Shown here: positions 1 to 59,478 of the stretch, in pieces | Position numbering within the stretch: the stretch's first letter is position 1 | How the letters are laid out: the number at the start of each line of letters is the position of its first letter | DNA from: a virus | Lineage: Duplodnaviria; Caudoviricetes | DNA: 59,478 nt | Reading direction: 5' to 3' (one strand) | IMG/VR virus record: IMGVR_UViG_3300037313_001722 | Span: 1 to 59,478 of that record | Made by a program: the position numbers and the translations under genes | Notes under the pieces: model-generated | Databases searched by the model: none | Told to the model about the DNA's origin: nothing | What the model saw: only the letters and a program-made list of their open reading frames with translations

Positions 1-500
1 GCCTCCTCCGTCACCGTGGAGTCGGTGGCGGTCTCCATGGCGTGCTCTTGCCGAATGGCCGTCAGCAGCTCGGCCATGGACGGCTTCAGCTCACCTCGGG
101 CCAGCCGGTCCATGCCGCGCTGGATGATGATCTGGTTCACCGAGCGGTAGTCGGCGAGGCCCGCCGCGTACGTCTCGATGTCCCGGCCGATGTCCTTGGC
201 CCGCGCCTCCACCAGGGCCCGCTCGGCCGTCGGGCCGATCGGCATGTGACCCTTGTTCACATGGTCCCGGATCGACTGGTATCCGGGGTTCGGGTGGACT
301 CCGGGTTTCCGGTCGGCCACCGCGTCGGCGATCTTCTGATACGACCGCTGCTCCAGGACGGCCTGCTCGATCTCCAGGCGGTACGGGCTCATGCACGTAC
401 GGCACTGGGGGACCGTCTTCATCGGGTACTTCTGGCCGTTGACCTCGATCATCACCACGCCGCCCGGACGTCCTCCGGGAAGCGCCCTACCCTGCGCCAT
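1..500 (-). CDS. Phage protein with CxxC...HxxxH motif, partial (runs off the window); possibly terminase small subunit-like
   Basis: Not in the ORF track. Manual translation from ATG 500: MAQGRALPGG...VPQCRTCMSPYRLEIEQ...IRDHVNKGHMP..., open to base 1 with GC-rich third positions. Confidence 0.65.
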   Translation of the reverse strand, partial: MAQGRALPGGRPGGVVMIEVNGQKYPMKTVPQCRTCMSPYRLEIEQAVLEQRSYQKIADAVADRKPGVHPNPGYQSIRDHVNKGHMPIGPTAERALVEARAKDIGRDIETYAAGLADYRSVNQIIIQRGMDRLARGELKPSMAELLTAIRQEHAMETATDSTVTEE

Positions 501-981
501 AAATCCTCACCACCTGGTAATGCCCTTCGTCCGGGCTCTTGCTGAACACCGATCCGCAACGGCAGACGATTTCAAGATCGTCCCTCACGAACTTCGAGCA
601 GACCGGACACTTGATCCGGATCTGCCTCCCCCACTGGATCCTGAGGTCGTAGACCTCCCCGACTTCCAGATCGTTCTCGTCACGATGGAAGTGGGGCTCG
701 CCGCCAGCGCGGAGGTCGACGGGTATCGGTACTACCCCGTCCATGCTGTTGAGGTGCCGGTGCGTCGAATTCCACGCCCGGTGGTACATGCCACGTCGCA
801 ACGCGCCATCCGGCACGCCTTCCGCCGTGTAGACCTCGCGCCGCCTTCGGTCCTGTTCCTTCCAGGGGGTGAGGATGTCCGACTTCGCGGACATGGACGT
901 CACGCCCTCCAGCGACTTCCGGATGAGTTCGGTTGCCGCGTCCTCCAGTTGCTGATGAACCCCGAAGTGAAGCTGCCCCAT
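487..981 (-). CDS. Hypothetical protein with C-terminal Zn-ribbon
   Basis: CPVC...CRCG motif; GGAGAAGG RBS upstream. Confidence 0.7.
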   Translation of the reverse strand: MGQLHFGVHQQLEDAATELIRKSLEGVTSMSAKSDILTPWKEQDRRRREVYTAEGVPDGALRRGMYHRAWNSTHRHLNSMDGVVPIPVDLRAGGEPHFHRDENDLEVGEVYDLRIQWGRQIRIKCPVCSKFVRDDLEIVCRCGSVFSKSPDEGHYQVVRIYGAG

Positions 982-1327
982 TCAGTTCCGCCTTCTCCGT
1001 CTGAAAGCGAGGCAGTTTTCCGCTCGCGATCATCTCCAGAATCTTTTCGAGGCCATGAGTGGCGTAGGACGCGACCGGGTTCGAGGCCGAGACACCCATC
1101 ATCTTCGCCACGTCACGCTCTCGTATGTTCTGGACGAGGAACAGTTCGATGGCCTGCTTTTGACGAGCGCTCAAGAAGTGACGGGCCTCGTAGAGGTACT
1201 CGATGTCGTGCAGGGAGTACTCGATGCCATCCGGCCCGGGGAGGACATCGATCCCCTCCGTCTCGTAGAGCGACCGGAATCCCTCCAGGTTCTTCATCAG
1301 AGACCTGAGCACACCCACCGTCAGCAA
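680..1327 (-). CDS. Sigma-70 region-4-like HTH protein (phage sigma factor/regulator)
   Basis: LSARQKQAIELFLVQNIRERDVAKMMGVS resembles sigma region 4; start TTG 1327 or ATG 1297; last ~100 codons overlap the next gene. Confidence 0.65.
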   Translation of the reverse strand: MLTVGVLRSLMKNLEGFRSLYETEGIDVLPGPDGIEYSLHDIEYLYEARHFLSARQKQAIELFLVQNIRERDVAKMMGVSASNPVASYATHGLEKILEMIASGKLPRFQTEKAELNGAASLRGSSATGGRGNRTHPEVAGGRDVHVREVGHPHPLEGTGPKAARGLHGGRRAGWRVATWHVPPGVEFDAPAPQQHGRGSTDTRRPPRWRRAPLPS

Positions 1328-1490
1328 GAAGTCACACGGTCCTTTCCCCGACCAGTAGACCGAGCCCCTGTAGGCGGGACGAACGGCATATGCCCGTCTG
1401 GAGGTGAGGGTAGGGGATCTTCGACCAACTGCCAACAAACCCTGGGGTAGGACACCCCAGGGCTTGTGTTCGGCGGGTCCCTCGGACCGG

Positions 1491-2168
1491 TTACGAAATC
1501 AGGACATCCTTCATCCTCTGGGACAACAGGTTCATGCTCTTCACGATCGCGTCGGCCCGCCAGGAGATGACCGTCCGGAAGATGGAGAACAGGCGGTCCT
1601 GCCGGGAGCCCGAACGGGCCGCCTGGGTCCGGTCCTCCACGGTCCTGGCGCCGGAAGCCCTGCTGTCCACGTAGTGGCGGGCCAGGGACTGCTCCCAGAC
1701 GGCCTTGGCGAACTGGGAGTCCCCCTTGAGCATCGCGGCCGTCTGCTCCCACTGGAACAGCCGGGTCGTGATTTTAAAAAGGAAGTCCTTGATCTCCTTC
1801 GACCCCAGCCGGGAGTAGTCCTCGATGTAGGCGCCGGACTCCGTCCGCTCCCACACCGGGAAGCCGTTCTCGTCCTCCTCGATCTCACCGGTGGTCGGGT
1901 TGACCTTAGGCTCCCTAACGATCTCGTAGAGGTCGTTCATCACCTGGTAGGCGCCCGCGAAGTGCTCCAGGATCACGTTGTCGATGATCTGGTGCAGGCC
2001 CGCCACGGCCTCGGCGTCCTCGTCTCCCCACTCCAGCCGCATCCGGCTCAGGCCGGTCCCGGTGTTCTCCCGGGTCCGGTCGTCGTGCGGGTCCACCTCG
2101 GGCAGCCGGTCGGCCTCCTGGGACTCCTGCCGGACGAACCGCTCGACAATCCCCTCTTCGTCGCTCAC
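1491..2168 (-). CDS. Hypothetical phage protein
   Basis: GTG start overlapping upstream stop (GTGA); protein-like from VSDEEGIVERF. Confidence 0.75.
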   Translation of the reverse strand: MSDEEGIVERFVRQESQEADRLPEVDPHDDRTRENTGTGLSRMRLEWGDEDAEAVAGLHQIIDNVILEHFAGAYQVMNDLYEIVREPKVNPTTGEIEEDENGFPVWERTESGAYIEDYSRLGSKEIKDFLFKITTRLFQWEQTAAMLKGDSQFAKAVWEQSLARHYVDSRASGARTVEDRTQAARSGSRQDRLFSIFRTVISWRADAIVKSMNLLSQRMKDVLIS

Positions 2169-2797
2169 CACAACTCCCGGTGCAGGTGCCGCAGTCCGAC
2201 GAAGACGGCGTCCCTGACGTGCTCGGTCCACTGCCCCCGGCCGTCCGGCCGCCGGTCCTCCACGAGGGTCGCCACGAGGTTGCTGGAGACGCTCTTGGGG
2301 GCGTGCCGGTCGCCGCACAGGACGGCCCCGGCGGAGTTCCGGGACACCAGCACCGGCATGGACTCCCCCATCCGGTCCAGCTCCACACAGATGGTCACGG
2401 CGGCCACGAGGGAGGACTCCGTCCGGTATCCGAAGATCGAGGGCAGCTCGATGACCACTTGCTCATACCGGCCGTAGAGCTTGTTCAGCAGCTCCTGGAG
2501 CTGCCGGGCCAGCATGACGGACTTGGTCAGCGTCAGCTCGAAGCCCTTCGACTTCGTCTCCAGCGCCGGAGGCCGGATGGTGCCGGAGTCCTGGACGGAG
2601 ATCGTCCCGTCGTCGGTGTTCACCAGCGCCCAGCCGGAGTTGCTGAGGGACTGGTCGAAGCAGAGGATCTGGGTGTCCCATCGGAAGTCGGCAGCCGTCG
2701 GCGGCCGGTAGTCCCGGGGGACCTTGACGGTCTTGGCCCGCTGCACCTCCTCGCGTATGCGCTGGAGGACCTCTTCGGGTACGAGCAGTGTGTCCAT
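2165..2797 (-). CDS. RuvC-like Holliday junction resolvase
   Basis: ILCFDQSLSNSGWALV, VVIELP and HVRDAVFVG catalytic motifs; AGGAG RBS before ATG 2797. Confidence 0.8.
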   Translation of the reverse strand: MDTLLVPEEVLQRIREEVQRAKTVKVPRDYRPPTAADFRWDTQILCFDQSLSNSGWALVNTDDGTISVQDSGTIRPPALETKSKGFELTLTKSVMLARQLQELLNKLYGRYEQVVIELPSIFGYRTESSLVAAVTICVELDRMGESMPVLVSRNSAGAVLCGDRHAPKSVSSNLVATLVEDRRPDGRGQWTEHVRDAVFVGLRHLHRELW

Positions 2798-2817
2798 GGT
2801 TTCTCCTGGCGGGATCG

Positions 2818-3663
2818 TCACATCTTCTTGATCGGACAGGTGGTCGCCGGGCACGCGACGGCCTCCTTGGAGAACGGCGGGCAGCAGATCTCCGGCGGCT
2901 CACCGGCCTCCACGGCCTCGCGCACCAGCCGGTACTTGGCCTCCAGTTGAAGGGCGTAGTGCACGTCGTACTCGACGTGGATCTCCTTCAGGAGCCACGG
3001 CAGGCCCATGCCCATGAAGAGCATGACCACCATCCGCAGGCCGGACAGGGCCATGTACTCCTGCATCTGGCCGTAGTAATACGGGTGCTTCTCGATCAAC
3101 CACTTCAGGGCCTGAGCGCTCCCCGGATCGTCCGGGATCTTCGAGACCGAGAAGTGGTTAATGGTCTTCAGGTCGTAGCCGGTCATCCCGAGCTGCGGGG
3201 TCAGGACCACGCCGTCCATGTGGCCCCGCCGCCGCAGGACCGGATCGGCCACCCCGGGCTCGTCGCACTGCCCCGGCCCCGGCCCGTACGGGCGCCCGCA
3301 GCACGGGCAGTCCCCCTTGGGGATCTGCCAGTACCTCAGGTCGATCAGAGCCATCTTGACGATGCTGTGCATGAGGGTGCCGACGGTGACCGACATGCGG
3401 CCCTCGAAGGCCCACGGCTGCGGCTCCCAGAGCTTGGGCTCCTTGAGGTAGTAGTAGAGCTGCCGGGCCGTCATGGTCGGGTGAGTGGACGGGTGGAACC
3501 AGTCGTCCGGCTCCCGGTCCGGGTTTCCGCCGGGAAGCACGATCGTCGTGTTCTGGGGGAACCGGCCCTCGCCGATGTATCTGCGCACCGCAGGCGCGAG
3601 GACGGGCCCCACCGAAGTGGAGTCCCCCTCGCGCCGCAGTGCCGTCTCAGGATCGAACGTCAT
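2818..3663 (-). CDS. Cas4-like PD-(D/E)XK exonuclease
   Basis: FHPS, GTLMH, GHMDG, YDLKT, QMQEY and a C-terminal Cys cluster. Confidence 0.8.
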   Translation of the reverse strand: MTFDPETALRREGDSTSVGPVLAPAVRRYIGEGRFPQNTTIVLPGGNPDREPDDWFHPSTHPTMTARQLYYYLKEPKLWEPQPWAFEGRMSVTVGTLMHSIVKMALIDLRYWQIPKGDCPCCGRPYGPGPGQCDEPGVADPVLRRRGHMDGVVLTPQLGMTGYDLKTINHFSVSKIPDDPGSAQALKWLIEKHPYYYGQMQEYMALSGLRMVVMLFMGMGLPWLLKEIHVEYDVHYALQLEAKYRLVREAVEAGEPPEICCPPFSKEAVACPATTCPIKKM

Positions 3664-4202
3664 CGGCAGCAGTCACAGCCGGAGTGCTCAACCCTGATAA
3701 TCGCGTCTCCTTGGATCTCCTGCCCGAGCTGGACCAGATCCCGGAACTTCCTGTCCTGCTCATCCCGGCCGATCCGCATCAGGTTGATGACGTAGTCGAC
3801 GCTCACCACGGCGTCGTCGCCGATCTCCTCCTCGATCGCCGCCCACTTCCGGGCCGCCTCCAGGAGGTCCGTGAAGAGCCCTGCCCGGATGACCGCGAGG
3901 TCCAGGTCCACCGTGAGCGGGGTCGTGGTGGCGGGCCGGTAAAAGCGCAGGAACAGCGCCGGATGCTGGTTGAAGGTCTGATCCGTGATCTTGTTCCACA
4001 TGTCGCGGGAGATCGCGATCGACTTGCCCATGGTGGACTTGCCGTCCGAGGTGATCGGGTAGGACACCAGGAACTCGCCGTTCTTGGTGTCGCCCTGGCG
4101 GTGCCACTGGGACCCCGAGGCCTTCTGCTTGATCCCCTTGGTCCACTCGGCGATGTCCGCCTCGTGGGCGTCGCCCATCTGCTGGGTCAGTTCGCGCGCC
4201 AC
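3660..4202 (-). CDS. Hjc-like PD-(D/E)XK endonuclease
   Basis: GDAHEADIA...SGSQWHRQGD...DGKST pattern; GTG start 4202. Confidence 0.6.
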   Translation of the reverse strand: MARELTQQMGDAHEADIAEWTKGIKQKASGSQWHRQGDTKNGEFLVSYPITSDGKSTMGKSIAISRDMWNKITDQTFNQHPALFLRFYRPATTTPLTVDLDLAVIRAGLFTDLLEAARKWAAIEEEIGDDAVVSVDYVINLMRIGRDEQDRKFRDLVQLGQEIQGDAIIRVEHSGCDCCR

Positions 4203-4561
4203 AGTTGCTCCTTCACGCTCTCGCAGTAGACGGCGACGTGCAGCAGGTTCATCGGGCCGGTCTCCGGCCAGGTGAGCACCTTCTCGCCGGGGTGAATCCT
4301 CCGGCCGTGGCAGACGCATTTCTTGGCAATCCCGGGGATGTCCGGGTCGTACGCCTGCCACTCCGGGAAGAGGCCGTCGGTGATGGTCCGGGGCTTGTCG
4401 GCCCTCCACTTCCGGCGCAGGACGATCCGGCGCTGAATCCGGAAGGCCATCGGAACGGCCAGGGCCATGGAGATCCCGACCAGGAGTCCGGTCACGAAGA
4501 GCGTGGCCTGGAACAGCCAGGTGACGATGTCGATTACGGCGGCAAGGGTTTCCATGGTCAT
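4187..4561 (-). CDS. Small membrane protein with Cys/His-containing C-terminus
   Basis: N-terminal hydrophobic helix; CVCHG...YC; ATGA overlap with recA stop. Confidence 0.65.
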   Translation of the reverse strand: MTMETLAAVIDIVTWLFQATLFVTGLLVGISMALAVPMAFRIQRRIVLRRKWRADKPRTITDGLFPEWQAYDPDIPGIAKKCVCHGRRIHPGEKVLTWPETGPMNLLHVAVYCESVKEQLWRAN

Positions 4562-5652
4562 CCCCGTCGGATCTCGAACTTGACTTCGGCCTCTACAGCG
4601 GGCTGCTCGGACTTCTCCAGGATGGCGGCCCGGACGGCCTCCAGGGCCTTCTCGTCCTCCCGCAGGCGGCGCATGACGGCCTTCTCGCCGTTCTCCTTCG
4701 AGCCGTCCGGGAAGAACCACCAGGAGCTGGTCTCCTTCTCCTTGTACAGCGCCCCGATCTTCATGGCGCGGTCCATGGTCTCCATGACCGCGTCGATGCC
4801 GACGGTGCCGTGCTCGGAGTCAACCTTGTGGTACCAGAACTCAGTCTTCTTGCCCTGGGCCACGAGCTTGGACCGCTCCACCCGGGCGGCCACCTTGTGG
4901 GCCACCTCGATGTCCGTGCCCTGGTCGTCCTTGACGGTCAGGATGTTCTCCGCGCCGCTCATCTTGCGCATCACCACGGAGTCCGTGGTCATGTAGCCCA
5001 TGATGATCGGGCCGGACGCCTTGTCATAGCCGGACTCGAAGTCCTTGCGGTACTGATTGACCTGCATCACGGCGGTGTTGGTCTGCCGGGAGATGCTCGC
5101 GACCTGCTTGGACATGCGGGTCAGGAGCTGGGCGGCCCGGCCCATGGTGACCTCGGAGGCCGTCTTCTCGTACAGCGTGTCCTCGCGCTCCATGGCTCCC
5201 ACCGAGTCGAGCGCGACGAAGGAGAACAGGCCGGTGCGCATGTCCTCGCGGAGCATGTCCACCACCTCCTCGGCGGAGTTGGGCTTCCGCCAGAAGAACC
5301 GGGGGTCGTCCGGGTCCAGGCCGTGGTCCAGAAAGCGCTCGTCGGTGACAGTGTTCTCGACGTCGATGTACGAAACGCCCTTGTCCGGGTACTGCTCCAG
5401 GGCGTTGATCATGGCGATGATCACCATGGCGGTCTTGCAGGATCCCGGCTGGCCGAGGACCTGGTGGTACCGGCCCCGAGCCCAGCCGCCTCCCAGCGCC
5501 GCGTCCAGACCGGCGACGCCGGTGGAGATGAAGTCCAGGGACCTCTCCTCCTTCTGTCGGACGAGCTGGGTGGGGTACTTCTTCTCCTGGGACGCCCGGA
5601 ACGCGGTGAGCGACGCGGGCGGCGTGTAAGCCTTCTTCGGCTTCGCAGGCAT
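4558..5652 (-). CDS. recA: RecA/UvsX-like recombinase
   Basis: ISTGVAGLDAALGGG, Walker A GQPGSCKT, YIDVE, VALDSVGA, VNQYR. Confidence 0.95.
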   Translation of the reverse strand: MPAKPKKAYTPPASLTAFRASQEKKYPTQLVRQKEERSLDFISTGVAGLDAALGGGWARGRYHQVLGQPGSCKTAMVIIAMINALEQYPDKGVSYIDVENTVTDERFLDHGLDPDDPRFFWRKPNSAEEVVDMLREDMRTGLFSFVALDSVGAMEREDTLYEKTASEVTMGRAAQLLTRMSKQVASISRQTNTAVMQVNQYRKDFESGYDKASGPIIMGYMTTDSVVMRKMSGAENILTVKDDQGTDIEVAHKVAARVERSKLVAQGKKTEFWYHKVDSEHGTVGIDAVMETMDRAMKIGALYKEKETSSWWFFPDGSKENGEKAVMRRLREDEKALEAVRAAILEKSEQPAVEAEVKFEIRRG

Positions 5653-5659
5653 GGTGCTC

Positions 5660-8600
5660 CTAGTGAACTGGCAGGTATTCCTGGACGATGAAGCCCTTGT
5701 CGTCTTCCTGCTTCTCCAGGACGACGAGGCAGAGCTGACCGGTGGTAAGGCCGGTCTGGATCTCCGTCCACTTGCGAGGAAAGCAGACGGCCTCCACGGT
5801 CGACAGCTCGGTGTCGAGCGTCAGGAAGGCCATCTCGTCCCCGCTGGCGCGGGTCTTGGTCTTGCGGATCCCCATCAGGATCGCGGCCACCGTGTAGAGC
5901 CTTCCGGCGGCCCCGTCGATCATCGCCTCGGCGTCCCCGTAGAGCCGCTCGCGGTCCTCTGGGTCCAGCCGGTCGAACGGCGTGGACGAGAGGAACACCC
6001 CGAGCAGCTCGTGCTCGATGGCGCGTATCGCCTCGTCGTCGTACGGCTCGACCGAGGACAGGTCCATCGGGTCCGGCGCCTTGTACTGGCGACAGGCCTT
6101 GGTGCACCTCTTCGGCGGGGGCTTGGGCTTGAGCTTCTTGCCGGTGCGAGGGTTGAGCGGCACGGACTCCGACGACCAGTCGAAGGAGCAGGGCAGGCCG
6201 GTCTCCTTGCTCAGGATCGGGATCTTGCGCACGCACACCGAGTCCTCGCCGGACTTGCGGTCCTCCAGCATCTTCACCAGGGCCGACCGGCGGGGCTCCA
6301 GGGAGTCCAGGGCGCCGATCCGGGCCAGCAGCATCTGGACGGCCGCGTTGGCCTTGGAGCCCTTCTGGGTCACGTACTCCTCGAAGGCCTCGTAGCTCGC
6401 GTAGGGCTGACCGGCGATCAGGTAGTCCACGGCGATCTCGCCGATGCCCTTGATCGCGTCCAGGCCGTACCGGACCGCGAGAGACTCCGCCTTGAAGCCC
6501 TTGCCGGAGGCGTTGATGTCCGGCGGCAGGACGGTATACCCGGCCCGGCGGACCTCCTTGATGAACTCGGGGATCCGGTCCTTGTCGATGGTGCTCAGGG
6601 CCGCCGTGAAGAACTCCACCGGATAGTGGAACTTCAGCCACGCCGTCCAGTACGCGAGGACCGCGTACGCGTAGGCGTGGGCCTTGCCGAAGGAGTACTT
6701 GGCGAACTCTGCCATCTGGTCCCACAGGTGGGACGCGGCCTCGCGCTCCATGCCGTTCTGCACGGCCCGGGAGACGAACTCCTGGCCCGCCGGGCCGATC
6801 TTCTCGATCTTCTTCTTGCCGAGGATCTTGCGGACCTCGTCCGCCTCGTCCGAGGTGTAGCCGCCCAGCAGGATGCAGGCCTGCATGATCTGCTCCTGGT
6901 AGATCATGCATCCCCACGTCGGACCGAGGACCTGCTCCATGCGCGGGTCCGGGTAGCTCACCGGCTCCAGCCCGGCCCGCCGCTTGAGGTAGGTCTCGGT
7001 CAGGCCGGACCGCATCGGGCCCGGCCGGACGAGGGTGATCATGTCGCACAGCTCCGGCAGGGACCGAGGGGCCATCCGCTGGCACAGCCGGGTTCCGGCG
7101 TGGGTCTCGATCTGGAAGATCCCCAGCGTCTTGGCCGCCGCGACCTCGTCCCACACCTGCGGGTCGGAGTACTCCTCCTTCCAGGAGTAGATCTCCACGT
7201 CGACCCCACGGTGCTCCTTGATCAGGTCGACCGCCATCTGGATCGTGTCCAGCGTCCTGATGGTCAGGATGTCGAACTTGACCAGACCGATGGCCTCCAG
7301 GGTCCCCATGTCGAACTGGGTGACCATGTTGCCGTCGTCCTCGCCGGAGGTCAGCGGGAGCCAGCTCGTCAGCGATCGGCCAGTGGAGATCACCACGCCC
7401 GCCGCGTGCTTGCCGTAGGACTTCAGGCGCCCCTGGAGCCGGTCGGCCATGTCGAAGAGTTCCGGGTACTTCTCGCGGTACGGCTGGAGGTCGTCCCCGA
7501 ACTGTGCCCACAGGTCGTCCCAGGCCATGCCCAGACCGGCCTTGTCGGACTCGGCGTTGTCGATGATCTTCGACACCGCCTTCATGTCCGCCTCGATCTC
7601 GGCCTTCTTGGCCGAGAGGGCCTCCCGGGCGACCTGCACGGCCATGGCGTCCACGTAGTCGTTGTTGTTCGCCAGGGCGTGATCCAGCACCCTCTGCTCG
7701 TCAGTCACCAGGACGGACATCATGGCCCGCTTCAGGTCCTTGACGATGCCTTTGGACTTCAGCCGCAGGTGGGTTCCGATCTGGACCACCTGGTCGGCGC
7801 CGTACTTCTCCCGCAGGTACCCGAGCATCTCGTCCTTCTTGGACGCCGGGAAGTCGCAGTCGAAGTCCGGCAGAGACGTCCGGCCCTCGGTCATGAACCG
7901 CTCGAAGGGGAGGTCTCCCTCCACCGGGTCGATCTCGGTGATGTCGCAGAGGTAGGCCACCAGGGAACCGCCGCCGGATCCCCGGCCGGGGCCGACCAGG
8001 ATTCCGTTCGACTTCGCCCACCGGCAGTAGTCCGAGACCATCAGGAAGTACCCGCAGAAGTCCTTCTGCTGGAGCAATTTAAATTCCCGCTCGAACCGCT
8101 CGATGTAGACGGCCTGGTCGTCCTGCTTGCCGGTTACCTTCTGCCAGTTCTCCAGGCAGAGGTCTAGAAGCCGCTCCGCGTCCCTCTCGTGACCACCCTT
8201 CTTCGAGAAGACCGGCGGTTCAGGAGAACCCCCAATGCGCGCACTCGTCCGCGAGACGAGGTCGAGCGAGTTACGGACTGCTTCATCGACCACCTCAGCA
8301 CCGAGGTATGCCAGCCCGCGCCGCACGCTCTCCTCGTCCTGGACGTAAAGATCGAGGTTGACCGCAAAGAGGTCTCCCTCGTCGTTGACGTCGGAGTTCG
8401 TCTGGATGGCGATCCAGGCCTCGTGGGCATCGTGGTCCTCCTTGCGGGGGTAGTGGGAGTCCACGGTGGCCATGAGCGGCACCCCGAACTCCTTGGCCAT
8501 GCCGACCAGCCCCCGGTTCACCTTCTCCTGCTCCGCGAGGGAGTTGGGCTGGATCTCCAGGTAGAACCGGTCGCCGTAGATGTCCAGGAGCTTGCCCAGG

Positions 8601-9490
8601 TTGGCCCTGGCGGCCTCCTCGTCGTCGTTCAGGATCGGGACGGACAGAGGGCCACGGAGGCAGCCGGAGGCCGCCATGATGCCCTCGGAGTGCCTCCTGA
8701 GGGTGTCCCAGTCCATCCGGGGCCGGAAGTACCGGCCGTCGCGGAACGACTCCGTGGACATGGCCCACAGGTTGTGCAGGCCCTCGTCGTTCATGGCCCA
8801 CAGGATCAAGTGCCAGTAGTCGTTCTTGAGCCGCTTCACGGCGTCGGAGTCGCCGGGCTCCGGCCGCTCCAGCCGGTCGTTCACGAAGTAGGCCTCGATG
8901 CCGAAGATCGGCTTGATGCCCGCCTTGTCGCAGACGATCTGGAGTTCCGGGTGACCGGAGACCCGTCCGTGGTCGGTGAGGGCCAGGCCGGGCTGGCCAT
9001 GCTTGACCACCTCGTCAACAATCTCGGAGATCTTCGACAGGCCGTCCAGCGGGCTGTACTCGGCGTGCGTGTGACCGTGCACGAAGCCGGTCGCGCTGGC
9101 GGAGGTCGCCACCACGATCTGTCCGGGCTGGGCGGAGAACAGCTCGGTGTAGGTAGGGACGTGGTCGAAGACGGTCCAGAACTGCTGACTGGGCACCTCG
9201 TAGTTGGGCCTGCGCTCCACCCGGCACTCGGCGAACTTCTCCGCCGTCATCGCCCAGTAGTTGTTCTCCCAGTTCGGGTCCTCGGGGAACTGGTTGACGA
9301 CGAGAAGGGCCGCAGCCCCGGCCGCCGTGGCACGGGCCCACAAGGGCGCGTGGATCTGTCCGGGGCCCTGGGTCAGAAGCCACCGGATGCCGTCCTCGTC
9401 GTCCTCCAGGAGCGACGGGACGGGAAAGGTACGCCCGTTCAGGACCACGGTGTAGGTGTGGTCGGAGGCGTACGACTCGATGAGTCTCAT
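5660..9490 (-). CDS. dnaE: DNA polymerase III alpha subunit
   Basis: PHP motifs (HTHAEYSPLDG, LTDHG, GIEAY), GPGRGSGGGSL, PDFDCDF, HAAGVV, YSFGKAHA, C-terminal OB fold. Confidence 0.97.
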   Translation of the reverse strand: MRLIESYASDHTYTVVLNGRTFPVPSLLEDDEDGIRWLLTQGPGQIHAPLWARATAAGAAALLVVNQFPEDPNWENNYWAMTAEKFAECRVERRPNYEVPSQQFWTVFDHVPTYTELFSAQPGQIVVATSASATGFVHGHTHAEYSPLDGLSKISEIVDEVVKHGQPGLALTDHGRVSGHPELQIVCDKAGIKPIFGIEAYFVNDRLERPEPGDSDAVKRLKNDYWHLILWAMNDEGLHNLWAMSTESFRDGRYFRPRMDWDTLRRHSEGIMAASGCLRGPLSVPILNDDEEAARANLGKLLDIYGDRFYLEIQPNSLAEQEKVNRGLVGMAKEFGVPLMATVDSHYPRKEDHDAHEAWIAIQTNSDVNDEGDLFAVNLDLYVQDEESVRRGLAYLGAEVVDEAVRNSLDLVSRTSARIGGSPEPPVFSKKGGHERDAERLLDLCLENWQKVTGKQDDQAVYIERFEREFKLLQQKDFCGYFLMVSDYCRWAKSNGILVGPGRGSGGGSLVAYLCDITEIDPVEGDLPFERFMTEGRTSLPDFDCDFPASKKDEMLGYLREKYGADQVVQIGTHLRLKSKGIVKDLKRAMMSVLVTDEQRVLDHALANNNDYVDAMAVQVAREALSAKKAEIEADMKAVSKIIDNAESDKAGLGMAWDDLWAQFGDDLQPYREKYPELFDMADRLQGRLKSYGKHAAGVVISTGRSLTSWLPLTSGEDDGNMVTQFDMGTLEAIGLVKFDILTIRTLDTIQMAVDLIKEHRGVDVEIYSWKEEYSDPQVWDEVAAAKTLGIFQIETHAGTRLCQRMAPRSLPELCDMITLVRPGPMRSGLTETYLKRRAGLEPVSYPDPRMEQVLGPTWGCMIYQEQIMQACILLGGYTSDEADEVRKILGKKKIEKIGPAGQEFVSRAVQNGMEREAASHLWDQMAEFAKYSFGKAHAYAYAVLAYWTAWLKFHYPVEFFTAALSTIDKDRIPEFIKEVRRAGYTVLPPDINASGKGFKAESLAVRYGLDAIKGIGEIAVDYLIAGQPYASYEAFEEYVTQKGSKANAAVQMLLARIGALDSLEPRRSALVKMLEDRKSGEDSVCVRKIPILSKETGLPCSFDWSSESVPLNPRTGKKLKPKPPPKRCTKACRQYKAPDPMDLSSVEPYDDEAIRAIEHELLGVFLSSTPFDRLDPEDRERLYGDAEAMIDGAAGRLYTVAAILMGIRKTKTRASGDEMAFLTLDTELSTVEAVCFPRKWTEIQTGLTTGQLCLVVLEKQEDDKGFIVQEYLPVH

Positions 9491-9567
9491 GGGTCCTCCC
9501 TGGCGGGATCAGGACGGCCACCCACCCCATGCAGCAGGGCGGGTGGCCGTCAGGGCGTGAGGGAGGG

Positions 9568-10521
9568 TCAGCCCTGCTTGCTGATCCGGGCCCGCATCCT
9601 GGCCAGGGCGTCCGCGTCCGGGACCTGGGGCGCGGAGGCCGCCGTCGGCTGCTGCGGGATGGTGGTCTTCTTGGTCGACGCCGACGCCGGGGACAGCTCA
9701 CCGGTCTCGCGGCGGACGTCCACGGAGCAGAAGCCGTCCTCCTCCAGGAAGAAGCGCTTGTAGTAGTCGTCCGTGGTCTTGGAGTAGATCATGGTCGGCA
9801 GCTTGATGCCGAACGCCTGGACCGCGAGGTCGTAGTACTGCCAGTGCTCGGTGCCCGGGGCGATCTCCGGGGTCTTGTCGAGCGGGAAGACCTGGTAGAT
9901 GGTGCCGTTGCCGCTCGGGTTCTTGACGCGCTTGATGCGGTAGTCGCGGTCCTGGAGGGTCTCGTAGGACTCACCGCAGGCCTTGAGGGCGGACATCATC
10001 ATGTACATCGTCTGGGAGACGATGACGACGGACGGGACCTCGACCTTCTCCTCGGTCGGCTCGCCCTTCTCGTCCAGGATGGGGATCTCCACCATCTTGT
10101 CGCGGTAGGCGGTCTTGCCGGTCGACTCGTCCTTGTACTTCTCCCGCTCGATGGCGAGGGTGTAGCGCAGGTCCTCGGCGCGGACGACCTTGCCGAACTT
10201 GTTCTTGTAGCCCGAGACGCAGATCGGGCAGCCGTCGTAGAGCGCGGCGAACGCCGGGTCCTTGCGGCAGGTCGCGGGCATGAAGCCCGGCCACTTGCCC
10301 TCGTAGTCGCTGGGCTCGGCCTTGGTGGGGAAGAACCGGTGCGTCTGGGCGCGGTACCAGTCCTTGGAGTCCGAGAGGAACCGCAGGACGGCCTCCTCGC
10401 CCTCCTTCAGGTCCCAGTGCGGCTCCTTGCGGAACGTGCCGCCGGAACCCCGGTTCTCGTCCTCGTCGTCACCTCGGCGAAGAGCGGCCTCGGGGTCGAA
10501 CGTGTCGGGCGTAACGGTCAT
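9568..10521 (-). CDS. Single-stranded DNA-binding protein, T4 gp32-like
   Basis: LKEGEEAVLRFL, H...C...CPIC Zn site, RDYRIKR; adjacent to the polymerase. Confidence 0.7.
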   Translation of the reverse strand: MTVTPDTFDPEAALRRGDDEDENRGSGGTFRKEPHWDLKEGEEAVLRFLSDSKDWYRAQTHRFFPTKAEPSDYEGKWPGFMPATCRKDPAFAALYDGCPICVSGYKNKFGKVVRAEDLRYTLAIEREKYKDESTGKTAYRDKMVEIPILDEKGEPTEEKVEVPSVVIVSQTMYMMMSALKACGESYETLQDRDYRIKRVKNPSGNGTIYQVFPLDKTPEIAPGTEHWQYYDLAVQAFGIKLPTMIYSKTTDDYYKRFFLEEDGFCSVDVRRETGELSPASASTKKTTIPQQPTAASAPQVPDADALARMRARISKQG

Positions 10522-10557
10522 GTGCGGTCTCCTTCGAGACGGGAAGCTGACGGAAAC

Positions 10558-11424
10558 TCAGGGAAACTGGAGAAACTCGGCGAGCGCCTGCTCGGCGATC
10601 TCCGTGGTGGGTTCGACGTCCGTGAAGAAGAAGACCACCGGCTTGCCGTCCACGAGTTCAATCATGAACCACTGGTCTGACAATCGGACCATGGAGGTGA
10701 GGCCGATGGCGACTTCCGGAGAGGCCCCCACCCTGCTGGCCGCCTTGGACAAGTGCTCCTGCCACGCCTTGAGCCGACCGGTGTCTTGGATGAACTGCTC
10801 GGTCTTCCAGGCGTAGTACGAGTAGCGGAAGTTCTCCCGCCCACTCGCTGTTGCGGCCTTACGGGGTAGATCCTTCCGTATGGCCCTAACGCTGTCAACC
10901 CCTTCTTCGGAGTCGTCCAGGGACACGTATCCCCAGTCGTCCAGGACCTGTTCGGCCGAGACGGCCTGCCCCAGCGTGCTGCGCTTGGCGGCCTCCTGAT
11001 GGGCCCGGCGTTTGAGGTCGTCCTCGGTGTAGTCGTCCAGGAACGGCTCACCCTTGGGCGACTTGTCGTAGGCCTCGCGGGTCAGCGGGTCCAGGAGCTG
11101 CTTGAAGACGTACGTCAGCCGGGCCGAGGACTGGCCGTCCTTGGCCAGGTACGCCTCCCGCAACTCCTTGCGGGTGGCCCGCCAGTCCACCCCCAGCTCC
11201 CGGTAGTAGCCGTTCACGTCGTGACAGACGCGATCGACCGGCACCAGGGCCATGGAGGTGGACCAGCGGGCCGGGCCCCACCCCAGCCGAACGGGAGTCT
11301 CGTACCGCAGGCTGTCGTCCGGCTCCTGGGCCTTGCGCATGGCCTCGACCTCCTCCGGCGACGGGAGGGGCGACTCGTGCAGGGCGAGGATGCTGGTCAG
11401 GTCCAGGTCGGGGCGGAATCCCAT
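10558..11424 (-). CDS. J-domain (DnaJ-like) protein lacking HPD
   Basis: YYRELGVDWRATRKELREAY...LLDPLTREAYD. Confidence 0.7.
   Translation of the reverse strand: MGFRPDLDLTSILALHESPLPSPEEVEAMRKAQEPDDSLRYETPVRLGWGPARWSTSMALVPVDRVCHDVNGYYRELGVDWRATRKELREAYLAKDGQSSARLTYVFKQLLDPLTREAYDKSPKGEPFLDDYTEDDLKRRAHQEAAKRSTLGQAVSAEQVLDDWGYVSLDDSEEGVDSVRAIRKDLPRKAATASGRENFRYSYYAWKTEQFIQDTGRLKAWQEHLSKAASRVGASPEVAIGLTSMVRLSDQWFMIELVDGKPVVFFFTDVEPTTEIAEQALAEFLQFP
10870..10898 (-). promoter_or_regulatory. Candidate housekeeping-sigma promoter inside the J-domain gene, upstream of ssb-dnaE-recA
   Basis: TTGACA-17 bp-AAGGAT in a patch of rare codons (GTT, ATA, CTA, ACA). Confidence 0.45.
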
Positions 11425-11559
11425 TTACTCCTCCGGTTCGGTCTCGCCCTCGCGCTCGATCTCCTGGACGTCGTCCTCGGTGAGCGGTTGGGTGCTGGCG
11501 GTCCTCCGAATCGGCTGGCCGTCCTCGGTGAGGATCTGGCCGGTGCCGTACTTCTGCAT
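11425..11559 (-). CDS. Small acidic protein (44 aa)
   Basis: GGAGG RBS then MQKYGTGQILTEDG...; fills the gap between genes. Confidence 0.65.
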   Translation of the reverse strand: MQKYGTGQILTEDGQPIRRTASTQPLTEDDVQEIEREGETEPEE

Positions 11560-11567
11560 AGCGCCTC

Positions 11568-12731
11568 CTAGCGGCGACAGGGGCCGTCGTGGGCCCGGTT
11601 CCTGCAATGGAAGCAGTAGAGCGCCTTCGGGCGCCTCCAGAGGCTCCAGGAGACGGCTGAGGCCTTCAGGGCCAGCGCCTCCTCCGTGGGCAGCTCGTTG
11701 GGATCCTGCTGCCACGGGGAGTCCACCACGAGCACCTCGGTGTACGGCGCGAGGAGTTCGGCCATGCCGGGCTTGCGCTCCTGCCCCTGGGGCTTCTCCT
11801 TGGTCGGCCTCACCTCGGGCTTGCCCTCGATGGCCTTCCACCCAGCCGCGTCGTTGTCCATCCACAGGATCAGCCGGTCGTGCTTGACGAGCCGCTTGAT
11901 CTGGGTCTCGGTGACCTCGGCCCCGAACACGCCCTCGGTGTGGAAGGACTGAACGTGGGTCAGGCACGAGATCATGGCCTCCATCACCACGGCCTCCCGC
12001 TGGCGGGGGTCGTAGTTGAAGATCGTGGAGTCCTTCGGAAAGTCCGCGCTGGAGTGGTACTTCGGGGACCCCGGGGCACCGGAGTGGATGTCCAGGAACT
12101 CGTCGTCGCTCTTCTTCGGCCTCGGCTCCCACTCCACCGAACGCCACTCCGGCGGGAGCTTCCGGCTCTGCCAGCCGACCAGCTTGCCCTGCCAGAAGTG
12201 CGGGATCACCACCCGGTCGTTCCTCGGGTCCCAGCCCAGCCGGTACTGCTTGTAGACCTCCGGGTCGATCCCCCGCGCCTCGGTCAGGTATGGGTGGTCA
12301 TAGGCCCAGGCCTCCAGCAGGCGATCTGAGTACTGCGGGATCGGCGCCTTCTCCGGCTTGGCGTAGATGGCGTCCAGGAACCGCAGCATGGCGTCCAGTT
12401 CGAGGACGTTGCCGCCCAGGCCCGCCGTCTGCTCCAGCCACTGCCGGGCGACCACGGAGGTGGTGCCACGGCAGGTGGCGATGAACCAGAGCAGACCGCC
12501 GGAGGACTGGCACCCGAGGCAGTTGTAGGTGAGCTTCTGGTAGTTCAGGCTCGCCGTCGGGTTGCGGTCCTGGTCCCGGTGCAGCTCGGGCGCCACCAGG
12601 CACCCGTGGATCATCTCGCCGGACTTGTCGTTGATCCGGCGGACGTTCGCCCCGAACTCGGCCAGCAGCTCTTCGCACATGGCCCGCTTCTGGATGTCCG
12701 GAAGGAGGGCCGCCTCGAAGTAGGTGCTCAT
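11568..12731 (-). CDS. DNA primase (Zn-binding + TOPRIM)
   Basis: C...H.D..P...YNCLGC Zn domain, RVVIP, SPKY, VVMEA, MDNDAAG. Confidence 0.88.
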   Translation of the reverse strand: MSTYFEAALLPDIQKRAMCEELLAEFGANVRRINDKSGEMIHGCLVAPELHRDQDRNPTASLNYQKLTYNCLGCQSSGGLLWFIATCRGTTSVVARQWLEQTAGLGGNVLELDAMLRFLDAIYAKPEKAPIPQYSDRLLEAWAYDHPYLTEARGIDPEVYKQYRLGWDPRNDRVVIPHFWQGKLVGWQSRKLPPEWRSVEWEPRPKKSDDEFLDIHSGAPGSPKYHSSADFPKDSTIFNYDPRQREAVVMEAMISCLTHVQSFHTEGVFGAEVTETQIKRLVKHDRLILWMDNDAAGWKAIEGKPEVRPTKEKPQGQERKPGMAELLAPYTEVLVVDSPWQQDPNELPTEEALALKASAVSWSLWRRPKALYCFHCRNRAHDGPCRR

Positions 12732-13126
12732 GCATCCGCCGTGCGCATGGGGAAGCCGTACCCGCACCCCTGGCACCGGCAGCACAGATGCTCACCGATC
12801 GTGCCGCCCAGCAGGTTCTTCTGGACCCACTCCTGGCACGGCCGGGGGTCACCGTCCGTCGTCAGGATGATCATCTCGTGGTACGAGACCTGGATGCCGG
12901 GCATGTTGCACTTCGGGCACCGGCGGCCCTCACCCTCCATGAAGGCCAACAGGCCCATGGACTCCAGGGTCAACGGGGCCTCGTCCGGCTTGGGCGGGCA
13001 CCCGCAGCCCTCCCCCTCCGTGTGCCCGCAGCCCTCGCAGCGTGGCTCGCCCTCGGCGCAGGTGCAACAGACAGAGCACTCTCCGCAGACCGGGCACACG
13101 CCCTCGTGATCACACTTCTGGGTCAT
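12728..13126 (-). CDS. Cys-rich hypothetical protein
   Basis: Many CxxC motifs; ATGA coupling at both ends. Confidence 0.65.
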   Translation of the reverse strand: MTQKCDHEGVCPVCGECSVCCTCAEGEPRCEGCGHTEGEGCGCPPKPDEAPLTLESMGLLAFMEGEGRRCPKCNMPGIQVSYHEMIILTTDGDPRPCQEWVQKNLLGGTIGEHLCCRCQGCGYGFPMRTADA

Positions 13127-14436
13127 CCTCGCGGCTCCGTAATCTCCTCCAGGGCGTCGACCTGGTTCAACCACGGCCGCCAGACGCCGATCCGATAATT
13201 CATGTGCGTGGAGCCTCGCCGGGTCGCCAGGGTCTGCCACTTGATCATCTGCGCGGCCCGCTCGTCCGGGGAGGCGTAGAGACCGAACACCCAGTCCGAC
13301 GTCCGCTCGACCTCAGAACCCTCGGCCAGCATGTACATCTCCAGCCAGCCGTTCTTCTTGGCCTCCCGCAGGCCTTCACGGTTGATCTGGTGGAGCAGGA
13401 GGCAGGGGATGGACAACCGGCCGCCGATGGCGTCCTTCAGGTCGTGCATGACGTCCTTGATCAGCTCAGGACCCCGGAACCGCCGGTCGGACGGCTCCAT
13501 GAAGGTGAGCTGGTCGATCAGCAGGGACTCGGTGCCGATGGCACGGGCATGCCGGGTAATCCACTGCACCGTCCGCTGGCCACGCTGAGGCTGGACGACG
13601 TGGACGTACTCCCGCAGATCGTCGCCGTACTCGGCCAGGAAGACCTGGACGCGGGCCACCTCGTCGTCGGTGCACTCGCCCCGGCGGTACCGGTCATGGT
13701 CGATGTGCAGCTCAATGCACACCAGCCGGTCGTACGTCATGTCGACGCTGTTCTCCAGCGTGTAGTACGTAACGTGGCGTCGCTTCTTCCACTCCTTGAG
13801 GACCACGTAGGCCGCCGTCACGGACTTGCCGGTCTTGGGACCGGCCGCCAGGACGCACAGCTCGCCCTCGTGGATGCCGTAGGTGTAGGCGTCGATCTCC
13901 GGGATGCCGAAGGCCAGACCCCGGTGCTGCTGGGCCGTCTCGGAGCGCTTCTGGTAGCCCGCGAAGGACCGCTGGAAGCCCTCGATGCCCTCCACGTGCT
14001 GGGTCTTGTCCGCGAGGCTCAGCACGAGCGCGTTCAGCTCGGCCACCTGCATCGTCAGGACGTTCAGCCGGTCGGCCGTGGAGGACTTGGCCAGCTCGGA
14101 CGCGGACTCCTTCTGCCAGGTCTGGAACTTCCAGTCGGCGTACCGGGCCTTCAGGCTGTCGATGGCCCAGGAGACGTCGTCCAGCTCCAGGTCCTCCTCC
14201 TGGAGTTCGATCTCCTGGTCCTCCAGGAGCTGCCCCCAGGTCTCGATCAGGGCCTCGCGGCTCGGCGCCTTGGTCTGGCCGTTCTTCTCGAAGTACTCGA
14301 TGGCCCACGCCACGACGTCCCGCATGGACGGATTGGGGACGCACTCCAGCGGCAGGCCGATGCGGACGAGCTGCTCCAGGGCGTCCACGTCGGTCAGAGA
14401 GCCGTAGAGGACGTCCTCGGACCGCGAGGTACTCAC
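13123..14436 (-). CDS. dnaB: DnaB-like replicative helicase
   Basis: GIHEGEL, AGPKTGKS, TLEN, IDQLTFM, LHQINR, SEVERTSD. Confidence 0.9.
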   Translation of the reverse strand: MSTSRSEDVLYGSLTDVDALEQLVRIGLPLECVPNPSMRDVVAWAIEYFEKNGQTKAPSREALIETWGQLLEDQEIELQEEDLELDDVSWAIDSLKARYADWKFQTWQKESASELAKSSTADRLNVLTMQVAELNALVLSLADKTQHVEGIEGFQRSFAGYQKRSETAQQHRGLAFGIPEIDAYTYGIHEGELCVLAAGPKTGKSVTAAYVVLKEWKKRRHVTYYTLENSVDMTYDRLVCIELHIDHDRYRRGECTDDEVARVQVFLAEYGDDLREYVHVVQPQRGQRTVQWITRHARAIGTESLLIDQLTFMEPSDRRFRGPELIKDVMHDLKDAIGGRLSIPCLLLHQINREGLREAKKNGWLEMYMLAEGSEVERTSDWVFGLYASPDERAAQMIKWQTLATRRGSTHMNYRIGVWRPWLNQVDALEEITEPRG

Positions 14437-15275
14437 GCGATCACCAGCGGACGCGTCACGCCCTGGAGAAGCTCTTCCTGGGTCCGCACCTGGGCCTGGG
14501 GCCGCCAGTCGACGCCGGAGGTCTCCACGAAGATGCAGGTCTCGGTCAGCAGGGACGCCACGTACTTGCCGTAGCCCTTCTCGATCTGCTCCCGGGTGAA
14601 GTTGCCCGTGATGAAGGTCGGAAGGCTCGCGGCCGTCCGGTGGCGGAAGACCCGGTCCAGCAACCGGTCGATGAAGTCGATGTGGTTCTGGCCGGTCTCC
14701 TTGCCGAGGTCATCGACCTTGAGGATCTGGCAGTTCATGATCCGCTGCTCGAAGTAGTCCTTGTCGGCCTTGTCCCGCCACCCGGAGGTGTACAGCTCCA
14801 CGATGGAGTTCATCTGGGCCACGAAGACGTCGAAACCCCGGGCCAGCAGATTCTTGGCCGAGAGCATGAGCATGAGGGTCTTGCCGGTACCGGCGTCCGG
14901 CGAGTGCAGGATCAGGTTGACCCCGCGCTCCACAAACCGGTCCGCGTTGTCCAGGTACTGGAAGACCTCCATCTGGGTCTTCTCGGGGACGGACACGGCG
15001 TCGGCCAGGGCCAGGCGCTGGTAGGCCTTGCCGATGCCGTGCTGGAGCATGTAGCGGTGCATGATCCACTGGGAGATGCAGTTGCACTCCCATGTAACGA
15101 TCTCGGTCCGGTCTTCGCTCCACCACCGGAAGGTCTTCTCTCCGGTGATGTGGAACTGGCAGGTGATGCAGGTCTTGTTCGGGTCGGCCCAGAGGGACGG
15201 GTACTGCTGACGGAGCCGATCGGAATCCGGCTCCTCCAACATCCATCCCCGGGGAGCCGGGGGAAGTGCGGGCAT
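14433..15275 (-). CDS. DnaC/IstB-like AAA+ helicase loader
   Basis: N-terminal CxxC...CxC, AGTGKT, VDDLGKE, R...LPTFITGN. Confidence 0.88.
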   Translation of the reverse strand: MPALPPAPRGWMLEEPDSDRLRQQYPSLWADPNKTCITCQFHITGEKTFRWWSEDRTEIVTWECNCISQWIMHRYMLQHGIGKAYQRLALADAVSVPEKTQMEVFQYLDNADRFVERGVNLILHSPDAGTGKTLMLMLSAKNLLARGFDVFVAQMNSIVELYTSGWRDKADKDYFEQRIMNCQILKVDDLGKETGQNHIDFIDRLLDRVFRHRTAASLPTFITGNFTREQIEKGYGKYVASLLTETCIFVETSGVDWRPQAQVRTQEELLQGVTRPLVIA

Positions 15276-15326
15276 GTCGTGCTCCTTCAGGATCTCTTTA
15301 GGTCCGTGGCGGGTCGGACCGGCGTA

Positions 15327-15743
15327 CTAAAGACGCTCCGAGATGATGTTCGCGAAGTAGGGGTCGGAACCGGCACAGAACCGGTTCACCGAGATCGGGG
15401 CGCGCTGCCACATGCCGCGCTGCATCTCGAAGGCGAAGCGGGCGATGGCGACGGCGTTGCCCCCGTGGCGCTTCAGGAAGCCCTTGAAGATGGAGGCCTC
15501 CTTGGTCGGGTTGCGGAGCTGGGGCCCGTGGAAGGCCTCGATCTGGCCCATGACGTAGTCCCTGAGGTCCTCCCACGTCCACTGGGAATCGTCCTTCAGG
15601 AGGTACGCGGCTCCGGTGACGGGGGTCACATGGACCCGCTCCTGGATGACCGGCACCCTCTCCGCCGCCTTGGCGGTCTCGGCGACCTTGGTCATGCTCT
15701 GGAGCTTCCGGAGGGCGTCCAGTCGCGACTGGTAGTCGGTCAC
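15327..15743 (-). CDS. Hypothetical protein (possible loader partner)
   Basis: GTG start overlapping upstream stop; protein-like from VTDYQSRL. Confidence 0.7.
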   Translation of the reverse strand: MTDYQSRLDALRKLQSMTKVAETAKAAERVPVIQERVHVTPVTGAAYLLKDDSQWTWEDLRDYVMGQIEAFHGPQLRNPTKEASIFKGFLKRHGGNAVAIARFAFEMQRGMWQRAPISVNRFCAGSDPYFANIISERL

Positions 15744-16123
15744 TTCGTCTCCTGCGGGGTAGTAGCGGTGTAGCCGAGGTGCGCCTGCTTGCAGTGCTCC
15801 CAGAAGCGCTCGCCAATCTTCCCGACCTTCGTTCGGAAACGCTCGGGCTGATCCGAGAGACGAGTGCTCGAAGAGATCATCACAAATGGGCAGGACTTGT
15901 GAACAAGGATCACCGGAGGATCCTCGTCCTGAATGTGTGACTCGGAAACGATCATCCAGTGGTAGTCGTCCATGCCGACGAGGAATCCGGCCATCGACCG
16001 GTCCGTCTCGTTCATCTTGGACGAGATCTCCTGGACGAAGATGATCAAGCGGCCGTCCACTGCCGCTCTGGCCATCTGCCGGTCGGACATTGCCGACCCG
16101 GACTTGCGACGCGTGTTGTCCAA
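15740..16123 (-). CDS. Hypothetical protein
   Basis: First gene of a coupled operon; GFLVGMDDYHW. Confidence 0.7.
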   Translation of the reverse strand: MDNTRRKSGSAMSDRQMARAAVDGRLIIFVQEISSKMNETDRSMAGFLVGMDDYHWMIVSESHIQDEDPPVILVHKSCPFVMISSSTRLSDQPERFRTKVGKIGERFWEHCKQAHLGYTATTPQETK

Positions 16124-16140
16124 AGTCCATCCCCCTTTTT

Positions 16141-16181
16141 AAAAAGCCCGCCCCGCCGAAGGTCGGCTAAGGCGGGGCGGG
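16141..16181 (-). terminator. Intrinsic terminator/attenuator
   Basis: 11-bp stem CCCGCCCCGCC/GGCGGGGCGGG followed by TTTTT on the minus strand. Confidence 0.75.
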
Positions 16182-16307
16182 TAGAACAGGTGGTCTGCTC
16201 GCCCTTTACCTGACGGACCAAGGGGGAGGGTTCAAGACTCTCGGGATCGTATCAAGTGGTACTTCCCCGAGATGCTGATTCGGCCTCAGGATCCCCTGCG
16301 GACCTCT

Positions 16308-17177
16308 TCAGTTGTCCGTCGAACCATCGACCCACAGGGTCCCGGAAAGCGTACGGGCGATCAACCCTTTCAACTGGTACTGCTCCAGGAACGAGAGCAA
16401 ACCGTCGTACAGGGCGCTGTCCCGGGTGGTCGGCCGGAACCTCGGGGGCTCCGGCAACTCCAGGCCCGGCAAGGGCAGTCGGAGGTTGACCAGGACGTAG
16501 TTCAGCTTGACCTGAGGGGCCATCTGACGGACGTCCGGGTGCTCGATGGACTCCAGGGCCCACCCGGCCTCCGACAGGAGCTGTACGGCCTTCTTGGGGC
16601 CGATCCCGGGCACACCCGGAACGTTGTCCGAGTCGTCACCCGTAAGGGCCATGACGTGCGGCAGGCACTGCGGCGTGACGCCCATCGTCTTCGCCACCTC
16701 CTCCGCACCCCACCGCTCCCCCGTGGACCGCAGCACCGAGCACGGATACACCCTGGGGTTGTAGCCGACGAGCTGAAGGAAGTCCTTGTCCTCGGAGACC
16801 AGCACGACGTCCTCCTCGGCGTCGTGCCAGTACTTCGCAATCAGGTCATCGGCCTCGACCCCGGGGCGTTCCACGTGAAACACCCCAGCAAGGGACAAGA
16901 ACTGCTTGATGAGACCCCGCTCGTGCTTGGCCCGCTCTGATGTTCCAGCGGTCCGGTTCGCCTTGTAGGACGGCAGGAGGCGCGACCGGTAGGCCGACTT
17001 CCCGCCGTCCCAACAGACGGCCACCCGGTCCGGCTTCTCTTCACGAATGTGCCGGAGCAGTGTGTTCGTGAAGACCACCAGGGACGCGGTGGACTCGTCG
17101 CCCGCCGTCATGGCCTCGTGCCGGGTCGCGTGCCAGGCGCGCATGAAGAGGTTGTTGCCGTCGACTAGCAGCAGCAC
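16308..17177 (-). CDS. 5'-3' exonuclease / flap endonuclease (PolI N-terminal family)
   Basis: LVDGNN, CWDG, YKANR, EADD, SEDKD, GDDSDNVPGVPGIGPK. Confidence 0.95.
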   Translation of the reverse strand: MLLLVDGNNLFMRAWHATRHEAMTAGDESTASLVVFTNTLLRHIREEKPDRVAVCWDGGKSAYRSRLLPSYKANRTAGTSERAKHERGLIKQFLSLAGVFHVERPGVEADDLIAKYWHDAEEDVVLVSEDKDFLQLVGYNPRVYPCSVLRSTGERWGAEEVAKTMGVTPQCLPHVMALTGDDSDNVPGVPGIGPKKAVQLLSEAGWALESIEHPDVRQMAPQVKLNYVLVNLRLPLPGLELPEPPRFRPTTRDSALYDGLLSFLEQYQLKGLIARTLSGTLWVDGSTDN

Positions 17178-17185
17178 GAGACCTC

Positions 17186-17407
17186 CTAGCGCTTCCGGCC
17201 GCTCAGAGCGAACCTCAGCAGCACTCCAACGAGACCGATGCCGACGACCACCGGGGCCGCTACGACCATGCAGCCGCTGCCGTCGTCATCGTCCTCGCCG
17301 CCCTGGCCCCCGTCACCCTCGCCGCCGCCCTTGTAGGCGCCGCCGGAGACGTACGGGTCGACCTTGCGTACCGGGCTGGACGGGTCCTCGTCTTTCTTCT
17401 TCGCCAT
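17186..17407 (-). CDS. Small membrane-anchored protein
   Basis: Gly/Asp linker plus C-terminal hydrophobic helix. Confidence 0.6.
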   Translation of the reverse strand: MAKKKDEDPSSPVRKVDPYVSGGAYKGGGEGDGGQGGEDDDDGSGCMVVAAPVVVGIGLVGVLLRFALSGRKR

Positions 17408-17428
17408 GGGGTCCCCCCTCGTCCCGGA

Positions 17429-17908
17429 TCAGACCGGGACATCCTTGATCACTCGGTGCAGCCGGGCCTGGAGCAGAACGAGCTGGAGAATGATCGAGAG
17501 CTGTTCGCCGTCGATGGCGTTGTTCTGGACCAGGGCGTGCGCCATGCGCTCGATGTCCGCGAGCGTGTAGTAGCGGTTGCCCTTCTCCGTGCGCTTGGGC
17601 TCCAGGATGGTCTCCCCCAGGACGAAGTAGCCCTTGGGGTAGTTGTTGGCCGGACGGTAGCGCCACCTCAGCCAGTCCGGACCCCGCCCGAAGAAGACCT
17701 TGGCGGTCTCCTGGACGGTGTAGTTCGGCAACGGCAGGCCGTCCTCGGTCCGGGTGAACATCGAGTCCCACAGGAAGAACACTCGGCCGCTCTCCGGATC
17801 CTCCTGGGGCACCAGGCCGAACCTCTCGGCCAGATCCGAGAAGGGGATGGCCACCAGGCCCTCCGCCTCCCTCTCGTCCCCCTGGGTCTCCTCGTTCGAG
17901 TCCGACAT
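17429..17908 (-). CDS. MerR-like HTH DNA-binding protein
   Basis: YTVQETAKVFFGRGPDWLRW...PKRTEKGNRYYTLADI; AGGAGG RBS. Confidence 0.75.
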   Translation of the reverse strand: MSDSNEETQGDEREAEGLVAIPFSDLAERFGLVPQEDPESGRVFFLWDSMFTRTEDGLPLPNYTVQETAKVFFGRGPDWLRWRYRPANNYPKGYFVLGETILEPKRTEKGNRYYTLADIERMAHALVQNNAIDGEQLSIILQLVLLQARLHRVIKDVPV

Positions 17909-17965
17909 GAGTCCTCCTATGCAGGGGCCGGGGGCTTCGAGACCCCCGGCCGGTATCTCGTTCAA

Positions 17966-18715
17966 CTACTTCCGCTTGATCGCGCGGAGGTACATGGAGG
18001 CGCTGTCGCGACCCCGCTTGTAGATCTTGGCAAGCGGCCAGGTCTCACCGGTCTTCAGCACGTACGCCTTGACCTTCTCCACCGTCGGCACCCGGCGGAC
18101 CTCGGTCATCTGCTTCCAGACGGCCTCGGAGATCTCGCCCTTGTCGTAGGCCTCCACGATGGCCGAGAGACTCTCGGTGACCTTGCCGGAGACGAACTGG
18201 TTGGCGAACCGCAGCGTGGTACCGGGGATCGGGGTGTCCCGCGACTCGCCCTTGACGGCCAGCAGGTAGTGCCCGTGGGCGTCGCGAGGCGTCGCGTGGG
18301 CCACCAGGTTGCCGTTGTGGTAGACGTCCTTCGGGAAGGCTATCCCGGCCTCCTCGGCCTCCACGTCCTGGTGGATGCGGGCGTACTCCTTGAGCGCGCC
18401 CTCCCGCAGATCCAGGAGCTTCTTGACCTTCTGGATGGCCTCCAGCTCAGGACCGGCCAGGGCCAACTCCTCCTCGGTCATGGTCCGGCGGTCCTCGATC
18501 GTGACCTTGTTGAAGAGCTGGGAGAGGGTCTTGAGGGCGTCGCGGACCTCCTTGGTCGCCTCCAGCGGCTCCGGGACCGGCGGGAAGCTCTCGGCCGCCT
18601 CGGCCAGCGGGATGACCGCCAGGGTCTCCGCGACCTCCTTGAGGGGCTTCTCCTTGAGGACGAGCTTCTGGGATCGCGAGATCGGGACAAGCTCCGTGGT
18701 CGTATCAGTGGTCAT
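17966..18715 (-). CDS. Hypothetical phage protein
   Basis: Strong codon bias; GGAGG RBS before ATG 18715. Confidence 0.8.
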   Translation of the reverse strand: MTTDTTTELVPISRSQKLVLKEKPLKEVAETLAVIPLAEAAESFPPVPEPLEATKEVRDALKTLSQLFNKVTIEDRRTMTEEELALAGPELEAIQKVKKLLDLREGALKEYARIHQDVEAEEAGIAFPKDVYHNGNLVAHATPRDAHGHYLLAVKGESRDTPIPGTTLRFANQFVSGKVTESLSAIVEAYDKGEISEAVWKQMTEVRRVPTVEKVKAYVLKTGETWPLAKIYKRGRDSASMYLRAIKRK

Positions 18716-18740
18716 ACGTACCTCCATGCGTTACCGGTGT

Positions 18741-18778
18741 TCTCTGGCGTTGATCACATGCTACAGGAATCCTTGTAG
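18741..18778 (-). promoter_or_regulatory. Early promoter/operator, copy 1
   Basis: CTACAAGGATTCCTGTAGCAT...ACGCCAGAGA; -10-like TAGCAT overlapped by a CTACA/TGTAG inverted repeat; paralogous to 21229-21270. Confidence 0.55.
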
Positions 18779-18804
18779 TACCGCTACCCCTGAGGGCAAA
18801 CGGA

Positions 18805-18838
18805 AGGCCCCTCCCCCATCGGCACAGGGGAGGGGCCT
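18805..18838 (-). terminator. Hairpin/terminator
   Basis: 12-bp stem AGGCCCCTCCCC/GGGGAGGGGCCT. Confidence 0.6.
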
Positions 18839-18945
18839 CTCAGGGCTCCTCCAAGCCCCCGGCGAGGAGGAACCGTGGAACCCTCCAAGGAGGGATCCCG
18901 GGCCCCTGTCGCCGGTGCCAGCCGACTGAAGGGGCCCGCTCCGGC

Positions 18946-19158
18946 CTACCGGCCGAAGCTCGGTCTCACGTTGGCCCAGGCCTCCGCGAGAGTCCATGTA
19001 CCCCGCTCAGCGGCCCTCTGGTCGCACGCGGGAGAGTGCTCGTGGATCTCGTAGTGGTGCTTGCCCGAGTGGGCGCACTCACCGCAACAGTGGGCGGCGC
19101 CACCCCCGACCTTCCGGAGACAGTCGGGAGTGGCGCACTTCCAGTAGCGCTCGATCAT
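18946..19158 (-). CDS. Small Cys/His Zn-finger protein (70 aa)
   Basis: MIERYWKCATPDC...HCCGEC...HSPAC; ATGA overlap with the helicase stop. Confidence 0.65.
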   Translation of the reverse strand: MIERYWKCATPDCLRKVGGGAAHCCGECAHSGKHHYEIHEHSPACDQRAAERGTWTLAEAWANVRPSFGR

Positions 19159-21209
19159 CGGCCGAAGCTCTTGCCCGCGTAGAAGTCGCGGACGTCGGAG
19201 AGCTGGGTGGTGACCGGGAAGTCCGGGAGGGAGTTCACGATCGAGCGGCCGTAGGGGGTGCTGGAGAGCCGGGAGTCCAGCAGGGCCACCACGCCCCGGT
19301 CCTGCTTGGTCCGGATCAGACGGCCCACACCCTGCTCCAGGGTCAGGGTCATCATCGGGATGGCCAGGGAGCTGAAGGGCTTGCGGCCCGCCCGCTCCTC
19401 CGCCAGGGACCGCGCCGCGAAGATCGGGTCGGTCGGAACCGGGAAGGGCATCTTGTCGATGATCACCAGTCGGCAGGCCTCGCCCGGGACGTCCACGCCG
19501 ACGAAGAAGGACTTCAGGGCGAACAGGACCGAGTGCTCGTCCTCCTTGAAGATCTTCGCCAGCTCCTTGTTGGTCCGGCCGTCGCCCTGCATGAGGGTGG
19601 TCAGGCCCCGGTCCTCCAGGCGCTCGGAGAGGGCCTCGTGGGCCTCCCTCATGGCCTTGCGGGAGGTGAAGAGCAGGAGGGCGCCGCCCTTGGAGGTGTC
19701 GATCAGCTCCAGCGTGGTGGCGATGGACCAGGACATCCAGGCGTTGCGGTCCTTCGGGGTCGGAACGCTCGGGGCCGGGACGTACATCAGGGCCTGCTGG
19801 CCGAAGTCGAAGGGGGTGCCGACGTCCACCTGGTCCGCCTCGTACAGGCCCAGGGTCCGCTTGATGTAGTTGAAGTCCTTCGAGCCGTCCCGGTTCTTGC
19901 CCGCCGACAGGGTGGCCGACATGACGACCGAGGGGGTCCGGTCCCAGAGCATCCGCTTCAGCCACGGGCCGACGTTGACCGGCGCCACGCGGATCTTCCA
20001 GGCCTTCTCGGTGCTGTTGCGGACGTCGTTGACCTCGACCCAGCGGACCCGGTCGGCGTCCTCGGACAGGAGCATCTCCTCCAGGACCGCCATGGCGTTG
20101 GAGATGCGGGTCAGCAGCATCTTCTTCTTGGCCTGGAAGCGGGAGTTCTCGTCGCCCTCGGCCTTCACGCTCTGGATGTCCAGGCGAAGGGACTTCAGCA
20201 GATCCATCATGTCGGCGAAGGAGCCGAAGTGCTCCGCGAACCAGCTCAGGGTGAGCGCGCTGCCGCCGAGGGGGACCAGGAGCCCGGACAGGGACGTCAG
20301 GACCTCGCCCATCTTGTCCGAGCGGTGCTGGAGGTCGTGGCCGTGGATGGCCGCGAAGGTGGCGCAGTCGCGGGCCAGGAAACTCATGCCCCGGCCGTTG
20401 AAGTCGTTGCCGAGGGCGTTGGCCGCGTACTCCGGCAGCTCGTGGCCCTCATCGAAGAGCACCATGCCGTAGTCGCCCAGCATCTCCACCGGGCCGTTGT
20501 CGGAACCCTCGGTCTTCTCGCGGATGACCAGGTCGGTCATCAGCATGGCCTGGTTGGTGATGACCAGGTCGACCTGCTTGCCCCGGGCCTTGATCTTCTC
20601 CGCGTAGCAGACCTCGCCGAACGGGCACTCGGACTTGCCGGGGCACTCGTTGGAGGAGCTGGAGAGCTTGCCCCAGTCCATGTCGCCGATCTCGGCCTCG
20701 AAGTGCTCGCGGTCGCCGGAGTGCAGCTCGTCGGCCTCCAGCTCGGCCGAGATGGCCTCGGCCAGCGGGTTGCGCTCGTTGTCGTCGGAGCGGAGCTTGG
20801 CCAGACAGACGTAGTTCGACCGGCCCTTGACCAGGGCCCAGGAGAAGGGCTCGCCGTTCTCCTTGACGATCCCGGCCTTCTCCTGGAGGAACGGGATGTC
20901 CTTGTTGGCGTACTGCTCCTGGAGGGCCTTGGTGGCCGTGGCGACGACCACGCGGGTGTCCTGCTGGATGGCCTGGAGGATCATCGGGACCGTGCCACCC
21001 AGGGACTTGCCGGTGCCGCAGCCCGCCTGGACGAGCGCGTGGCGCCCGTTGGCCATGGCCACCTCGATAGCCGTCGCCATGATCTGCTGGGGCTTGCGGG
21101 GCTCGTAACCCGGCAGCTCCCGGGCGAAGTTCTGCTCGACCTCGGCCCACGTGGTGGGGCCCATCATGGTCTTGCCGATCTTCATGTCTTCGGTCGCGGT
21201 GACGGTCAT
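19155..21209 (-). CDS. dinG: DinG/YoaA-family Fe-S helicase
   Basis: QAGCGTGKS, KGRSNYVC, 4-Cys cluster, DEGH, MSATL, GVDVPG, QGVGRLIR. Confidence 0.95.
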   Translation of the reverse strand: MTVTATEDMKIGKTMMGPTTWAEVEQNFARELPGYEPRKPQQIMATAIEVAMANGRHALVQAGCGTGKSLGGTVPMILQAIQQDTRVVVATATKALQEQYANKDIPFLQEKAGIVKENGEPFSWALVKGRSNYVCLAKLRSDDNERNPLAEAISAELEADELHSGDREHFEAEIGDMDWGKLSSSSNECPGKSECPFGEVCYAEKIKARGKQVDLVITNQAMLMTDLVIREKTEGSDNGPVEMLGDYGMVLFDEGHELPEYAANALGNDFNGRGMSFLARDCATFAAIHGHDLQHRSDKMGEVLTSLSGLLVPLGGSALTLSWFAEHFGSFADMMDLLKSLRLDIQSVKAEGDENSRFQAKKKMLLTRISNAMAVLEEMLLSEDADRVRWVEVNDVRNSTEKAWKIRVAPVNVGPWLKRMLWDRTPSVVMSATLSAGKNRDGSKDFNYIKRTLGLYEADQVDVGTPFDFGQQALMYVPAPSVPTPKDRNAWMSWSIATTLELIDTSKGGALLLFTSRKAMREAHEALSERLEDRGLTTLMQGDGRTNKELAKIFKEDEHSVLFALKSFFVGVDVPGEACRLVIIDKMPFPVPTDPIFAARSLAEERAGRKPFSSLAIPMMTLTLEQGVGRLIRTKQDRGVVALLDSRLSSTPYGRSIVNSLPDFPVTTQLSDVRDFYAGKSFGR

Positions 21210-21228
21210 GTGGCCTCCTGGGGTCCGT

Positions 21229-21270
21229 CTCTCTGGCGTGCCTCAAACACTACACCAAGGATCCTTGTAG
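21229..21270 (-). promoter_or_regulatory. Early promoter/operator, copy 2 (divergent control region)
   Basis: CTACAAGGATCCTTGGTGTAGTGT...ACGCCAGAGA. Confidence 0.55.
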
Positions 21271-21437
21271 CGGAACCCCTTTTCGGGCCTTTTAAAAAGC
21301 AGAACCCCCCAAGGGATCCTTGGAGGGCTGCTTGCGGGGGTCCCCCTCGTACAAGGTACGATCCCCGGGTGAGCTGAAGGACGCCACATCCTCCAACTCG
21401 CAGTCCCCGACCGACTCTCACACCTGACGGGAACCGC

Positions 21438-22415
21438 ATGAAATTGTCCTGCGACGAGCGTACCCAAGATGCACCGCAGAGTCACGTTGACCTTGACGAC
21501 ATCAGGTCCGTGCTGTGGCACCACCCCGATGCTCTGGTCGAATGCGCCATGGCCGCGTCGATCGCCTTCAATCCCGAGCAGCGCGGCATGCGTTCTCTGG
21601 AGAGGTCGGCCAACACCGCCTTCCACTGCGTCCTGGAGACCCTCTCAACCGAGGCCTGGGGCCTGAGTCCCCACGGGCTGATCCAGACCATCGAGCGGGG
21701 CCGCTCCTGGGACTCCGAGGGCCGTGAGGTCGCCATCTACCGGCTGGCCCCCAAATCGGTGCGGCAAGGTGTCACCAAGCATCTAGACCTTAAAGACCCC
21801 CAAGACCTTGAAGGTCTGAAAGGCCTGAAGGCCTTCAAAGATGGTGACACCTTCGCGCACCGATTCTCGATCCCGGAGGTCAGGGCCCTCCTGGACCCGG
21901 CCCTGGACATCTGGAGTCGCGGTAAGGACCAGTTGGGCAAGGAGGGCTGGAGGGTCGCGATGCTCACCGGCCTGAAGACCCTGGAGATGTCCGCGAAGGA
22001 GTGGGCCGAGCTGGCCGGAGGGGCGGACAGGGCTAAGCGGCTGGCGAAGAAGCTCCTGGCCTACGGGAACGGCGCCTACGGGATCCTGACGAAGACCGGG
22101 AAGGCCAGGGCCACCCGGTACACCCTGGACTGGTCCGCACTCATGACCGAGCAGGTAGCCGAGATGTTCCTGCTTGACCAGCGCACCCGCGAGGGTCGGC
22201 TCCTGGTGGAGCACGCCGATGAACAGCGACGCATCGCCCAGCCCATGACGGCCGAGGAGATCCGGGCCGAGAAGGGTGAACAGCACGCCCAGGCCCTGCT
22301 GGCCGAGCTGGACGGCACCGAGACGGCCGAACACCGAGAGGACATCGAGCGGCTGGCCGAGAGCTACCGACGAGCCACCGTGGAGGACTGGACGCGATGG
22401 ATGGAGCGAGTGTGA
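21438..22415 (+). CDS. Winged-helix protein, candidate replication initiator
   Basis: wHTH-like MSAKEWAELAGG...LTKTGKARATRYTL; contains an internal repeat/inverted-repeat element. Confidence 0.55.
   Translation: MKLSCDERTQDAPQSHVDLDDIRSVLWHHPDALVECAMAASIAFNPEQRGMRSLERSANTAFHCVLETLSTEAWGLSPHGLIQTIERGRSWDSEGREVAIYRLAPKSVRQGVTKHLDLKDPQDLEGLKGLKAFKDGDTFAHRFSIPEVRALLDPALDIWSRGKDQLGKEGWRVAMLTGLKTLEMSAKEWAELAGGADRAKRLAKKLLAYGNGAYGILTKTGKARATRYTLDWSALMTEQVAEMFLLDQRTREGRLLVEHADEQRRIAQPMTAEEIRAEKGEQHAQALLAELDGTETAEHREDIERLAESYRRATVEDWTRWMERV
21754..21865. repeat. 24-bp inverted repeat enclosing 9-bp-period repeats (origin-like)
   Basis: AATCGGTGCG-gc-AAGGTGTCACCA ... TGGTGACACCTT-cg-CGCACCGATT; inner AGACCTTAA/AGACCCCCA/AGACCTTGA/AGGTCTGAA/AGGCCTGAA/GGCCTTCAA. 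Confidence 0.8.
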
Positions 22416-22684
22416 GAGTCAGAATCCCGAAGTGCGGTAAGCCGACGAGGACCACTGGCCGTCCGTGCATGAATCGGGCGGACTACTGCCACCTCCACAG
22501 GAACGTGCCCGGTGACCGCCTGCTGGAGGTCCTGGACAAGCTGGATGAGGGAGACCAGCTCCAGCTCCTCGCGGCCATCTCGGATCTGATCGAACCGGCC
22601 CGCAAGGCCATCAAGCGGGGCGAGATGGACAGGGCCCTGGAGGCCCTGGACCCGCTGGTCTTCCACCCGAGCGGCCAGGGCTGA
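22412..22684 (+). CDS. Small protein with C3H Zn-finger
   Basis: CGKPTRTTGRPCMNRADYCHLH; GTGA overlap. Confidence 0.7.
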   Translation: MRVRIPKCGKPTRTTGRPCMNRADYCHLHRNVPGDRLLEVLDKLDEGDQLQLLAAISDLIEPARKAIKRGEMDRALEALDPLVFHPSGQG

Positions 22685-22777
22685 ACTCACACCGATCTCA
22701 TAGCCGTCGGTACTTGACGACTTGACCATTTCAGGCAGTACATGGCGAGTAGGCACAGTCGATCACGAGGAGGACCA

Positions 22778-23611
22778 GTGCCCTACTCCCTCGGCCGGGT
22801 TGTCGAACACGACCCGCGCTCCCTCGCCTTTGCGCACGGCGTCCTTCCCCGGAGGGCCATCCAGTCGGTCCAGTGGAAGCGCCAGGCGCCCCACTTCAAC
22901 CAGGGCAACGTGGGGTCCTGCTCGGGCAACGCGCCCGCCGGTCTCATCGTGACCAACTCCCTCGGCCGGACCGGCGTCACCCAGGTGACCATCACCGACG
23001 AGCAGGCCGCCCGGACCAAGGGCGTCTTCACCGCCGGTACGCACACCGTGGACGAGGACTTCGCGGTGATGTGCTACGAGCTGAACACGCGCATCGACTC
23101 CTTCCCGGGCACCTACAAGCCGGACGACACCGGCTCCTCGGGCCTCGCGGCGGCCAAGACCCTCGTGCTCCTCGGGCTGGCCGACGTGTACACCCACGGC
23201 TTCACCCTGGGCGCCCTGGACTCGGCCCTCCAGAAGGGCCCGGTCATGGTCGGCACCGTGTGGCTCAACTGCATGTTCGAGCCGGACTCCAACGGCGTGA
23301 TCAAGCTCGACGTCTCCTCCCCCGAGGCCGGTGGCCACGAGTACGTCCTGTCCGGCCTGGACGTGGAGAAGGACCGCTACACCCTGGACAACTCCTGGGG
23401 CGAGGACTGGGCCGTCAACGGCCAGGCGTTCATCTCCCGGCAGGACATGAAGTGGCTCCTGGACCAGCAGGGCGACGTGACGGTTCCCCACATGCTCGGT
23501 ACGGACGCCCCGACCCCGCAGCCGACTCCGGTTCCCGTGCCGGTCCCGGCCGACGCGGACAAGGCTCTGGCCGACGCCATGCACACGTGGCTGGCCGCCA
23601 AGAGCCTCTGA
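22778..23611 (+). CDS. Papain-like (C1A) cysteine peptidase
   Basis: QGNVGSCSGNA (Gln/Cys), GGHEY (His), NSWGEDWAVNG (Asn); GGAGG RBS. Confidence 0.85.
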   Translation: MPYSLGRVVEHDPRSLAFAHGVLPRRAIQSVQWKRQAPHFNQGNVGSCSGNAPAGLIVTNSLGRTGVTQVTITDEQAARTKGVFTAGTHTVDEDFAVMCYELNTRIDSFPGTYKPDDTGSSGLAAAKTLVLLGLADVYTHGFTLGALDSALQKGPVMVGTVWLNCMFEPDSNGVIKLDVSSPEAGGHEYVLSGLDVEKDRYTLDNSWGEDWAVNGQAFISRQDMKWLLDQQGDVTVPHMLGTDAPTPQPTPVPVPVPADADKALADAMHTWLAAKSL

Positions 23612-23994
23612 TGTACACCTACTACGCGATCGTGCGGGGAGTCCACGACGGGGACACCGTGACCGTCGACCTCGACCAGGGACTCAACACCTGGCGGCAC
23701 AAGCTGTCCATGCGGCTGTACGGGTGCAACGCACGAGAGCTGTCCCAGCCGGGAGGACCGGAGGCCCGGGACAACCTGGCCGCCCTCCTCCCGGTGGGGA
23801 CTCAGGTGGTCGTCCACTCCCACAAGGTCGACCGGGACCTCTCCCCCGACAAGTACGGGGGCCGGTACGACGCCGAGATCACCCTGCCGGACGGCCGGGA
23901 CCTGGTGACCCTCCTGATCGAGGAGGAGTGGGCCGCCGCGTGGGACGGCACTGGTACCGCTCCGGTCCCGCCGTGGCCAAGGACCGCTATCTGA
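23611..23994 (+). CDS. Thermonuclease (SNase-like)
   Basis: VHDGDTV, RLYGCNARE, DKYGGR; TGATG coupling. Confidence 0.88.
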   Translation: MYTYYAIVRGVHDGDTVTVDLDQGLNTWRHKLSMRLYGCNARELSQPGGPEARDNLAALLPVGTQVVVHSHKVDRDLSPDKYGGRYDAEITLPDGRDLVTLLIEEEWAAAWDGTGTAPVPPWPRTAI

Positions 23995-24039
23995 ACGGCT
24001 CCTGACGGTGTGAAGGTCTAGACTCTCTCCAGGAAAAGC

Positions 24040-24078
24040 GAAACGGTCCCCGGCAGTCTGAGGGCGAGGGACCGTTTC
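24040..24078. terminator. Intergenic hairpin
   Basis: 11-bp stem GAAACGGTCCC/GGGACCGTTTC. Confidence 0.55.
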
Positions 24079-24141
24079 CAAGACAGAACACCGTGTCCGA
24101 GATCGAAGCACGCTGTCATCTACCTACCAGAGGGAGATTAC

Positions 24142-24408
24142 ATGACCTTCCCCGAACCCCGGGAGTACCCCGTCCGGATCGATGATGCGGGCCAGCCCTA
24201 CTTCAACCTGCCCTTCACGGCCTGGTTGATGGACATCGAGCCCGAGACCCTCAAGTTGGAGGCCAGCCTCAGCGGACCTGGTCGCCAGGACGTCAAGAAC
24301 CTTCCTACGGCCTGGATCATCCAGGGTCAGGAGAAGCGCAAGCGTCTGGCGGAGCGCGGCATCACCGACATGGACGACGTGATCGCGGCCTACATGAGGG
24401 GCGAATGA
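24142..24408 (+). CDS. Hypothetical protein
   Basis: GGAG RBS; coupled to the antirepressor gene. Confidence 0.65.
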   Translation: MTFPEPREYPVRIDDAGQPYFNLPFTAWLMDIEPETLKLEASLSGPGRQDVKNLPTAWIIQGQEKRKRLAERGITDMDDVIAAYMRGE

Positions 24409-25361
24409 TGAGCGAGATCCAGAAGTCCCAGAGCCCCTTCGACGCGTTGAAGCGCGTGGACGAGCGGGGCGAGTTCTGGATGGCCCGGGACCTGATGGGT
24501 CCGACGGACTACACGGACTGGCGTCACTTCCAGCGAGCGATCAACGACGCCCGCACGGCGATGACTCAGAGTGGCTATGACGTCGCCCAGCATTTTTCGT
24601 TGGCGCCGACGAAAAATGCTGACCAGGGGAAACGCGGTCGACCGGGCGTCGACTGGCGCCTGTCGCGTACAGCGTGTCACTTCGTCTTCCTGAACGGAGA
24701 CCCCCGGAAGCCGGGTATCGCGGCGGCCCAGCAGTACTTCGTCGTGCAGACCCAGTTCGCCGAGAACGTCCAGCAGGCGATGGCCTCCAAGGCCGCCGTC
24801 ATGCCGAACCACATCGAAGCCCTGAGGGGCTGGGCGGACGCCCTGGAGGCCCAGCAGAAGGCCGAACTCCAGGCGGCCGAGGCGAAGGCCGAAGCCGAGA
24901 TGCTCCGGCCCCCGGCGGAGGCCTGGAACGTCCTCGTGGAGGGCGCCGACGGCGACTACTCCATGGCGGAGGCCGCCGCGATCCTGAACCGGGACCCGGC
25001 CATCGAGACCGGCCAGAACCGGCTGCGGGACTGGATGATCAACAACCGGATGATGTACCGCCGGGGCCGGGGTCAGCTCGTGCCGTACTCCGAGCACCTC
25101 CCCCACATCCGGCTCAAGCCGCAGACCCGTCCGGACCACGACGCCGACGACCCGAGGGCCCGCAAGGAGGCCAACGCCCAGGTGCGGATCACGGCCAAGG
25201 GCCTCGCGTGGATACAGCAGCACATGCGGGATCAGACGAAGCCCGTGCTGATCCCCTCGCCCCGGGAGCCCGAGCCGGTCCACAAGGTCTCCAAGCCGCT
25301 GGACATGCAGGAGTTCCGGGCGAAGTACGAGCGCCTGAGAGCCCAGTTCGGCAACCAGTAA
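24405..25361 (+). CDS. Phage antirepressor (DinD/Bro-like N-terminus + KilAC domain)
   Basis: SPFDALKR...EFWMARDLM...NGDPRKP.IAAAQ.YF; YSMAEAAAIL...GQNRL...QVRITAKG. Confidence 0.88.
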   Translation: MMSEIQKSQSPFDALKRVDERGEFWMARDLMGPTDYTDWRHFQRAINDARTAMTQSGYDVAQHFSLAPTKNADQGKRGRPGVDWRLSRTACHFVFLNGDPRKPGIAAAQQYFVVQTQFAENVQQAMASKAAVMPNHIEALRGWADALEAQQKAELQAAEAKAEAEMLRPPAEAWNVLVEGADGDYSMAEAAAILNRDPAIETGQNRLRDWMINNRMMYRRGRGQLVPYSEHLPHIRLKPQTRPDHDADDPRARKEANAQVRITAKGLAWIQQHMRDQTKPVLIPSPREPEPVHKVSKPLDMQEFRAKYERLRAQFGNQ

Positions 25362-25422
25362 GATCTACTCGCGGTCCCGCCCCGGGGAACGGACACGCCC
25401 CGGGGTTGGGAGCCGTCCACGC

Positions 25423-25472
25423 GCACGACGAAGGCCCTGGACTCCACAAGTTGTCCAGGGCCTTCGTCGTGC
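25423..25472. terminator. 20-bp perfect hairpin, probable bidirectional terminator
   Basis: GCACGACGAAGGCCCTGGAC / GTCCAGGGCCTTCGTCGTGC between convergent units. Confidence 0.75.
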
Positions 25473-25850
25473 CCATTTCGGGACGGGGCGGTGCGTTCCC
25501 CGGCTTATGCGGACCCGGTCGATGGCATGATCCGGAGTCCACCCGCCTCGCCAAAGCCGGGCTCATCTCACGGATCGAACCGAGTCCCTTCCCTGCAACC
25601 TTTTCCGCAGCGGCGGGAGGCTGTAGCCCACCTAGCCGGATCCGACGGGGCCCAAGTCGGTCCTGCTGCTTGTGCCGGGGCGATACCTTCCCGGCACGTC
25701 TCGAAGTCTAGGTGCCCCGTTACGGCCACAGCCGGGGCCACGCTGTTGGAGAGATCAACGTCCATGCCAGCACAGACGTGGATATTGGCCTTGACGCGCA
25801 TCGTCCCCATCTGGGGGACATGAACCACAGCAATAGCTCTTGCGCATCCG

Positions 25851-25958
25851 TGCGGGACGGGGGATTCGCACCCCCAACAGGAAAGCCGGTAGACGGGACA
25901 TCCCGGCCCTGCGCGGTCCCTCCGAAGGATTCCCGTCCATGCGGAGGAGCCATCCCGC
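25851..25958 (-). ncRNA. tRNA-like module within the large RNA
   Basis: Acceptor-like GCGGGAT/GTCCCGC+A stacked on T-arm GGGGG-TGCGAAT-CCCCC; no canonical anticodon arm. Confidence 0.5.
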
Positions 25959-26164
25959 TCCCTTGGTCCTCGGGGGTGGTTTGAGCACCTCTGGGGACCG
26001 TTGTGCAATAACAACCGGAGGCGTGGCGCTCGACCTGTCCAAAGTTCCGCACGATGCCCGGTCTTCGGGCCCGGCGGGAACCCCGGATACAGATCCCCGC
26101 CGCACCACTTCCAGTCCGTACCGTACGTCCGGGGACTGGGGGTCCCCGCCGGACTAACGAGATG

Positions 26165-26194
26165 AAGGTACTCCAACGAATGCCGGAGTAGCAA
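26165..26194 (-). promoter_or_regulatory. Promoter for the candidate ncRNA
   Basis: TTGCTA-18 bp-TACCTT with an overlapping TACTCC/GGAGTA inverted repeat. Confidence 0.55.
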
Positions 26195-26205
26195 GTGGAT
26201 CAGGG

Positions 26206-26478
26206 CTACCGCGCCCGGAACGCCTCGTAGATGGCGTCCAGCCCCTTCTGGACCAACTCCCGATGGGTGGCGCCCTCTTCGTGCATGGCCGGAAGATCGA
26301 TGATCCACTTCGCCTTGATCTCCGAGTCCCCCTCCGGAGAGAAGGTCAGCTCGAAGATGACACCCTCGTCGTCCACGGCATAGCGGACGTTCAGCAGGAA
26401 CGCCCCCTTCCCGTACAAGGGTGACTTCTCGATCAGCTCCAGGACGTCCGAGAAGAAGTCGCTCACTTGCGCCGCCAT
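26206..26478 (-). CDS. Hypothetical protein
   Basis: Protein-like from MAAQVSDFF; GGAGG RBS. Confidence 0.7.
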   Translation of the reverse strand: MAAQVSDFFSDVLELIEKSPLYGKGAFLLNVRYAVDDEGVIFELTFSPEGDSEIKAKWIIDLPAMHEEGATHRELVQKGLDAIYEAFRAR

Positions 26479-26759
26479 GACGCCCTCCCGTCCTTGCAGC
26501 AGCACCAGCCGTCCATCATCACTCCGCCCCCTTGGTAGCCGTCCTCGAACTCCCCCTCGCACGGGCCGCAGCAGGGCCCCTTGTGGTGCTCAGACTGGCA
26601 CCAGTACTCGTCCCAGTCGGTCCGGGGAGCGAGCCGGTCACCGAAACGGGCGAACCAGCGGAGCTGGGTGGCCTTGCCGAACCGCCGCACGACGTCCGGG
26701 AGCTGGCCGTCCACCGGCGGGTGCAGGGGCTCGTACGCCGGGTCCTCCAGCGGGGTCAC
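26463..26759 (-). CDS. Cys-rich hypothetical protein
   Basis: AGGAGG RBS, GTG start; WCQSEHHKGPCCGPC...WCCC. Confidence 0.65.
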   Translation of the reverse strand: MTPLEDPAYEPLHPPVDGQLPDVVRRFGKATQLRWFARFGDRLAPRTDWDEYWCQSEHHKGPCCGPCEGEFEDGYQGGGVMMDGWCCCKDGRASWRRK

Positions 26760-26791
26760 GCATCCTCCTGATATCGTTAGGGTCTTCGCAT

Positions 26792-26836
26792 GGCCGGGTA
26801 AGGCGAGGCTAGGCGAGGCAAGGTGCGGCTTGGCAG
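26792..26836. repeat. Nine tandem GGYNN pentamers
   Basis: ggccg ggtaa ggcga ggcta ggcga ggcaa ggtgc ggctt ggcag. Confidence 0.8.
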
Positions 26837-26839
26837 GGA

Positions 26840-26865
26840 GAGAGGGGTCCTTAGGGACCCCTCTC
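26840..26865 (-). terminator. Hairpin directly after the SNF2 stop
   Basis: GAGAGGGGTCC-ttag-GGACCCCTCTC. Confidence 0.65.
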
Positions 26866-26866
26866 G

Positions 26867-28420
26867 TCATTCCCCGAGCAGCATCTCGCGCCGCATGGCC
26901 GCCGTCAGGAACTCCGCTCCGTCTTCACCCGGACCGAGGAGCAGATCCGACTGCGCGTTGCCCCGGAGCATCGCGTAGACGAGGCCGATCTCCACCGTCT
27001 CGTTGGTGATCATCGAGCGGACGGTAGCCGTGGGGCCACCGGATCCGATCCGGCTGATCCGGTTCAGCCGCTGGGTCCTCAGGCCGTACGTCGTGGCGAC
27101 GTCGTACTCGACCAAGTAGGACGCCTCGGGGATGTTCACCCCTCGGGCCCCGGCGTCCGAGGTGAGCAGGACCGCGCCACCCTGGTGGACCTTGAACGCA
27201 TCCAGCTCGTGCAGGAAGAAGATCTTCATCCCGGCCTTGGTCAGGGCATCCGCCAACCACGGAAGGGCGCTCGGGCCAAAGAAGCTGAAGACCACCGCCT
27301 TGTCCTCCTGGTCCAGCACGATCGGCTCCAGGTAGGCCCTGAGCGCCTCCGTCTTGGCCGACGGGCAGTTCATCAGCCACTCGTGCCCGAATTCCTCCAC
27401 GAGCGTCCTGGCGAGCTTGCTGGAGCCCTCCTGGGCCGAATGGAGGAGCGCCCTCGGGTGGGCACAGATCTGCCGCAGGGCCTGGAGCTGACCACCCACC
27501 CCGTCCAGCTCGGCCACGAGGTCGTAGAGCTTCTTCTGGTCCCCCTCCAGGTCGACACGGAGGGGCTCCTCGGTCATCGCCGGGAACTGGTCGATGACGT
27601 CGGGGTCCGTCTTGCGCTTGGAGAGCATCAGGGGCTGGCAGAGGGCCGCGAACTCCTCAACCCGGTGGTCGAAGTACCTCGCTCGCCCGTAGATGTCCCG
27701 GCCCCGCACGAAGTACTTCTCGAACTCGCCGATCAGCGGCATGGCCTTCGGTCGCAGCAGCCGGAACTGGTGGAAGGAGTTCTCCAGATCCCTTCGGATC
27801 GAGGTGGCCGTCATCATGAACACCGGCAAGTTTTTAAAATGCTTCCGGAGGACCTTCAGGGTGTGCTCGTACGCCCCGTAGGTGGCCGAGGACCGGTTCG
27901 AGAGCTTGTCGGCCTCATCGAAGAAGACCACCGGCCTCCGGCCGGACGCGAGGATCTGCTCCAGCAGGTGACCGCTCTTGAACACCTTCCGGCGGCCGGA
28001 CTTGTCGATGGCCGTCAGGTCGGCCTTGCCGGTCTCGTACGTGGTGATCAGGACGTCCGGCAGCCCGAGCCTGGCCAGCTTGCTCTTGCGCGAGGGGCCG
28101 TGGTGGATCCGGGAGTCCAGGCGCGTGAACTTCTCGAAGTCGGCCTGCCACTCCTTGAGCTTGTTCCGCTCGCACACGAGGATCACGAGGTCCGCGATGC
28201 CGTCCTCGAAGGCCAGCGCGGAGAGCTGCATGGCCGCGTGGGACTTCCCCAGGCCGGTGTCCCAGGAGAACATCCACTCCGGCTGTTCGCCGCTCTGGAC
28301 GCCCACGTACGCCTGCGCGATGTGCTCTATCTGAAACGGATAGAGACCTCTGGGGCTCCAGTAAAGAGCCCCCTCCGGCCAGTTGGCATCGAAGGGGGCT
28401 TCTATCAGGGTCGTCGTCAT
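26867..28420 (-). CDS. SNF2-family helicase/ATPase
   Basis: DTGLGKS, ITTYE, FFDEAD, MTAT, LRQICAHP, SDAGARGVNI, QRLNRISRIG. Confidence 0.9.
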   Translation of the reverse strand: MTTTLIEAPFDANWPEGALYWSPRGLYPFQIEHIAQAYVGVQSGEQPEWMFSWDTGLGKSHAAMQLSALAFEDGIADLVILVCERNKLKEWQADFEKFTRLDSRIHHGPSRKSKLARLGLPDVLITTYETGKADLTAIDKSGRRKVFKSGHLLEQILASGRRPVVFFDEADKLSNRSSATYGAYEHTLKVLRKHFKNLPVFMMTATSIRRDLENSFHQFRLLRPKAMPLIGEFEKYFVRGRDIYGRARYFDHRVEEFAALCQPLMLSKRKTDPDVIDQFPAMTEEPLRVDLEGDQKKLYDLVAELDGVGGQLQALRQICAHPRALLHSAQEGSSKLARTLVEEFGHEWLMNCPSAKTEALRAYLEPIVLDQEDKAVVFSFFGPSALPWLADALTKAGMKIFFLHELDAFKVHQGGAVLLTSDAGARGVNIPEASYLVEYDVATTYGLRTQRLNRISRIGSGGPTATVRSMITNETVEIGLVYAMLRGNAQSDLLLGPGEDGAEFLTAAMRREMLLGE

Positions 28421-28710
28421 GTGAGGACCACCGCCTCGTCAATCTCGAACCCCCAGGCGATCTGGGCGTGACCCACCCTCCCCAGAGACTTGACCGCGAC
28501 GACGTCACCGTTGCAGCGCAGTTCGGCCACCGGCGCGTCCTTGTCACAGCGCACGATCGCGAAGAAGGTCACGTGGTTCTCGCCGACCACCTTGCGGGCA
28601 ACGCTCGACGCCCCGTCGACCACGATCGTCCACGGGCCCGGGTCGTGCAGTGCACGCTCGAACTGCCGCGCCCGCATCACCATGCGGGACACGACGTCTT
28701 CGAGACTCAT
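28417..28710 (-). CDS. Hypothetical protein
   Basis: GGAGG RBS; ATGA coupling to SNF2. Confidence 0.7.
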   Translation of the reverse strand: MSLEDVVSRMVMRARQFERALHDPGPWTIVVDGASSVARKVVGENHVTFFAIVRCDKDAPVAELRCNGDVVAVKSLGRVGHAQIAWGFEIDEAVVLT

Positions 28711-28794
28711 GTCGCCGTCCCTCCCGTTCTCCAGGAATTGTTCCTACTAGCATGGAATCTTAGCCAGGCGAACGGACGAACGTCTACGCGATCA

Positions 28795-31212
28795 TCAGAA
28801 CCCGAACGGAAGTACCAGGAAATCGGAGACGTTCGTCGTAGGCGCCAGCCGGTAGCCGAACTTCACGCGAGTGTTCCAGGTGCTGTCCGTGAAGGCGGAG
28901 ATTTGGGTTCCATTCGCCCGAACGATGACGCTGTTCCCATTGCAGTCCGCTTGGAGTAGTTGGCCTGTGGCCACAGGCGTACTGTGCGTGGCCACGGTTC
29001 CAGTAATCGTGTTCCCCGCCATCGAATACACATCCGTACGACCGATCAGATACCCCTTGGTCGTCGCTATGGTCTGGCCGCCGGAGAGGGACTTCTCGTG
29101 CAGGCACCGGACCATCAGGCCGGTGATCCGGTCGTCAGGGTGATACCCCGCGTTGTCCACGAAGTTGCCCATGATGGTGGTGCCGAACTGGAGCATGGCG
29201 CCATCGACATTCAGCGTGTGCCCAGCGGGGATCAGACTGCCCGGGGCGATGTAGCCCACCGTGCAGGCCATGTTCGCCGTGGAGGACGGGGCCACTCCCC
29301 CGACGTTGATCCGCGTCCAGGTGTTCAGCGTCGGTGTGGTGATGGTGTTCGTCGCACCGTTGCTGCCGAGGTAGTTCCAGGCCGAGTCGAAGTAGTCGAT
29401 CGTAAGAAGGATCTGGTGATTCCACTGCGGATAGACCCAGATGGAGAAGTTCATCGAGGTGCCCGGCGTGGTGGTCAGGGTGGTAGCGGCGCGGCTGTGA
29501 TCGGCCGTGGCCGAAGGGCCGATCGACAAAGAGGCGTCGCCGAACTTCGCCCGGGTGGTGTCCCGGCTGATCGTGACGCCCGGATCCCACCCCTGCCATC
29601 CCGTGGTGTTCGTCTCGAAGCCGTAGTTCGAGATGGCGTTCGTCCCGGCCGCCGCCGTCGGGTTGTAGGTGAACTGGCCCTGCACGATGACGTCAGAGCG
29701 TCCGGCCGAGTAGATCGCCGGGGTCCCCCGAGTCGGGTACGGCCCGTTGGCCGCGTTCAGCACGACCTTGCTGGAGGCGATCGTGAAGGGGTTGGTCGAC
29801 CGGTAGTCGGGGCTCGCCGACGGGAGCTTCCACTGGAGGGCCTGGCCGGTCTCCGCGAACTCCATCGGGGTCGCGTCCGGCTGATGGGCTCCCTGGTACA
29901 CCAGGGGGACGCTCGCGGTGTAGATCAGGCCCAGGTTGGCCAGAGCCGTCATGAGCTGGTCCACCACGGTGTTGGAGACGGCCGTGGAGTCCACCGGGAC
30001 GTTCGGCCGGGTGGTACCGGTCGCCCCGAAGAAGCCCAGGGTCGTGGTGGCGTTGGAGTAGGTCCGCTGACCGTTGACCACGACGTCGCCCTGGGCCCGC
30101 AGGGCCGTCTGGGTGTACATGTTGCCCTGGATCAGGCCGATCGACGGAGACCACGTCGTGGAGCTGGTTCCCATGGCCAACGGGCTGACCCCGCCGAACC
30201 AGTCGTCTGCGGAAGTCTGGGTGCTGGGATCTCCGGCCAGCGATACCTGGGAACCGCCCAGAGCAAACGGCGTCTGCGCTCCGGCCCAGGGCAGGCCGTT
30301 GCTCTGGGCGGAGTTTGCCGGTCCCACCACCGTGTGGTTGCTTCCTGCCCCGAAGACGGCCGAGTGATTCGGTCCGACCTTGACCACTCCGGAGGACCCG
30401 ACGGTGCTTCCCGGGCCGATCAGAGTGGAGCCGTTGGCCGCACTGGACGCGGTGTTCATGCCGCCGAGAACGGTCATGTCCCTGGCCATGGCCGTAAGGT
30501 TCCCCGGACCGGCCACCGTGGATCCCGAGGTGGCATCTCCGTTCTCGGAGGACAGCACGGTGGCCATGTCTCCCGAGGTTCCGACGAAGGTCTGCGGGAC
30601 GATCCCCGCATAGCCCAGGAGGGTCGAAGAGGATCCGCTCAGCTCCGCGTTGGCGCCGTACGCGCTGGAGGCCGTGGAGGTGGCCGCCGCGTTCTCCCCG
30701 GCGTGGTAGCCCACCCAGGTCTGGTACGGGTTGAAGTCCGTCGGAGCCTCGCCGGTGAGGACCACCGATCCGGCAGAGTCGCCCGCGTGCTGATGGGTGC
30801 CCACCGGGTCGGCCACCCGGAAGGAGGCCCGGCCCGGTTCGGAGGCCATGAGGACGGCCGTGGACACCGTCTGGTCGGCCCCGTCGACCGTGAGGGGCTT
30901 CGGGGCCCGGAAGATGTTGTCGGCCGGGGGCATGATGTCGATCCCGTCCAGGACGACCCGGACGTTGTCCGAGACCTCCGCGACGATCTGCACGCGAACG
31001 GGATCGTCGGTCCACAGATCCACGATGGCCGGATCCACGAACAGCGGGAAGGAGACCGGGTTTCCGTCCTGAGGCTGGACGTAGACGTTCGTCGTCACCG
31101 GAGTGCCGGTGTCCGCGTCGTAGAGCGTGATCGTGGCGTACGGGAAGACGTCTCCCGAACTGTTCGTGATCGGCAGGTGGAGGTGGCAGCGGGGCTGCAC
31201 CGGTGTGGTCAC
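28795..31212 (-). CDS. Tail fibre paralogue 3 with CBM4/9-like carbohydrate-binding domain
   Basis: True start GTG 31212 (VTTPVQPRCHL); shared N-terminal domain; ISNYGFETNTTGW...W motif. Confidence 0.75.
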   Translation of the reverse strand: MTTPVQPRCHLHLPITNSSGDVFPYATITLYDADTGTPVTTNVYVQPQDGNPVSFPLFVDPAIVDLWTDDPVRVQIVAEVSDNVRVVLDGIDIMPPADNIFRAPKPLTVDGADQTVSTAVLMASEPGRASFRVADPVGTHQHAGDSAGSVVLTGEAPTDFNPYQTWVGYHAGENAAATSTASSAYGANAELSGSSSTLLGYAGIVPQTFVGTSGDMATVLSSENGDATSGSTVAGPGNLTAMARDMTVLGGMNTASSAANGSTLIGPGSTVGSSGVVKVGPNHSAVFGAGSNHTVVGPANSAQSNGLPWAGAQTPFALGGSQVSLAGDPSTQTSADDWFGGVSPLAMGTSSTTWSPSIGLIQGNMYTQTALRAQGDVVVNGQRTYSNATTTLGFFGATGTTRPNVPVDSTAVSNTVVDQLMTALANLGLIYTASVPLVYQGAHQPDATPMEFAETGQALQWKLPSASPDYRSTNPFTIASSKVVLNAANGPYPTRGTPAIYSAGRSDVIVQGQFTYNPTAAAGTNAISNYGFETNTTGWQGWDPGVTISRDTTRAKFGDASLSIGPSATADHSRAATTLTTTPGTSMNFSIWVYPQWNHQILLTIDYFDSAWNYLGSNGATNTITTPTLNTWTRINVGGVAPSSTANMACTVGYIAPGSLIPAGHTLNVDGAMLQFGTTIMGNFVDNAGYHPDDRITGLMVRCLHEKSLSGGQTIATTKGYLIGRTDVYSMAGNTITGTVATHSTPVATGQLLQADCNGNSVIVRANGTQISAFTDSTWNTRVKFGYRLAPTTNVSDFLVLPFGF

Positions 31213-34016
31213 TTGTAGGTCACCGCCCCGTTGACGTTGTCGTAGCACCAGAAGTACTGGAATCCCGCCGTACCGGCGCCCCGGATGCCGAGCCCGAAGC
31301 GGTTCGAGGCCAGCAGGGTGGAGGTGGTGTCGGTGGCGGAGCCGATCTGCGTACCGTTGCGGTACACCACGATGGAGCCGCTCGCGTTGAAGGTGACCGA
31401 CATCTTGTCCCCGGCCACGTAGGTCTGCGACAGCGTGGCCAGGGTGGTCTGAGTGCCGGACAAGACCCTCGTGATCTGCGAGTTGTTGATGAAGTAATAG
31501 TTGTTCGCGTCCACGTAACGGCCCACGACACCCATACCGGTGGTCGGGGTGATGGAGCCGTTCCAGCGGGTGGCGACGTTCTTGCCGGAGGAGTTGGCGC
31601 CGGTGAGGACGTAGGCCAGGGCGTATCCGCCGGAGGCTCCGGTGAGCTGGAGGTTCCCCGCCGCCGAGACCGTGGATCCCGCTCCGGCGCCCGACTGCAC
31701 CGGCCACCAGGCCTCGCCGGAGGCCGCGTTGCTCAGGGCGCCGGTGGTCTTGAAGCCGTCGAAGGTGTGCTGCGGCAGGAAGGTGATGTTGTTGAACTTC
31801 GAGGTGGTCTGAGCGAAGTCGACACCGATGTACGTTCCGGTCAGGTTCAGGGCCGGGGCCTGGAAGAAGACCGGAGTGCCGAAGCCGCTGTCGGCGTACA
31901 TGACGTTCGTGCCGGACACCGAGATCGTGTGCAGGTGTCCGGCCCCGTCGAACGGGGTCGCGCCGATGGTGGAGAGGCTGATCGAGTTGCCTGCCGCCAC
32001 GGTGTACGTGTTGGAGGGGTCCCCGGCCGCCTTGGTGGCCAGCGAGAGCGTGTTGGCCGCCTGGTCGAAGATCAGGTATCCGGCCGCCGCCGAGGAGCCG
32101 GAGGCGCCGGTGTGCCGCAGCGCGATGCAGATCTTGTTTCCGGTGCCGGTGGTGGTCAGCGTGAAGTAGAAGCTGTGCCGGGGGTTGTACATGTTCTTCA
32201 GCGCACCGAGACCGCCCGCGTAGCCCTTGTAGGCGTTGTGGTCGGCACCCACGTACCACTGCGGTCCGGACGGGTACGGCGACTGGTCGGAGAAGGCCAG
32301 GGGCGCGTACGTGTATGGCGCGAAGTCGAAGTCCCCGTTGCCGAGGGAGCCGTCGCCCGGGTCCTGGTGGTAGAAGTAGTCGATGACGCCGATGGGCGTC
32401 GCGGACGACAGGGGCTGCTGGACGGTGTTGTTGATGACCAGCCCCATGGCCGCCAGGGCGTTCACCAGGGTCCGCACGGTCACGTTGCCGTCGTCGGAGC
32501 CCGAGATGGTCTGGATGACGTTGCCCGCCGTGCCGTAGAAGCCGATCCGGCTTCCGGGGGATCCCAGGGACGCCAGTCCGTAGTTCTGGAGTGAGCCGGT
32601 CACCGTGGTGATCGCACCGGCGTTGCCCAGCATGATCTGGTTGGCGCTCGTGGTGGCCGCCCCGGAACCGAGGGCCACCGAGTTGTTGTGGGTCGTGCCG
32701 ACCACGGCACCCTGGCCGATGGCGACCGAGCTGGCACCGAGAGCCTGGGCGTTCTGGCCGATGGCCACAGCCGAGTTGGCGCCAGGACCGACCTGGGCGG
32801 CCGAACCGACGGCCACGCCGTAGTCCTCCTGGGCCGAGGCGTTCTTGCCCACGGCCACGGCCTCGATACCCGAGGTGTTGGCCCCGTAGCCGATGGCGAC
32901 CCAGGCGGTGTCGGTCGCGGTGCCGGATGCTCCGGAGCCCACGGCCATGGAGTAGTCGCCGTTCGCCACGGAGTTGTATCCCGCCGCAAGGCTGTTCGCG
33001 CCGGAGGCCGTGGCCCCGTAGCCGTAGGCCGAGGCGTTGGCCCCGGAGGCGGTCGTGTTGACGCCCACGGCCGTGGAGGAGGTCCCCGAGGCGACCGCCC
33101 CCGTGCCCAGGGCCACCGAGTTGGTCCCGGTGCCGTTGTGACTGTGCGGCGGGATGTTGCCACCGTACTGGGCGACGTAGCCCGTCATCCACAGAGAGTG
33201 GTCTCCGGCCGCGAAGGTTGCCTGGCCGGTGTAGGTGAAGATCGGGGTGTACGTTCCTGCCGCGAGGTCGAAGGCGTAGAAGCCCCAGTCCCGGGTGCTC
33301 GCGATGGTGGCCAGGGTGGTGTGGACGGACGAGGCGTCGGAGACGACGACCGTGAAGGTCTCCCCCGAGAAGAACGAGGACTTGATCCACAGCGACAGGC
33401 GGCCGGACTCCAGCAGGTTGAACGTGGGTCCGGTGAGGGTCACCGTGCCGTTGTTCGCCGACTGGGTCATCCGCAGCGAGTACTGGTAGTTCGTGCCCGG
33501 CGGGATCGACAGCGGGTCGTAGGTGTGGGCTCCGCCGTTCGTCTGGACGAAGCCCCATCCGGCCGGATCCCCTCCGCTGCTGAAGCTCTGGGAGTCGGCC
33601 ACCACGACTGGAGTGAGACCGGTTCCGGAGGGCGGGTTGCCCCACTGGGCCTGCCCCGCCGTGGAGGTGCTCAGCAGGACCTGGCCGGAGACGGTGGGGG
33701 TGTTGACGATCTCCAGCGGGACCGTGGATGAGACGATCTCCTCCGGCGGGGGCGGGGCGTCCAGGTAGACGAGGATGTCCGAGACCGTGGGGTGCTGGAC
33801 GAGGATGGACATCCGCTGCGGGGTCTCCAGCCAGAAGTCGATGACCCCGTTGACGGCCGTGAGGGGGTTGTCTAGGACGTCCTCCCCCGTCGGGCCCGCG
33901 TACAGGGGCTGGCCGACGGGGATCGCGTAGTCCACTTCTCGCACGGTCACTGTCGCGTTGTAGAGCAGGTTGCCCTCGCGGTCAGTGATGGGGCGGAACA
34001 GATGTGCACGGGCCAC
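31209..34016 (-). CDS. Tail fibre paralogue 2 with YadA-head-like repeats
   Basis: About ten 14-aa repeats AxGxxSxAxGxxA; HSH motif; GAGGAGG RBS before GTG 34016. Confidence 0.8.
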   Translation of the reverse strand: MARAHLFRPITDREGNLLYNATVTVREVDYAIPVGQPLYAGPTGEDVLDNPLTAVNGVIDFWLETPQRMSILVQHPTVSDILVYLDAPPPPEEIVSSTVPLEIVNTPTVSGQVLLSTSTAGQAQWGNPPSGTGLTPVVVADSQSFSSGGDPAGWGFVQTNGGAHTYDPLSIPPGTNYQYSLRMTQSANNGTVTLTGPTFNLLESGRLSLWIKSSFFSGETFTVVVSDASSVHTTLATIASTRDWGFYAFDLAAGTYTPIFTYTGQATFAAGDHSLWMTGYVAQYGGNIPPHSHNGTGTNSVALGTGAVASGTSSTAVGVNTTASGANASAYGYGATASGANSLAAGYNSVANGDYSMAVGSGASGTATDTAWVAIGYGANTSGIEAVAVGKNASAQEDYGVAVGSAAQVGPGANSAVAIGQNAQALGASSVAIGQGAVVGTTHNNSVALGSGAATTSANQIMLGNAGAITTVTGSLQNYGLASLGSPGSRIGFYGTAGNVIQTISGSDDGNVTVRTLVNALAAMGLVINNTVQQPLSSATPIGVIDYFYHQDPGDGSLGNGDFDFAPYTYAPLAFSDQSPYPSGPQWYVGADHNAYKGYAGGLGALKNMYNPRHSFYFTLTTTGTGNKICIALRHTGASGSSAAAGYLIFDQAANTLSLATKAAGDPSNTYTVAAGNSISLSTIGATPFDGAGHLHTISVSGTNVMYADSGFGTPVFFQAPALNLTGTYIGVDFAQTTSKFNNITFLPQHTFDGFKTTGALSNAASGEAWWPVQSGAGAGSTVSAAGNLQLTGASGGYALAYVLTGANSSGKNVATRWNGSITPTTGMGVVGRYVDANNYYFINNSQITRVLSGTQTTLATLSQTYVAGDKMSVTFNASGSIVVYRNGTQIGSATDTTSTLLASNRFGLGIRGAGTAGFQYFWCYDNVNGAVTYK

Positions 34017-34034
34017 AGGGTCCTCCTCGGTCTT

Positions 34035-34067
34035 CACTCCTTCGCCGGACTGGAAGGGGTGGGGACA
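34035..34067 (-). promoter_or_regulatory. Late-promoter motif copy
   Basis: TGTC-N19-CGAAGGAGTG. Confidence 0.65.
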
Positions 34068-34844
34068 TCAGAGCTGGGCCGTGTTCAGACTCCCGTCCGT
34101 GTTGATCGTGATCTCCCACTGAACCCCGTTGGAGTCGAACATCACGATGCCCGAACCCTGCGGGATGACGGTCATGTCGGCAGCCGTGCCCATGACGATC
34201 CGGTTGTTGCCGTCGGCCTCCGCCCCAGCGCCGATGGCCGTGGAATGGGTGAAGCCCGCCACGGCCCCGTCACCGAGGGCTGTGGCGCTGTCTGCGGTCG
34301 CCTGGGAGGCGTTTCCGACGGCGGTGGACGCCACACCCGTCGCGGTGGCCGTACGGCCCGCAGCGAGCGCTGAGGCGCCCTGGGTGGTGGCCGCCTGGCC
34401 GAGGGCCGCCGAGTAGTCGCCCACGGCGTTGGTGTTGGGGCCGAACGCCGAGGAGTTGACACCGGCCGAGGACGCCGAGGGGCCCAGGGCCGTGGACGCG
34501 TCTCCGTTGGAGGTCGCCCCCACGCCGATCATCAGGGAGTTCGCCCCGGCACCGAAGTGCTGGGAGTCCGACCCGGCCGCGAGAACGTCCACGTCCTCGT
34601 AGAACTGCATCGGCAGGTTGCTCTGGACGATGCCGAACCGCACCCGGGCGGGCTGGTCCAGGTAGATGTCGATGACGCCGGTGGACGACACGAACGGGTT
34701 GGTCAGGACGGTGTTGCCGGTGTCCGAGGTGTAGAGGACCTGGCTGATCGGGGTGGTGGTGCCCGGATCGAAGACGGTCACCTGCACGTTCGGCAGCAGG
34801 TCGCCCTGCTCGTCGGTGACGGGCCGGGTGAAGTGGGCTCGCAC
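34068..34844 (-). CDS. Short tail fibre paralogue 1 with YadA-head-like repeats
   Basis: MRAHFTRPVTDEQGDLLPN shared N-terminus; 14-aa repeats. Confidence 0.8.
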   Translation of the reverse strand: MRAHFTRPVTDEQGDLLPNVQVTVFDPGTTTPISQVLYTSDTGNTVLTNPFVSSTGVIDIYLDQPARVRFGIVQSNLPMQFYEDVDVLAAGSDSQHFGAGANSLMIGVGATSNGDASTALGPSASSAGVNSSAFGPNTNAVGDYSAALGQAATTQGASALAAGRTATATGVASTAVGNASQATADSATALGDGAVAGFTHSTAIGAGAEADGNNRIVMGTAADMTVIPQGSGIVMFDSNGVQWEITINTDGSLNTAQL

Positions 34845-34853
34845 GGTGTCTCC

Positions 34854-37800
34854 TTATGAGCCGGTGTAGACGAACGAGGACGGCATGACCGAGGTGTCCG
34901 GGGCGGCCGGAGAGCCCTCGTTGACGCCATCGGGGACGGTGTCCGGCAGGAAGGACCGCTGCGGGACCGGGGTCGGTGTGACCTGCTGCCGCAGCCACTG
35001 GCGGTAGATGTACCACCAGTCCTGGGGGATCGCGTGGTGCCAGGCCTTGAACATGGGGTCGTCGGAGACGTCCGGGTTCTGGTCCAGCGGCGAGAGGTTG
35101 GGGCCGCCCTTCTGGACGGAGTACCGGGCGGGCATCCCCATCATCACGGACTCGAACCAGGGCCGGATCTGAAGAGCCGAGATCGAGAGGTCGGGGGCGG
35201 CCCCGGTGACCCTCCAGACCAGCGCGGATCCACTGGTGGCGGACTGCTGGTCCACGCCCTCGGGGAACAGGAAGACGCCGTTGGGGTCGTTGCGGATGTC
35301 CCAGACGGGCCAGAAGGTCTGTCCCCCGTCCCGGCTGAACTCCCACATGATCGAGTCGTTGAAGACCGAGATGTTGTCGACGTAGAAGACGTCCGAGGTG
35401 GCCTGCTGCTGGAAGAGCTGGACCTTTACGTCAAAGACCTCGCGGTCGACCGTACCGGCCGCCACGTCGTTCCAGGTCCCGATCAGGTCCATGCCGTCCC
35501 AGGTGGTGGCCAGGGCCTCCACGTCGGTCCACAGCCGGGTGCCGTCCGGGACGGCACCGGTGCCGATGTTGTACTCGACCGACCACTCCACGATCTGTCC
35601 GGCGGACGCGGTGACGGGCTCTTCGGCCAGTACCGTCCCGTCTCCGTTGAGGAGCTGGAGGTACACCGGGGCGGAGAGGGTCTTCGGGGCCAGGATCCGG
35701 GCTGCCGCGTAGAGCTTGCCGATCGGCGAGACGCTCAGGGACTCGAAGGACTGGATGCCGCCCTGGGAACCCACCTGGATCTTTCCGGAGATCGAGTCGT
35801 AGGTGGGCAGGTAGGGGTTGGGGTCGGAGTCCTCGATCTGGTCCCAGGTGCCGATTTCCTCCATCGAACTCCAGGTGACCGGTTCACCGGCCCGGGTGAT
35901 CTTCACCAGGGATCCGACGTCGGTGTTGAAGTACGGATCCGGCGTGATCTTCGCATCCCCCATCGGCTGCCAGTACTGGAGCGAGGTGTCATCGAAGTCG
36001 GGGTCCGTCAGGAGCTGCTTCGGAGGGCTCTGGGTCGTGGCGAACTGGATGCCCCGGATGGCCCGGAAGGAGTTCAGCGGCTTGGAAGTGATCGTCAGGG
36101 GCTGGCCGACCGAGGGAGGAGTGAAGATGCGCCCCTCCTCCAGGCTCCAGGAGGTGCTGTCGCTGGCGTCGTAGTCCAGGTCGTTCGCGTCGTGGAACAG
36201 CTCCATGTACTGGTCGGTGTCATCGGCGATCTGATGGTCGACCCGGTACATGACGATGTCGCTGAGGCCGACGAAGTAGGCCACGCGCATGTTCGTCTGG
36301 ACCGAGATGGTCTCGTAGTAGTGCCTGCCGCTGCTGGAGTGGCGGGGCATCGTCGGAGACGGCTGCTGCTTGGAGAAGTTCCAGTACGGAGCCGCCTTGG
36401 CCATCAGGGCCGCTCCCTGCGGGTCCTTCACGTACTGGGCCTCGGTCGGCAGGTAGGTGGCCGTGCTGTTCAGGGCCACGGCCTGGGTGCCGTTGGCCGT
36501 GAGCCGGTTCTGGTCGTTGAACCGGTTGACTGCGGCCTTCTCCACGTTGGCCTGCATGCCGTAGCCGCCGGTGTTCGGCGAGTCGGCCGCAGCCCTCGCG
36601 AGAGACGACATGGCCTGCTGGTTCTGAGCAAAGATCTTCGCCGTCAGAACCACGGGCGCGTCGGTCTCGTGCGGTTCCGCGATCAGGTTCGAGAACTCGA
36701 AATTAAAAAAGCGGGCCTTGGTCGGGTCGAACTCGTAGAAGCCCTTCTTGAGCTGGTAATCCCGGCCGATCGGGGTCCAGTTCAGCTCCTCGTAGACCAC
36801 CCCGGGGCCGCCCAGGAAGCCGAAGGGGTTCAGCGAGTCCAGACCCTCGGTCTGGTGCTTCGGGTCGTACCGCAGGATCGCGTTGTCCGTCGTCTGCTTG
36901 CCCTGCGGGTACTCCGGGGTGACGACGAAGCCGGAGGGGTCGGTCCAGTACTGAACGAACTCGCCCTCGCCGTCGGGGTTTCCCTTCTTGATGTACATCG
37001 AGACGAGCCGGGCGTTCGCCGGGGTGGACTGGGTGGGGTCCACGGTCAGCGAGCCGCCGATGCGCAGGGTAGAGGGCCGGGTGGTGCCCGGCACGATCTC
37101 ACCGGACATCGAGGTGATCGAGACGAAGTGGGCCGTGCCGTCCGGGAAGATGAGCGTCTCGGTGGTGTAGACCGAGCCGTCGTCGGCGACGACCTCCGAG
37201 ATCTGGTCCCTCGTCTCCTCCTGCCCAGTGTCCGGGAGCGGGGTGTGGATCGTCAGGTCCTGGCCGTCGAAGCTCAGCACGAACCGCAGACGGGCGTTGA
37301 AGTCGAAGACGAGGCCGGGCCAGCTCAGCAGGATCGTGCCCAGGGAGACCTGGAAGACGCTCGTGCTGACAGTGCCCGACGGGTCGGGGCCGAAGAAAAT
37401 CTTCAGTACGCCGTCGTCGTAGATGACCGAGCTACCAGTGTCCGTGCTCGGGAACTGCGGCTGGACCACCATGCCGAGCTGGAACGGCTTGGTGGGGTCG
37501 AACTGGACGGCCTTGTTGTCGATGTCCACGAAGGCCGTGGTGGTCGGGAAGAGGATCCCGTCGCTCAGAGGCGCCGGAGGAGTGGCGCCGAACGACCGGC
37601 TGTTCGGGAAGGCCAGCGGGGTGTCCGGGGCCGGGAAGACCTCGGGGTCCGGCTCGTCCATCGAGTAGTAGATGTTGACCGTGGATCCGGTGTGGAGCGG
37701 GTCCAGGAAGAACTTATCCACAACCTGTGGATCGCCCTGTGAATTACGGGCGTCCACATACAGGTTGACCACGGCGGTGGCCAGAGGCTGCGGTGCGCAC

Positions 37801-38546
37801 TTCCAGACGCCCCGGCCCGCCAGGAGGTCCGAGGCGCGGTTCTGCCGGACCACGTAGTCCACAGAGGAGCCGAGGATGTCCGTGGAGGATGCGATCACCG
37901 AGGACTCGGTGGGCACGTCTCCGGAACGGGTCACCACCGGGACGTCCGAGGGGCTGGAGGCCTCGTAGCCGATCGAGAGGTCCTTGACCCCGAGGCAGTA
38001 GTCGACCTGCTGCCGCAGGGTGTTGACCGGCACCTGGTTGGCCGGGATCCGGGAGAGGACGACCCGGATCCGGCTGGTGGTGACCGGCAGCACCTTGAAC
38101 CGGTACGGCACCCAGTGTCCGGCCCCGAAGTGCTGGTAGTGCGTCTTGGAACCGGAGTTGACGCCGGAGCTGATGACCAGCGGGACGGACTCCTCGATGG
38201 AGACCGAGGCGTCCATGCCGGACGCCTGCTTCATCGTCTGCCAGACGCCGTTCTCGTCCAGGTACTGGATCCAGGCCCGGTGAGGGAAGTGGGCCAGTGA
38301 GAGCTGGATCAGGTTGATCCGCTCTGTGGTGCTCAGGGAGACCTCCATGACCTCCCGGGTCCGGCTCGTATTGGGCCGTGGCGGGGTGCTCCAGAAGCTC
38401 TGGTCCTGCGTCTCGCGCTGGGCGGCCACCCGGGCCTTGTTGAGCGCCAGAGCGGCGTTCAGGGCCCACAGCGGCATGCCGTCCACGTAGAGGTTGGCCA
38501 GCAGGGGCAGGCCGGTGTCCCCGGGCATCTTCTGGACGCTAGTCAT
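34854..38546 (-). CDS. Large baseplate/minor tail structural protein
   Basis: 1230 aa, beta-rich, between baseplate and fibre genes. Confidence 0.75.
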   Translation of the reverse strand: MTSVQKMPGDTGLPLLANLYVDGMPLWALNAALALNKARVAAQRETQDQSFWSTPPRPNTSRTREVMEVSLSTTERINLIQLSLAHFPHRAWIQYLDENGVWQTMKQASGMDASVSIEESVPLVISSGVNSGSKTHYQHFGAGHWVPYRFKVLPVTTSRIRVVLSRIPANQVPVNTLRQQVDYCLGVKDLSIGYEASSPSDVPVVTRSGDVPTESSVIASSTDILGSSVDYVVRQNRASDLLAGRGVWKCAPQPLATAVVNLYVDARNSQGDPQVVDKFFLDPLHTGSTVNIYYSMDEPDPEVFPAPDTPLAFPNSRSFGATPPAPLSDGILFPTTTAFVDIDNKAVQFDPTKPFQLGMVVQPQFPSTDTGSSVIYDDGVLKIFFGPDPSGTVSTSVFQVSLGTILLSWPGLVFDFNARLRFVLSFDGQDLTIHTPLPDTGQEETRDQISEVVADDGSVYTTETLIFPDGTAHFVSITSMSGEIVPGTTRPSTLRIGGSLTVDPTQSTPANARLVSMYIKKGNPDGEGEFVQYWTDPSGFVVTPEYPQGKQTTDNAILRYDPKHQTEGLDSLNPFGFLGGPGVVYEELNWTPIGRDYQLKKGFYEFDPTKARFFNFEFSNLIAEPHETDAPVVLTAKIFAQNQQAMSSLARAAADSPNTGGYGMQANVEKAAVNRFNDQNRLTANGTQAVALNSTATYLPTEAQYVKDPQGAALMAKAAPYWNFSKQQPSPTMPRHSSSGRHYYETISVQTNMRVAYFVGLSDIVMYRVDHQIADDTDQYMELFHDANDLDYDASDSTSWSLEEGRIFTPPSVGQPLTITSKPLNSFRAIRGIQFATTQSPPKQLLTDPDFDDTSLQYWQPMGDAKITPDPYFNTDVGSLVKITRAGEPVTWSSMEEIGTWDQIEDSDPNPYLPTYDSISGKIQVGSQGGIQSFESLSVSPIGKLYAAARILAPKTLSAPVYLQLLNGDGTVLAEEPVTASAGQIVEWSVEYNIGTGAVPDGTRLWTDVEALATTWDGMDLIGTWNDVAAGTVDREVFDVKVQLFQQQATSDVFYVDNISVFNDSIMWEFSRDGGQTFWPVWDIRNDPNGVFLFPEGVDQQSATSGSALVWRVTGAAPDLSISALQIRPWFESVMMGMPARYSVQKGGPNLSPLDQNPDVSDDPMFKAWHHAIPQDWWYIYRQWLRQQVTPTPVPQRSFLPDTVPDGVNEGSPAAPDTSVMPSSFVYTGS
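37714..37758. promoter_or_regulatory. Intragenic array of four DnaA-box-like 9-mers
   Basis: TTATCCACA-acc-TGTGGATCG-ccc-TGTGAATTA-cgg-GCGTCCACA. Confidence 0.7.
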
Positions 38547-39915
38547 GGGAGACGATCGCCTTCCGGTCGCCGGTGTACGGATGGGCCACCAGGGAGCCGT
38601 CGGAGACCGTCCGGGACGCCAGGGCCTGCTGAGCGCTCAGGACCCCCTTGCGGGCCGTGTAGGTCACCGAGGTCTGGTCTCGGTAGACCACGGTCTGGTC
38701 GTCGGCGATCGTGCTCGGAGTGCTGTCCTGGGCGTCCAGGACGTTCGAGGTGTCCGCTGGGGCGAAGGTGTACGAGGTCACCGCCGAGATGGCCGTGTTG
38801 TACGTCCAGGTCTTGCCCTGCGCGCCGGTCCACGGCGGCCGGGGGATGATCCGGTGGACGTCGGCAGGAGTGATCCCGCCGTTGGCGGCAGTGGAGGCCG
38901 CGAGCTGGGCCGCCTGCTTGTACGAGCGCGGGTAGACCGCCGAAGTGTCGCCGACCAGGGAGGACTTCGGCAGGACCTTGGGGACGATCTCCCAGAACTC
39001 CGAGTCGGCCTTCAGGCCGGAGATGGGCGTCGGCACGTGCGGATCACCCATGCCGGTGTCGACCGTGACGATCGTTCCGGCCGGGCGGAGCTTCTGGAGG
39101 ACCCTGACGAGCGCGTTCTCCTCGCGCGGGGCGTTGTAGAAGTTCTCCTGGGCGGAGGTGTAGTCCTTCTTCGGCCGGATGACGATTTCCGACCGGGTCA
39201 GGGTGTTGGTCCGGCCGACCTGGATGGTGCCCTCGACCGCGTTCCAGGTGGAGGTCGACGGGAAGCTCTGCCAGGTCGGGTACAGGACCTGGGTCTGGTC
39301 CCAGGTGTTCGGTGTGGCGCTCAGGATCGACCCGTAGGCGTCGATGAGCTGCCAGGACTCGTAGATGTCCACCGGGGCCTGCACGATGGCCTCAGCGGCC
39401 CGTTTCAGGCCGGAGATGGTGCCGCCCATGGCGATGGCCTGCGCCAGTTCCACGATGCGTTCGCGGTAGGACGCGTCGGCCGCCTGGATCCCGTCCCACT
39501 CGTCCGGCGTCGCCACCTGGTCCATGGGGTTGATGTCCAGGACCTCGTCCTGGCTCCTCAGGGCCCCGAAGATGGCGCCGTAGAAGCGGTCCAGGTCGAA
39601 GAAGTTGGCCCCGCTCAGGGCCGCCTCCAGCCGGGTGACCAGCATGCGCTTGCGGAGCTGTCCGGCTCCGGCGTCGCCGAGGAGGACCTTCATCAGGCGG
39701 ACCAGCGTGCTGGTCTCCCTCAGGTCGTACAGCTCCTCGGGGAAGTTCCGGAGCTGCTGCATGGTCGGGGCGTCCGGCAGCAGCATGTTGGTGGCGCGCT
39801 CGACACCCGTGACCTGGGGTCCGGCGGGGTCCGACTGGAGCGGAATGATTCCCGTCGTGGGGGCCGCAGAGGTGTCGAAGAAGCTCGTCGTCTGCTGGAA
39901 GATCGGCGTAGCCAT
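38539..39915 (-). CDS. Baseplate wedge protein (P2 gpI-like position)
   Basis: Start MATPIFQQ at 39915; DLDRFYG...YRERI...GGTISGLKRAAEA; follows baseplate J. Confidence 0.7.
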   Translation of the reverse strand: MATPIFQQTTSFFDTSAAPTTGIIPLQSDPAGPQVTGVERATNMLLPDAPTMQQLRNFPEELYDLRETSTLVRLMKVLLGDAGAGQLRKRMLVTRLEAALSGANFFDLDRFYGAIFGALRSQDEVLDINPMDQVATPDEWDGIQAADASYRERIVELAQAIAMGGTISGLKRAAEAIVQAPVDIYESWQLIDAYGSILSATPNTWDQTQVLYPTWQSFPSTSTWNAVEGTIQVGRTNTLTRSEIVIRPKKDYTSAQENFYNAPREENALVRVLQKLRPAGTIVTVDTGMGDPHVPTPISGLKADSEFWEIVPKVLPKSSLVGDTSAVYPRSYKQAAQLAASTAANGGITPADVHRIIPRPPWTGAQGKTWTYNTAISAVTSYTFAPADTSNVLDAQDSTPSTIADDQTVVYRDQTSVTYTARKGVLSAQQALASRTVSDGSLVAHPYTGDRKAIVSHD

Positions 39916-41741
39916 CAGTAGCTCCCGAACGAGTTCTGGGCTTTCTGCACGAAGTTGCAGCCGCCGAACTGGGGGACCTCGGAGTCGGTGAAGCGGTGGT
40001 CCTGCGGTCGTCCGGTGGTGTCCACGTAGGAGGTCTGGACGGTCCCGGACTTGGTGAGGCGCTGGATGCCGACGGCGTAGTTGTTCGTGGTGGCGTACGT
40101 CCAGCCGGAGTAGTCCGATCCGTTCAGGAAGCGCACGTTGTCCACACCGGGGACGTTGTGGACGACCTGGAGGACGTCGGAGGCCTGGACGGTGGAGTTC
40201 AGGCCGAGGGAGTTGAGCCAGTCCGACAGCGCCGCGTTGATGGACTGGTTCACCTGCGGCGGGTACGAGATCCGCTCGTACATGATCGCGAAGGAGAACT
40301 GGAGCAGGACCGCAGTGGCCTGATGGGCCCGGACGTCGGTTCCGGCCAGCCGCCAGGAGTCCAGCTCCTTCTGGATGGAGATCGGGACCTCGTTGTAGGT
40401 GTAGCCGCCGTCCACGCCAAGGGTGAAGACGCTGTTGTTGGCCGGGAGCGTCCCTGCGTTCCACTCCAGGCCGAACAGGGACATCGGCGTCCAGCCGTTG
40501 GCGGTGTTGTCGTGCACGATCTGGTAGGCGTACGTGACGCCTCCTGAGACCGTTCCCATGGGGTTGGCGGCCGTCGCCAGGCCGTACGTTGTGGAGCCGA
40601 TGGTGACGGTCGGGGAGACGGTCAGGATCGGCCCGTACGCGAGCGGGATGAAGACGTTGGAGGCCGTCGGCTGAGTCCCGTCCGGCCGGATGAAGTTGGT
40701 CACCGGGTAGGACGAGCTGCCGAAGGTCTTGGAGTTCTGGAACACGAGGGACTGCTGGGCGGCCACGGCCCGGGTCCCGGCGGCCCAGACGTCGATCCGG
40801 TTCAGGATGCCGTTGGCCGGGTCCGACCGGGAGGCCGTCGGGGTGTACTGGTACTCCAGGTCGCAGATCGTGCCGTTCGGGATGGCCGTGGTGTTGTTGA
40901 CCGTGATGGTGGGCGGCAGGGTGGCCGTGAAGGTGTAGTCGTGCCCGTTGACGAAGACCACGCCGTTGTCGATGTCCGTGCCCAGGAAGACCGGCGTGCC
41001 GAAGACGTACTTGGCGTCGTTGACGGTCGACGTCGCCGCCCCGGAGGCGATCTGGATCTGCTCGCGGATCTGCTTGGTGGCGGTGACCACGTTGGCCGAG
41101 AAGCAGTCCGGGTCGTTCAGTGCGATGCCGAGGAACATGTCCTCGGTCCCGGCCAGGTTCCGGAAGACGGTGGCCTTCCAGCGGGTCCTCAGGGCGGTGT
41201 CGGTCTCCTGGTCGATACCGCCGGAGGTGGCCGCCGTGTTGGTCACCGTGGCCACGCCCTGGATCGGCGAGGACATGTTGGTGATCAGGTTCGGGCCGAT
41301 GTTCCCGCTCGGGCCCGCGTCCACGGCCTGGATCGGCACGGTGACCGACAGGACGCCGACGTTCATCGTGGCACCGGTGACCGTCTGGAAGATGATCCCG
41401 GTCTCGGTGGACGAGGTGATCTGGAAGTTGATCGGGATGAAGACCACGGCGTCGGTGTTGTCCGACCCCCGGGTGAAGGTGACCGTTCCGGTGGCCCGCC
41501 GGGCCGGAAGGCGGGCGATGCCGAAGAGCTGGCAGAAGGCGTCCAGGTCCGCGTCGGTCTTGGCGTCGATGTCGTAGGTGTAGGTGAGGAGCTGGTTCTC
41601 CAGATAGGCGTCGGCCAGGGTGCCCGCGAAGGCGTCCATGATCTTGCCCATGGGGGTGCCGACCGAGGTGTCCAGCTCCGGCAGCGAAGCGGCCAGGGCC
41701 GCCTTCAACTGGGAGACGATATCCGCCTGCGAGGTCGCCAC
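39915..41741 (-). CDS. Baseplate J / gp47-like protein
   Basis: LDAFCQLFGIARLPARRATGTVTF, AVDAGPSGN, GGIDQETDTALRTR, VPGVDNV. Confidence 0.9.
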   Translation of the reverse strand: MATSQADIVSQLKAALAASLPELDTSVGTPMGKIMDAFAGTLADAYLENQLLTYTYDIDAKTDADLDAFCQLFGIARLPARRATGTVTFTRGSDNTDAVVFIPINFQITSSTETGIIFQTVTGATMNVGVLSVTVPIQAVDAGPSGNIGPNLITNMSSPIQGVATVTNTAATSGGIDQETDTALRTRWKATVFRNLAGTEDMFLGIALNDPDCFSANVVTATKQIREQIQIASGAATSTVNDAKYVFGTPVFLGTDIDNGVVFVNGHDYTFTATLPPTITVNNTTAIPNGTICDLEYQYTPTASRSDPANGILNRIDVWAAGTRAVAAQQSLVFQNSKTFGSSSYPVTNFIRPDGTQPTASNVFIPLAYGPILTVSPTVTIGSTTYGLATAANPMGTVSGGVTYAYQIVHDNTANGWTPMSLFGLEWNAGTLPANNSVFTLGVDGGYTYNEVPISIQKELDSWRLAGTDVRAHQATAVLLQFSFAIMYERISYPPQVNQSINAALSDWLNSLGLNSTVQASDVLQVVHNVPGVDNVRFLNGSDYSGWTYATTNNYAVGIQRLTKSGTVQTSYVDTTGRPQDHRFTDSEVPQFGGCNFVQKAQNSFGSY

Positions 41742-41742
41742 T

Positions 41743-42168
41743 TCAGCTCACCGTCCTGCTGATCGTCATCGTCTGCCCGGCCATGGTCGTCAGGTTGATC
41801 AGCACGGTGATGGTGTCCCACTGTGCAGAGACGTCGACCGAGTTCACAGTACGAATGATCTCCGACGTGCTGATGGTGTGCTGCTGGTTGTTCAGGGACG
41901 CGGTAGTCAGCCGGGCCTGCTGGCTCGCGATGTACTGCTGGAGGATGCGGTTCACCTCGGCCTGGACGAGCATCGGCGTGTCGTCCGTGATCGGCTGTCC
42001 GATGTACTGCGGCAGCACCGAGCCCCAGCCGGGGTTGTACGGGTCATCTCCGTACCGCTCCCCGAGGGCGAGGGCAATGTCCTGGCGGATCTTTGCCGGT
42101 CCGTCCAGCGTCTTCAGCGAGCCCGAATCCATCACCAGGTCGCCATTGGACAAGGCCAACGTCTTCAC
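41743..42168 (-). CDS. Baseplate wedge gp25/GPW-like protein
   Basis: KIRQDIALALGERYGDDPYNPGWGS. Confidence 0.8.
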   Translation of the reverse strand: MKTLALSNGDLVMDSGSLKTLDGPAKIRQDIALALGERYGDDPYNPGWGSVLPQYIGQPITDDTPMLVQAEVNRILQQYIASQQARLTTASLNNQQHTISTSEIIRTVNSVDVSAQWDTITVLINLTTMAGQTMTISRTVS

Positions 42169-42180
42169 CGGCCACCTCCT

Positions 42181-42213
42181 CACCCCTTCGTCGGTGAGGA
42201 GGTCCGGCCGACA
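42181..42213 (-). promoter_or_regulatory. Late-promoter motif copy
   Basis: TGTC-N19-CGAAGGGGTG. Confidence 0.65.
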
Positions 42214-43026
42214 TCAGGGCAGCAGCGAGTACCGGCACTGCATGAGGACCCGGACCGGGGTGGTCGCTCCGAAGTCCCAGATCTTCACCGTTCCGTCGGT
42301 GCCGACGATCAGGCTTCCGGAGACACCGTCCGCCACACCGGCGGTGAAGTACTTCTGGCAGGGAGGCCTGTAGCCGGTGGAGAGGGTGAAGATGGTGGCG
42401 CCGTTGGTCACGGTGCCAGGAGGGATGACACGCCCCTCGATGCTCACGCTGTTGTCGTAGTTGAGCTTGTAACGGGGGCGTACAGCCGTCGTGTAGGCCG
42501 TCCAGCCGGACGTCAGGGTGACCTCCTGCCAGGTGTCCACGGGGACCGTGGCGGCCGTCGTGCCGTCCTGGACGACGCCCGCGCTGGCCAGGTAGGAGAT
42601 GATCTGCTGGACGACCGGGGTGATCTGAGCCTTGGATCCGGTGACGGTCGGGATCACCGGGACAGGACCCGTGGTGGTGCCGTCCTGGACCAGGCCCAGG
42701 CCCTTGAGGATCAGCACGAGCCGGAGCAGGTCGGCGTCCATGGTGTTGTAGTAGCCGGTGTAGACCGGGGCCTGGGTTTCCGTGACCTTCGTCCTCAGGG
42801 CCCAGTGACCCATGGATCGGTCCAGGATCCACTGGTCGCCCACCTGGGGCCAGACGACGTCCCCGCGCTTGTTCAGACCGACCTGGTACTGGTCTCCGGT
42901 CTGGAGGTCCTGGGCCAGGCAGATGTTCGTGTCCGGGTGGACTTCCTTGATCGTGGCGAGCACGAAGGAGAAACCCGTGCCCGACGATCCGATCCCCTGC
43001 CTCTTGGCCATCACCGACTGGTACAT
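42214..43026 (-). CDS. Baseplate spike-like protein (OB-fold-like N-terminus)
   Basis: PQVGDQW motif; follows the hub gene. Confidence 0.55.
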   Translation of the reverse strand: MYQSVMAKRQGIGSSGTGFSFVLATIKEVHPDTNICLAQDLQTGDQYQVGLNKRGDVVWPQVGDQWILDRSMGHWALRTKVTETQAPVYTGYYNTMDADLLRLVLILKGLGLVQDGTTTGPVPVIPTVTGSKAQITPVVQQIISYLASAGVVQDGTTAATVPVDTWQEVTLTSGWTAYTTAVRPRYKLNYDNSVSIEGRVIPPGTVTNGATIFTLSTGYRPPCQKYFTAGVADGVSGSLIVGTDGTVKIWDFGATTPVRVLMQCRYSLLP

Positions 43027-43029
43027 GGG

Positions 43030-45600
43030 TCAGCTCGCAATCAGGCCGCCCGCGCGGGGCAGGCCGATCAGGACGTCCGCCGCGTCGCCGGTGTCGCTCA
43101 GCCGGGCGGGCGCAGAGATGTTCGCCGAGGTCTCGAAGTAGCCGTTGTCCCCGAACTCCCAGGAGTGCGTCACGGAGTTGACGTAGCCCTGGAAGGAGAA
43201 CGCGGGGACCTGAAGGAGCATGCCGGGGTACAGCTCCGGCATGAAGGTCAGCGGGATGTCCGCGTTGTACTGGTAGGCCCACTGGCGCATGAAGTAGTAG
43301 ATCGAGGCGAAGAACTCTGCCGACGGGCCGACCAGGTTCGGGAGCTGCTGGAAGTCCGGCCGGGCCCCGAAGCGCTGGTAGATCCACTTCGAGAAGTTCT
43401 CGGCCTGAGCCGTGGTGGGGTTGATTTTAAAAAGGGCGTACATCATCGCCGGGACGTCGATGGACGCGATGCCCCGGGTGTAGCTCAGGTTCTGCGCGAC
43501 CACCAGCGGGTCCAGGGCCGCACCGACCAGAGACGTGACCTGCCCCGTGGCGAGGTTCAGTCCGTTTTGGCCCGCGCCGCCCTGCGGCGTCGTCGCGGTG
43601 AACTGGTGGGTCACGAAGAAGCTGTCGTCCCAGGTGACCGAGAAGTCTTTGACCTCGATCGGCTGGACGACCATCTTGGCCGCCGTCCCCCACAGCCCGT
43701 AGTAGTCCGGGAACCACGCGATCAGGTCCCCGTTCGGGGCCGAGCAGAAGGACCGCATGGTCGCCGAGAAGAGATTCTTCAGGTAGGGCAGAAGGGGCTG
43801 ATCGTTCATCAGCGACTTAATGCCCGTAAGGGACTGGCTCAGGATGTATTCGGGGTCGTTCTTCTGGCTGGCCACCGGCTGCCAGACGGTGTCCCCGAAG
43901 AGCTTGTCGAAGGGGTCGTTCGCGTTGTAGCCCGGAGTGTTCGAGTACGGATCGGTGTAGATCGTCTTCTCGGCCGCACCGGCACCCGGGGTGTCGGTGA
44001 CCGACCCTCCCCCGGCGTCGCCGTCGCCCATGCCGAGCTTGCCGTAGTTGATCCTCGGCACGAGGCCGCCGGAGTCCCAGTAGGACGCCGTGGTGGACTC
44101 GATGGAGGCGTTCGTGCCCGAGTGGTGGGCGCCCACAGAGTGCTTGCCGTCGCCGATGGACATCTCCACGTGGAACGGCGGGGACCCCTTGAAGAGCAGG
44201 GCTCCCGGGGTCTTCATGGCCGTGGCGACGTCGATGGACCGGCAGTACGGCTTCTGGGTCTCCGAGGTGCGCGGGAAGCCGTACAGGCCACCCAGGGTCC
44301 GCAGGACGACCGCCTGAACGAAGGACGAGCAGTCCAGTCCAGGGGGCGGGTCGGCCGACAGGATGTCTATCTGGGTCCCGCCGTACTTCTGGGTGTACGG
44401 GATGTTCGGGTACGTGGTGACGAGGTCCTTGGCGACCTGGATGAACTGGTAGTTGGTCGCGGTGCCGGTGGCCTTGGTGGACGGCTTGGACTCGGTGGAG
44501 TTCTTCGACCCGGAGCCGGTGACCGTGCTCGTGCCACCGCTCTTGGCCATGTCGTTGACCATCTGGGTGGCGGCCTTCTCGTGCTTGGCGTAGGCGTCCG
44601 GGTAGGCGGAGCGCTGGACGGCCTGGCACTGCTGGGCCTTGGTCATCTTGTCGCGGTTGTGGATGTTGAACAGGGCGGAGAAGAACTTCTTGGCCGCGTG
44701 CGTCGGGTCGGTGACCTGCTCGTAGGTTCCCCAGCCCTGGGAGGGCCTCTGCTGGAAGAGGCCTGCTGAGTCGGCGTCTCCGCCCTTGAGGTTGACGAGG
44801 CCGGACTCCTGCATGGCCGTCATGATGGCCACGATCTGGTCGCTCTGGGTGGCACCCATGGACCGGCCCGCGTTGTAGATCAGGACGCCGTTCTTCTTCT
44901 GCTCAGCGGAGTTGTAGCCGCCGTACTGCCCATTAAGGCCGGAGGTGTCGGCCTCTCCCCCGGATGTGCCGACGGTCCCGGCGCCGCCCAGAGACTGGAA
45001 GAACTGCTGGGCCAGGTCGTCCGATTCCTGTGCGCTCTTGTCGACGGCTTCGGCGATCTTGTAGGCCGTCTTGAACCAGTCGTCGGGGATCTTGGCGATG
45101 TGGACCTTGGACTCGGGCCAACCCACGACCTCCTTCAGCACGGACAGCACCACGTTGGTCATGCCGCCGTCGGAGTTCATACCCGTTCCCTGGGCCGCCG
45201 ACAGGGCGTTCATGATCATCTGCTGGGTGTAGGCCGACTCCGGGTCCCAGTACCAGTACTGGAGCCGCTTGAGGGAGCACGAGGCCGTCAGCTCCACGTC
45301 CCTGGGCCAGCCCGTCATGAGCGGGACGGAGTTCAGGTATCCGGTGAACACCCGCAGCCACGTCACGCGCTTCATGAGCACGGTGATGCGGTCGTTGGGC
45401 GTGAAGACCTGGTCGTACTTCCTGCGCTGGTTGGTCAGCGTGAGCTGGAGGTCGGACACGCCGTCGACCCGGCGGGTGAGCCGTCCCCGGACAATGTCGT
45501 CGGAGACGTCCAGCGTCTGCGGCCGGACGTTCTTGTTCAGGATGTTGCCGCCGGTCTCCACGTAGACCTTGATCTGCGGCGCGTAGATGAACGATGGCAT
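43030..45600 (-). CDS. Baseplate hub with inserted lysozyme-like and NlpC/P60 peptidoglycan hydrolase domains
   Basis: AMQESGL...DSAGLFQQRPSQGWG; GLDCSSFV...PGALLF...HVEM. Confidence 0.85.
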   Translation of the reverse strand: MPSFIYAPQIKVYVETGGNILNKNVRPQTLDVSDDIVRGRLTRRVDGVSDLQLTLTNQRRKYDQVFTPNDRITVLMKRVTWLRVFTGYLNSVPLMTGWPRDVELTASCSLKRLQYWYWDPESAYTQQMIMNALSAAQGTGMNSDGGMTNVVLSVLKEVVGWPESKVHIAKIPDDWFKTAYKIAEAVDKSAQESDDLAQQFFQSLGGAGTVGTSGGEADTSGLNGQYGGYNSAEQKKNGVLIYNAGRSMGATQSDQIVAIMTAMQESGLVNLKGGDADSAGLFQQRPSQGWGTYEQVTDPTHAAKKFFSALFNIHNRDKMTKAQQCQAVQRSAYPDAYAKHEKAATQMVNDMAKSGGTSTVTGSGSKNSTESKPSTKATGTATNYQFIQVAKDLVTTYPNIPYTQKYGGTQIDILSADPPPGLDCSSFVQAVVLRTLGGLYGFPRTSETQKPYCRSIDVATAMKTPGALLFKGSPPFHVEMSIGDGKHSVGAHHSGTNASIESTTASYWDSGGLVPRINYGKLGMGDGDAGGGSVTDTPGAGAAEKTIYTDPYSNTPGYNANDPFDKLFGDTVWQPVASQKNDPEYILSQSLTGIKSLMNDQPLLPYLKNLFSATMRSFCSAPNGDLIAWFPDYYGLWGTAAKMVVQPIEVKDFSVTWDDSFFVTHQFTATTPQGGAGQNGLNLATGQVTSLVGAALDPLVVAQNLSYTRGIASIDVPAMMYALFKINPTTAQAENFSKWIYQRFGARPDFQQLPNLVGPSAEFFASIYYFMRQWAYQYNADIPLTFMPELYPGMLLQVPAFSFQGYVNSVTHSWEFGDNGYFETSANISAPARLSDTGDAADVLIGLPRAGGLIAS

Positions 45601-46316
45601 CAGTGACCTATCGGGCCGGGCGGAAGGGTCTGGGTGGGGCCCTTACCGGGCTGATACGGCACGCCACCCCAGGAGGGGTCGCCTCCGGCGTCGGAGCCGC
45701 CCTGGGTACCGCCGTTGATGATGTCCTGGATGTCCTGGATCGTCGTGACCTTGTCGTAGCTCCCCTCGGCCGGGACCTGCGAGCCGGAGAGCTGGATGCC
45801 GGAGGGGTAGAAGTACGCGATCTGAGGAGACCGGTCCAGGGCCCCGGCCGGGTAGATGAAGTACGAGATCCAGTTGTAGGTGCCCGGGGTGTCCCCGAGC
45901 GACTGGTCCACATGGGTCTCGAAGATGACCCGGGGCGTCCAGACCATCGAGCCGACGTGGTCTCCCCACTCGATCCCGGCGACCGGCACGCCGTACCGTT
46001 CGAAGCTCCGGGCCGAGCAGGTGACGCGCATGGTCGGGAACTTGCTGACGCTCAGACCCGGATCCTGGACGCGCTTGACGTAGTCCACGAGATAGTTCGA
46101 GAACTGCACACGCTCCTGGTAGCCCTTGATGACCGGAACCAGCGAGAAGGGCACCGAGGACACCTGGTGCGGGTAGTAGGCCCGCCGGGTCCGCGCCTGG
46201 GACTCGTCGGCGACCATCCGGGAGCCGTGGGCGATCTCCTGCACCCGCAGGGAGAAGGTGTACCTCTTCCCGTTGTAGCTGTACGACAGCGTGGTGTTCA
46301 GTCCAGACCTGGCCAC
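45600..46316 (-). CDS. Minor tail/baseplate protein
   Basis: Synteny between tape measure and hub. Confidence 0.65.
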   Translation of the reverse strand: MARSGLNTTLSYSYNGKRYTFSLRVQEIAHGSRMVADESQARTRRAYYPHQVSSVPFSLVPVIKGYQERVQFSNYLVDYVKRVQDPGLSVSKFPTMRVTCSARSFERYGVPVAGIEWGDHVGSMVWTPRVIFETHVDQSLGDTPGTYNWISYFIYPAGALDRSPQIAYFYPSGIQLSGSQVPAEGSYDKVTTIQDIQDIINGGTQGGSDAGGDPSWGGVPYQPGKGPTQTLPPGPIGH

Positions 46317-46317
46317 G

Positions 46318-46536
46318 TCACAGCCCCTCGTCGTAGCGGATGACCTGCTGCTGCGGGTCCTCCGGGGCGAACGTGGGGGTCGAGATGCGCGCGAAGTCGG
46401 CCTGGGAGAGGTCGTAGGCCAGGCCGTTGGCCGTGAAGCAGAACCCGTCCATCGGGATGATGCCGGGGTTGTCCTCGGCCAGCGGCTGAGGGAGGGACAC
46501 GGGGACGTCCGATCCCCAGTGGATGGGCTCCGTCAT
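46318..46536 (-). CDS. Small hypothetical tail-region protein
   Basis: ATGA coupling. Confidence 0.6.
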   Translation of the reverse strand: MTEPIHWGSDVPVSLPQPLAEDNPGIIPMDGFCFTANGLAYDLSQADFARISTPTFAPEDPQQQVIRYDEGL

Positions 46537-47249
46537 TGGTCCTGCCGATCAAGGGTCGTGTCCGGCGTGACATCCGGATGGCTCTTTTTAAATTCCTTCT
46601 CCCATTGGGCACTTGGGGTCGATCCGCCGTTGTAGGCCGTGAACTTCCAGCCGATGCCCTGCGAGATGCGGGCAATGTAGGCGTCCACGGCCTTCGCTCG
46701 GGCCTGGTCCAGGACGCCGTTGGACATACCGGCCTTGGTCAGCTCCGTGGACCCCTCCTGGATCGGGAAGAGGGTGAGCACGTACCGGTAGTTCGCCCGG
46801 CCGACCCGGTGGACCACTCCGGCCGTACCGTCTCCGTCGGGGTCCACGATGGACTTGATGTAGCACTGGAATCGCAGGCCCTTGGGCGAGTACACGAAGG
46901 TCGCGGGCTCCAGGAAGAAGTTGTCCCCCTTCCCGGCGGACCCCGGCGTGTTCGCCCCGGCGCTCTGGAGCTGCTGGAGGGCCTGGATCTGAAGGAAGAA
47001 CTGGGAGGCCAGCTTCCAGGAGACGCCCGGGTGCTCTCCCCCGTTCGACCCCCGGCCCATGTTGTGGGCCTCGCCGATGGACCCCTGGACCACGACGTCG
47101 GACACCGTGGTGCCGAGGACCTGGATCACCCGGCCGCCCACGGTGTTGATCACCGACGTGTGGACCTTGATGTTGTAGTCGAACGACTCGGGGTCCACTC
47201 GGAACGTGATGGAGGGACCGTTGGCGAAGCCCAGTTTGGCCAGTCCCAT
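46533..47249 (-). CDS. Tail tube initiator-like protein
   Basis: FRVDPESF...TVGGRVIQVLG; directly after tape measure. Confidence 0.6.
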   Translation of the reverse strand: MGLAKLGFANGPSITFRVDPESFDYNIKVHTSVINTVGGRVIQVLGTTVSDVVVQGSIGEAHNMGRGSNGGEHPGVSWKLASQFFLQIQALQQLQSAGANTPGSAGKGDNFFLEPATFVYSPKGLRFQCYIKSIVDPDGDGTAGVVHRVGRANYRYVLTLFPIQEGSTELTKAGMSNGVLDQARAKAVDAYIARISQGIGWKFTAYNGGSTPSAQWEKEFKKSHPDVTPDTTLDRQDQ

Positions 47250-47250
47250 G

Positions 47251-49797
47251 TCACCTACTCGCGTTCCAGTTGTAGGGGTTCAGCGGCGGGGCGCCCTCTC
47301 CGTTCGCCCCCGCGATGCCGGTCGCGGAGGAGATCTTCAAGAGCTGCTTCGCCGTGTCCGAAAGATCCACTACGACCTTACCGTTTGCAGCGGTCCCGCC
47401 GCTGTTGGCCGACGTCTTCCGGCTCGGGTGCTTCTTCTCCCACTCCTTGATGGAGGTCCCCTCGTTGCCCTTGGACTTGGACGCTTCCGAGGTCCAGTTG
47501 GCCGTGCTGTCGGTCGCACCGGTGCCCAGGAGGTCCTGGACCGACTTGCCCGATTCCGAGCCGTCCACGAACCGCACGGAACCTGCGGACAGCTCCTCGG
47601 AGTGGTTCTTGATGGCGTCCTTCAGGGACACCACCCGCTGGCCCTTGGAGGTGTGGACGACCACCTTGGCCGAGTCCTGGTCCTTGACGTGCTGGAGCAG
47701 GTTCTCGATCACCGGGTTGCGCTGACCGGACTTCTTGACCTGGTTCTTGTACTGAACCATGGCGGACGAGTCGCCCTTGTCGGTGCCGATGTCGTCCACG
47801 ATCCCGGCCGTGACCGTCTCCACGAAGGCGCCACCGATCTTGGCAGCGGTGCTGGAGCCGTGGTCGATCTTGGTGGAGAAGCCCTTGATGAAGCCGGAGT
47901 CCTTGCCCTGCTTCGCCGCCTGCTTGGTCGACATGGGTTTGTTGGCCTTGGCGTTCTTCTCCGCATTGGCCAAGTCGCCGTTCTGCCCGGCGATCAGGGT
48001 GAACGCGTACGCCACGGCCTTCTGCGGGTCACTGGTCTGGACGATGCCGAACGCCGCGAGCTGCTGCTGGATGACCGAGATGTTGTGGTTCGGGAAGGCC
48101 TGCATGAACGCGGGCACGATGCTCAGGGCCGCGTCCGAGTCGAGCTGGCCGCCGAGCCCGTTCGCCTGCTGCTTGACCCAGTTGATCTCGTCCTGGGTGA
48201 AGATCTGCGACAGCAGCGAGAGATTCTCCCCGGCCCGTGCCTGAGCCGCCGCGAGCGGGTTGGTGGTCTGCAACGCGGTGTACTGGTTGTACGTCATCCC
48301 GGCGTTCGAGGACGCCATGTAGGCGTACTGCTGGCCCATCTGGCCGGACAGGTCGATGTCCTCGTACGACCGGCCCAGGGACGTCTTGCCCATCTGGATG
48401 TTCTGGGCCGTCGGGATGGCACCGGCACCGTAGCCCGCCTGCACCCCCGTACTCACCATGTCCATGAGCTGCTTGCGGGCCATCTGGGCGTTGACGCCCG
48501 CCCGACCGGCGGTGTCCGAGACGTCCTTGAGGGCCTTCTGGAGGCCGTTCAGGGACAGGGTGGAGTTCTTGGACACCACTTCGAGCTGCTGGAGGCTCTC
48601 GGACACGGAGGCGCCGTACGAGGACTTCCCGTGGTAGATGAAGTCCAGCGCGTTCTGGCGTCCGCCCTGACGCGAGTACTGATCCCGGACGCGGCCGTTG
48701 TACCCCAGGCGGGTCACGCCCTTGAAGGCCTGCCGGGCCTCCTCGTCGGTGAAGAAGCCCGTCGTGGAGGCGACATACGCCTCCTCGTGGAGCCGCTCAC
48801 CGAAGCCGGAGAAGTTTCCGCCGCCCTCGACGTTCTGGTAGTACTCGTTCTTGTTCCGCTGGCTCTTGACCTCGCCGAAGGCGCTATCGACCAGTCCTAC
48901 GAGGGGGATGTTCCGCCGGGCCCAGCCGCCGATGCCGGAGTTCATGCCCCACAGATGGCCAGGGTTGCCCGGGGTGTGGTTGGCGCCGTAGGCACCGGAA
49001 CCCCCGCCAGCACCGCCGTGACCTCCGCCGCCACTGGCGGGACCGTACGGGCCATAGGGGCCGTAGGGGCCGTGTGGGGAGCCGGGACCGCCGAAGTAGA
49101 TGGGGTTCGGGGGCAGGCCGGAGGGTCCCATGCCGTACGGGCCGGGACCGAAGCCTCCACCGCCGAAGCCCCCTCCCGAGCCCCCAGAGCCGCCGCCAGA
49201 GCCTCCCGAGCCGCCGCTGCCACCACTTCCCCCGGAGCCTCCCGGAGGACGCCAGTAGGGCGACCAGACACCGAAGGCGGACCGGCTCCAGTTCTGCCGG
49301 GTCTGCTGGATGGTCCGGTCCCTCAGATCGGAGAGGGTGGCTCCCCAGTCGCCCGCGTTGGTGGGCATCCGGGTGTGGTCCTGGAGGAACTGCGCGGTGA
49401 CCTGGCCGACCGGCGGAAGGCTCCACCGAGGCCCTCGGGGAGCCGGAGACGGTCCTGCCGGGGCGCCGGAAGCCGAGGGAGCGCTCGGAGCGGATCCTCC
49501 GGACGCGGATCCCGGGGTGGGCGGCAGAGACGTGATCGTGTAGACAGGTCCGCTGGGTGCCGATGTCGTGTGTCCGGCCAGAGGGTTGTGGGCGCCCATG
49601 CCGACACGGAAGCTGGCCGCCGCAGCGGATCCGGTTCCCGTCATGAAGGACTGGGCCATGTGCAGTGATCGCGCCATGGAGTCCCGCATCTCCCCCATGA
49701 CGCGGGCCGTGTTCTCCTGGCCGCGCACGAGCAGGGAGAACAGGCGGCCCAGGTCCAGGTTGTCGTTGACGCCGCTGTCCGGCTCGCCGTCTGCCAT
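47251..49797 (-). CDS. Tape measure protein
   Basis: Follows the frameshifted chaperone; Ala/Gly/Gln-rich with a Gly-Ser tract. Confidence 0.75.
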   Translation of the reverse strand: MADGEPDSGVNDNLDLGRLFSLLVRGQENTARVMGEMRDSMARSLHMAQSFMTGTGSAAAASFRVGMGAHNPLAGHTTSAPSGPVYTITSLPPTPGSASGGSAPSAPSASGAPAGPSPAPRGPRWSLPPVGQVTAQFLQDHTRMPTNAGDWGATLSDLRDRTIQQTRQNWSRSAFGVWSPYWRPPGGSGGSGGSGGSGGSGGGSGGSGGGFGGGGFGPGPYGMGPSGLPPNPIYFGGPGSPHGPYGPYGPYGPASGGGGHGGAGGGSGAYGANHTPGNPGHLWGMNSGIGGWARRNIPLVGLVDSAFGEVKSQRNKNEYYQNVEGGGNFSGFGERLHEEAYVASTTGFFTDEEARQAFKGVTRLGYNGRVRDQYSRQGGRQNALDFIYHGKSSYGASVSESLQQLEVVSKNSTLSLNGLQKALKDVSDTAGRAGVNAQMARKQLMDMVSTGVQAGYGAGAIPTAQNIQMGKTSLGRSYEDIDLSGQMGQQYAYMASSNAGMTYNQYTALQTTNPLAAAQARAGENLSLLSQIFTQDEINWVKQQANGLGGQLDSDAALSIVPAFMQAFPNHNISVIQQQLAAFGIVQTSDPQKAVAYAFTLIAGQNGDLANAEKNAKANKPMSTKQAAKQGKDSGFIKGFSTKIDHGSSTAAKIGGAFVETVTAGIVDDIGTDKGDSSAMVQYKNQVKKSGQRNPVIENLLQHVKDQDSAKVVVHTSKGQRVVSLKDAIKNHSEELSAGSVRFVDGSESGKSVQDLLGTGATDSTANWTSEASKSKGNEGTSIKEWEKKHPSRKTSANSGGTAANGKVVVDLSDTAKQLLKISSATGIAGANGEGAPPLNPYNWNASR

Positions 49798-50315
49798 CAG
49801 ACCCACTCCGTATCTTGCTCAACCTGCGTCGGATCGAAGTCTCGGGGCGGAGGCAGCGAGGGGGTGCTGTCCTCCGGCGGGGAGGGCTGTTCGGCGTCCG
49901 GCCCCTCCAGCGGGGCCCCGTCGACCGTGACCGTGTTGTCGGCCAGCATCCGGGCGAGGACCTCCAGTTCGTCCTCGGACGGCGCCTCGTAGTCCACACC
50001 GCTGTTGTCGGTGTAGTCGATCCCGTCGGACTCCGGAGTCTCGGAGGGGAAGTACTCCTCGAAGAGAACCTCCTCCTTGTACTGGCCGGAGGCCACCAGG
50101 CCCGCCTTGGCCACGTTCAGCAGGAGCTTGCGCCGGAACTCCTCCTCCCGCTCCTCCCGTTCGGCCTCCTTCAGGCCGTCGGCGAAGCGGAGGTACTCCA
50201 GACCGAGGATCTGCACCTCGGAGAGGTTGTCCCCCTGGAGAAGCCCCCGGGCCTGAGCCTGCCTCAGGATCCGCTCTACGAAGGGTTCGAGCCCTCGGGG
50301 GCCGATGCTTTTCCC
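49797..50315 (-). CDS. Tail assembly chaperone extension (-1 frameshift product)
   Basis: Frame becomes protein-like exactly at the GGGAAAA slippery site (50315-50309); no obvious own start. Confidence 0.8.
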   Translation of the reverse strand, partial: GKSIGPRGLEPFVERILRQAQARGLLQGDNLSEVQILGLEYLRFADGLKEAEREEREEEFRRKLLLNVAKAGLVASGQYKEEVLFEEYFPSETPESDGIDYTDNSGVDYEAPSEDELEVLARMLADNTVTVDGAPLEGPDAEQPSPPEDSTPSLPPPRDFDPTQVEQDTEWV

Positions 50316-50800
50316 ATGGCCGCCACGACCCGGGCCGCGAGGTCCTCCAGTGCCACGTACTCGTTGAAGACTGCGTCCACCGTGAAGGGGAACCAGGTGT
50401 CCTTGACGTAGTTGAAGCGCTGGAGGCCCCACTCGTACGACCGGCGGCTCTCGCCGATCGGGACCGGAAGCTCCTCGCCGTCCACGCTCATCGTGCACAT
50501 GGCCGCGATGGCGCATCCGTAGGCCCGGTCGGCACCCATGGTGTCGGCGAACTCCTTGATGATCTGGGCCACCGCGAGCTTCTCGCCGTCGCGGAGCGTC
50601 CGGATCACGAAGTCGTGGCCGAGCCACGTGAAGGGCTTGGACAGGGCCCCCACGAACGCGAGGCCCTTCAGGCCTTCCGCGTACCGGGAGTCGAACGAGG
50701 GCAGCAGGTTGCCCTCCTCGTCACGGAGGGTCCCCGGCTCGTCCTCGGGCTCCTGCGCCAAAGCCGTCGGGTCGTAGGCCTTCGCCTGCTGCTCGCTCAT
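50276..50800 (-). CDS. Tail assembly chaperone
   Basis: Between tube and tape measure; ATG GGA AAA GCA near the 3' end. Confidence 0.85.
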   Translation of the reverse strand: MSEQQAKAYDPTALAQEPEDEPGTLRDEEGNLLPSFDSRYAEGLKGLAFVGALSKPFTWLGHDFVIRTLRDGEKLAVAQIIKEFADTMGADRAYGCAIAAMCTMSVDGEELPVPIGESRRSYEWGLQRFNYVKDTWFPFTVDAVFNEYVALEDLAARVVAAMGKASAPEGSNPS

Positions 50801-50810
50801 GTCGTCCGCC

Positions 50811-51317
50811 CTACTTGTTCAGGGCCGAGGTGTGCGTGTAGGCCACCGTGATGCCCTTGGTCACGGCCAGGGAGCCGACCGTGATGGTGTCGCCGTCGTT
50901 GATGTCCACCACGGTGCAGTTGTGGTAGTTCTTGCCGCGCCAGGCGCCCGGGTTGTTCTGGGTGCCGGGCGGTTTGATGACCGTTTGGCACGTGACGTAA
51001 TTCGGGTCGTTGGCCAGCAGCCGGAAGATGTCCACGATGTTCTTCGAGCCCGCGAGGCCGGAGAGCTGCTCCCACACGTAGCCGTTCCACAGCTCGCGGA
51101 TGGTGAGGATCAGCGTGCCGCCCTGGAGGACTCGCGAGGTGGCGATCTCCACGGGGTGCGAGGCACCCAGGGGCTGGATGAACTGGTACGGCTGTCCGAG
51201 GTCGCTAAATGCTCGTTGACCACTATCCTCAACTCCTTCGCAGAACGCGATCCCCTTACCCTTGTAATAAAAGGTAGTGAACCCGCTTCCTACGACCCTG
51301 ACCTTAGTCTGGGGCAT
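50811..51317 (-). CDS. Tail tube protein
   Basis: 168 aa, downstream of sheath; GGAGGAGG RBS. Confidence 0.8.
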   Translation of the reverse strand: MPQTKVRVVGSGFTTFYYKGKGIAFCEGVEDSGQRAFSDLGQPYQFIQPLGASHPVEIATSRVLQGGTLILTIRELWNGYVWEQLSGLAGSKNIVDIFRLLANDPNYVTCQTVIKPPGTQNNPGAWRGKNYHNCTVVDINDGDTITVGSLAVTKGITVAYTHTSALNK

Positions 51318-51396
51318 TTTGAGGGCCTCCTCCGAGGAAAGTGTACGCCAGGAGAGGCGTAGGAATCTGCGTAGGAAAACTGCTACGATTTCCTAC

Positions 51397-52281
51397 ATGG
51401 ATACAGCGCGGGCCTACGAGGCCGTACTGCGAAGTGGAAGTCGTGACGGCCTCTCCGATCTGGAGAAGCGTCTGTGGGAGAAGGTCGACGTCGTGGACGA
51501 TGACACTTCGTGCTGGGAGTGGACCCGTTCCCGACGAAAGGGGGAGAACGAGAACTACGGGAACTTCAGCTTTCGAGACCCGAACACGGGACGACGTGGA
51601 GGCACTCCGTCCCACCGAGTGGTCTTCTACGTCGTCCACGGACGACTGCCGCAGACCAGCCGTCATACCTGCGACAACCCACCCTGCAACCGGCCGAGCC
51701 ACATCATCGACGGAACCCAGGTCGACAACATCGCCGACATGGACTCCCGGGGCCGACGCGGCGTCCGGAATCAGCACGGCATTCTCAACGCTCAGGCCGT
51801 CCTGACCGAGGACATGGTCCGTGCGGCCCGCAAGCTCTACCGGGGTGGGACCTCCATGGAGACCATCGCCATGAGTCTGGACCGAGACGTCTCCGCGATC
51901 CGCTTCGCCATCATCGGCGACACCTGGAGCCACATCACCGACGTGCCGCCCGTGACGGCCGACGAGAGGCGCTCCCCCGGCGGGAAGCTGACCCGGACCC
52001 AGATCGAGCAGGCGCGAGCCCGTAGGGCCGCTGGAGAGTCCTGCGCGAACATCGCCAGGGACTTCGGCTGCACCCCGTCGAACATCAGCTACCTGACCCG
52101 CGACAATACGAAGCCCAAGAAGCCCCGCGTCCGGGTCCATCTCACGGACGAGCAGGTCCGCCAGATCCGGCTGCTCCGGGTCCAGGAGGTGCCGTACCAG
52201 AGCATCGCCGATCGTTTCGGCATCAGCCGGGGACTCGTGAACCACATCGTCAACGGTCGCGCGTACACCCATGTGAAGTAG
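51397..52281 (+). CDS. Free-standing HNH homing endonuclease with three C-terminal HTH repeats
   Basis: CWEW, SHR, RHTCDNPPCNRPSH...GTQVDNIADM; repeated LTE/LTR/LTD HTH units; inverted between sheath and tube. Confidence 0.9.
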   Translation: MDTARAYEAVLRSGSRDGLSDLEKRLWEKVDVVDDDTSCWEWTRSRRKGENENYGNFSFRDPNTGRRGGTPSHRVVFYVVHGRLPQTSRHTCDNPPCNRPSHIIDGTQVDNIADMDSRGRRGVRNQHGILNAQAVLTEDMVRAARKLYRGGTSMETIAMSLDRDVSAIRFAIIGDTWSHITDVPPVTADERRSPGGKLTRTQIEQARARRAAGESCANIARDFGCTPSNISYLTRDNTKPKKPRVRVHLTDEQVRQIRLLRVQEVPYQSIADRFGISRGLVNHIVNGRAYTHVK

Positions 52282-52292
52282 CACCTCCTCTC

Positions 52293-52325
52293 CATCCCTT
52301 CGCAGTTCATCCGGCCGGGCCCACA
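52293..52325 (-). promoter_or_regulatory. Late-promoter motif copy with orphan RBS
   Basis: TGTG-N19-CGAAGGGATG then GAGGAGG running into the HNH 3' end. Confidence 0.55.
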
Positions 52326-52354
52326 GCAACTGGGCCCGGCCGAGTCCATCAGTC

Positions 52355-53929
52355 CTACGGGGTCGTGGTCTCTTCGGTGTTGTCCGTCGCGGTGATGTCA
52401 CCGGAGGACAGGTCGATCGCGAAGGTGACCGTGATGTAGTTCAGCGGCACCAGCGGCGAGTAGGCGAACTGCGCCTCGATCACCGACGGGTCGCCGGAGG
52501 GCAGGGACTGCTGCCGGACCGCGACGTCCGTGTAGGCACGGATCACGCTGTCCGTGACGGCGCGCTCCAGGATGCCGGTCAGGGCGCCCTTGACCCGGGT
52601 GGTCATGTCGACGTCGATCGGCTCGCCGATCAGGCCCGCCGCGTCCATGCCGGTCTGCACCAGCTCGAAGAGGACGTCCCCGGTGCGCACGAGCGAGATC
52701 TCCCGGGTGGTGAGGCTGCTCATGTCGGTGGTGAGGCCGTGGCGGACCGCGAGGGTGCCCGTACGGGTCTGCTCCACGACCGACACACCGGCCTTGGACA
52801 GGTTGTCCTTGAAGGACTTCGTCTGGAGCTGTGCGAGGGCCGGAGGGATGCTGTTGAAGCCCGTGACGGAGACGCTCGTCAGGCCTCGGGCTACGTCGCC
52901 TCCCGCGAGGGCTCCCGCCATGGCCGCCGCGAGGTAGTAGCCCGCCACCACGGTGGTCTGTGCCAGCCGGGTGTTGTAGAAGCTCATCTGGTTCGGGTAG
53001 GCCAGTACGGTCCGCTTCGAGGCGATCTGACGGGCCACGGCGTCGTAGTTCCGGGTGGCCGAGTCGTAGTTGGGCTCGAAGCCGACGAAGGCGATCCGGC
53101 CGAAGCCGTCGTCCGAGGCGGTGACGCAGTGGGTGTTGACGTCCTGGATGAGCGCCAGGACGGCATCCGCCGTGTGAGCGTCACCCGGAGTCCCGGTGCT
53201 GTCCGGGGTGCCGTCCACGAACAGCGGGACGATCAACTGGGCGGTGTAGTTCGCGACGATCTTGGCGTAGGCCGCTACGAACTGCTCCTTGAGGGTGCCG
53301 TCGGCCGGGTTGGTCGGCAGCGCCAGGATGTTGCTTGCGCCGTTGGCCATGGCGATCTGGGCGGCCAGGGTGAGCGGGCAGACGACCTGGGTCGCGTTCG
53401 GGTTCGCCGGAACGGTGCCGGAGACCGCAGCACCGTAGGTGGCGGCGATCTGGCTCGGGTCCGTGAACTCCTGCGGCGTGTAGTACGTGGTGTCGGCGTA
53501 GTTGTACGTGACGTAGACCGAGGCGCCGTCCGCCAGACCGCTGGTCGGCGACGGGCCGGACGGGGTGCCGACGGGGCCGAGGCGCTTGATGTAGGTCACC
53601 GCGTTGGCCGCACCGCCGGTGCCGGAAGCGTCGACCACGAAGGTGTAGTCGACCCCGTAGACCTGGGTGACGCCGTTGACGTCCTTGACGACGGGGGCGC
53701 CGATGGGCGGGGGGCCGGTGACGGCGGTGACGAAGATGCCGCGCTTGGTCAGGGCGGTGTTGCTGTTCCAGTAGACGGGGACCAGCTCAGTGTTGGTCTG
53801 GTAGCCGATCGACGGGCCGATGATCGTCACCGTGTTCGTGGTGACGGTGGTGGGCGTGACGACCGGCTGCGACGTGTCCTGGACGTATACGCCCGGGGGC
53901 ACATACGAAGTGAAATCCGGCATCTGCAT
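52355..53929 (-). CDS. Contractile tail sheath protein
   Basis: YVPPGVYVQD N-terminus; VRHGLTTD...REISLVR; YSPLVPLNYITVTF. Confidence 0.92.
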   Translation of the reverse strand: MQMPDFTSYVPPGVYVQDTSQPVVTPTTVTTNTVTIIGPSIGYQTNTELVPVYWNSNTALTKRGIFVTAVTGPPPIGAPVVKDVNGVTQVYGVDYTFVVDASGTGGAANAVTYIKRLGPVGTPSGPSPTSGLADGASVYVTYNYADTTYYTPQEFTDPSQIAATYGAAVSGTVPANPNATQVVCPLTLAAQIAMANGASNILALPTNPADGTLKEQFVAAYAKIVANYTAQLIVPLFVDGTPDSTGTPGDAHTADAVLALIQDVNTHCVTASDDGFGRIAFVGFEPNYDSATRNYDAVARQIASKRTVLAYPNQMSFYNTRLAQTTVVAGYYLAAAMAGALAGGDVARGLTSVSVTGFNSIPPALAQLQTKSFKDNLSKAGVSVVEQTRTGTLAVRHGLTTDMSSLTTREISLVRTGDVLFELVQTGMDAAGLIGEPIDVDMTTRVKGALTGILERAVTDSVIRAYTDVAVRQQSLPSGDPSVIEAQFAYSPLVPLNYITVTFAIDLSSGDITATDNTEETTTP

Positions 53930-53958
53930 ACCCTCCGGGACCGGCTAGATCGGGCTTC

Positions 53959-53991
53959 CACCCCTTCGCAGGAGAGGGGCCCCGGAGGACA
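53959..53991 (-). promoter_or_regulatory. Late-promoter motif copy
   Basis: TGTC-N19-CGAAGGGGTG. Confidence 0.65.
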
Positions 53992-53998
53992 GGAGACA

Positions 53999-54649
53999 TC
54001 AGTGCCAGTCGGTGCTTCCGCCTCCGACGACATCCGGCGGGAACGGGCTGTTCGGATCGCCGGGCAGGTATGCGGTGGGGAGGACCAGGATCTTGGACAG
54101 CGGGACCAGGGTCCCGGTGGCGGGGTCGGGAACGAACTCGCCGATGATCTCCAGGTTCAGCGAGCGCTCGTACATCAGCTCGTCGGTTCCCCAGGGGGTG
54201 CCCGGGGCCGCCGCACTGCCGCGCACGTCGATCTTGTCGGTCTGGAGGTTGGCCCCGATCAGATCGTTGTTGGCGATCATGTCCTTGAAGCGCCCGATGA
54301 CGGTGTCCTCGTTGCCGAAGGCCACCACCCGGACCACCTCATCGAACAATTCGTCCCGCTCCAGGGAGGTCAGGGCCACTGCCGTGATCGAGACGTACCC
54401 CTGGAAGCGCCACCGGGTGAAGGGGGCCACCGTGGTGCCGCTGTCGGTCAAGTCCTCCAGGTGGGCGATACCGGCCCGCAGGAGGGGCTGGGTGTCGTCG
54501 TAGTCGATCCAGAGCGACGGGTAGTCCTGGGGGTCGACCGGGTACTCCAGGCTGGCGTGCACGTTCCGGAACTTGGTCACCGGATACACGCTGTCGAACG
54601 TCCCCTGGAGGGCCTCGACCAGCAGCGTCTTCAGCGGGGCGATGTACAT
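53999..54649 (-). CDS. Tail terminator/completion-like protein
   Basis: Upstream of sheath; YPSLWI...ALTSLERDEL. Confidence 0.65.
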   Translation of the reverse strand: MYIAPLKTLLVEALQGTFDSVYPVTKFRNVHASLEYPVDPQDYPSLWIDYDDTQPLLRAGIAHLEDLTDSGTTVAPFTRWRFQGYVSITAVALTSLERDELFDEVVRVVAFGNEDTVIGRFKDMIANNDLIGANLQTDKIDVRGSAAAPGTPWGTDELMYERSLNLEIIGEFVPDPATGTLVPLSKILVLPTAYLPGDPNSPFPPDVVGGGSTDWH

Positions 54650-55356
54650 CAGCGGGTCTCCAGGATCTGCCGCCAGTTGCGGTCACAGAGGTACACACGG
54701 GTCGGGAGGATGCCGTTCCACTGTGCGGCCAGCGTCACCGAGTTGTTCAGGAAGAGCCGGGGCTGGATGCCCGGGTGGCGCCACCGTACGCCGACGTTCC
54801 CCGGGGCGATCTGGCCGCCCTTCCCGCCGGGCCGCGTCCAGGGCTGACCGACCTCCCGGCGGGAGATCCGGCCCGGGGCGCCGGGGTAGCTCGCGGGCTT
54901 GTCGGAGACGACGATCCGGTTGCCGTTGCGGTCCTTGCCGTACTTGGTGATCCTCTGGCCGATGTTGGCAGCACGCCGGAAGATCAGGACCTGGGTTTTG
55001 CCGGAGGCCGTGGTGCGGACCTTCGCCTTGGGATTGCGGGACCGCTCAATGCCCGTGGGGTCATCGATCCACATCGGGATCGTCTTGCCCGCCAGATTGC
55101 GCATGGTGAACGGCCGGATGCCGTGGTCCTGGAACCAGACGTACGAGTCGGCCCACCACAGGCCGAAGTAGCCCTTGCCGTACAGGGGCTGGATCCGGGC
55201 GGCTGAGGCGCCGGACATCTTCGGCATCTTGCGGCGGCACTCCCTCACGGCCGCCAGAGCCGCCGCGCGGGCCCGACCGGGGCTCAGGCCCTTGACGATC
55301 ATGATGATCCGGTCAGGCTCCTCGGCGATCTTGAACTCGGCGGTTTCGAGGAGCAT
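54649..55356 (-). CDS. Neck/tail completion protein
   Basis: Basic protein; FQDHGIRPF...WRHPGIQPRLF. Confidence 0.6.
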   Translation of the reverse strand: MLLETAEFKIAEEPDRIIMIVKGLSPGRARAAALAAVRECRRKMPKMSGASAARIQPLYGKGYFGLWWADSYVWFQDHGIRPFTMRNLAGKTIPMWIDDPTGIERSRNPKAKVRTTASGKTQVLIFRRAANIGQRITKYGKDRNGNRIVVSDKPASYPGAPGRISRREVGQPWTRPGGKGGQIAPGNVGVRWRHPGIQPRLFLNNSVTLAAQWNGILPTRVYLCDRNWRQILETR

Positions 55357-55359
55357 GGG

Positions 55360-56121
55360 TCACCAGTCGTCCGGGTCTTCGTAGTCGGGGTGATCGGGCA
55401 TCCGGCCCTCGTCGTCCGGGAAGCCGTGCTCGTCCGCGTCGTAGTGCCAACCCATGATGTGGCTGTCCCCGCGCTGAAGGGCTGCGGCAGTCCGGTGGTG
55501 GCCCTCGGTGGCGTGCAGGCGGCCCTCGTGGGTGACGAACATCGGGGCGCCGTCGCCCAGGTAGTTGCTGTTGCCCGTCGTCTCGCCGTACTTCTCCCTG
55601 TGGTGGCTCGTGGCGCCCGGGTCGGCCAGGTACTTGTCGATGTGCGCCTGGGAGACGTGGCTCTGGGTGGCGTAGACCGGCTGCTTGAGGTTCACCGCGC
55701 CGTAGGTGGCGTGCTGCTGCCAGTGGTGAGTGTTGGTCCCGTGTTCGCTGACGAAGCGGTGGAGTTGACCATCTTCGAGGTCGGGCTCGTTCTCCTGCTG
55801 CCTCTTGGTCAGGGCGTCCTGGTACGCCTGGTCGCGGCGATCCTCGTAAGACTCTGGGTATTCGTCGTGCTCGTCGTAGTGCCGCTGCTCGTGCGAGGTC
55901 GGATCGACTTCGAGATTGTCCCAGAGGTCCTCGTCAAAGCCGCCGTGACTCTGCCCCCCGTCCTCGTCGTAATCGTCATCAGAATCTCGGCCGACGTACC
56001 CGGCGAAGCCCGCGTGGCGCACGGACTTTGCGTGCTGGGCGTAGTGCTCTTCGCCCGGCTCGACCTGCCAAGCCATGCCCTCCCGCTGAAAGGCAGCGGC
56101 CCTCTTCCACAAGAGGCTCAT
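55360..56121 (-). CDS. ParB/Sulfiredoxin-like domain protein with acidic N-terminus
   Basis: YATQSHV...PMFVTHEGRLHATEGHHRTAAALQRG. Confidence 0.65.
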   Translation of the reverse strand: MSLLWKRAAAFQREGMAWQVEPGEEHYAQHAKSVRHAGFAGYVGRDSDDDYDEDGGQSHGGFDEDLWDNLEVDPTSHEQRHYDEHDEYPESYEDRRDQAYQDALTKRQQENEPDLEDGQLHRFVSEHGTNTHHWQQHATYGAVNLKQPVYATQSHVSQAHIDKYLADPGATSHHREKYGETTGNSNYLGDGAPMFVTHEGRLHATEGHHRTAAALQRGDSHIMGWHYDADEHGFPDDEGRMPDHPDYEDPDDW

Positions 56122-56132
56122 ATTTAAATTCC

Positions 56133-56840
56133 TTAGGCCAGGTCATCGATCGGGATCAGCGGCGAACGGATGATCTCGTACGCGCTGAAGTCCAGGGGCT
56201 CGGTGGAGGAGACGTTCAGGATGTCCACCAGGTCCTTCTCGACCGGCGGAATCGTGTACGCCACCGTGCTGCGGTCTTCCAGGGCGGCCCTGGCGTGGTT
56301 GTAGCCGACGGCCATGGAGCGCTGGTACGGGGTCGCGAAGCCCGTGCGGAGGGTGATGCGGTCCGGCACCCGGAGGTAGAACCGGTGGCCGGTGGAGCGG
56401 AAGCAATAATCCCCCGTGCGGACACGGAAGTCCGGGGTGGACTCCATGTCGAGCTGGTCCGCGTCGACCACACCGCGCGCCTGGAACTGCTGGTTCTCGT
56501 CGGAGTCCGAGAAGACCGCCGGACGCACGATGAGGGCCTTGAAGCCGTTCTCGAACGTCGTCCCGTAGCAGTCCGGGCACTTGTTCCGGTCGGACTGCTT
56601 GTAGGCCGAGGCGTACCGGCTCGCGATGTAGCAGGTGGGGCACCGGCCGACCAGACCGTTCTCGTAGTCGTCCAGGTGCCACATGAGACAGAACATGGTC
56701 CACTCGCCGATCTGGTACAGCGCCTGGTAGTGCCGCTGCCTCTCCTGGTCGACGGCCCAACGCTGGGGCTGGCGGACGTAGTAGGGCTGGAACGGCTGGG
56801 GGACGTTCGGCGGGGTGGGGCGCGCGGTGAACTGCGGCAT
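56133..56840 (-). CDS. Head-tail adaptor/neck protein with Zn finger
   Basis: RCPTC...KCPDCYGT. Confidence 0.65.
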   Translation of the reverse strand: MPQFTARPTPPNVPQPFQPYYVRQPQRWAVDQERQRHYQALYQIGEWTMFCLMWHLDDYENGLVGRCPTCYIASRYASAYKQSDRNKCPDCYGTTFENGFKALIVRPAVFSDSDENQQFQARGVVDADQLDMESTPDFRVRTGDYCFRSTGHRFYLRVPDRITLRTGFATPYQRSMAVGYNHARAALEDRSTVAYTIPPVEKDLVDILNVSSTEPLDFSAYEIIRSPLIPIDDLA

Positions 56841-56849
56841 GGCGGCCTC

Positions 56850-58616
56850 TCAGACCTTGATCCAGTTGCCGGTCGGCGTGGGGACCACCGTGATGGAGGA
56901 CCACTGCGTCGACAGAGTCTGTGCCGTCGCCGACCCGTCGATCGTCTGGCCGGACGTGGTGCCCACCGTGACGTTGTTGGTGGCGTTGATGCGCTTGACG
57001 GTGATCCGGCGCGTCCGGCCGACGGCCGTGGGCAGGGTGACCTGGAACGCCGCACTGGTGGCGTCCGCCATGATCACCTCATCGAAGGCCGTCACGGTGT
57101 AGGCAGACGTCACGGTCTTCACGGGGAAGGCGTCCTGGATGTTGCGGATGGTGAAGCCCACCGGGCCGTCCAGGGTGAGGCCGGAAGGGGTGAAGAGACC
57201 GCCGAGAACCACCTCTCCACGCGCCGCCGCAAGGGCCGCCCCGCTGTTGCGGTCGCCGAACTTCGGCGTGGAGGTCTCGGTGTCGATCTTCAGGTAGATC
57301 ACCGGTCCGATGCCCGAGGAGCCCACCCCCACGAAGTGGAGCAGGTACGTGCACTGCTCGATGCTGATCAGGGAGCCGGTGATCGAGTGAGCCGCCCCGA
57401 CGGAGCCGAAGTAGTTGCCGACCGGGCACAGGGCCGCCCAGCAGTACAGGATGCGCAGACCGACGATGTCCGTGTGCTCGGTGGCCAGCAGGCCGTAGGT
57501 GTAGCCGCCGCCGCAGATCACGTTATCGATCACGCAGAGGTCGTTGTTCCCGTTGGCGGGCATGAGCAGACCCGCACTGGCGCCGGAGCCGAACACGTTG
57601 GGGTTGCCGTAGCTGCCGCCCGCCACAACGCCCGTCGTGGAGTAGGCGAAGTCCCGGATTCGGGCGCAGGCCACACCGGAGAGGTCCAGTGCGGTGTAGG
57701 TGTAGCCGCTCGGGCTGTGAGCCGTGAGGATCGACAGGTTGGCGATGTCGACGTACATGTTGCTGAACACGCCGGGGCTGATGCCGTACCCGCCGGGCTG
57801 CGACGGACCGCCGATCACGCTGGGGTTGCCGCTGTTGTTGATCGAGGTGGACTGGGCCGAGGCGTTGGCGAAGACCCCGAAGGAGACGATGGTCGCCCCG
57901 GTGGTGTTCGGCCAGTTCTGCTGCCAGTGCTGCACTCCGGCGCCGGAGCTGGGACCTGTGATGGTCAGCGTGACCTTCGGGCCAGTGGCCGGAACGATCG
58001 GGAGGGTGATCTGAGCGTTGCCCTTGGTCGCAGTGCCGGTCTGGAGAGTCCCGAAGACCCCGTAGAACTTCCCTGCGGCCGAGGGGACATAGACCGTGGC
58101 CGAGCCGCTGTGGGCCAGAGCGTAGGCTACGGCGGCGTTGACGGCCCCCTGGAAGGCTGCCGTGTCGTCCGAGGCCAGCATGACCACCTTGGCGCTCACG
58201 GAGGCGCTCGCGGCCACCGAGAGGGTCACGGATCCGGCGTTCGTGAAGGAGCTGATCACGCCGACGAGAGGCGCCCCTCCAGGACCGGCCCCATCGATCA
58301 GAACGGTCTTGGTGACGTCGTCGGAGGTGAAGGGGTTCGAGGCGCTCGTCAGGACTCCGGAACCCGAGTTCATGACGGCGTCGATGACGATCTTCCCGTC
58401 ACCCTTGGCGCCGTAGTCGGCGACGTTGAAGACGGAGGAGTCCGTACCGGCGTCCGACTTCGCGGTGGAGCCGGAGAAGAGGGCGGACGCCGCCGTGGGG
58501 CTGAGCATCGCGTATTCGGCATCGGAGAGGGTGACGATGTTGCCGCCCTGGTATCGGTTGCCGTCCGGGAGGACGACGTCCACCAGCCCGCTCTTGATGG
58601 TGACGGTGTACGACAA
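56850..58616 (-). CDS. Beta-helix glycosidase/depolymerase-like virion appendage
   Basis: FNVADYGAKGDG...DDTAAFQGAVNAA...TVYVP (pectate-lyase-3/GH55-like N-terminus). Confidence 0.75.
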   Translation of the reverse strand: MSYTVTIKSGLVDVVLPDGNRYQGGNIVTLSDAEYAMLSPTAASALFSGSTAKSDAGTDSSVFNVADYGAKGDGKIVIDAVMNSGSGVLTSASNPFTSDDVTKTVLIDGAGPGGAPLVGVISSFTNAGSVTLSVAASASVSAKVVMLASDDTAAFQGAVNAAVAYALAHSGSATVYVPSAAGKFYGVFGTLQTGTATKGNAQITLPIVPATGPKVTLTITGPSSGAGVQHWQQNWPNTTGATIVSFGVFANASAQSTSINNSGNPSVIGGPSQPGGYGISPGVFSNMYVDIANLSILTAHSPSGYTYTALDLSGVACARIRDFAYSTTGVVAGGSYGNPNVFGSGASAGLLMPANGNNDLCVIDNVICGGGYTYGLLATEHTDIVGLRILYCWAALCPVGNYFGSVGAAHSITGSLISIEQCTYLLHFVGVGSSGIGPVIYLKIDTETSTPKFGDRNSGAALAAARGEVVLGGLFTPSGLTLDGPVGFTIRNIQDAFPVKTVTSAYTVTAFDEVIMADATSAAFQVTLPTAVGRTRRITVKRINATNNVTVGTTSGQTIDGSATAQTLSTQWSSITVVPTPTGNWIKV

Positions 58617-58641
58617 GAGATCCTCCCGGGAGCCAGTTCCT

Positions 58642-58674
58642 CAACCTTTCTCAGGACCTGCGGCTCCCCTGACA
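58642..58674 (-). promoter_or_regulatory. Late-promoter motif copy (degenerate)
   Basis: TGTC-N19-AGAAAGGTTG. Confidence 0.5.
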
Positions 58675-58693
58675 CGACGTGCCCCGGAAACGC

Positions 58694-58725
58694 AAAAGGC
58701 CCCACACCGTGGACGGTGGGGCCTT
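58694..58725 (-). terminator. Intrinsic terminator after the DUF397 pair
   Basis: AAGGCCCCA/TGGGGCCTT stem with TTTT on the minus strand. Confidence 0.7.
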
Positions 58726-58792
58726 CTGCGGAGAACACGCTACATCCGCACTGGACCTGACGATATCAGGTTCGCACGGAAGAGTGAAACGG

Positions 58793-58993
58793 CTACGCCG
58801 CGTTGAACTCCCCGTTGCCGACGCCCGCGAGGAACGCCGCCCACTCGTCCTTGTCGAAGCTGACCATCGGGCCCTCGGGGTCCTTGGAGTTGCGGATGTC
58901 CACCGAGCCGTCCGTGTGGAACCGGGCCTGGACACAGTTGTTCGTGCCGCAGGAGGCGGAGGACTTGAACCAGTCCTTGGCGATGGGGGCCAT
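58793..58993 (-). CDS. DUF397 protein (66 aa)
   Basis: WFKSSASCGTNNCVQA...IRNSKDPEGP...EWAAFLAGVGNGEF. Confidence 0.9.
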   Translation of the reverse strand: MAPIAKDWFKSSASCGTNNCVQARFHTDGSVDIRNSKDPEGPMVSFDKDEWAAFLAGVGNGEFNAA

Positions 58994-59181
58994 CAGACGT
59001 CGAACTCGCCGTTGCGGGCGCCGCCGATGAACGCGGCCCACTCCTCCTTGGTGAAGCTGACGGACGGGCCGTCCTGCTTCTTGGAGTTGCGGACGTCCAC
59101 GGCGCCGGTCTCGTGCACGCGGATCTCCACGCACGCGTTCTGCACGGACAGCGAGGACTTGTACCAGTCACGGACGATCAT
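58993..59181 (-). CDS. DUF397 protein (62 aa)
   Basis: WYKSSLS...CVEI...VRNSK...EWAAFIGGARNGEFD; AAAAGGAG RBS. Confidence 0.9.
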   Translation of the reverse strand: MIVRDWYKSSLSVQNACVEIRVHETGAVDVRNSKKQDGPSVSFTKEEWAAFIGGARNGEFDV

Positions 59182-59286
59182 GGGCTCTCCTTTTGTTACG
59201 GAGGGTCAGGAGCCCATCACAGTACAGGATTTGGCATATGACAGAGGCGTCATCCACGAAAGGATGACGCCTCGGGGCAGGCTGAC

Positions 59287-59478
59287 TCAGTAGTACCTCG
59301 TCCAATACCTGGGCCGGGCGGCGACACTGCCTGCCATACGAGTCGGGCCGTACCTGCCATACACGCCGCCGGAGATGAGAACGGCCGGTCGTCCCAGACC
59401 CATGGACGCGATCTTGAAGACGTCCAACTGGGACTTGATGAGCTGCTCCTCCTCCATGAGGACGTCCCGCCACCGCTG
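59287..59478 (-). CDS. 3' end of a virion (neck/adaptor-like) gene, partial
   Basis: Manual translation QRWRDVLMEEEQLIKSQLDVFKIASMGLGRPAVLISGGVYGRYG...YY*. Confidence 0.65.
   Translation of the reverse strand, partial: QRWRDVLMEEEQLIKSQLDVFKIASMGLGRPAVLISGGVYGRYGPTRMAGSVAARPRYWTRYY

Follow-up and report, generated by a model that had tools for sequence, protein, structure and literature searches.

Dispersed ten-base-pair A/T palindromes in a GC-rich virus contig as candidate docking sites for an Lsr2-type nucleoid protein

Introduction

Short DNA sites repeated along a phage or plasmid genome have been described in several forms. Dispersed operators such as the KorB OB sites of RK2, the conserved inverted repeats of phiC31 and the sopC sites of N15 are each accompanied by the gene for the cognate protein on the same replicon. 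UP elements are A/T tracts containing the alpha-CTD sites at approximately −42 and −52 of promoters. Stoperators, the repressor sites of L5/Bxb1-type phages, are asymmetric, oriented with transcription and GC-containing; in temperate phages, the immunity repressor binds to them. In Cluster A mycobacteriophages, stoperators are reported to number in the tens, lying genome-wide in short intergenic gaps as well as in genes, with a single protein recognizing all copies (PMC9283540, PMC6550527). Regarding nucleoid proteins, for the Lsr2-like protein CgpS, a 10-nt AT motif has been described as nucleation site and a broader GC drop as a requirement for silencing (PMC7002338), while an 8-nt AT-rich optimum is cited for Lsr2 of M. 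tuberculosis (PMC6584129). Moreover, the use of host Lsr2 by actinophages is described in a further study (PMC10066036).

In this study, dispersed A/T boxes in a 59.5-kb virus contig (the window, i.e., the whole stretch of DNA analyzed) were investigated. With the nucleation motifs of CgpS and Lsr2 (Corynebacterium prophage CGP3; Mycobacterium, Streptomyces) these boxes, known here from sequence alone, share a short all-A/T element of approximately 8–10 nt in GC-rich DNA. However, the known targets are long, loosely defined AT-rich drops that get silenced, whereas the boxes are isolated, exactly 10 bp long, mostly of the T-run-then-A-run type, located also inside genes and evenly spread; their flanks are G/C-rich from the first outside base, and their sequence is not loosely defined. 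Like stoperators, they represent many dispersed copies of one short site in gaps and genes, but they are symmetric, all-A/T and found in genomes without recognizable repressor, integrase or partition genes. The KorB, phiC31 and N15 sites are likewise palindromic, spaced at multi-kb intervals on replicons of 40–150 kb and located partly at promoters and partly in genes; in contrast to these, no cognate protein gene was recognized in the box phage, and neither a ParA nor a ParB homologue was found. Finally, UP elements are also A/T tracts upstream of the −35 element, and promoter-linked boxes occur at two distances one helical turn apart; yet the box motif is a strict palindrome, most boxes of the window are far from any promoter, and only a subset constitutes an A/T tract at approximately −38 to −59 of a sigma-70-type promoter (in the window, the box at 21290).

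Results and Discussion

Abundance of the Boxes in the Window

The GC content of the window was 66.3%, lower than the approximately 70% assumed in a preceding sequence-only reading; all nine sites listed in that reading were found. Genes of the window were called on the basis of GC3, and relatives are labelled G2, G3, G6–G10, G13, G16, G18, G21 and G27. The nine sites are as follows:

1771..1780, box ATTTTAAAAA in the gene 1491-2171 (minus strand); coding strand CTT TTT AAA ATC (L-F-K-I)
8076..8085, box AATTTAAATT in the DnaE-type polymerase gene 5660-9490 (minus strand); GAA TTT AAA TTG (E-F-K-L)
16136..16145, intergenic box TTTTTAAAAA, 12 nt upstream of the start of the gene 15740-16123 on the minus strand
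21290..21298, intergenic box TTTTAAAAA between the divergent DinG-like helicase gene (19155-21209, minus strand) and the plus-strand block from 21438
27831..27840, box TTTTTAAAAT in the SNF2-family helicase gene 26867-28420 (minus strand); CAT TTT AAA AAC (H-F-K-N)
36700..36710, variant A/T run AAATTAAAAAA in the tail gene 34854-38546 (minus strand); CGC TTT TTT AAT TTC, one base short of TTTAAA
43424..43433, box ATTTTAAAAA in the 856-aa NlpC/P60-domain tail/hub-like gene 43030-45600 (minus strand); CTT TTT AAA ATC (L-F-K-I)
46585..46594, box TTTTTAAATT, 52 nt before the stop of the gene 46533-47249 (minus strand); GAA TTT AAA AAG (E-F-K-K)
56120..56130, intergenic box ATATTTAAATT filling the spacer from the Shine-Dalgarno-like AAGGAA to the ATG of the gene 55360-56121 (minus strand)

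TTTAAA was counted eight times in the window; in 100 dinucleotide-preserving shuffles, it averaged 0.33 copies and never exceeded two, with none of the shuffles reaching eight. All eight copies lie inside all-A/T runs of 9–11 bp, which matches the stretch of approximately 8–10 contiguous A/T positions typical of Lsr2/CgpS sites and agrees with the earlier observation of an extended A/T flank at every TTTAAA. The lengths of A/T runs in the window are bimodal: 6 bp (five runs), 7 bp (none), 8 bp (one), 9 bp (one), 10 bp (six) and 11 bp (two). AAATTT does not occur in the window, and any other A/T-only hexamer was seen at most once outside the boxes.

Five of the eight TTTAAA copies are located within genes, all reading TTT-AAA (Phe-Lys) on the minus strand, with neighboring rare codons (CTT, GAA, CAT, TTG); together with the likewise in-gene variant at 36700, they account for the six of nine sites that had been assigned to coding sequences. 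The window encodes 23 Phe-Lys dipeptides; Phe is written as TTT with a probability of 0.044 and Lys as AAA with a probability of 0.037. In pooled synonymous shuffles, serving as the codon-aware null, a mean of 0.042 in-gene copies was obtained, and none of 1000 shuffles reached five. The frequency is thus far above the codon-shuffled expectation on which the sequence-only reading had made its proposal depend; an excess of approximately 100-fold or more applies to in-gene sites of the window, G2 and G3. For intergenic copies, three were observed versus 0.15 expected. The excess of A/T boxes in the window is genuine and vastly greater than chance would produce.

That the boxes merely result from composition, mutation bias or an assembly artefact has a negligible probability: no point in favor of this was found, the shuffles and the codon null rule out composition and codon usage, and the same boxes are present in independently assembled relatives. 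Furthermore, the boxes at 1771, 8076 and 16136 are spanned by contigs from four additional soil or rhizosphere runs; among the 40 listed of 612 differences to these contigs, none affects a box.

Form of the Motif

The profile of 33 sites represents a 12-bp palindrome, G-WTTTTAAAAW-C, without strand bias. It shows S at −3/−4 and +8/+9 and background composition beyond; no conserved bases were observed within 20 bp on either side. Nearly all boxes are of the T-run-then-A-run type, AAATTT being limited to 0–1 copies per genome (one in G3), and a few other all-A/T 10-mers were recorded (ATTTTATTTT five times in G16, ATTTATTTAT twice in G9). Lineage-specific variants are GGATTTTAAAATCC in G13, ATC-ATTTTAAAAT in G16 and ATTT-WW-AAAT in G7, and all 18 A/T runs of G16 are exactly 10 bp long. 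In G7, 201 of 202 called genes are encoded on one strand, yet the off-centre variant ATTTTTAAAT and its reverse complement were found three times each, unlike the single orientation of stoperators. Symmetry, occurrence in both orientations and fixed length point to recognition of duplex DNA.

Distribution and Turnover in Relatives

The box was also detected in relatives, in accordance with what the sequence-only reading had expected of a selected code: four complete box-bearing genomes contain 19, 16, 22 and 12 copies, and sister genomes as well as five cultured actinophages contain 0–1. Box-bearing genomes fall into two separate lineages in a tree based on 23 proteins.

Individual sites turn over between relatives, with replacements nearby. 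The intergenic boxes at 16136 and 21290 occupy the same position in G2 and G3, the latter also in G6, and the 27831 box occurs at identical codons in G2, G6, G3 and G13, while G7 and all outgroups encode different amino acids there (KYP.., VHP..). The 8076 box is common to G2 only (G3 EFAL; G7 EFSL; G8 EFKM with TTC AAG). At the position of the 1771 box, G2 carries TTT AAG, G3, G7 and G8 encode LFRI, and G10 writes LFKI as CTG TTC AAG ATC. The hub box at 43424 recurs in G3 and G13; elsewhere, CTC TTC AAG GTC (G6), ATG TTC AAG GTC (G7) or LFG(L/I) (outgroups) was found. The 46585 position reads EFRK in G3 (GAG TTC CGC AAG) and DFAK in G7, and the spacer box at 56120 has equivalents in G7 and G13, with none in G3. 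At 36700, all 12 aligned relatives carry TTC/ATC/TGG AAG and none TTT or AAA; TTT TTT AAT, including a Lys-to-Asn change, is unique to the window among the aligned genomes.

TTC-AAG in relatives without compensating sites would have spoken against the proposal; instead, G6, which lacks the hub box, contains another box approximately 3 kb away. Boxes arise via synonymous as well as amino-acid changes, the latter including VHP to VFKN (SNF2), LFG to LFK (hub gene) and Arg/Ala to Lys elsewhere. Among X-Phe-Lys-Z peptides able to host a 10-bp A/T run, 5/7 in the window and 7/13 in G3 are written as boxes, and five of the six unused ones in G3 are located 0.6–2 kb from another box. In the box-free G10 and G8, 0/5 each are written in this way.

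Spacing and Placement

Boxes occur about every 7–8 kb. The previously proposed interval of 3–10 kb applies to the window only with the 36700 variant included; without it, one gap amounts to 15.6 kb. Spacing within the window's subclade, checked for regularity as the sequence-only reading had suggested, was more even than random: P = 0.047 for the window (P = 0.0006 with all 10 A/T runs), P = 0.004 for G3 (CV 0.56) and P = 0.006–0.009 for G13. Spacing in G16 was not even (P = 0.31–0.75). With the codon null, the relatives, the replacements and the spacing all in agreement, the suggested genome-wide cis code selected at the DNA level was borne out by these analyses; overall, the earlier interpretation is partly supported.

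Easily melted or nicked sites for replication or recombination, namely helicase-loading/unwinding elements or T5-type site-specific nicks, would be compatible with even spacing in the window's subclade, with the boxes being the sole all-A/T 10-mers in 66% GC DNA, and with the DnaB-like, DnaC/IstB-like, primase-like, RecA-like, SNF2 and DinG-like proteins encoded by the phage. Nevertheless, this explanation is quite improbable: the 33-site profile shows neither iterons nor conserved flanking bases, no box-specific nuclease or initiator was found, and neither the lsr2 exclusion described below nor a location upstream of promoters is predicted by it.

Boxes were found in intergenic gaps, in SD-to-ATG spacers, at hairpin apexes and in Phe-Lys codons, which suggests placement wherever it would be least harmful. 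In G3, 12/19 sites are located in the non-coding 7.9% of the genome. As judged by eye, approximately one third of intergenic boxes are immediately preceded by a GC hairpin, and about a quarter of them fill SD-to-ATG spacers (56120 in the window; several in G7, G13 and G16). Examples of the former, read on the minus strand, are the boxes at 16136 (arms 16147-16157 and 16171-16181) and 21290 (hairpin ~21299-21331). Both features would fit an action at the RNA level, i.e., as terminator U-tract after a hairpin, A/U spacer boosting translation starts or RNase site. This explanation is very improbable, since the motif is symmetric and was found both ways round relative to a single coding strand, the in-gene sites of the window have no hairpin or start codon nearby, and the position relative to start codons varies from −2 to >1000 nt.

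A further subset is linked to promoters. By eye, boxes were located just upstream of a TTGACN-CTCCAAGAATCCTTGGAG-TAG core in 13/18 cases in G16, 8/23 in G13, 6/19 in G3 and 1/8 in the window (21290, 14 nt upstream of the −35-like TTCCGC on the minus strand, which is part of the conserved promoter core). A regular-expression scan placed the core within 40 nt of 19/108 A/T runs, with box-to-core gaps clustering at 8–12 nt (8 cases) and 19–23 nt (8 cases); the two clusters differ by about one helical turn and correspond to a box near −44 or −55. Moreover, the G16 variant ATTTTATTTT presumably resembles the distal UP subsite consensus. Boxes could accordingly be UP-element-like upstream elements contacted by the C-terminal domains of RNA polymerase alpha subunits. 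As a general explanation this is improbable: most boxes in the window, G3 and G7, including all in-gene and SD-to-ATG sites, are far from a recognizable promoter; promoters of the same class are mostly box-free (~24 of ~30 in G3 by eye, and all core matches in the box-free G10); and even spacing as well as gap-filling within long genes are not expected. For the G16 lineage, however, the promoter-linked majority and the uneven spacing mean that a plain promoter element suffices without Lsr2.

Mutual Exclusion with Phage lsr2 and a Possible Lsr2-Type Reader

Among 10 complete high-GC genomes of the family, boxes and lsr2 (PF11774) are mutually exclusive: lsr2 is present in 6/6 box-free and 0/4 box-bearing genomes. 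Fisher's exact test, calculated by hand, yielded 1/210, a value that ignores kinship; the 10 genomes are related and comprise perhaps 2–3 independent transitions. The module containing the lsr2 gene in G10 differs from that in G18/G27. The either/or pattern does not hold in general: five cultured large actinophages contain neither boxes nor lsr2, and neither was found in 150 of the 154 kb of the Streptomyces phage-plasmid pRLB1-9.1. The exclusion could also result from phage Lsr2 making A/T tracts harmful. Host Lsr2, previously named as a candidate reader, receives indirect support from this pattern.

Based on these findings, the boxes are tentatively proposed as isolated sites, kept by selection at the DNA level, at which an AT-binding protein of the Lsr2 type would nucleate; this is the best explanation at hand, although its probability is put at somewhat below even. 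Each box, an all-A/T palindrome in which two 5-bp A-tract half-sites flank a central TpA and G/C marks the borders, would act as a high-affinity, phage-specific landing site on the GC-rich phage chromosome, most likely read by an AT-preferring nucleoid protein of the Lsr2 type from the actinobacterial host. The isolated 10-bp patch would nucleate binding and bridging, and without AT-rich flanks a silencing filament could not spread. The phage might thereby gather Lsr2 on its own DNA, as Lsr2-dependent phages seem to need for replication zones, and relatives with their own lsr2 gene could dispense with boxes. Copies 2–6 or 13–17 bp upstream of −35 elements probably also serve as upstream promoter elements.

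An extended version, possible but doubtful, is that boxes and phage lsr2 are interchangeable ways of loading an Lsr2-type protein for replication zones or genome organization in ~155-kb Streptomyces-type phages, switched more than once; the box would then hijack the host silencer as a pro-viral factor, without silencing, and override codons and protein sequence. Several observations argue against Lsr2. Little sequence specificity is reported for this protein: 223 Streptomyces sites did not yield a consensus, and the M. tuberculosis protein is described without TpA preference. The near restriction to T-run-then-A-run boxes likewise suggests a reader more specific than Lsr2.

If correct, docking of an Lsr2-type protein would provide a clean natural case of a viral DNA-level code overriding codon choice and amino-acid sequence, and would offer a sequence-based way to study how actinophages recruit, or deal with, host Lsr2, a protein that many mycobacteriophages are known to require through a still undefined mechanism. 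The exclusion between boxes and lsr2 also makes the long-open role of phage-encoded Lsr2 proteins directly testable.

Candidate Readers Encoded by the Phage and Box Frequency in Host Genomes

Alternatively, the boxes may be operators of a phage-encoded, sequence-specific dimeric DNA-binding protein regulating some promoters and, in the manner of stoperators, blocking or organizing transcription elsewhere. The strict palindrome with fixed 10 bp and G/C borders, the variants specific to the G13, G16 and G7 lineages, and the box at 21.3 kb, lying within a divergent control region, are consistent with this explanation, which is nevertheless considered rather unlikely; no candidate reader was found. 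G3 proteins were screened for presence in G7, G13 and G16 and absence from G10, G18, G27 and G21 (complete) as well as G8 and G9 (partial); only an acidic 137-aa protein, a tail-fibre-like and a minor-tail-like protein passed. No homologue of the pRLB1-9.1 repressor-like HTH, integrase or ParA genes is present, the latter lacking a tblastn match in any of 15 genomes. The one-sided gene orientation of G7 also speaks against operators, and the lsr2 exclusion would remain unexplained.

Other readers had been suggested from the sequence. The supposed ParB-like protein (55360-56121) has no Pfam or PHROG match and is unsupported in this role; its G3 neighbor in the equivalent position matches only weakly to an Arr-like ADP-ribosyltransferase domain. 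A parS/ParB centromere is not supported either, as neither a ParA nor a ParB homologue was found. The MerR-like assignment of 17429-17908 is based on a match barely above threshold (21.8 bits versus a cut-off of 21.6), and the protein is also conserved in box-free relatives. In addition, a gene with an Ant-like anti-repressor domain (24405-25361) and many small proteins without family assignment were noted.

The host of the window is deduced solely from relatives with ~80% capsid-protein identity, which counts against the Lsr2 reading. Four Streptomyces genomes (8.1–10.2 Mb), each harboring a 151–157 kb relative, contain 1–2 WTTTAAAW per genome compared to eight in the 59-kb window. This phage specificity is in line with docking sites on the phage DNA. 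A dedicated host protein for the box is therefore unlikely, which favors a phage-encoded operator protein. The proposed function as landmarks separating phage from host DNA fits this near-absence, and the box, whose frequency in Streptomyces genomes is approximately a thousand-fold below that in the phage, could be used as a phage-specific tag for pull-downs, imaging and engineering.

Genome context of the window and its phage family

The window comprises 59,478 bp with a GC content of 66.3% and represents a whole IMG/VR virus record with an estimated completeness of approximately 40%. According to GC3-based gene calls, nearly all genes are located on the minus strand, the exceptions being a plus-strand block at approximately 21.4–25.4 kb and a homing-endonuclease-like gene. 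The following features were assigned:

4558–5652, RecA-like protein
5660–9490, DnaE-type polymerase
11568–15242, primase-like, DnaB-like and DnaC/IstB-like proteins
16308–17177, 5'-3' exonuclease
19155–21209, DinG-like helicase
26867–28420, SNF2 helicase
43030–45600, 856-aa NlpC/P60-domain protein, one of the tail and baseplate genes
51619–52281, plus strand, homing-endonuclease-like gene

The top match of the window's DnaE is Rhodococcus phage E3 (33%). A cultured close relative was not found, the phage collection yielded no DNA-level match, and no PDB sequence matched the 325-aa protein encoded at 21438–22415. A search with a close relative's capsid protein retrieved 270 related IMG/VR loci and, from four Streptomyces assemblies (loci L220–L226), contigs or plasmids of 151–157 kb. 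Based on these capsid relatives, the family is one of large Streptomyces-type tailed phages, and we infer a Streptomyces-type host for the window itself. The extrachromosomal relatives persisting in Streptomyces isolates show a capsid identity of approximately 80%. Among plasmids, pRLB1-9.1 (NZ_CP041653.1) encodes an annotated HK97-fold capsid protein, ParA and integrases, its genes including those for HTH regulators, WhiB and two tyrosine recombinases; together with its circularity, this gene content places it in a phage-plasmid branch of the window's family.

The homing-endonuclease-like gene is free-standing on the opposite strand within the tail module and encodes several HTH domains with a weak His-Me finger match. 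It is adjoined by an 8-bp A/T run, TAATAAAA (51265–51272; coding strand ACC TTT TAT TAC), in the 5' part of a tail-tube-like gene (50811–51317). Moreover, an inverted pair, ATTTTT (24592–24597) and AAAAAT (24612–24617), 14 bp apart, was observed in an Ant-domain gene (24405–25361, plus strand) whose product also has a KRGRP AT-hook-like motif.

Excess of the box over chance expectation

Based on dinucleotide shuffles, 0.33 occurrences of TTTAAA are expected in the window and eight were observed, every one of them within an all-A/T run of 9–11 bp (hereafter, the box). A/T runs become fewer by length 6 and show a second peak at 9–11 bp. AAATTT does not occur in the window, and no other all-A/T hexamer was found more than once outside the boxes. 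Five TTTAAA sites lie in genes, all as TTT-AAA with rare codons on both sides; a pooled synonymous-codon shuffle gave a mean of 0.042 in-gene sites, and none of 1000 shuffles reached five. The sequence-only reading had described boxes with extended A/T flanks that are written into genes by rare codons, and these results bear it out, including against a codon-shuffled null. In-gene sites also exceeded the synonymous-shuffle expectation in the relatives G3 (7 vs. 0.022) and G2 (3 vs. 0.016), and intergenic sites exceeded the base-composition expectation in the window (3 vs. 0.15), G3 (12 vs. 0.44) and G2 (3 vs. 0.09).

Distribution of the box among relatives

The same box is carried by relatives. 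TTTAAA counts, with those of a backwards-read control in brackets, were 8 (0) in G1, 6 (0) in G2 and 3 (0) in G6, and 19 (1) and 16 (0) in the complete genomes G3 (156 kb) and G7. For WTTTAAAW, scored in 28 loci from 80 of the 270 capsid relatives, counts were 7 (0) in G11, 4 (0) in G12, 11 (1) in G20 and 4 (0) in G28, and 22 (0) and 12 (0) in the complete genomes G13 and G16. At similar GC, zero or one box was present in G8, G9, G10, G14, G17–G19, G21–G27 and G29–G38, and likewise in five cultured actinophages of 136–154 kb. All 19 A/T runs of at least 8 bp in G3 contain TTTAAA, 13 of them being exactly 10 bp long; in G10 (154 kb), A/T runs do not exceed a length of 5.

Presence of the box follows lineage. 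A phylogeny from 23 shared proteins, ((G7,(G3,G13)),(G16,(G18,G27)),(G10,G21)), places it in at least two separate lineages, and a capsid-only tree of little resolution hints at a possible third, G20/G28. G5 and other distant DnaE relatives (GC 25–51%) were set aside as uninformative. Three distant low-GC DnaE relatives (L018, L024, L025; approximately 20 kb, 37–49% GC) have no TTTAAA vs. 11–23 AAATTT, a pattern opposite to that of the boxes and consistent with avoidance of a DraI-type restriction site.

Anatomy of the box

A profile of 33 sites from the window, G2 and G3, with the local coding strand setting the orientation of each site, reads G(-3) W T TTTAAA A W C(+8) and is palindromic over 12 bp; within 20 bp no further conservation apart from codon periodicity was found. 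Variants are GGATTTTAAAATCC in G13, G-ATTT-WW-AAAT-C in G7 and ATC-ATTTTAAAAT in G16. In G7, ATTTTTAAAT and its reverse complement occur three times each, although 201 of the 202 called genes share a strand. Symmetry, strand indifference and fixed length point to recognition as duplex DNA and not as RNA. Roles at the RNA level are rated among the least probable. In general terms, the box is very likely a selected protein-docking signal on duplex DNA.

Two other words recur: ATTTTATTTT, an all-A/T 10-mer, has five copies in G16 (586, 27582, 44327, 93628, 94109), mostly upstream of promoters, and ATTTATTTAT, another all-A/T 10-mer, has two copies in G9 (7685, 37070). Both suggest sister motifs.

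Turnover and spacing of sites

An in-gene box requires an X-Phe-Lys-Z peptide for which codons that are A/T-only at the edges are available. Such box-capable peptides are written as boxes in 5 of 7 cases in the window, 7 of 13 in G3 and 3 of 15 in G7, and in none of five in each of the box-free G10 and G8. Five of the six unused peptides in G3 lie 0.6–2 kb from another box. In ortholog columns, the SNF2 box is common to the window, G2, G6, G3 and G13 with the peptide (H/V)FK(N/I), and at this position the residues of G7 and of every outgroup are unrelated to it. The box of the hub gene (LFKI) is shared by the window, G3 and G13, the outgroups having LFG; the close relative G6 has CTC TTC AAG GTC there and a replacement box approximately 3 kb away. 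The boxes in DnaE, 1491–2171 and 46533–47249 are specific to the window or shared with G2, relatives having Ala, Ser or Arg for Lys. At 36700, in a tail gene, the conserved peptide RFFK(F/L) changed from TTC TTC AAG to TTT TTT AAT in the window alone, giving a variant one base short of the canonical box in the middle of an otherwise 15.6-kb gap.

These columns show that sites were gained by synonymous and amino-acid changes, and were also lost and replaced nearby, which is the pattern expected if number and spread, and not exact position, were selected. The sequence-only reading had considered relatives with TTC-AAG and no compensating site; at the hub position compensation was found.

The regular spacing for which it had also suggested a test is a feature of some genomes. 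Boxes are more evenly spaced than random in G3 (CV 0.56, P=0.004; smallest gap 1964 bp, P=0.007), G13 (P=0.006–0.009) and the window (P=0.047 for the eight TTTAAA, P=0.0006 for all 10 A/T runs), these tests not being independent because the genomes are related. G7 shows weak evenness (P=0.03 or 0.25) and G16 none (P=0.31–0.75). Evenness accompanies the writing of boxes into long genes.

The DnaE of G2 (locus L044, 25611–30269) has 1552 aa vs. 1276 aa in the window, and its extra segment, possibly an intein, has its own box (RCVFKNDE).

Placement of boxes and relation to promoters

In G3, 12 of 19 boxes are located in non-coding DNA, which makes up 7.9% of the genome. Intergenic copies take up whatever space is available, and four niches were recognized: the spacer between Shine-Dalgarno sequence and start codon (56120 in the window; several in G7, G13 and G16), a few bases 3' of a stop codon, the apex or 3' side of a GC hairpin (16136 and 21290 in the window; four long palindromes in G13), and directly upstream of a TTGACN-CTCCAAGAATCCTTGGAG-TAGNNN promoter family. 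This highly conserved family consists of TTGACN, the palindromic spacer CTCCAAGAATCCTTGGAG and TAGTAAC; CTTGAC-N4-GTCAAG and an ACTCC..AGGAGG leader often come next. Approximately 30 copies are present in intergenic DNA of G3 (about 53–98 kb, loci L028–L030), and in the window it occurs near 18.76 kb and 21.25 kb on the minus strand.

Among 19 box-promoter pairs matched by regular expression among 108 A/T runs, gaps cluster at 8–12 nt (8 cases) and 19–23 nt (8 cases), placing the box near -44 or -55. A plain upstream promoter (UP) element would explain most copies in G16, where 13 of 18 boxes are promoter-adjacent as counted by eye. In the window, one site (21290) has this promoter context; most promoters of this class in G3 lack a box in a by-eye reading, and the family also occurs in box-free relatives. 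A pure UP-element role is considered improbable, and replication or nick sites more improbable still. Promoter counts were made partly by eye because the first regular expression missed most promoters and a fuzzy search matches both strands of the palindromic spacer.

With mosaic-boundary hotspots considered as a reading, 8 of 19 G3 boxes proved to be no more than 150 nt from an edge of G3/G13 homology (P=0.0008), compared with 5 of 23 in the reverse comparison (P=0.16); the G3/G7 comparison (P=0.72) and those of the window with G3 and G2 disagree with G3/G13. Boxes and homology edges both favour gene ends.

An GAAGGGGTGA(A/G)GAC element recurs 20–40 nt upstream of structural gene starts in G3 (L026–L027, L032–L033), for example of genes starting at 140589, 30082, 22229, 13334 and 9402, and may represent a late promoter or an extended ribosome-binding signal.

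Search for a protein reading the box

Whole Streptomyces genomes carrying phage relatives (8.1–10.2 Mb) contain one or two WTTTAAAW each, so that a protein preferring this word would encounter it almost exclusively on phage DNA, and a host protein devoted to the box is unlikely. Gene-content correlation identified just three proteins that track the boxes; these are acidic or tail-related, none is DNA-binding-like, and the correlation may reflect shared ancestry or a shared host only. Recognition by a specific phage regulator is rated as rather unlikely.

Several individual candidates were rejected. The gene at 55360–56121, flagged earlier as ParB-like, has no family match, and no ParA or ParB homologue was found for a ParB/parS system. 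The MerR-like protein, also named earlier, and a sigma-region-4-like protein are conserved in box-free relatives as well. As for a WhiB with an AT-hook, the window, G3, G7, G10 and G8 have no WhiB. The AT-hook Ant-domain protein has KRGRP/RGRGRP in the window and G2; the motif is missing from G3 and G7 has no match to the gene, which rejects this protein as a general reader. In the case of a promoter for a phage-encoded RNA polymerase, no polymerase was among the large G3 proteins next to a co-occurring gene, these being an Arr-domain protein and a tail spike. A frameshift site was rejected because the reading frame is wrong for a slippery heptamer and a large number of boxes are intergenic. 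DraI-type restriction sites are avoided by phages, not accumulated.

Relation to phage-encoded Lsr2

Genes of the Lsr2 family (PF11774) were present in all six complete box-free genomes (G10, G18, G21, G27, G32, G34) and in none of the four complete box-bearing genomes (G3, G7, G13, G16); among partial contigs, none of 8 box-bearing ones and 3 of 18 box-free ones carried such a gene. G15 was kept outside this count, being complete but with an examined locus of 49% GC in which the motif is not enriched. Absence of a phage lsr2 gene is the one strong correlate of boxes. The lsr2 gene adjoins the exonuclease gene in G10, but in G18 and G27 it is part of the tail module. These different locations suggest that it was acquired separately.

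Passages of published work describe lsr2 genes as common in phages with role unknown (PMC10066036), report Lsr2 homologues in approximately 35% of Streptomyces phages (PMC8612146), and state that CgpS nucleates at a 10-nt AT motif, silencing requiring a wider GC drop (PMC7002338). Together with the mutual exclusion, this literature suggests that the boxes are putative isolated nucleation sites, which would recruit an Lsr2-type protein to the GC-rich DNA of the phage but not silence it, and that a phage's own lsr2 gene would be an alternative solution. Nucleation of an Lsr2-type protein is rated above the other specific readings but is proposed tentatively, as a possible function, because reported Lsr2 binding is not sequence-specific and the box sequence is specific, because five cultured phages outside the family and pRLB1-9.1 (150 kb examined) have neither boxes nor lsr2, because the exclusion derives from 10 related genomes, and because of the promoter context in G16.

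Novelty of the box

Stoperators, i.e., dispersed sites for a single protein on phage genomes, nucleation of Lsr2-type proteins at AT motifs and A/T upstream promoter elements are known. In the literature searched, TTTTTAAAAA was not found together with phage, and nothing relevant appeared on TTTAAA in GC-rich phage promoters or on actinobacteriophage palindromic motifs. Within these searches (motif word, GC-rich promoter, actinobacteriophage palindromes), the following combination is undescribed: a fixed-length all-A/T palindrome at even multi-kb intervals in a 66% GC phage, put into essential genes through rare codons and amino-acid replacement, approximately a thousand-fold rarer in the presumed host and mutually exclusive with a phage lsr2 gene.

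Accessory genes of G3

Weak Arr-like (rifampin ADP-ribosyltransferase) domains were observed in G3 at 5190–5993 and 26339–30082 (L026, L027), one of them in a 1247-aa protein; they are reminiscent of the Alt/Mod enzymes of T4, which modify RNA polymerase alpha. A Ro60/TROVE plus vWA protein (46429–48147, plus strand) adjoins an 890-nt gene-free stretch. Other accessory genes, at 50093–51133, 60778–61185 and 44575–45150, encode a Thg1-like tRNA-His guanylyltransferase, a Tad2-like anti-Thoeris domain fused to a T7 gp5.9-like RecBCD inhibitor motif, and a dCTP deaminase.

Follow-up and report, generated by a model that had tools for sequence, protein, structure and literature searches.

A candidate family of large, modular structured RNAs encoded between convergent genes in uncultivated high-GC soil myoviruses

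To our knowledge, bacterial and phage non-coding RNAs that are longer than 500 nt and have a conserved structure are few, amounting to about a dozen classes. GOLLD, one of the large RNAs borne by phages, has a 3' region that is conserved and a 5' region that is less so, with a linker that sometimes carries tRNAs (Kretsch et al., bioRxiv 10.1101/2024.12.08.627333). ROOL is a large ornate RNA of ~580 nt, which occurs in phages and prophages near tRNA islands, and both GOLLD and ROOL, the best known of such RNAs from phages, have lately been found to form RNA-only cages (bioRxiv 10.1101/2024.12.08.627333). In addition, a survey of structured RNAs in IMG/VR has listed 8,495 candidates with motifs of 29-151 nt (Comput Struct Biotechnol J 2023, PMC10690425). 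The survey relied on the same data source as the present work and on the same inference from covariation in intergenic regions, and because its motifs are that short, none of them would span the ~735-nt element described below. Furthermore, no large RNA of this kind is described in the literature that we searched, with the reservation that sub-motifs of it might figure in the supplements of the same survey.

In this paper, we have analysed a phage-borne element, lying between two convergent genes, that by its architecture appears to be nearest in kind to GOLLD and ROOL. Like GOLLD, it would be a large RNA of phages with a variable middle, which holds a tRNA-like module in three of the five copies, and a conserved 3' domain; like ROOL, it is predicted to be large, ornate and phage-borne. 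It differs from GOLLD in that it has no model match, lies away from tRNA islands, embeds a module that is no recognisable tRNA, and is known from sequence alone, and it differs from ROOL in that it has no model match and is not near tRNA islands. Taken together, the comparisons below make it rather likely that the element is something new, i.e. a large structured phage RNA that matches no described RNA family.

The window, by which we mean the whole stretch of DNA that was analysed, is a 59,478-bp IMG/VR virus record with a GC content of 66% and an estimated completeness of ~40%. It encodes a DnaE-like polymerase, DnaB-like and SNF2 helicases, a tail sheath, a baseplate protein and minor tail proteins, and can be taken as part of a large myovirus because tail sheath, baseplate and replication genes are all encoded. 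The nearest cultured phages are Rhodococcus phage E3 and Mycobacterium phage Phrappuccino, with identities of 32-33% in the polymerase and 25-27% in the helicase; since these closest cultured phages, at low identity, infect Rhodococcus and Mycobacterium, the host is likely to be an actinobacterium. A change of GC skew was also noted within ~3 kb of the element, at the border of the structural and replication modules.

The locus itself is a gap of 844 bp (25362-26205) between a plus-strand gene ending at 25361 and a minus-strand gene ending at 26206. The former is a convergent Ant-like gene of 318 aa with a KilAC/ANT anti-repressor domain (E 3.2e-17), and the latter, which lies upstream of the element, encodes 118 aa with no family match. 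The initial annotation had put the space between the convergent genes at about 840 bp and had seen no credible protein in it; the measured length agrees, and neither a codon-phase signal nor an open reading frame conserved among the copies was found. The GC spread among the three codon phases has a median of 0.10 and a maximum of 0.24 in the gap, compared with a median of 0.52 and a minimum of 0.32 in the helicase gene, and no other stretch of the window lacks codon periodicity over so great a length. All five distinct copies likewise have no codon periodicity, with median spreads of 0.08-0.14 versus 0.52 in the helicase gene. Indels in multiples of 3 among the copies number 5/16, 5/14, 6/22 and 3/13, i.e. 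approximately one third. When the copies were compared in translation for a conserved reading frame, none emerged; similarity was present in every frame on both strands, and in all frames it falls on the same conserved DNA blocks. Because there is no codon periodicity, about one third of the indels are multiples of 3 and no single frame is conserved, the element is non-coding in all five copies.

Six related contigs emerged from IMG/VR when the polymerase, the helicase and an alignment of helicases served as queries. Homologues of the element are found on 6 contigs, 5 of them distinct, so that 4 distinct contigs stand beyond the window (G001 and G003 are identical over the region). The helicase identity to the window is 79% for G002, 71% for L167 (= G007), 65% for G004 and 46% for L170, and two of the genomes are complete, i.e. 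G003 (156 kb) and G004 (160 kb). By blastn, patchy and collinear similarity runs along the whole element in all six contigs but L170; there the element is absent despite the shared neighbourhood, and the family model R3 found nothing. The element is also absent from Rhodococcus phage E3, which has the same gene order with a gap of 200 bp. In the 4 distinct relatives checked, the gene order is the same, namely the SNF2 helicase, zero to two small genes, the element and the convergent Ant-like gene, of which the G007 contig shows the helicase end. The element is thus syntenic, it occurs once per complete genome, and its ends are conserved and its helices covary, as detailed below. The flanking proteins are 42-79% identical overall, and the Ant-like proteins only 42-55%, while the element retains identical blocks of up to 18 nt.

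Wider searches added little to this set. No match was found among GenBank phages by blastn in distant mode with the window, G001 and G004 copies as queries. Single-protein scans using the two flanking proteins gave no match either. IMG/VR scans with three motifs of the element returned the known contigs only, plus two chance hits (G005 and G006), and species-representative genomes gave 0 hits to a two-block pattern of the element. In a metagenome scan with the most conserved 18-mer, 119 of the 120 matches listed were chance hits in coding regions and the remaining one was the source contig of G002. The sequencing runs listed with the sequence are 12 in number, all of DNA, and contigs from 4 runs provided one near-identical field variant and traces of one further relative. 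The family is small: it comprises 5 distinct members and is not known from any cultured phage. The carriers would form a small clade of uncultivated high-GC soil myoviruses of ~150 kb, the closest cultured kin of which are large Rhodococcus and Mycobacterium phages.

The 5' end of the element is marked by a promoter-like motif on the minus strand (26165-26194), consisting of a -35 element TTGCTA, an 18-nt spacer and a -10 element TACCTT, which starts 12 nt past the stop codon of the upstream gene; transcription would start near 26158. The form TTGnnn-17/18-TAnnnT directly follows the upstream stop codon in all five copies, the -35 elements being TTGCTA, TTGTAC, TTGACT, TTGACG (G007) and TTGCTA, and the -10 elements TACCTT, TAACGT, TAACCT, TAGCGT and TAGCGT. 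This conserved form fits what we take to be the actinobacterial housekeeping promoter, TTGnnn-17/18-TAnnnT. A scan for the σ70 consensus (TTGACA, 16-18 nt, TATAAT, at least 9 of 12 positions) gave 0 sites in the window, where the motif, counted by hand, matches 7 of the 12 positions. The looser pattern TTG-N21-TANNNT has a chance expectation of 2.5 per window, and the motif is its only match there. The earlier proposal that the element has its own promoter, TTGCTA-18-TACCTT at 26194-26165, accordingly holds for the form, which is kept 5/5, and does not hold for the window taken alone, in which the motif is no better than chance. In addition, the spacer GCATTCGTTGGAG is identical in three of the five copies, which suggests that a regulator may be bound there.

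At the 3' end lies a terminal hairpin (25423-25472, minus strand), which had been annotated as a 20-bp hairpin and was found to be perfect in its stem; it has a conserved loop ACAACTTGTGGAG and is preceded by a conserved CCCGAAATG (25482-25474). A long terminal hairpin is present in 5/5 copies, with a covarying stem and the conserved loop ACAACTYGTGGAG. In this helix (helix 7) 96% of the cells are paired, with changes on both sides in 4 pairs; helices 6 and 7 taken jointly have 7 G-U cells and 0 A-C cells. There is no U tract after the hairpin on the minus strand and only TTT on the plus strand, and a terminator scan gave 0 sites; actinobacterial terminators often have no U tracts. A second GC-rich hairpin (25382-25407) separates the terminal hairpin from the stop codon of the convergent gene, and a strong hairpin stands at the corresponding place in all five copies as judged by eye; this second hairpin is probably the convergent gene's own terminator. 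We considered whether the terminal loop pairs with the TGCACAACGG block described below and rejected this, G001 providing one compensatory case and G007 one contrary case.

Downstream of the predicted start, the window has an 82-nt hairpin (26071-26152, minus strand) closed by a 14-bp helix (26152-26139 with 26084-26071) that is 93% complementary. The helix and the hairpin that it encloses are present as initially annotated; they are an insertion found only in the window's copy, missing in G002, G001 and G007 and not alignable in G004. Next come a small 5' hairpin, GCCCG-AAGAC-CGGGC (26056-26070, minus strand), in place of which the relatives have a hairpin of other sequence (by eye), and the most conserved block, an 18-mer (26023-26040, minus strand) with a predicted pairing between its 3' half and the 10 nt that follow it. 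The 18-mer is identical in the window, G002 and G001/G003, has one change in G007 and is absent in G004. It is followed by the TGCACAACGG block and its hairpin with the base GGTCC/GGACC (25965-26007, minus strand; alignment columns 277-288 with 300-311), in which 4 pairs have changed on both sides and whose G007 version is 14 bp long. A long-range pairing of 26070-26051 with 25568-25549 was rejected: it is plausible in the window and G002, fails in G001 and competes with a covarying hairpin.

The middle of the element is occupied in the window by a tRNA-like module (25852-25958, minus strand), with a predicted acceptor stem (25958-25952/25858-25852), two long arms and a T arm (25875-25859). 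Three of the five copies, i.e. the window, G002 and G001, have this tRNA-like structure, in which a 7-bp acceptor stem is stacked on a 5-bp T arm with a loop UGCGAAU (25875-25859, window) or UUCGAAU. Over its 12 pairs in three sequences, 0 of 36 cells are broken, 3 pairs have changed on both sides and there are 3 changes to G-U. Between the acceptor and T stems there are one or two long arms, with no D arm and no 7-nt anticodon loop, and the tRNA programs used (ARAGORN and the tRNA model) call nothing at the module. A pattern made of the T arm and the acceptor strand had 5 hits in species-representative genomes, of which 1 is a real tRNA; therefore the 3' half of the module is no copy of a common bacterial tRNA. 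The place of the module is taken by other sequence in G004 and G007, so that the middle of the element is best described as a variable module. Furthermore, no tRNA genes are found near the element, those of G004 and G003 lying more than 75 kb away.

Next comes a three-way junction (25793-25848, minus strand) in which a closing helix GATGCGC/GCGCGTC holds two hairpins, one of them GTCCCC/GGGGAC. In its helices 12-14, 67-78% of the cells are paired; G002 retains the junction in different sequence, and in G001 a single hairpin is left of it. A hairpin GCCCCG ... CGGGGC (25714-25738, minus strand) follows, with 6 pairs in four sequences and 2 cells broken. A second three-way junction (25630-25713, minus strand) is formed by ACCTAG/CTAGGT closing the hairpins GTGCCGGG/CCCGGCAC and GACCGAC/GTCGGATC. 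A model of this junction built from the window only aligns G004 (27 bits, E 5.5e-4); the window-only model R1 found G004, G002 only partly and G001 not at all. In three of the five copies the minimum-energy fold has the closed two-hairpin shape, and in a fourth this shape lies within 0.2 kcal/mol of the minimum; it also arises in 142 of 1000 shuffles (14%). The next region, with the hairpin CCTCCCG ... CGGAAAAGG ... CAGGGA (25589-25620, minus strand; helix 2), has 78% of its cells paired and two alternative pairings.

The last unit before the terminal hairpin is a long irregular arm of three stacked helices (25511-25587, minus strand), with conserved GAGAT and GGTGGACTCC motifs. It was found by a window-only model in G002 (35.9 bits), G001 (23.1 bits) and G007 (13.8 bits), and was not found in G004 by the family model R3. 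Of the 87 cells in an alignment of four sequences that was fitted to the structure, which favours pairing counts, 93.1% are paired; changes on both sides occur in 13 of 23 pairs, versus 0-3 with the partners slid and 5.2 +/- 1.8 in shuffled sequences. The arm is also the independent minimum-energy fold in G002, G001 and G007, and in the window its energy exceeds the minimum by 1.4 kcal/mol.

These results revise part of the anatomy drawn in the initial annotation, of which the T-loop position and three helices are not borne out. The "T-loop hairpin" at 25582-25571 gives way to a covarying helix (25576-25571/25534-25529), in which GATCCG pairs with CGGATC at 25534-25529. The proposed GTTGT/ACAAC helix is broken by two adjacent changes in the near-identical field variant and is not kept in the relatives, and CCGGCTT/AAGCCGG conflicts with the covarying long arm. 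The remaining helix arms listed there are present in the sequence.

Covariation among homologues had been proposed as a check on the folded RNA, and the homologues exceed both controls in the whole element, in the 3' domain and in the long arm. For the whole element, four copies were aligned with MAFFT on their sequence alone, and the fold was computed from the window by itself. In this test 70.7% of the cells are paired, compared with 36-44% when the partners are slid, and 48 pairs have changed on both sides, compared with 17-22 when slid and 26.7 +/- 3.8 when shuffled, a count reached by 0 of 500 shuffles; the counts of changed pairs are the fairer measure because the window's own cells pair by construction. 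For the 3' domain, whose structure is an RNAalifold consensus derived from the same five-sequence alignment, 85.9% of the cells are paired versus 36-54% in the controls, and 15 pairs have changed on both sides versus 2-6. Over the variable junctions the quality of the MAFFT alignments was too low for RNAalifold.

Folding energy had been put forward as a second check, namely that the element should fold better than shuffled sequence, and it answers only in part. With the terminal hairpin the window folds better than shuffles, with z scores of -3.8 on the minus strand and -4.6 on the plus strand; once the hairpin is removed, the advantage is not consistent. The window then scores -1.9 and -1.6 on the minus and plus strands, respectively, and on the element strand G002, G001 and G004 score -0.25, -2.7 and -5.35, with similar values on the opposite strand. 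Two of the four homologues thus fold no better than shuffles on either strand without the terminal hairpin.

Several features point to the minus strand as the one that is read, i.e. the promoter-like motif, the T loop and G-U pairs found in the tRNA-like module, the G-U cells of the terminal hairpin, and the upstream operon, which runs in the same direction. The consensus fold of the tRNA-like module favours the minus strand (-69.6 versus -60.7), and consensus folding of the larger alignments has no strand preference outside this module. In the whole MAFFT alignment, the ratio of G-U to A-C cells is 35:18 in G002 and G001 together and 18:30 in the poorly aligned G004; over all three relatives it is 53:48, which is not significant. 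Our confidence in the predicted minus-strand orientation is modest.

A comparison with known families was made with cmscan, as the initial annotation had advised. With the 4227 models of Rfam 15, the whole window gave 0 matches at the gathering scores, so that the element belongs to no family described there. At E<=10 the region 25300-26300 gave only 8 matches, all sub-threshold noise, and RNase P RNA, group I/II introns, 6S RNA and riboswitches are not among them. One of these sub-threshold matches is tRNA-Sec at 25852-25958 on the minus strand (21.1 bits, threshold 47). Another, by a Streptomyces small-RNA model, falls on both terminal hairpins on the plus strand.

The initial annotation had recognised no conserved motifs of GOLLD or ROOL, in agreement with the negative result of both models in 4/4 records. 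The GOLLD model (RF02032, threshold 150 bits) had no match at E<=10 in G000 (the window's record), G002, G003 and G004, and was also missing from the locus cmscan (E<=10) and from the cmscan of three relatives (E<=1). The ROOL model (RF03087, threshold 99.1 bits) had no match in the same four records nor in the locus cmscan, the latter being the better test because the ROOL search matched none of its control genomes. ARAGORN found 0 tRNA or tmRNA genes in the window and 0 tRNAs in the loci of all relatives, and at E<=0.01 the tRNA model (RF00005) matched nowhere in G000 or G002, and in G003 and G004 it did not match the element. No tmRNA was called by ARAGORN or Rfam; unlike the arrangement in tmRNA, the acceptor strands of the module are only 107 nt apart, inside the element and not at the two ends of the RNA.

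Modules resembling tRNA within longer RNAs are substrates of RNase P. The module described here resembles those of YrlA (RF02553) and of the MALAT1 mascRNA in that its acceptor stem and its T arm, the latter with a near-canonical T loop, are stacked on each other within a longer predicted transcript. It differs in that the YrlA model misses the element, both in the locus cmscan and in the relatives, and in that it has neither a D arm nor a 7-nt anticodon loop; there is also no TROVE gene in the window.

The suggestion with which the analysis began, that of an undescribed large structured phage RNA, is supported by the Rfam negatives, by the covarying homologues and by the lack of a conserved open reading frame. 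We consider it probable that the gap is the gene for a modular non-coding RNA of ~735 nt, which acts as a folded RNA and represents a new family. Its primary transcript, also ~735 nt, would run on the minus strand from ~26158 to the end of the terminal hairpin at 25423, transcribed from its own σ70-type promoter and also by read-through from the helicase operon. It would be laid out as a 5' part with the 18-mer and hairpins, a variable middle, a conserved 3' domain with the junctions and the long arm, and the terminal hairpin with its conserved loop. Such an RNA may serve as a trans-acting folded scaffold, comparable to GOLLD and ROOL. In the copies that have it, the tRNA-like module might recruit tRNA-processing enzymes, e.g. 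RNase P, and a cut by RNase P would divide the precursor into a 5' piece and a 3' piece.

The element always lies at the point of convergence after the helicase operon and ends in two strong tandem hairpins, and in G007 it begins at the helicase stop codon. Together with a promoter that is weak by consensus, this would also be expected of a cis-acting structured 3' untranslated region or terminator zone, which ends and stabilises the helicase operon and insulates it from the Ant-like unit without being an RNA gene. We regard this explanation as unlikely, since ~650 nt of covarying structure upstream of the terminators goes far beyond what termination needs, and since phage E3 manages the same gene order with its 200-bp gap; the -35/-10 motif kept in 5/5 copies and the tRNA-like module inside the element argue against it as well.

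The supported helices are mostly local, the middle part is variable and modular, and the tRNA-like module could perhaps be freed alone, all of which would suit a cluster of separate small RNAs and regulatory hairpins in place of a single large RNA. Such a cluster is very unlikely in view of the single conserved promoter-like motif at the 5' end, the scan that found no terminator-like site inside the element, and the block order, which is collinear in all copies. Scarcely probable, too, is a replication origin at which the promoter makes a structured primer RNA, comparable to ColE1 RNA II and the T4 origin transcripts. The element does lie in the replication module beside the helicases and the DnaE-like polymerase, with a promoter-like motif of its own and a change of GC skew within ~3 kb; yet it has no iterons and no AT-rich stretch, the skew change falls on the structural/replication border and in the complete genome G004 is a step and not a V-shaped minimum, and a strong hairpin ends the element, whereas a primer RNA should continue into the origin. 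Least probable of all are decaying remains of genes or tRNA genes whose similarity reflects recent common descent without function, as might be read from the tRNA-like piece in only 3/5 copies, the large indels and the unremarkable folding energy of 2/4 homologues, because 18-nt blocks are identical next to flanking proteins that have fallen to 42-79% identity, changes on both sides preserve pairing at ~2-4 times the control rates, and both ends are conserved in 5/5 copies.

If the element does encode a large folded RNA, a further unrelated class from high-GC soil phages would mean that the use of such RNAs is more widespread among large phages, and its interchangeable middle module would provide a natural handle on the purpose of the tRNA association in such RNAs. 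One may go further, by analogy, and imagine a third independent class of giant ornate phage RNA that assembles itself into an RNA-only particle during lytic growth, with a swappable middle module, a tRNA-like minihelix in some phages and another fold in others, that is presented or set free either as cargo or to act as a decoy for the host's tRNA-directed enzymes; this extension is speculative and we think it improbable.

RtcB was found in none of the 4 records searched. We considered whether the tRNA-like module is linked to a Ro protein, as G003 has both and G004 has neither, but rejected this, the Ro gene of G003 adjoining YrlA-like RNAs of its own. These are two RNAs of 36-38 bits, below the 69-bit threshold, which lie beside the Ro-like (TROVE) gene at ~85 kb from the element.

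The spacer that separates the putative -35 and -10 motifs of the candidate RNA gene (TTGCTA-18-TACCTT, minus strand) is also conserved (window 26171-26188), the sequence GCATTCGTTGGAG being identical in three of the five distinct homologues of the element. The window's copy of this spacer contains the inverted repeat TACTCC/GGAGTA, and the spacer motif has no second occurrence anywhere in the window. The conserved spacer may serve as an operator for a regulator.

Beyond the 3' end of the element, a palindromic hairpin, CCCCGGGG ... CCCCGGGG (window 25382-25407), is located between the convergent Ant-like gene and the 20-bp terminal hairpin of the element. The two hairpins together gave a weak match, on the plus strand, to the Streptomyces small-RNA model Scr3202 (29.8 bits vs. 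a threshold of 52).

The cultured relative Rhodococcus phage E3 shares the gene order at this locus (L192 5066-5839), i.e. a helicase, two small genes and then convergent genes, but has a mere 200-bp gap at the place occupied by the element in the clade of the window. One of the two small genes in E3 is annotated as a sigma-70 factor fragment. Contigs from two soil or rhizosphere runs (X4 and X5) come from a further relative, which retains the element blocks corresponding to window 25561-25629 and 25985-26041, separated by 271 nt, whereas the distance in the window is 355 nt.

Elsewhere, the complete genome of the related uncultivated phage G003 encodes a Ro60-like (TROVE) protein (E 3.2e-20; locus L186 5849-8147, i.e. 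G003:C1 about 45849-48147), with two YrlA-like RNAs immediately upstream of the gene (37.7 and 36.3 bits, both below the 69-bit threshold); no TROVE match was found in the window or in the related contigs G002 and G004. The second-longest stretch of weak codon periodicity (window 48871-49710) lies within an 851-aa ORF without a match in PHROG (47251-49806). Finally, where the replication module of the window meets the structural module (about 28000-30000), the GC skew shows a step, with values near -0.03 giving way to values near +0.10, even though the genes to either side share one strand. The structural genes have a C-rich sense strand, and G004 has the same step at about 140000.
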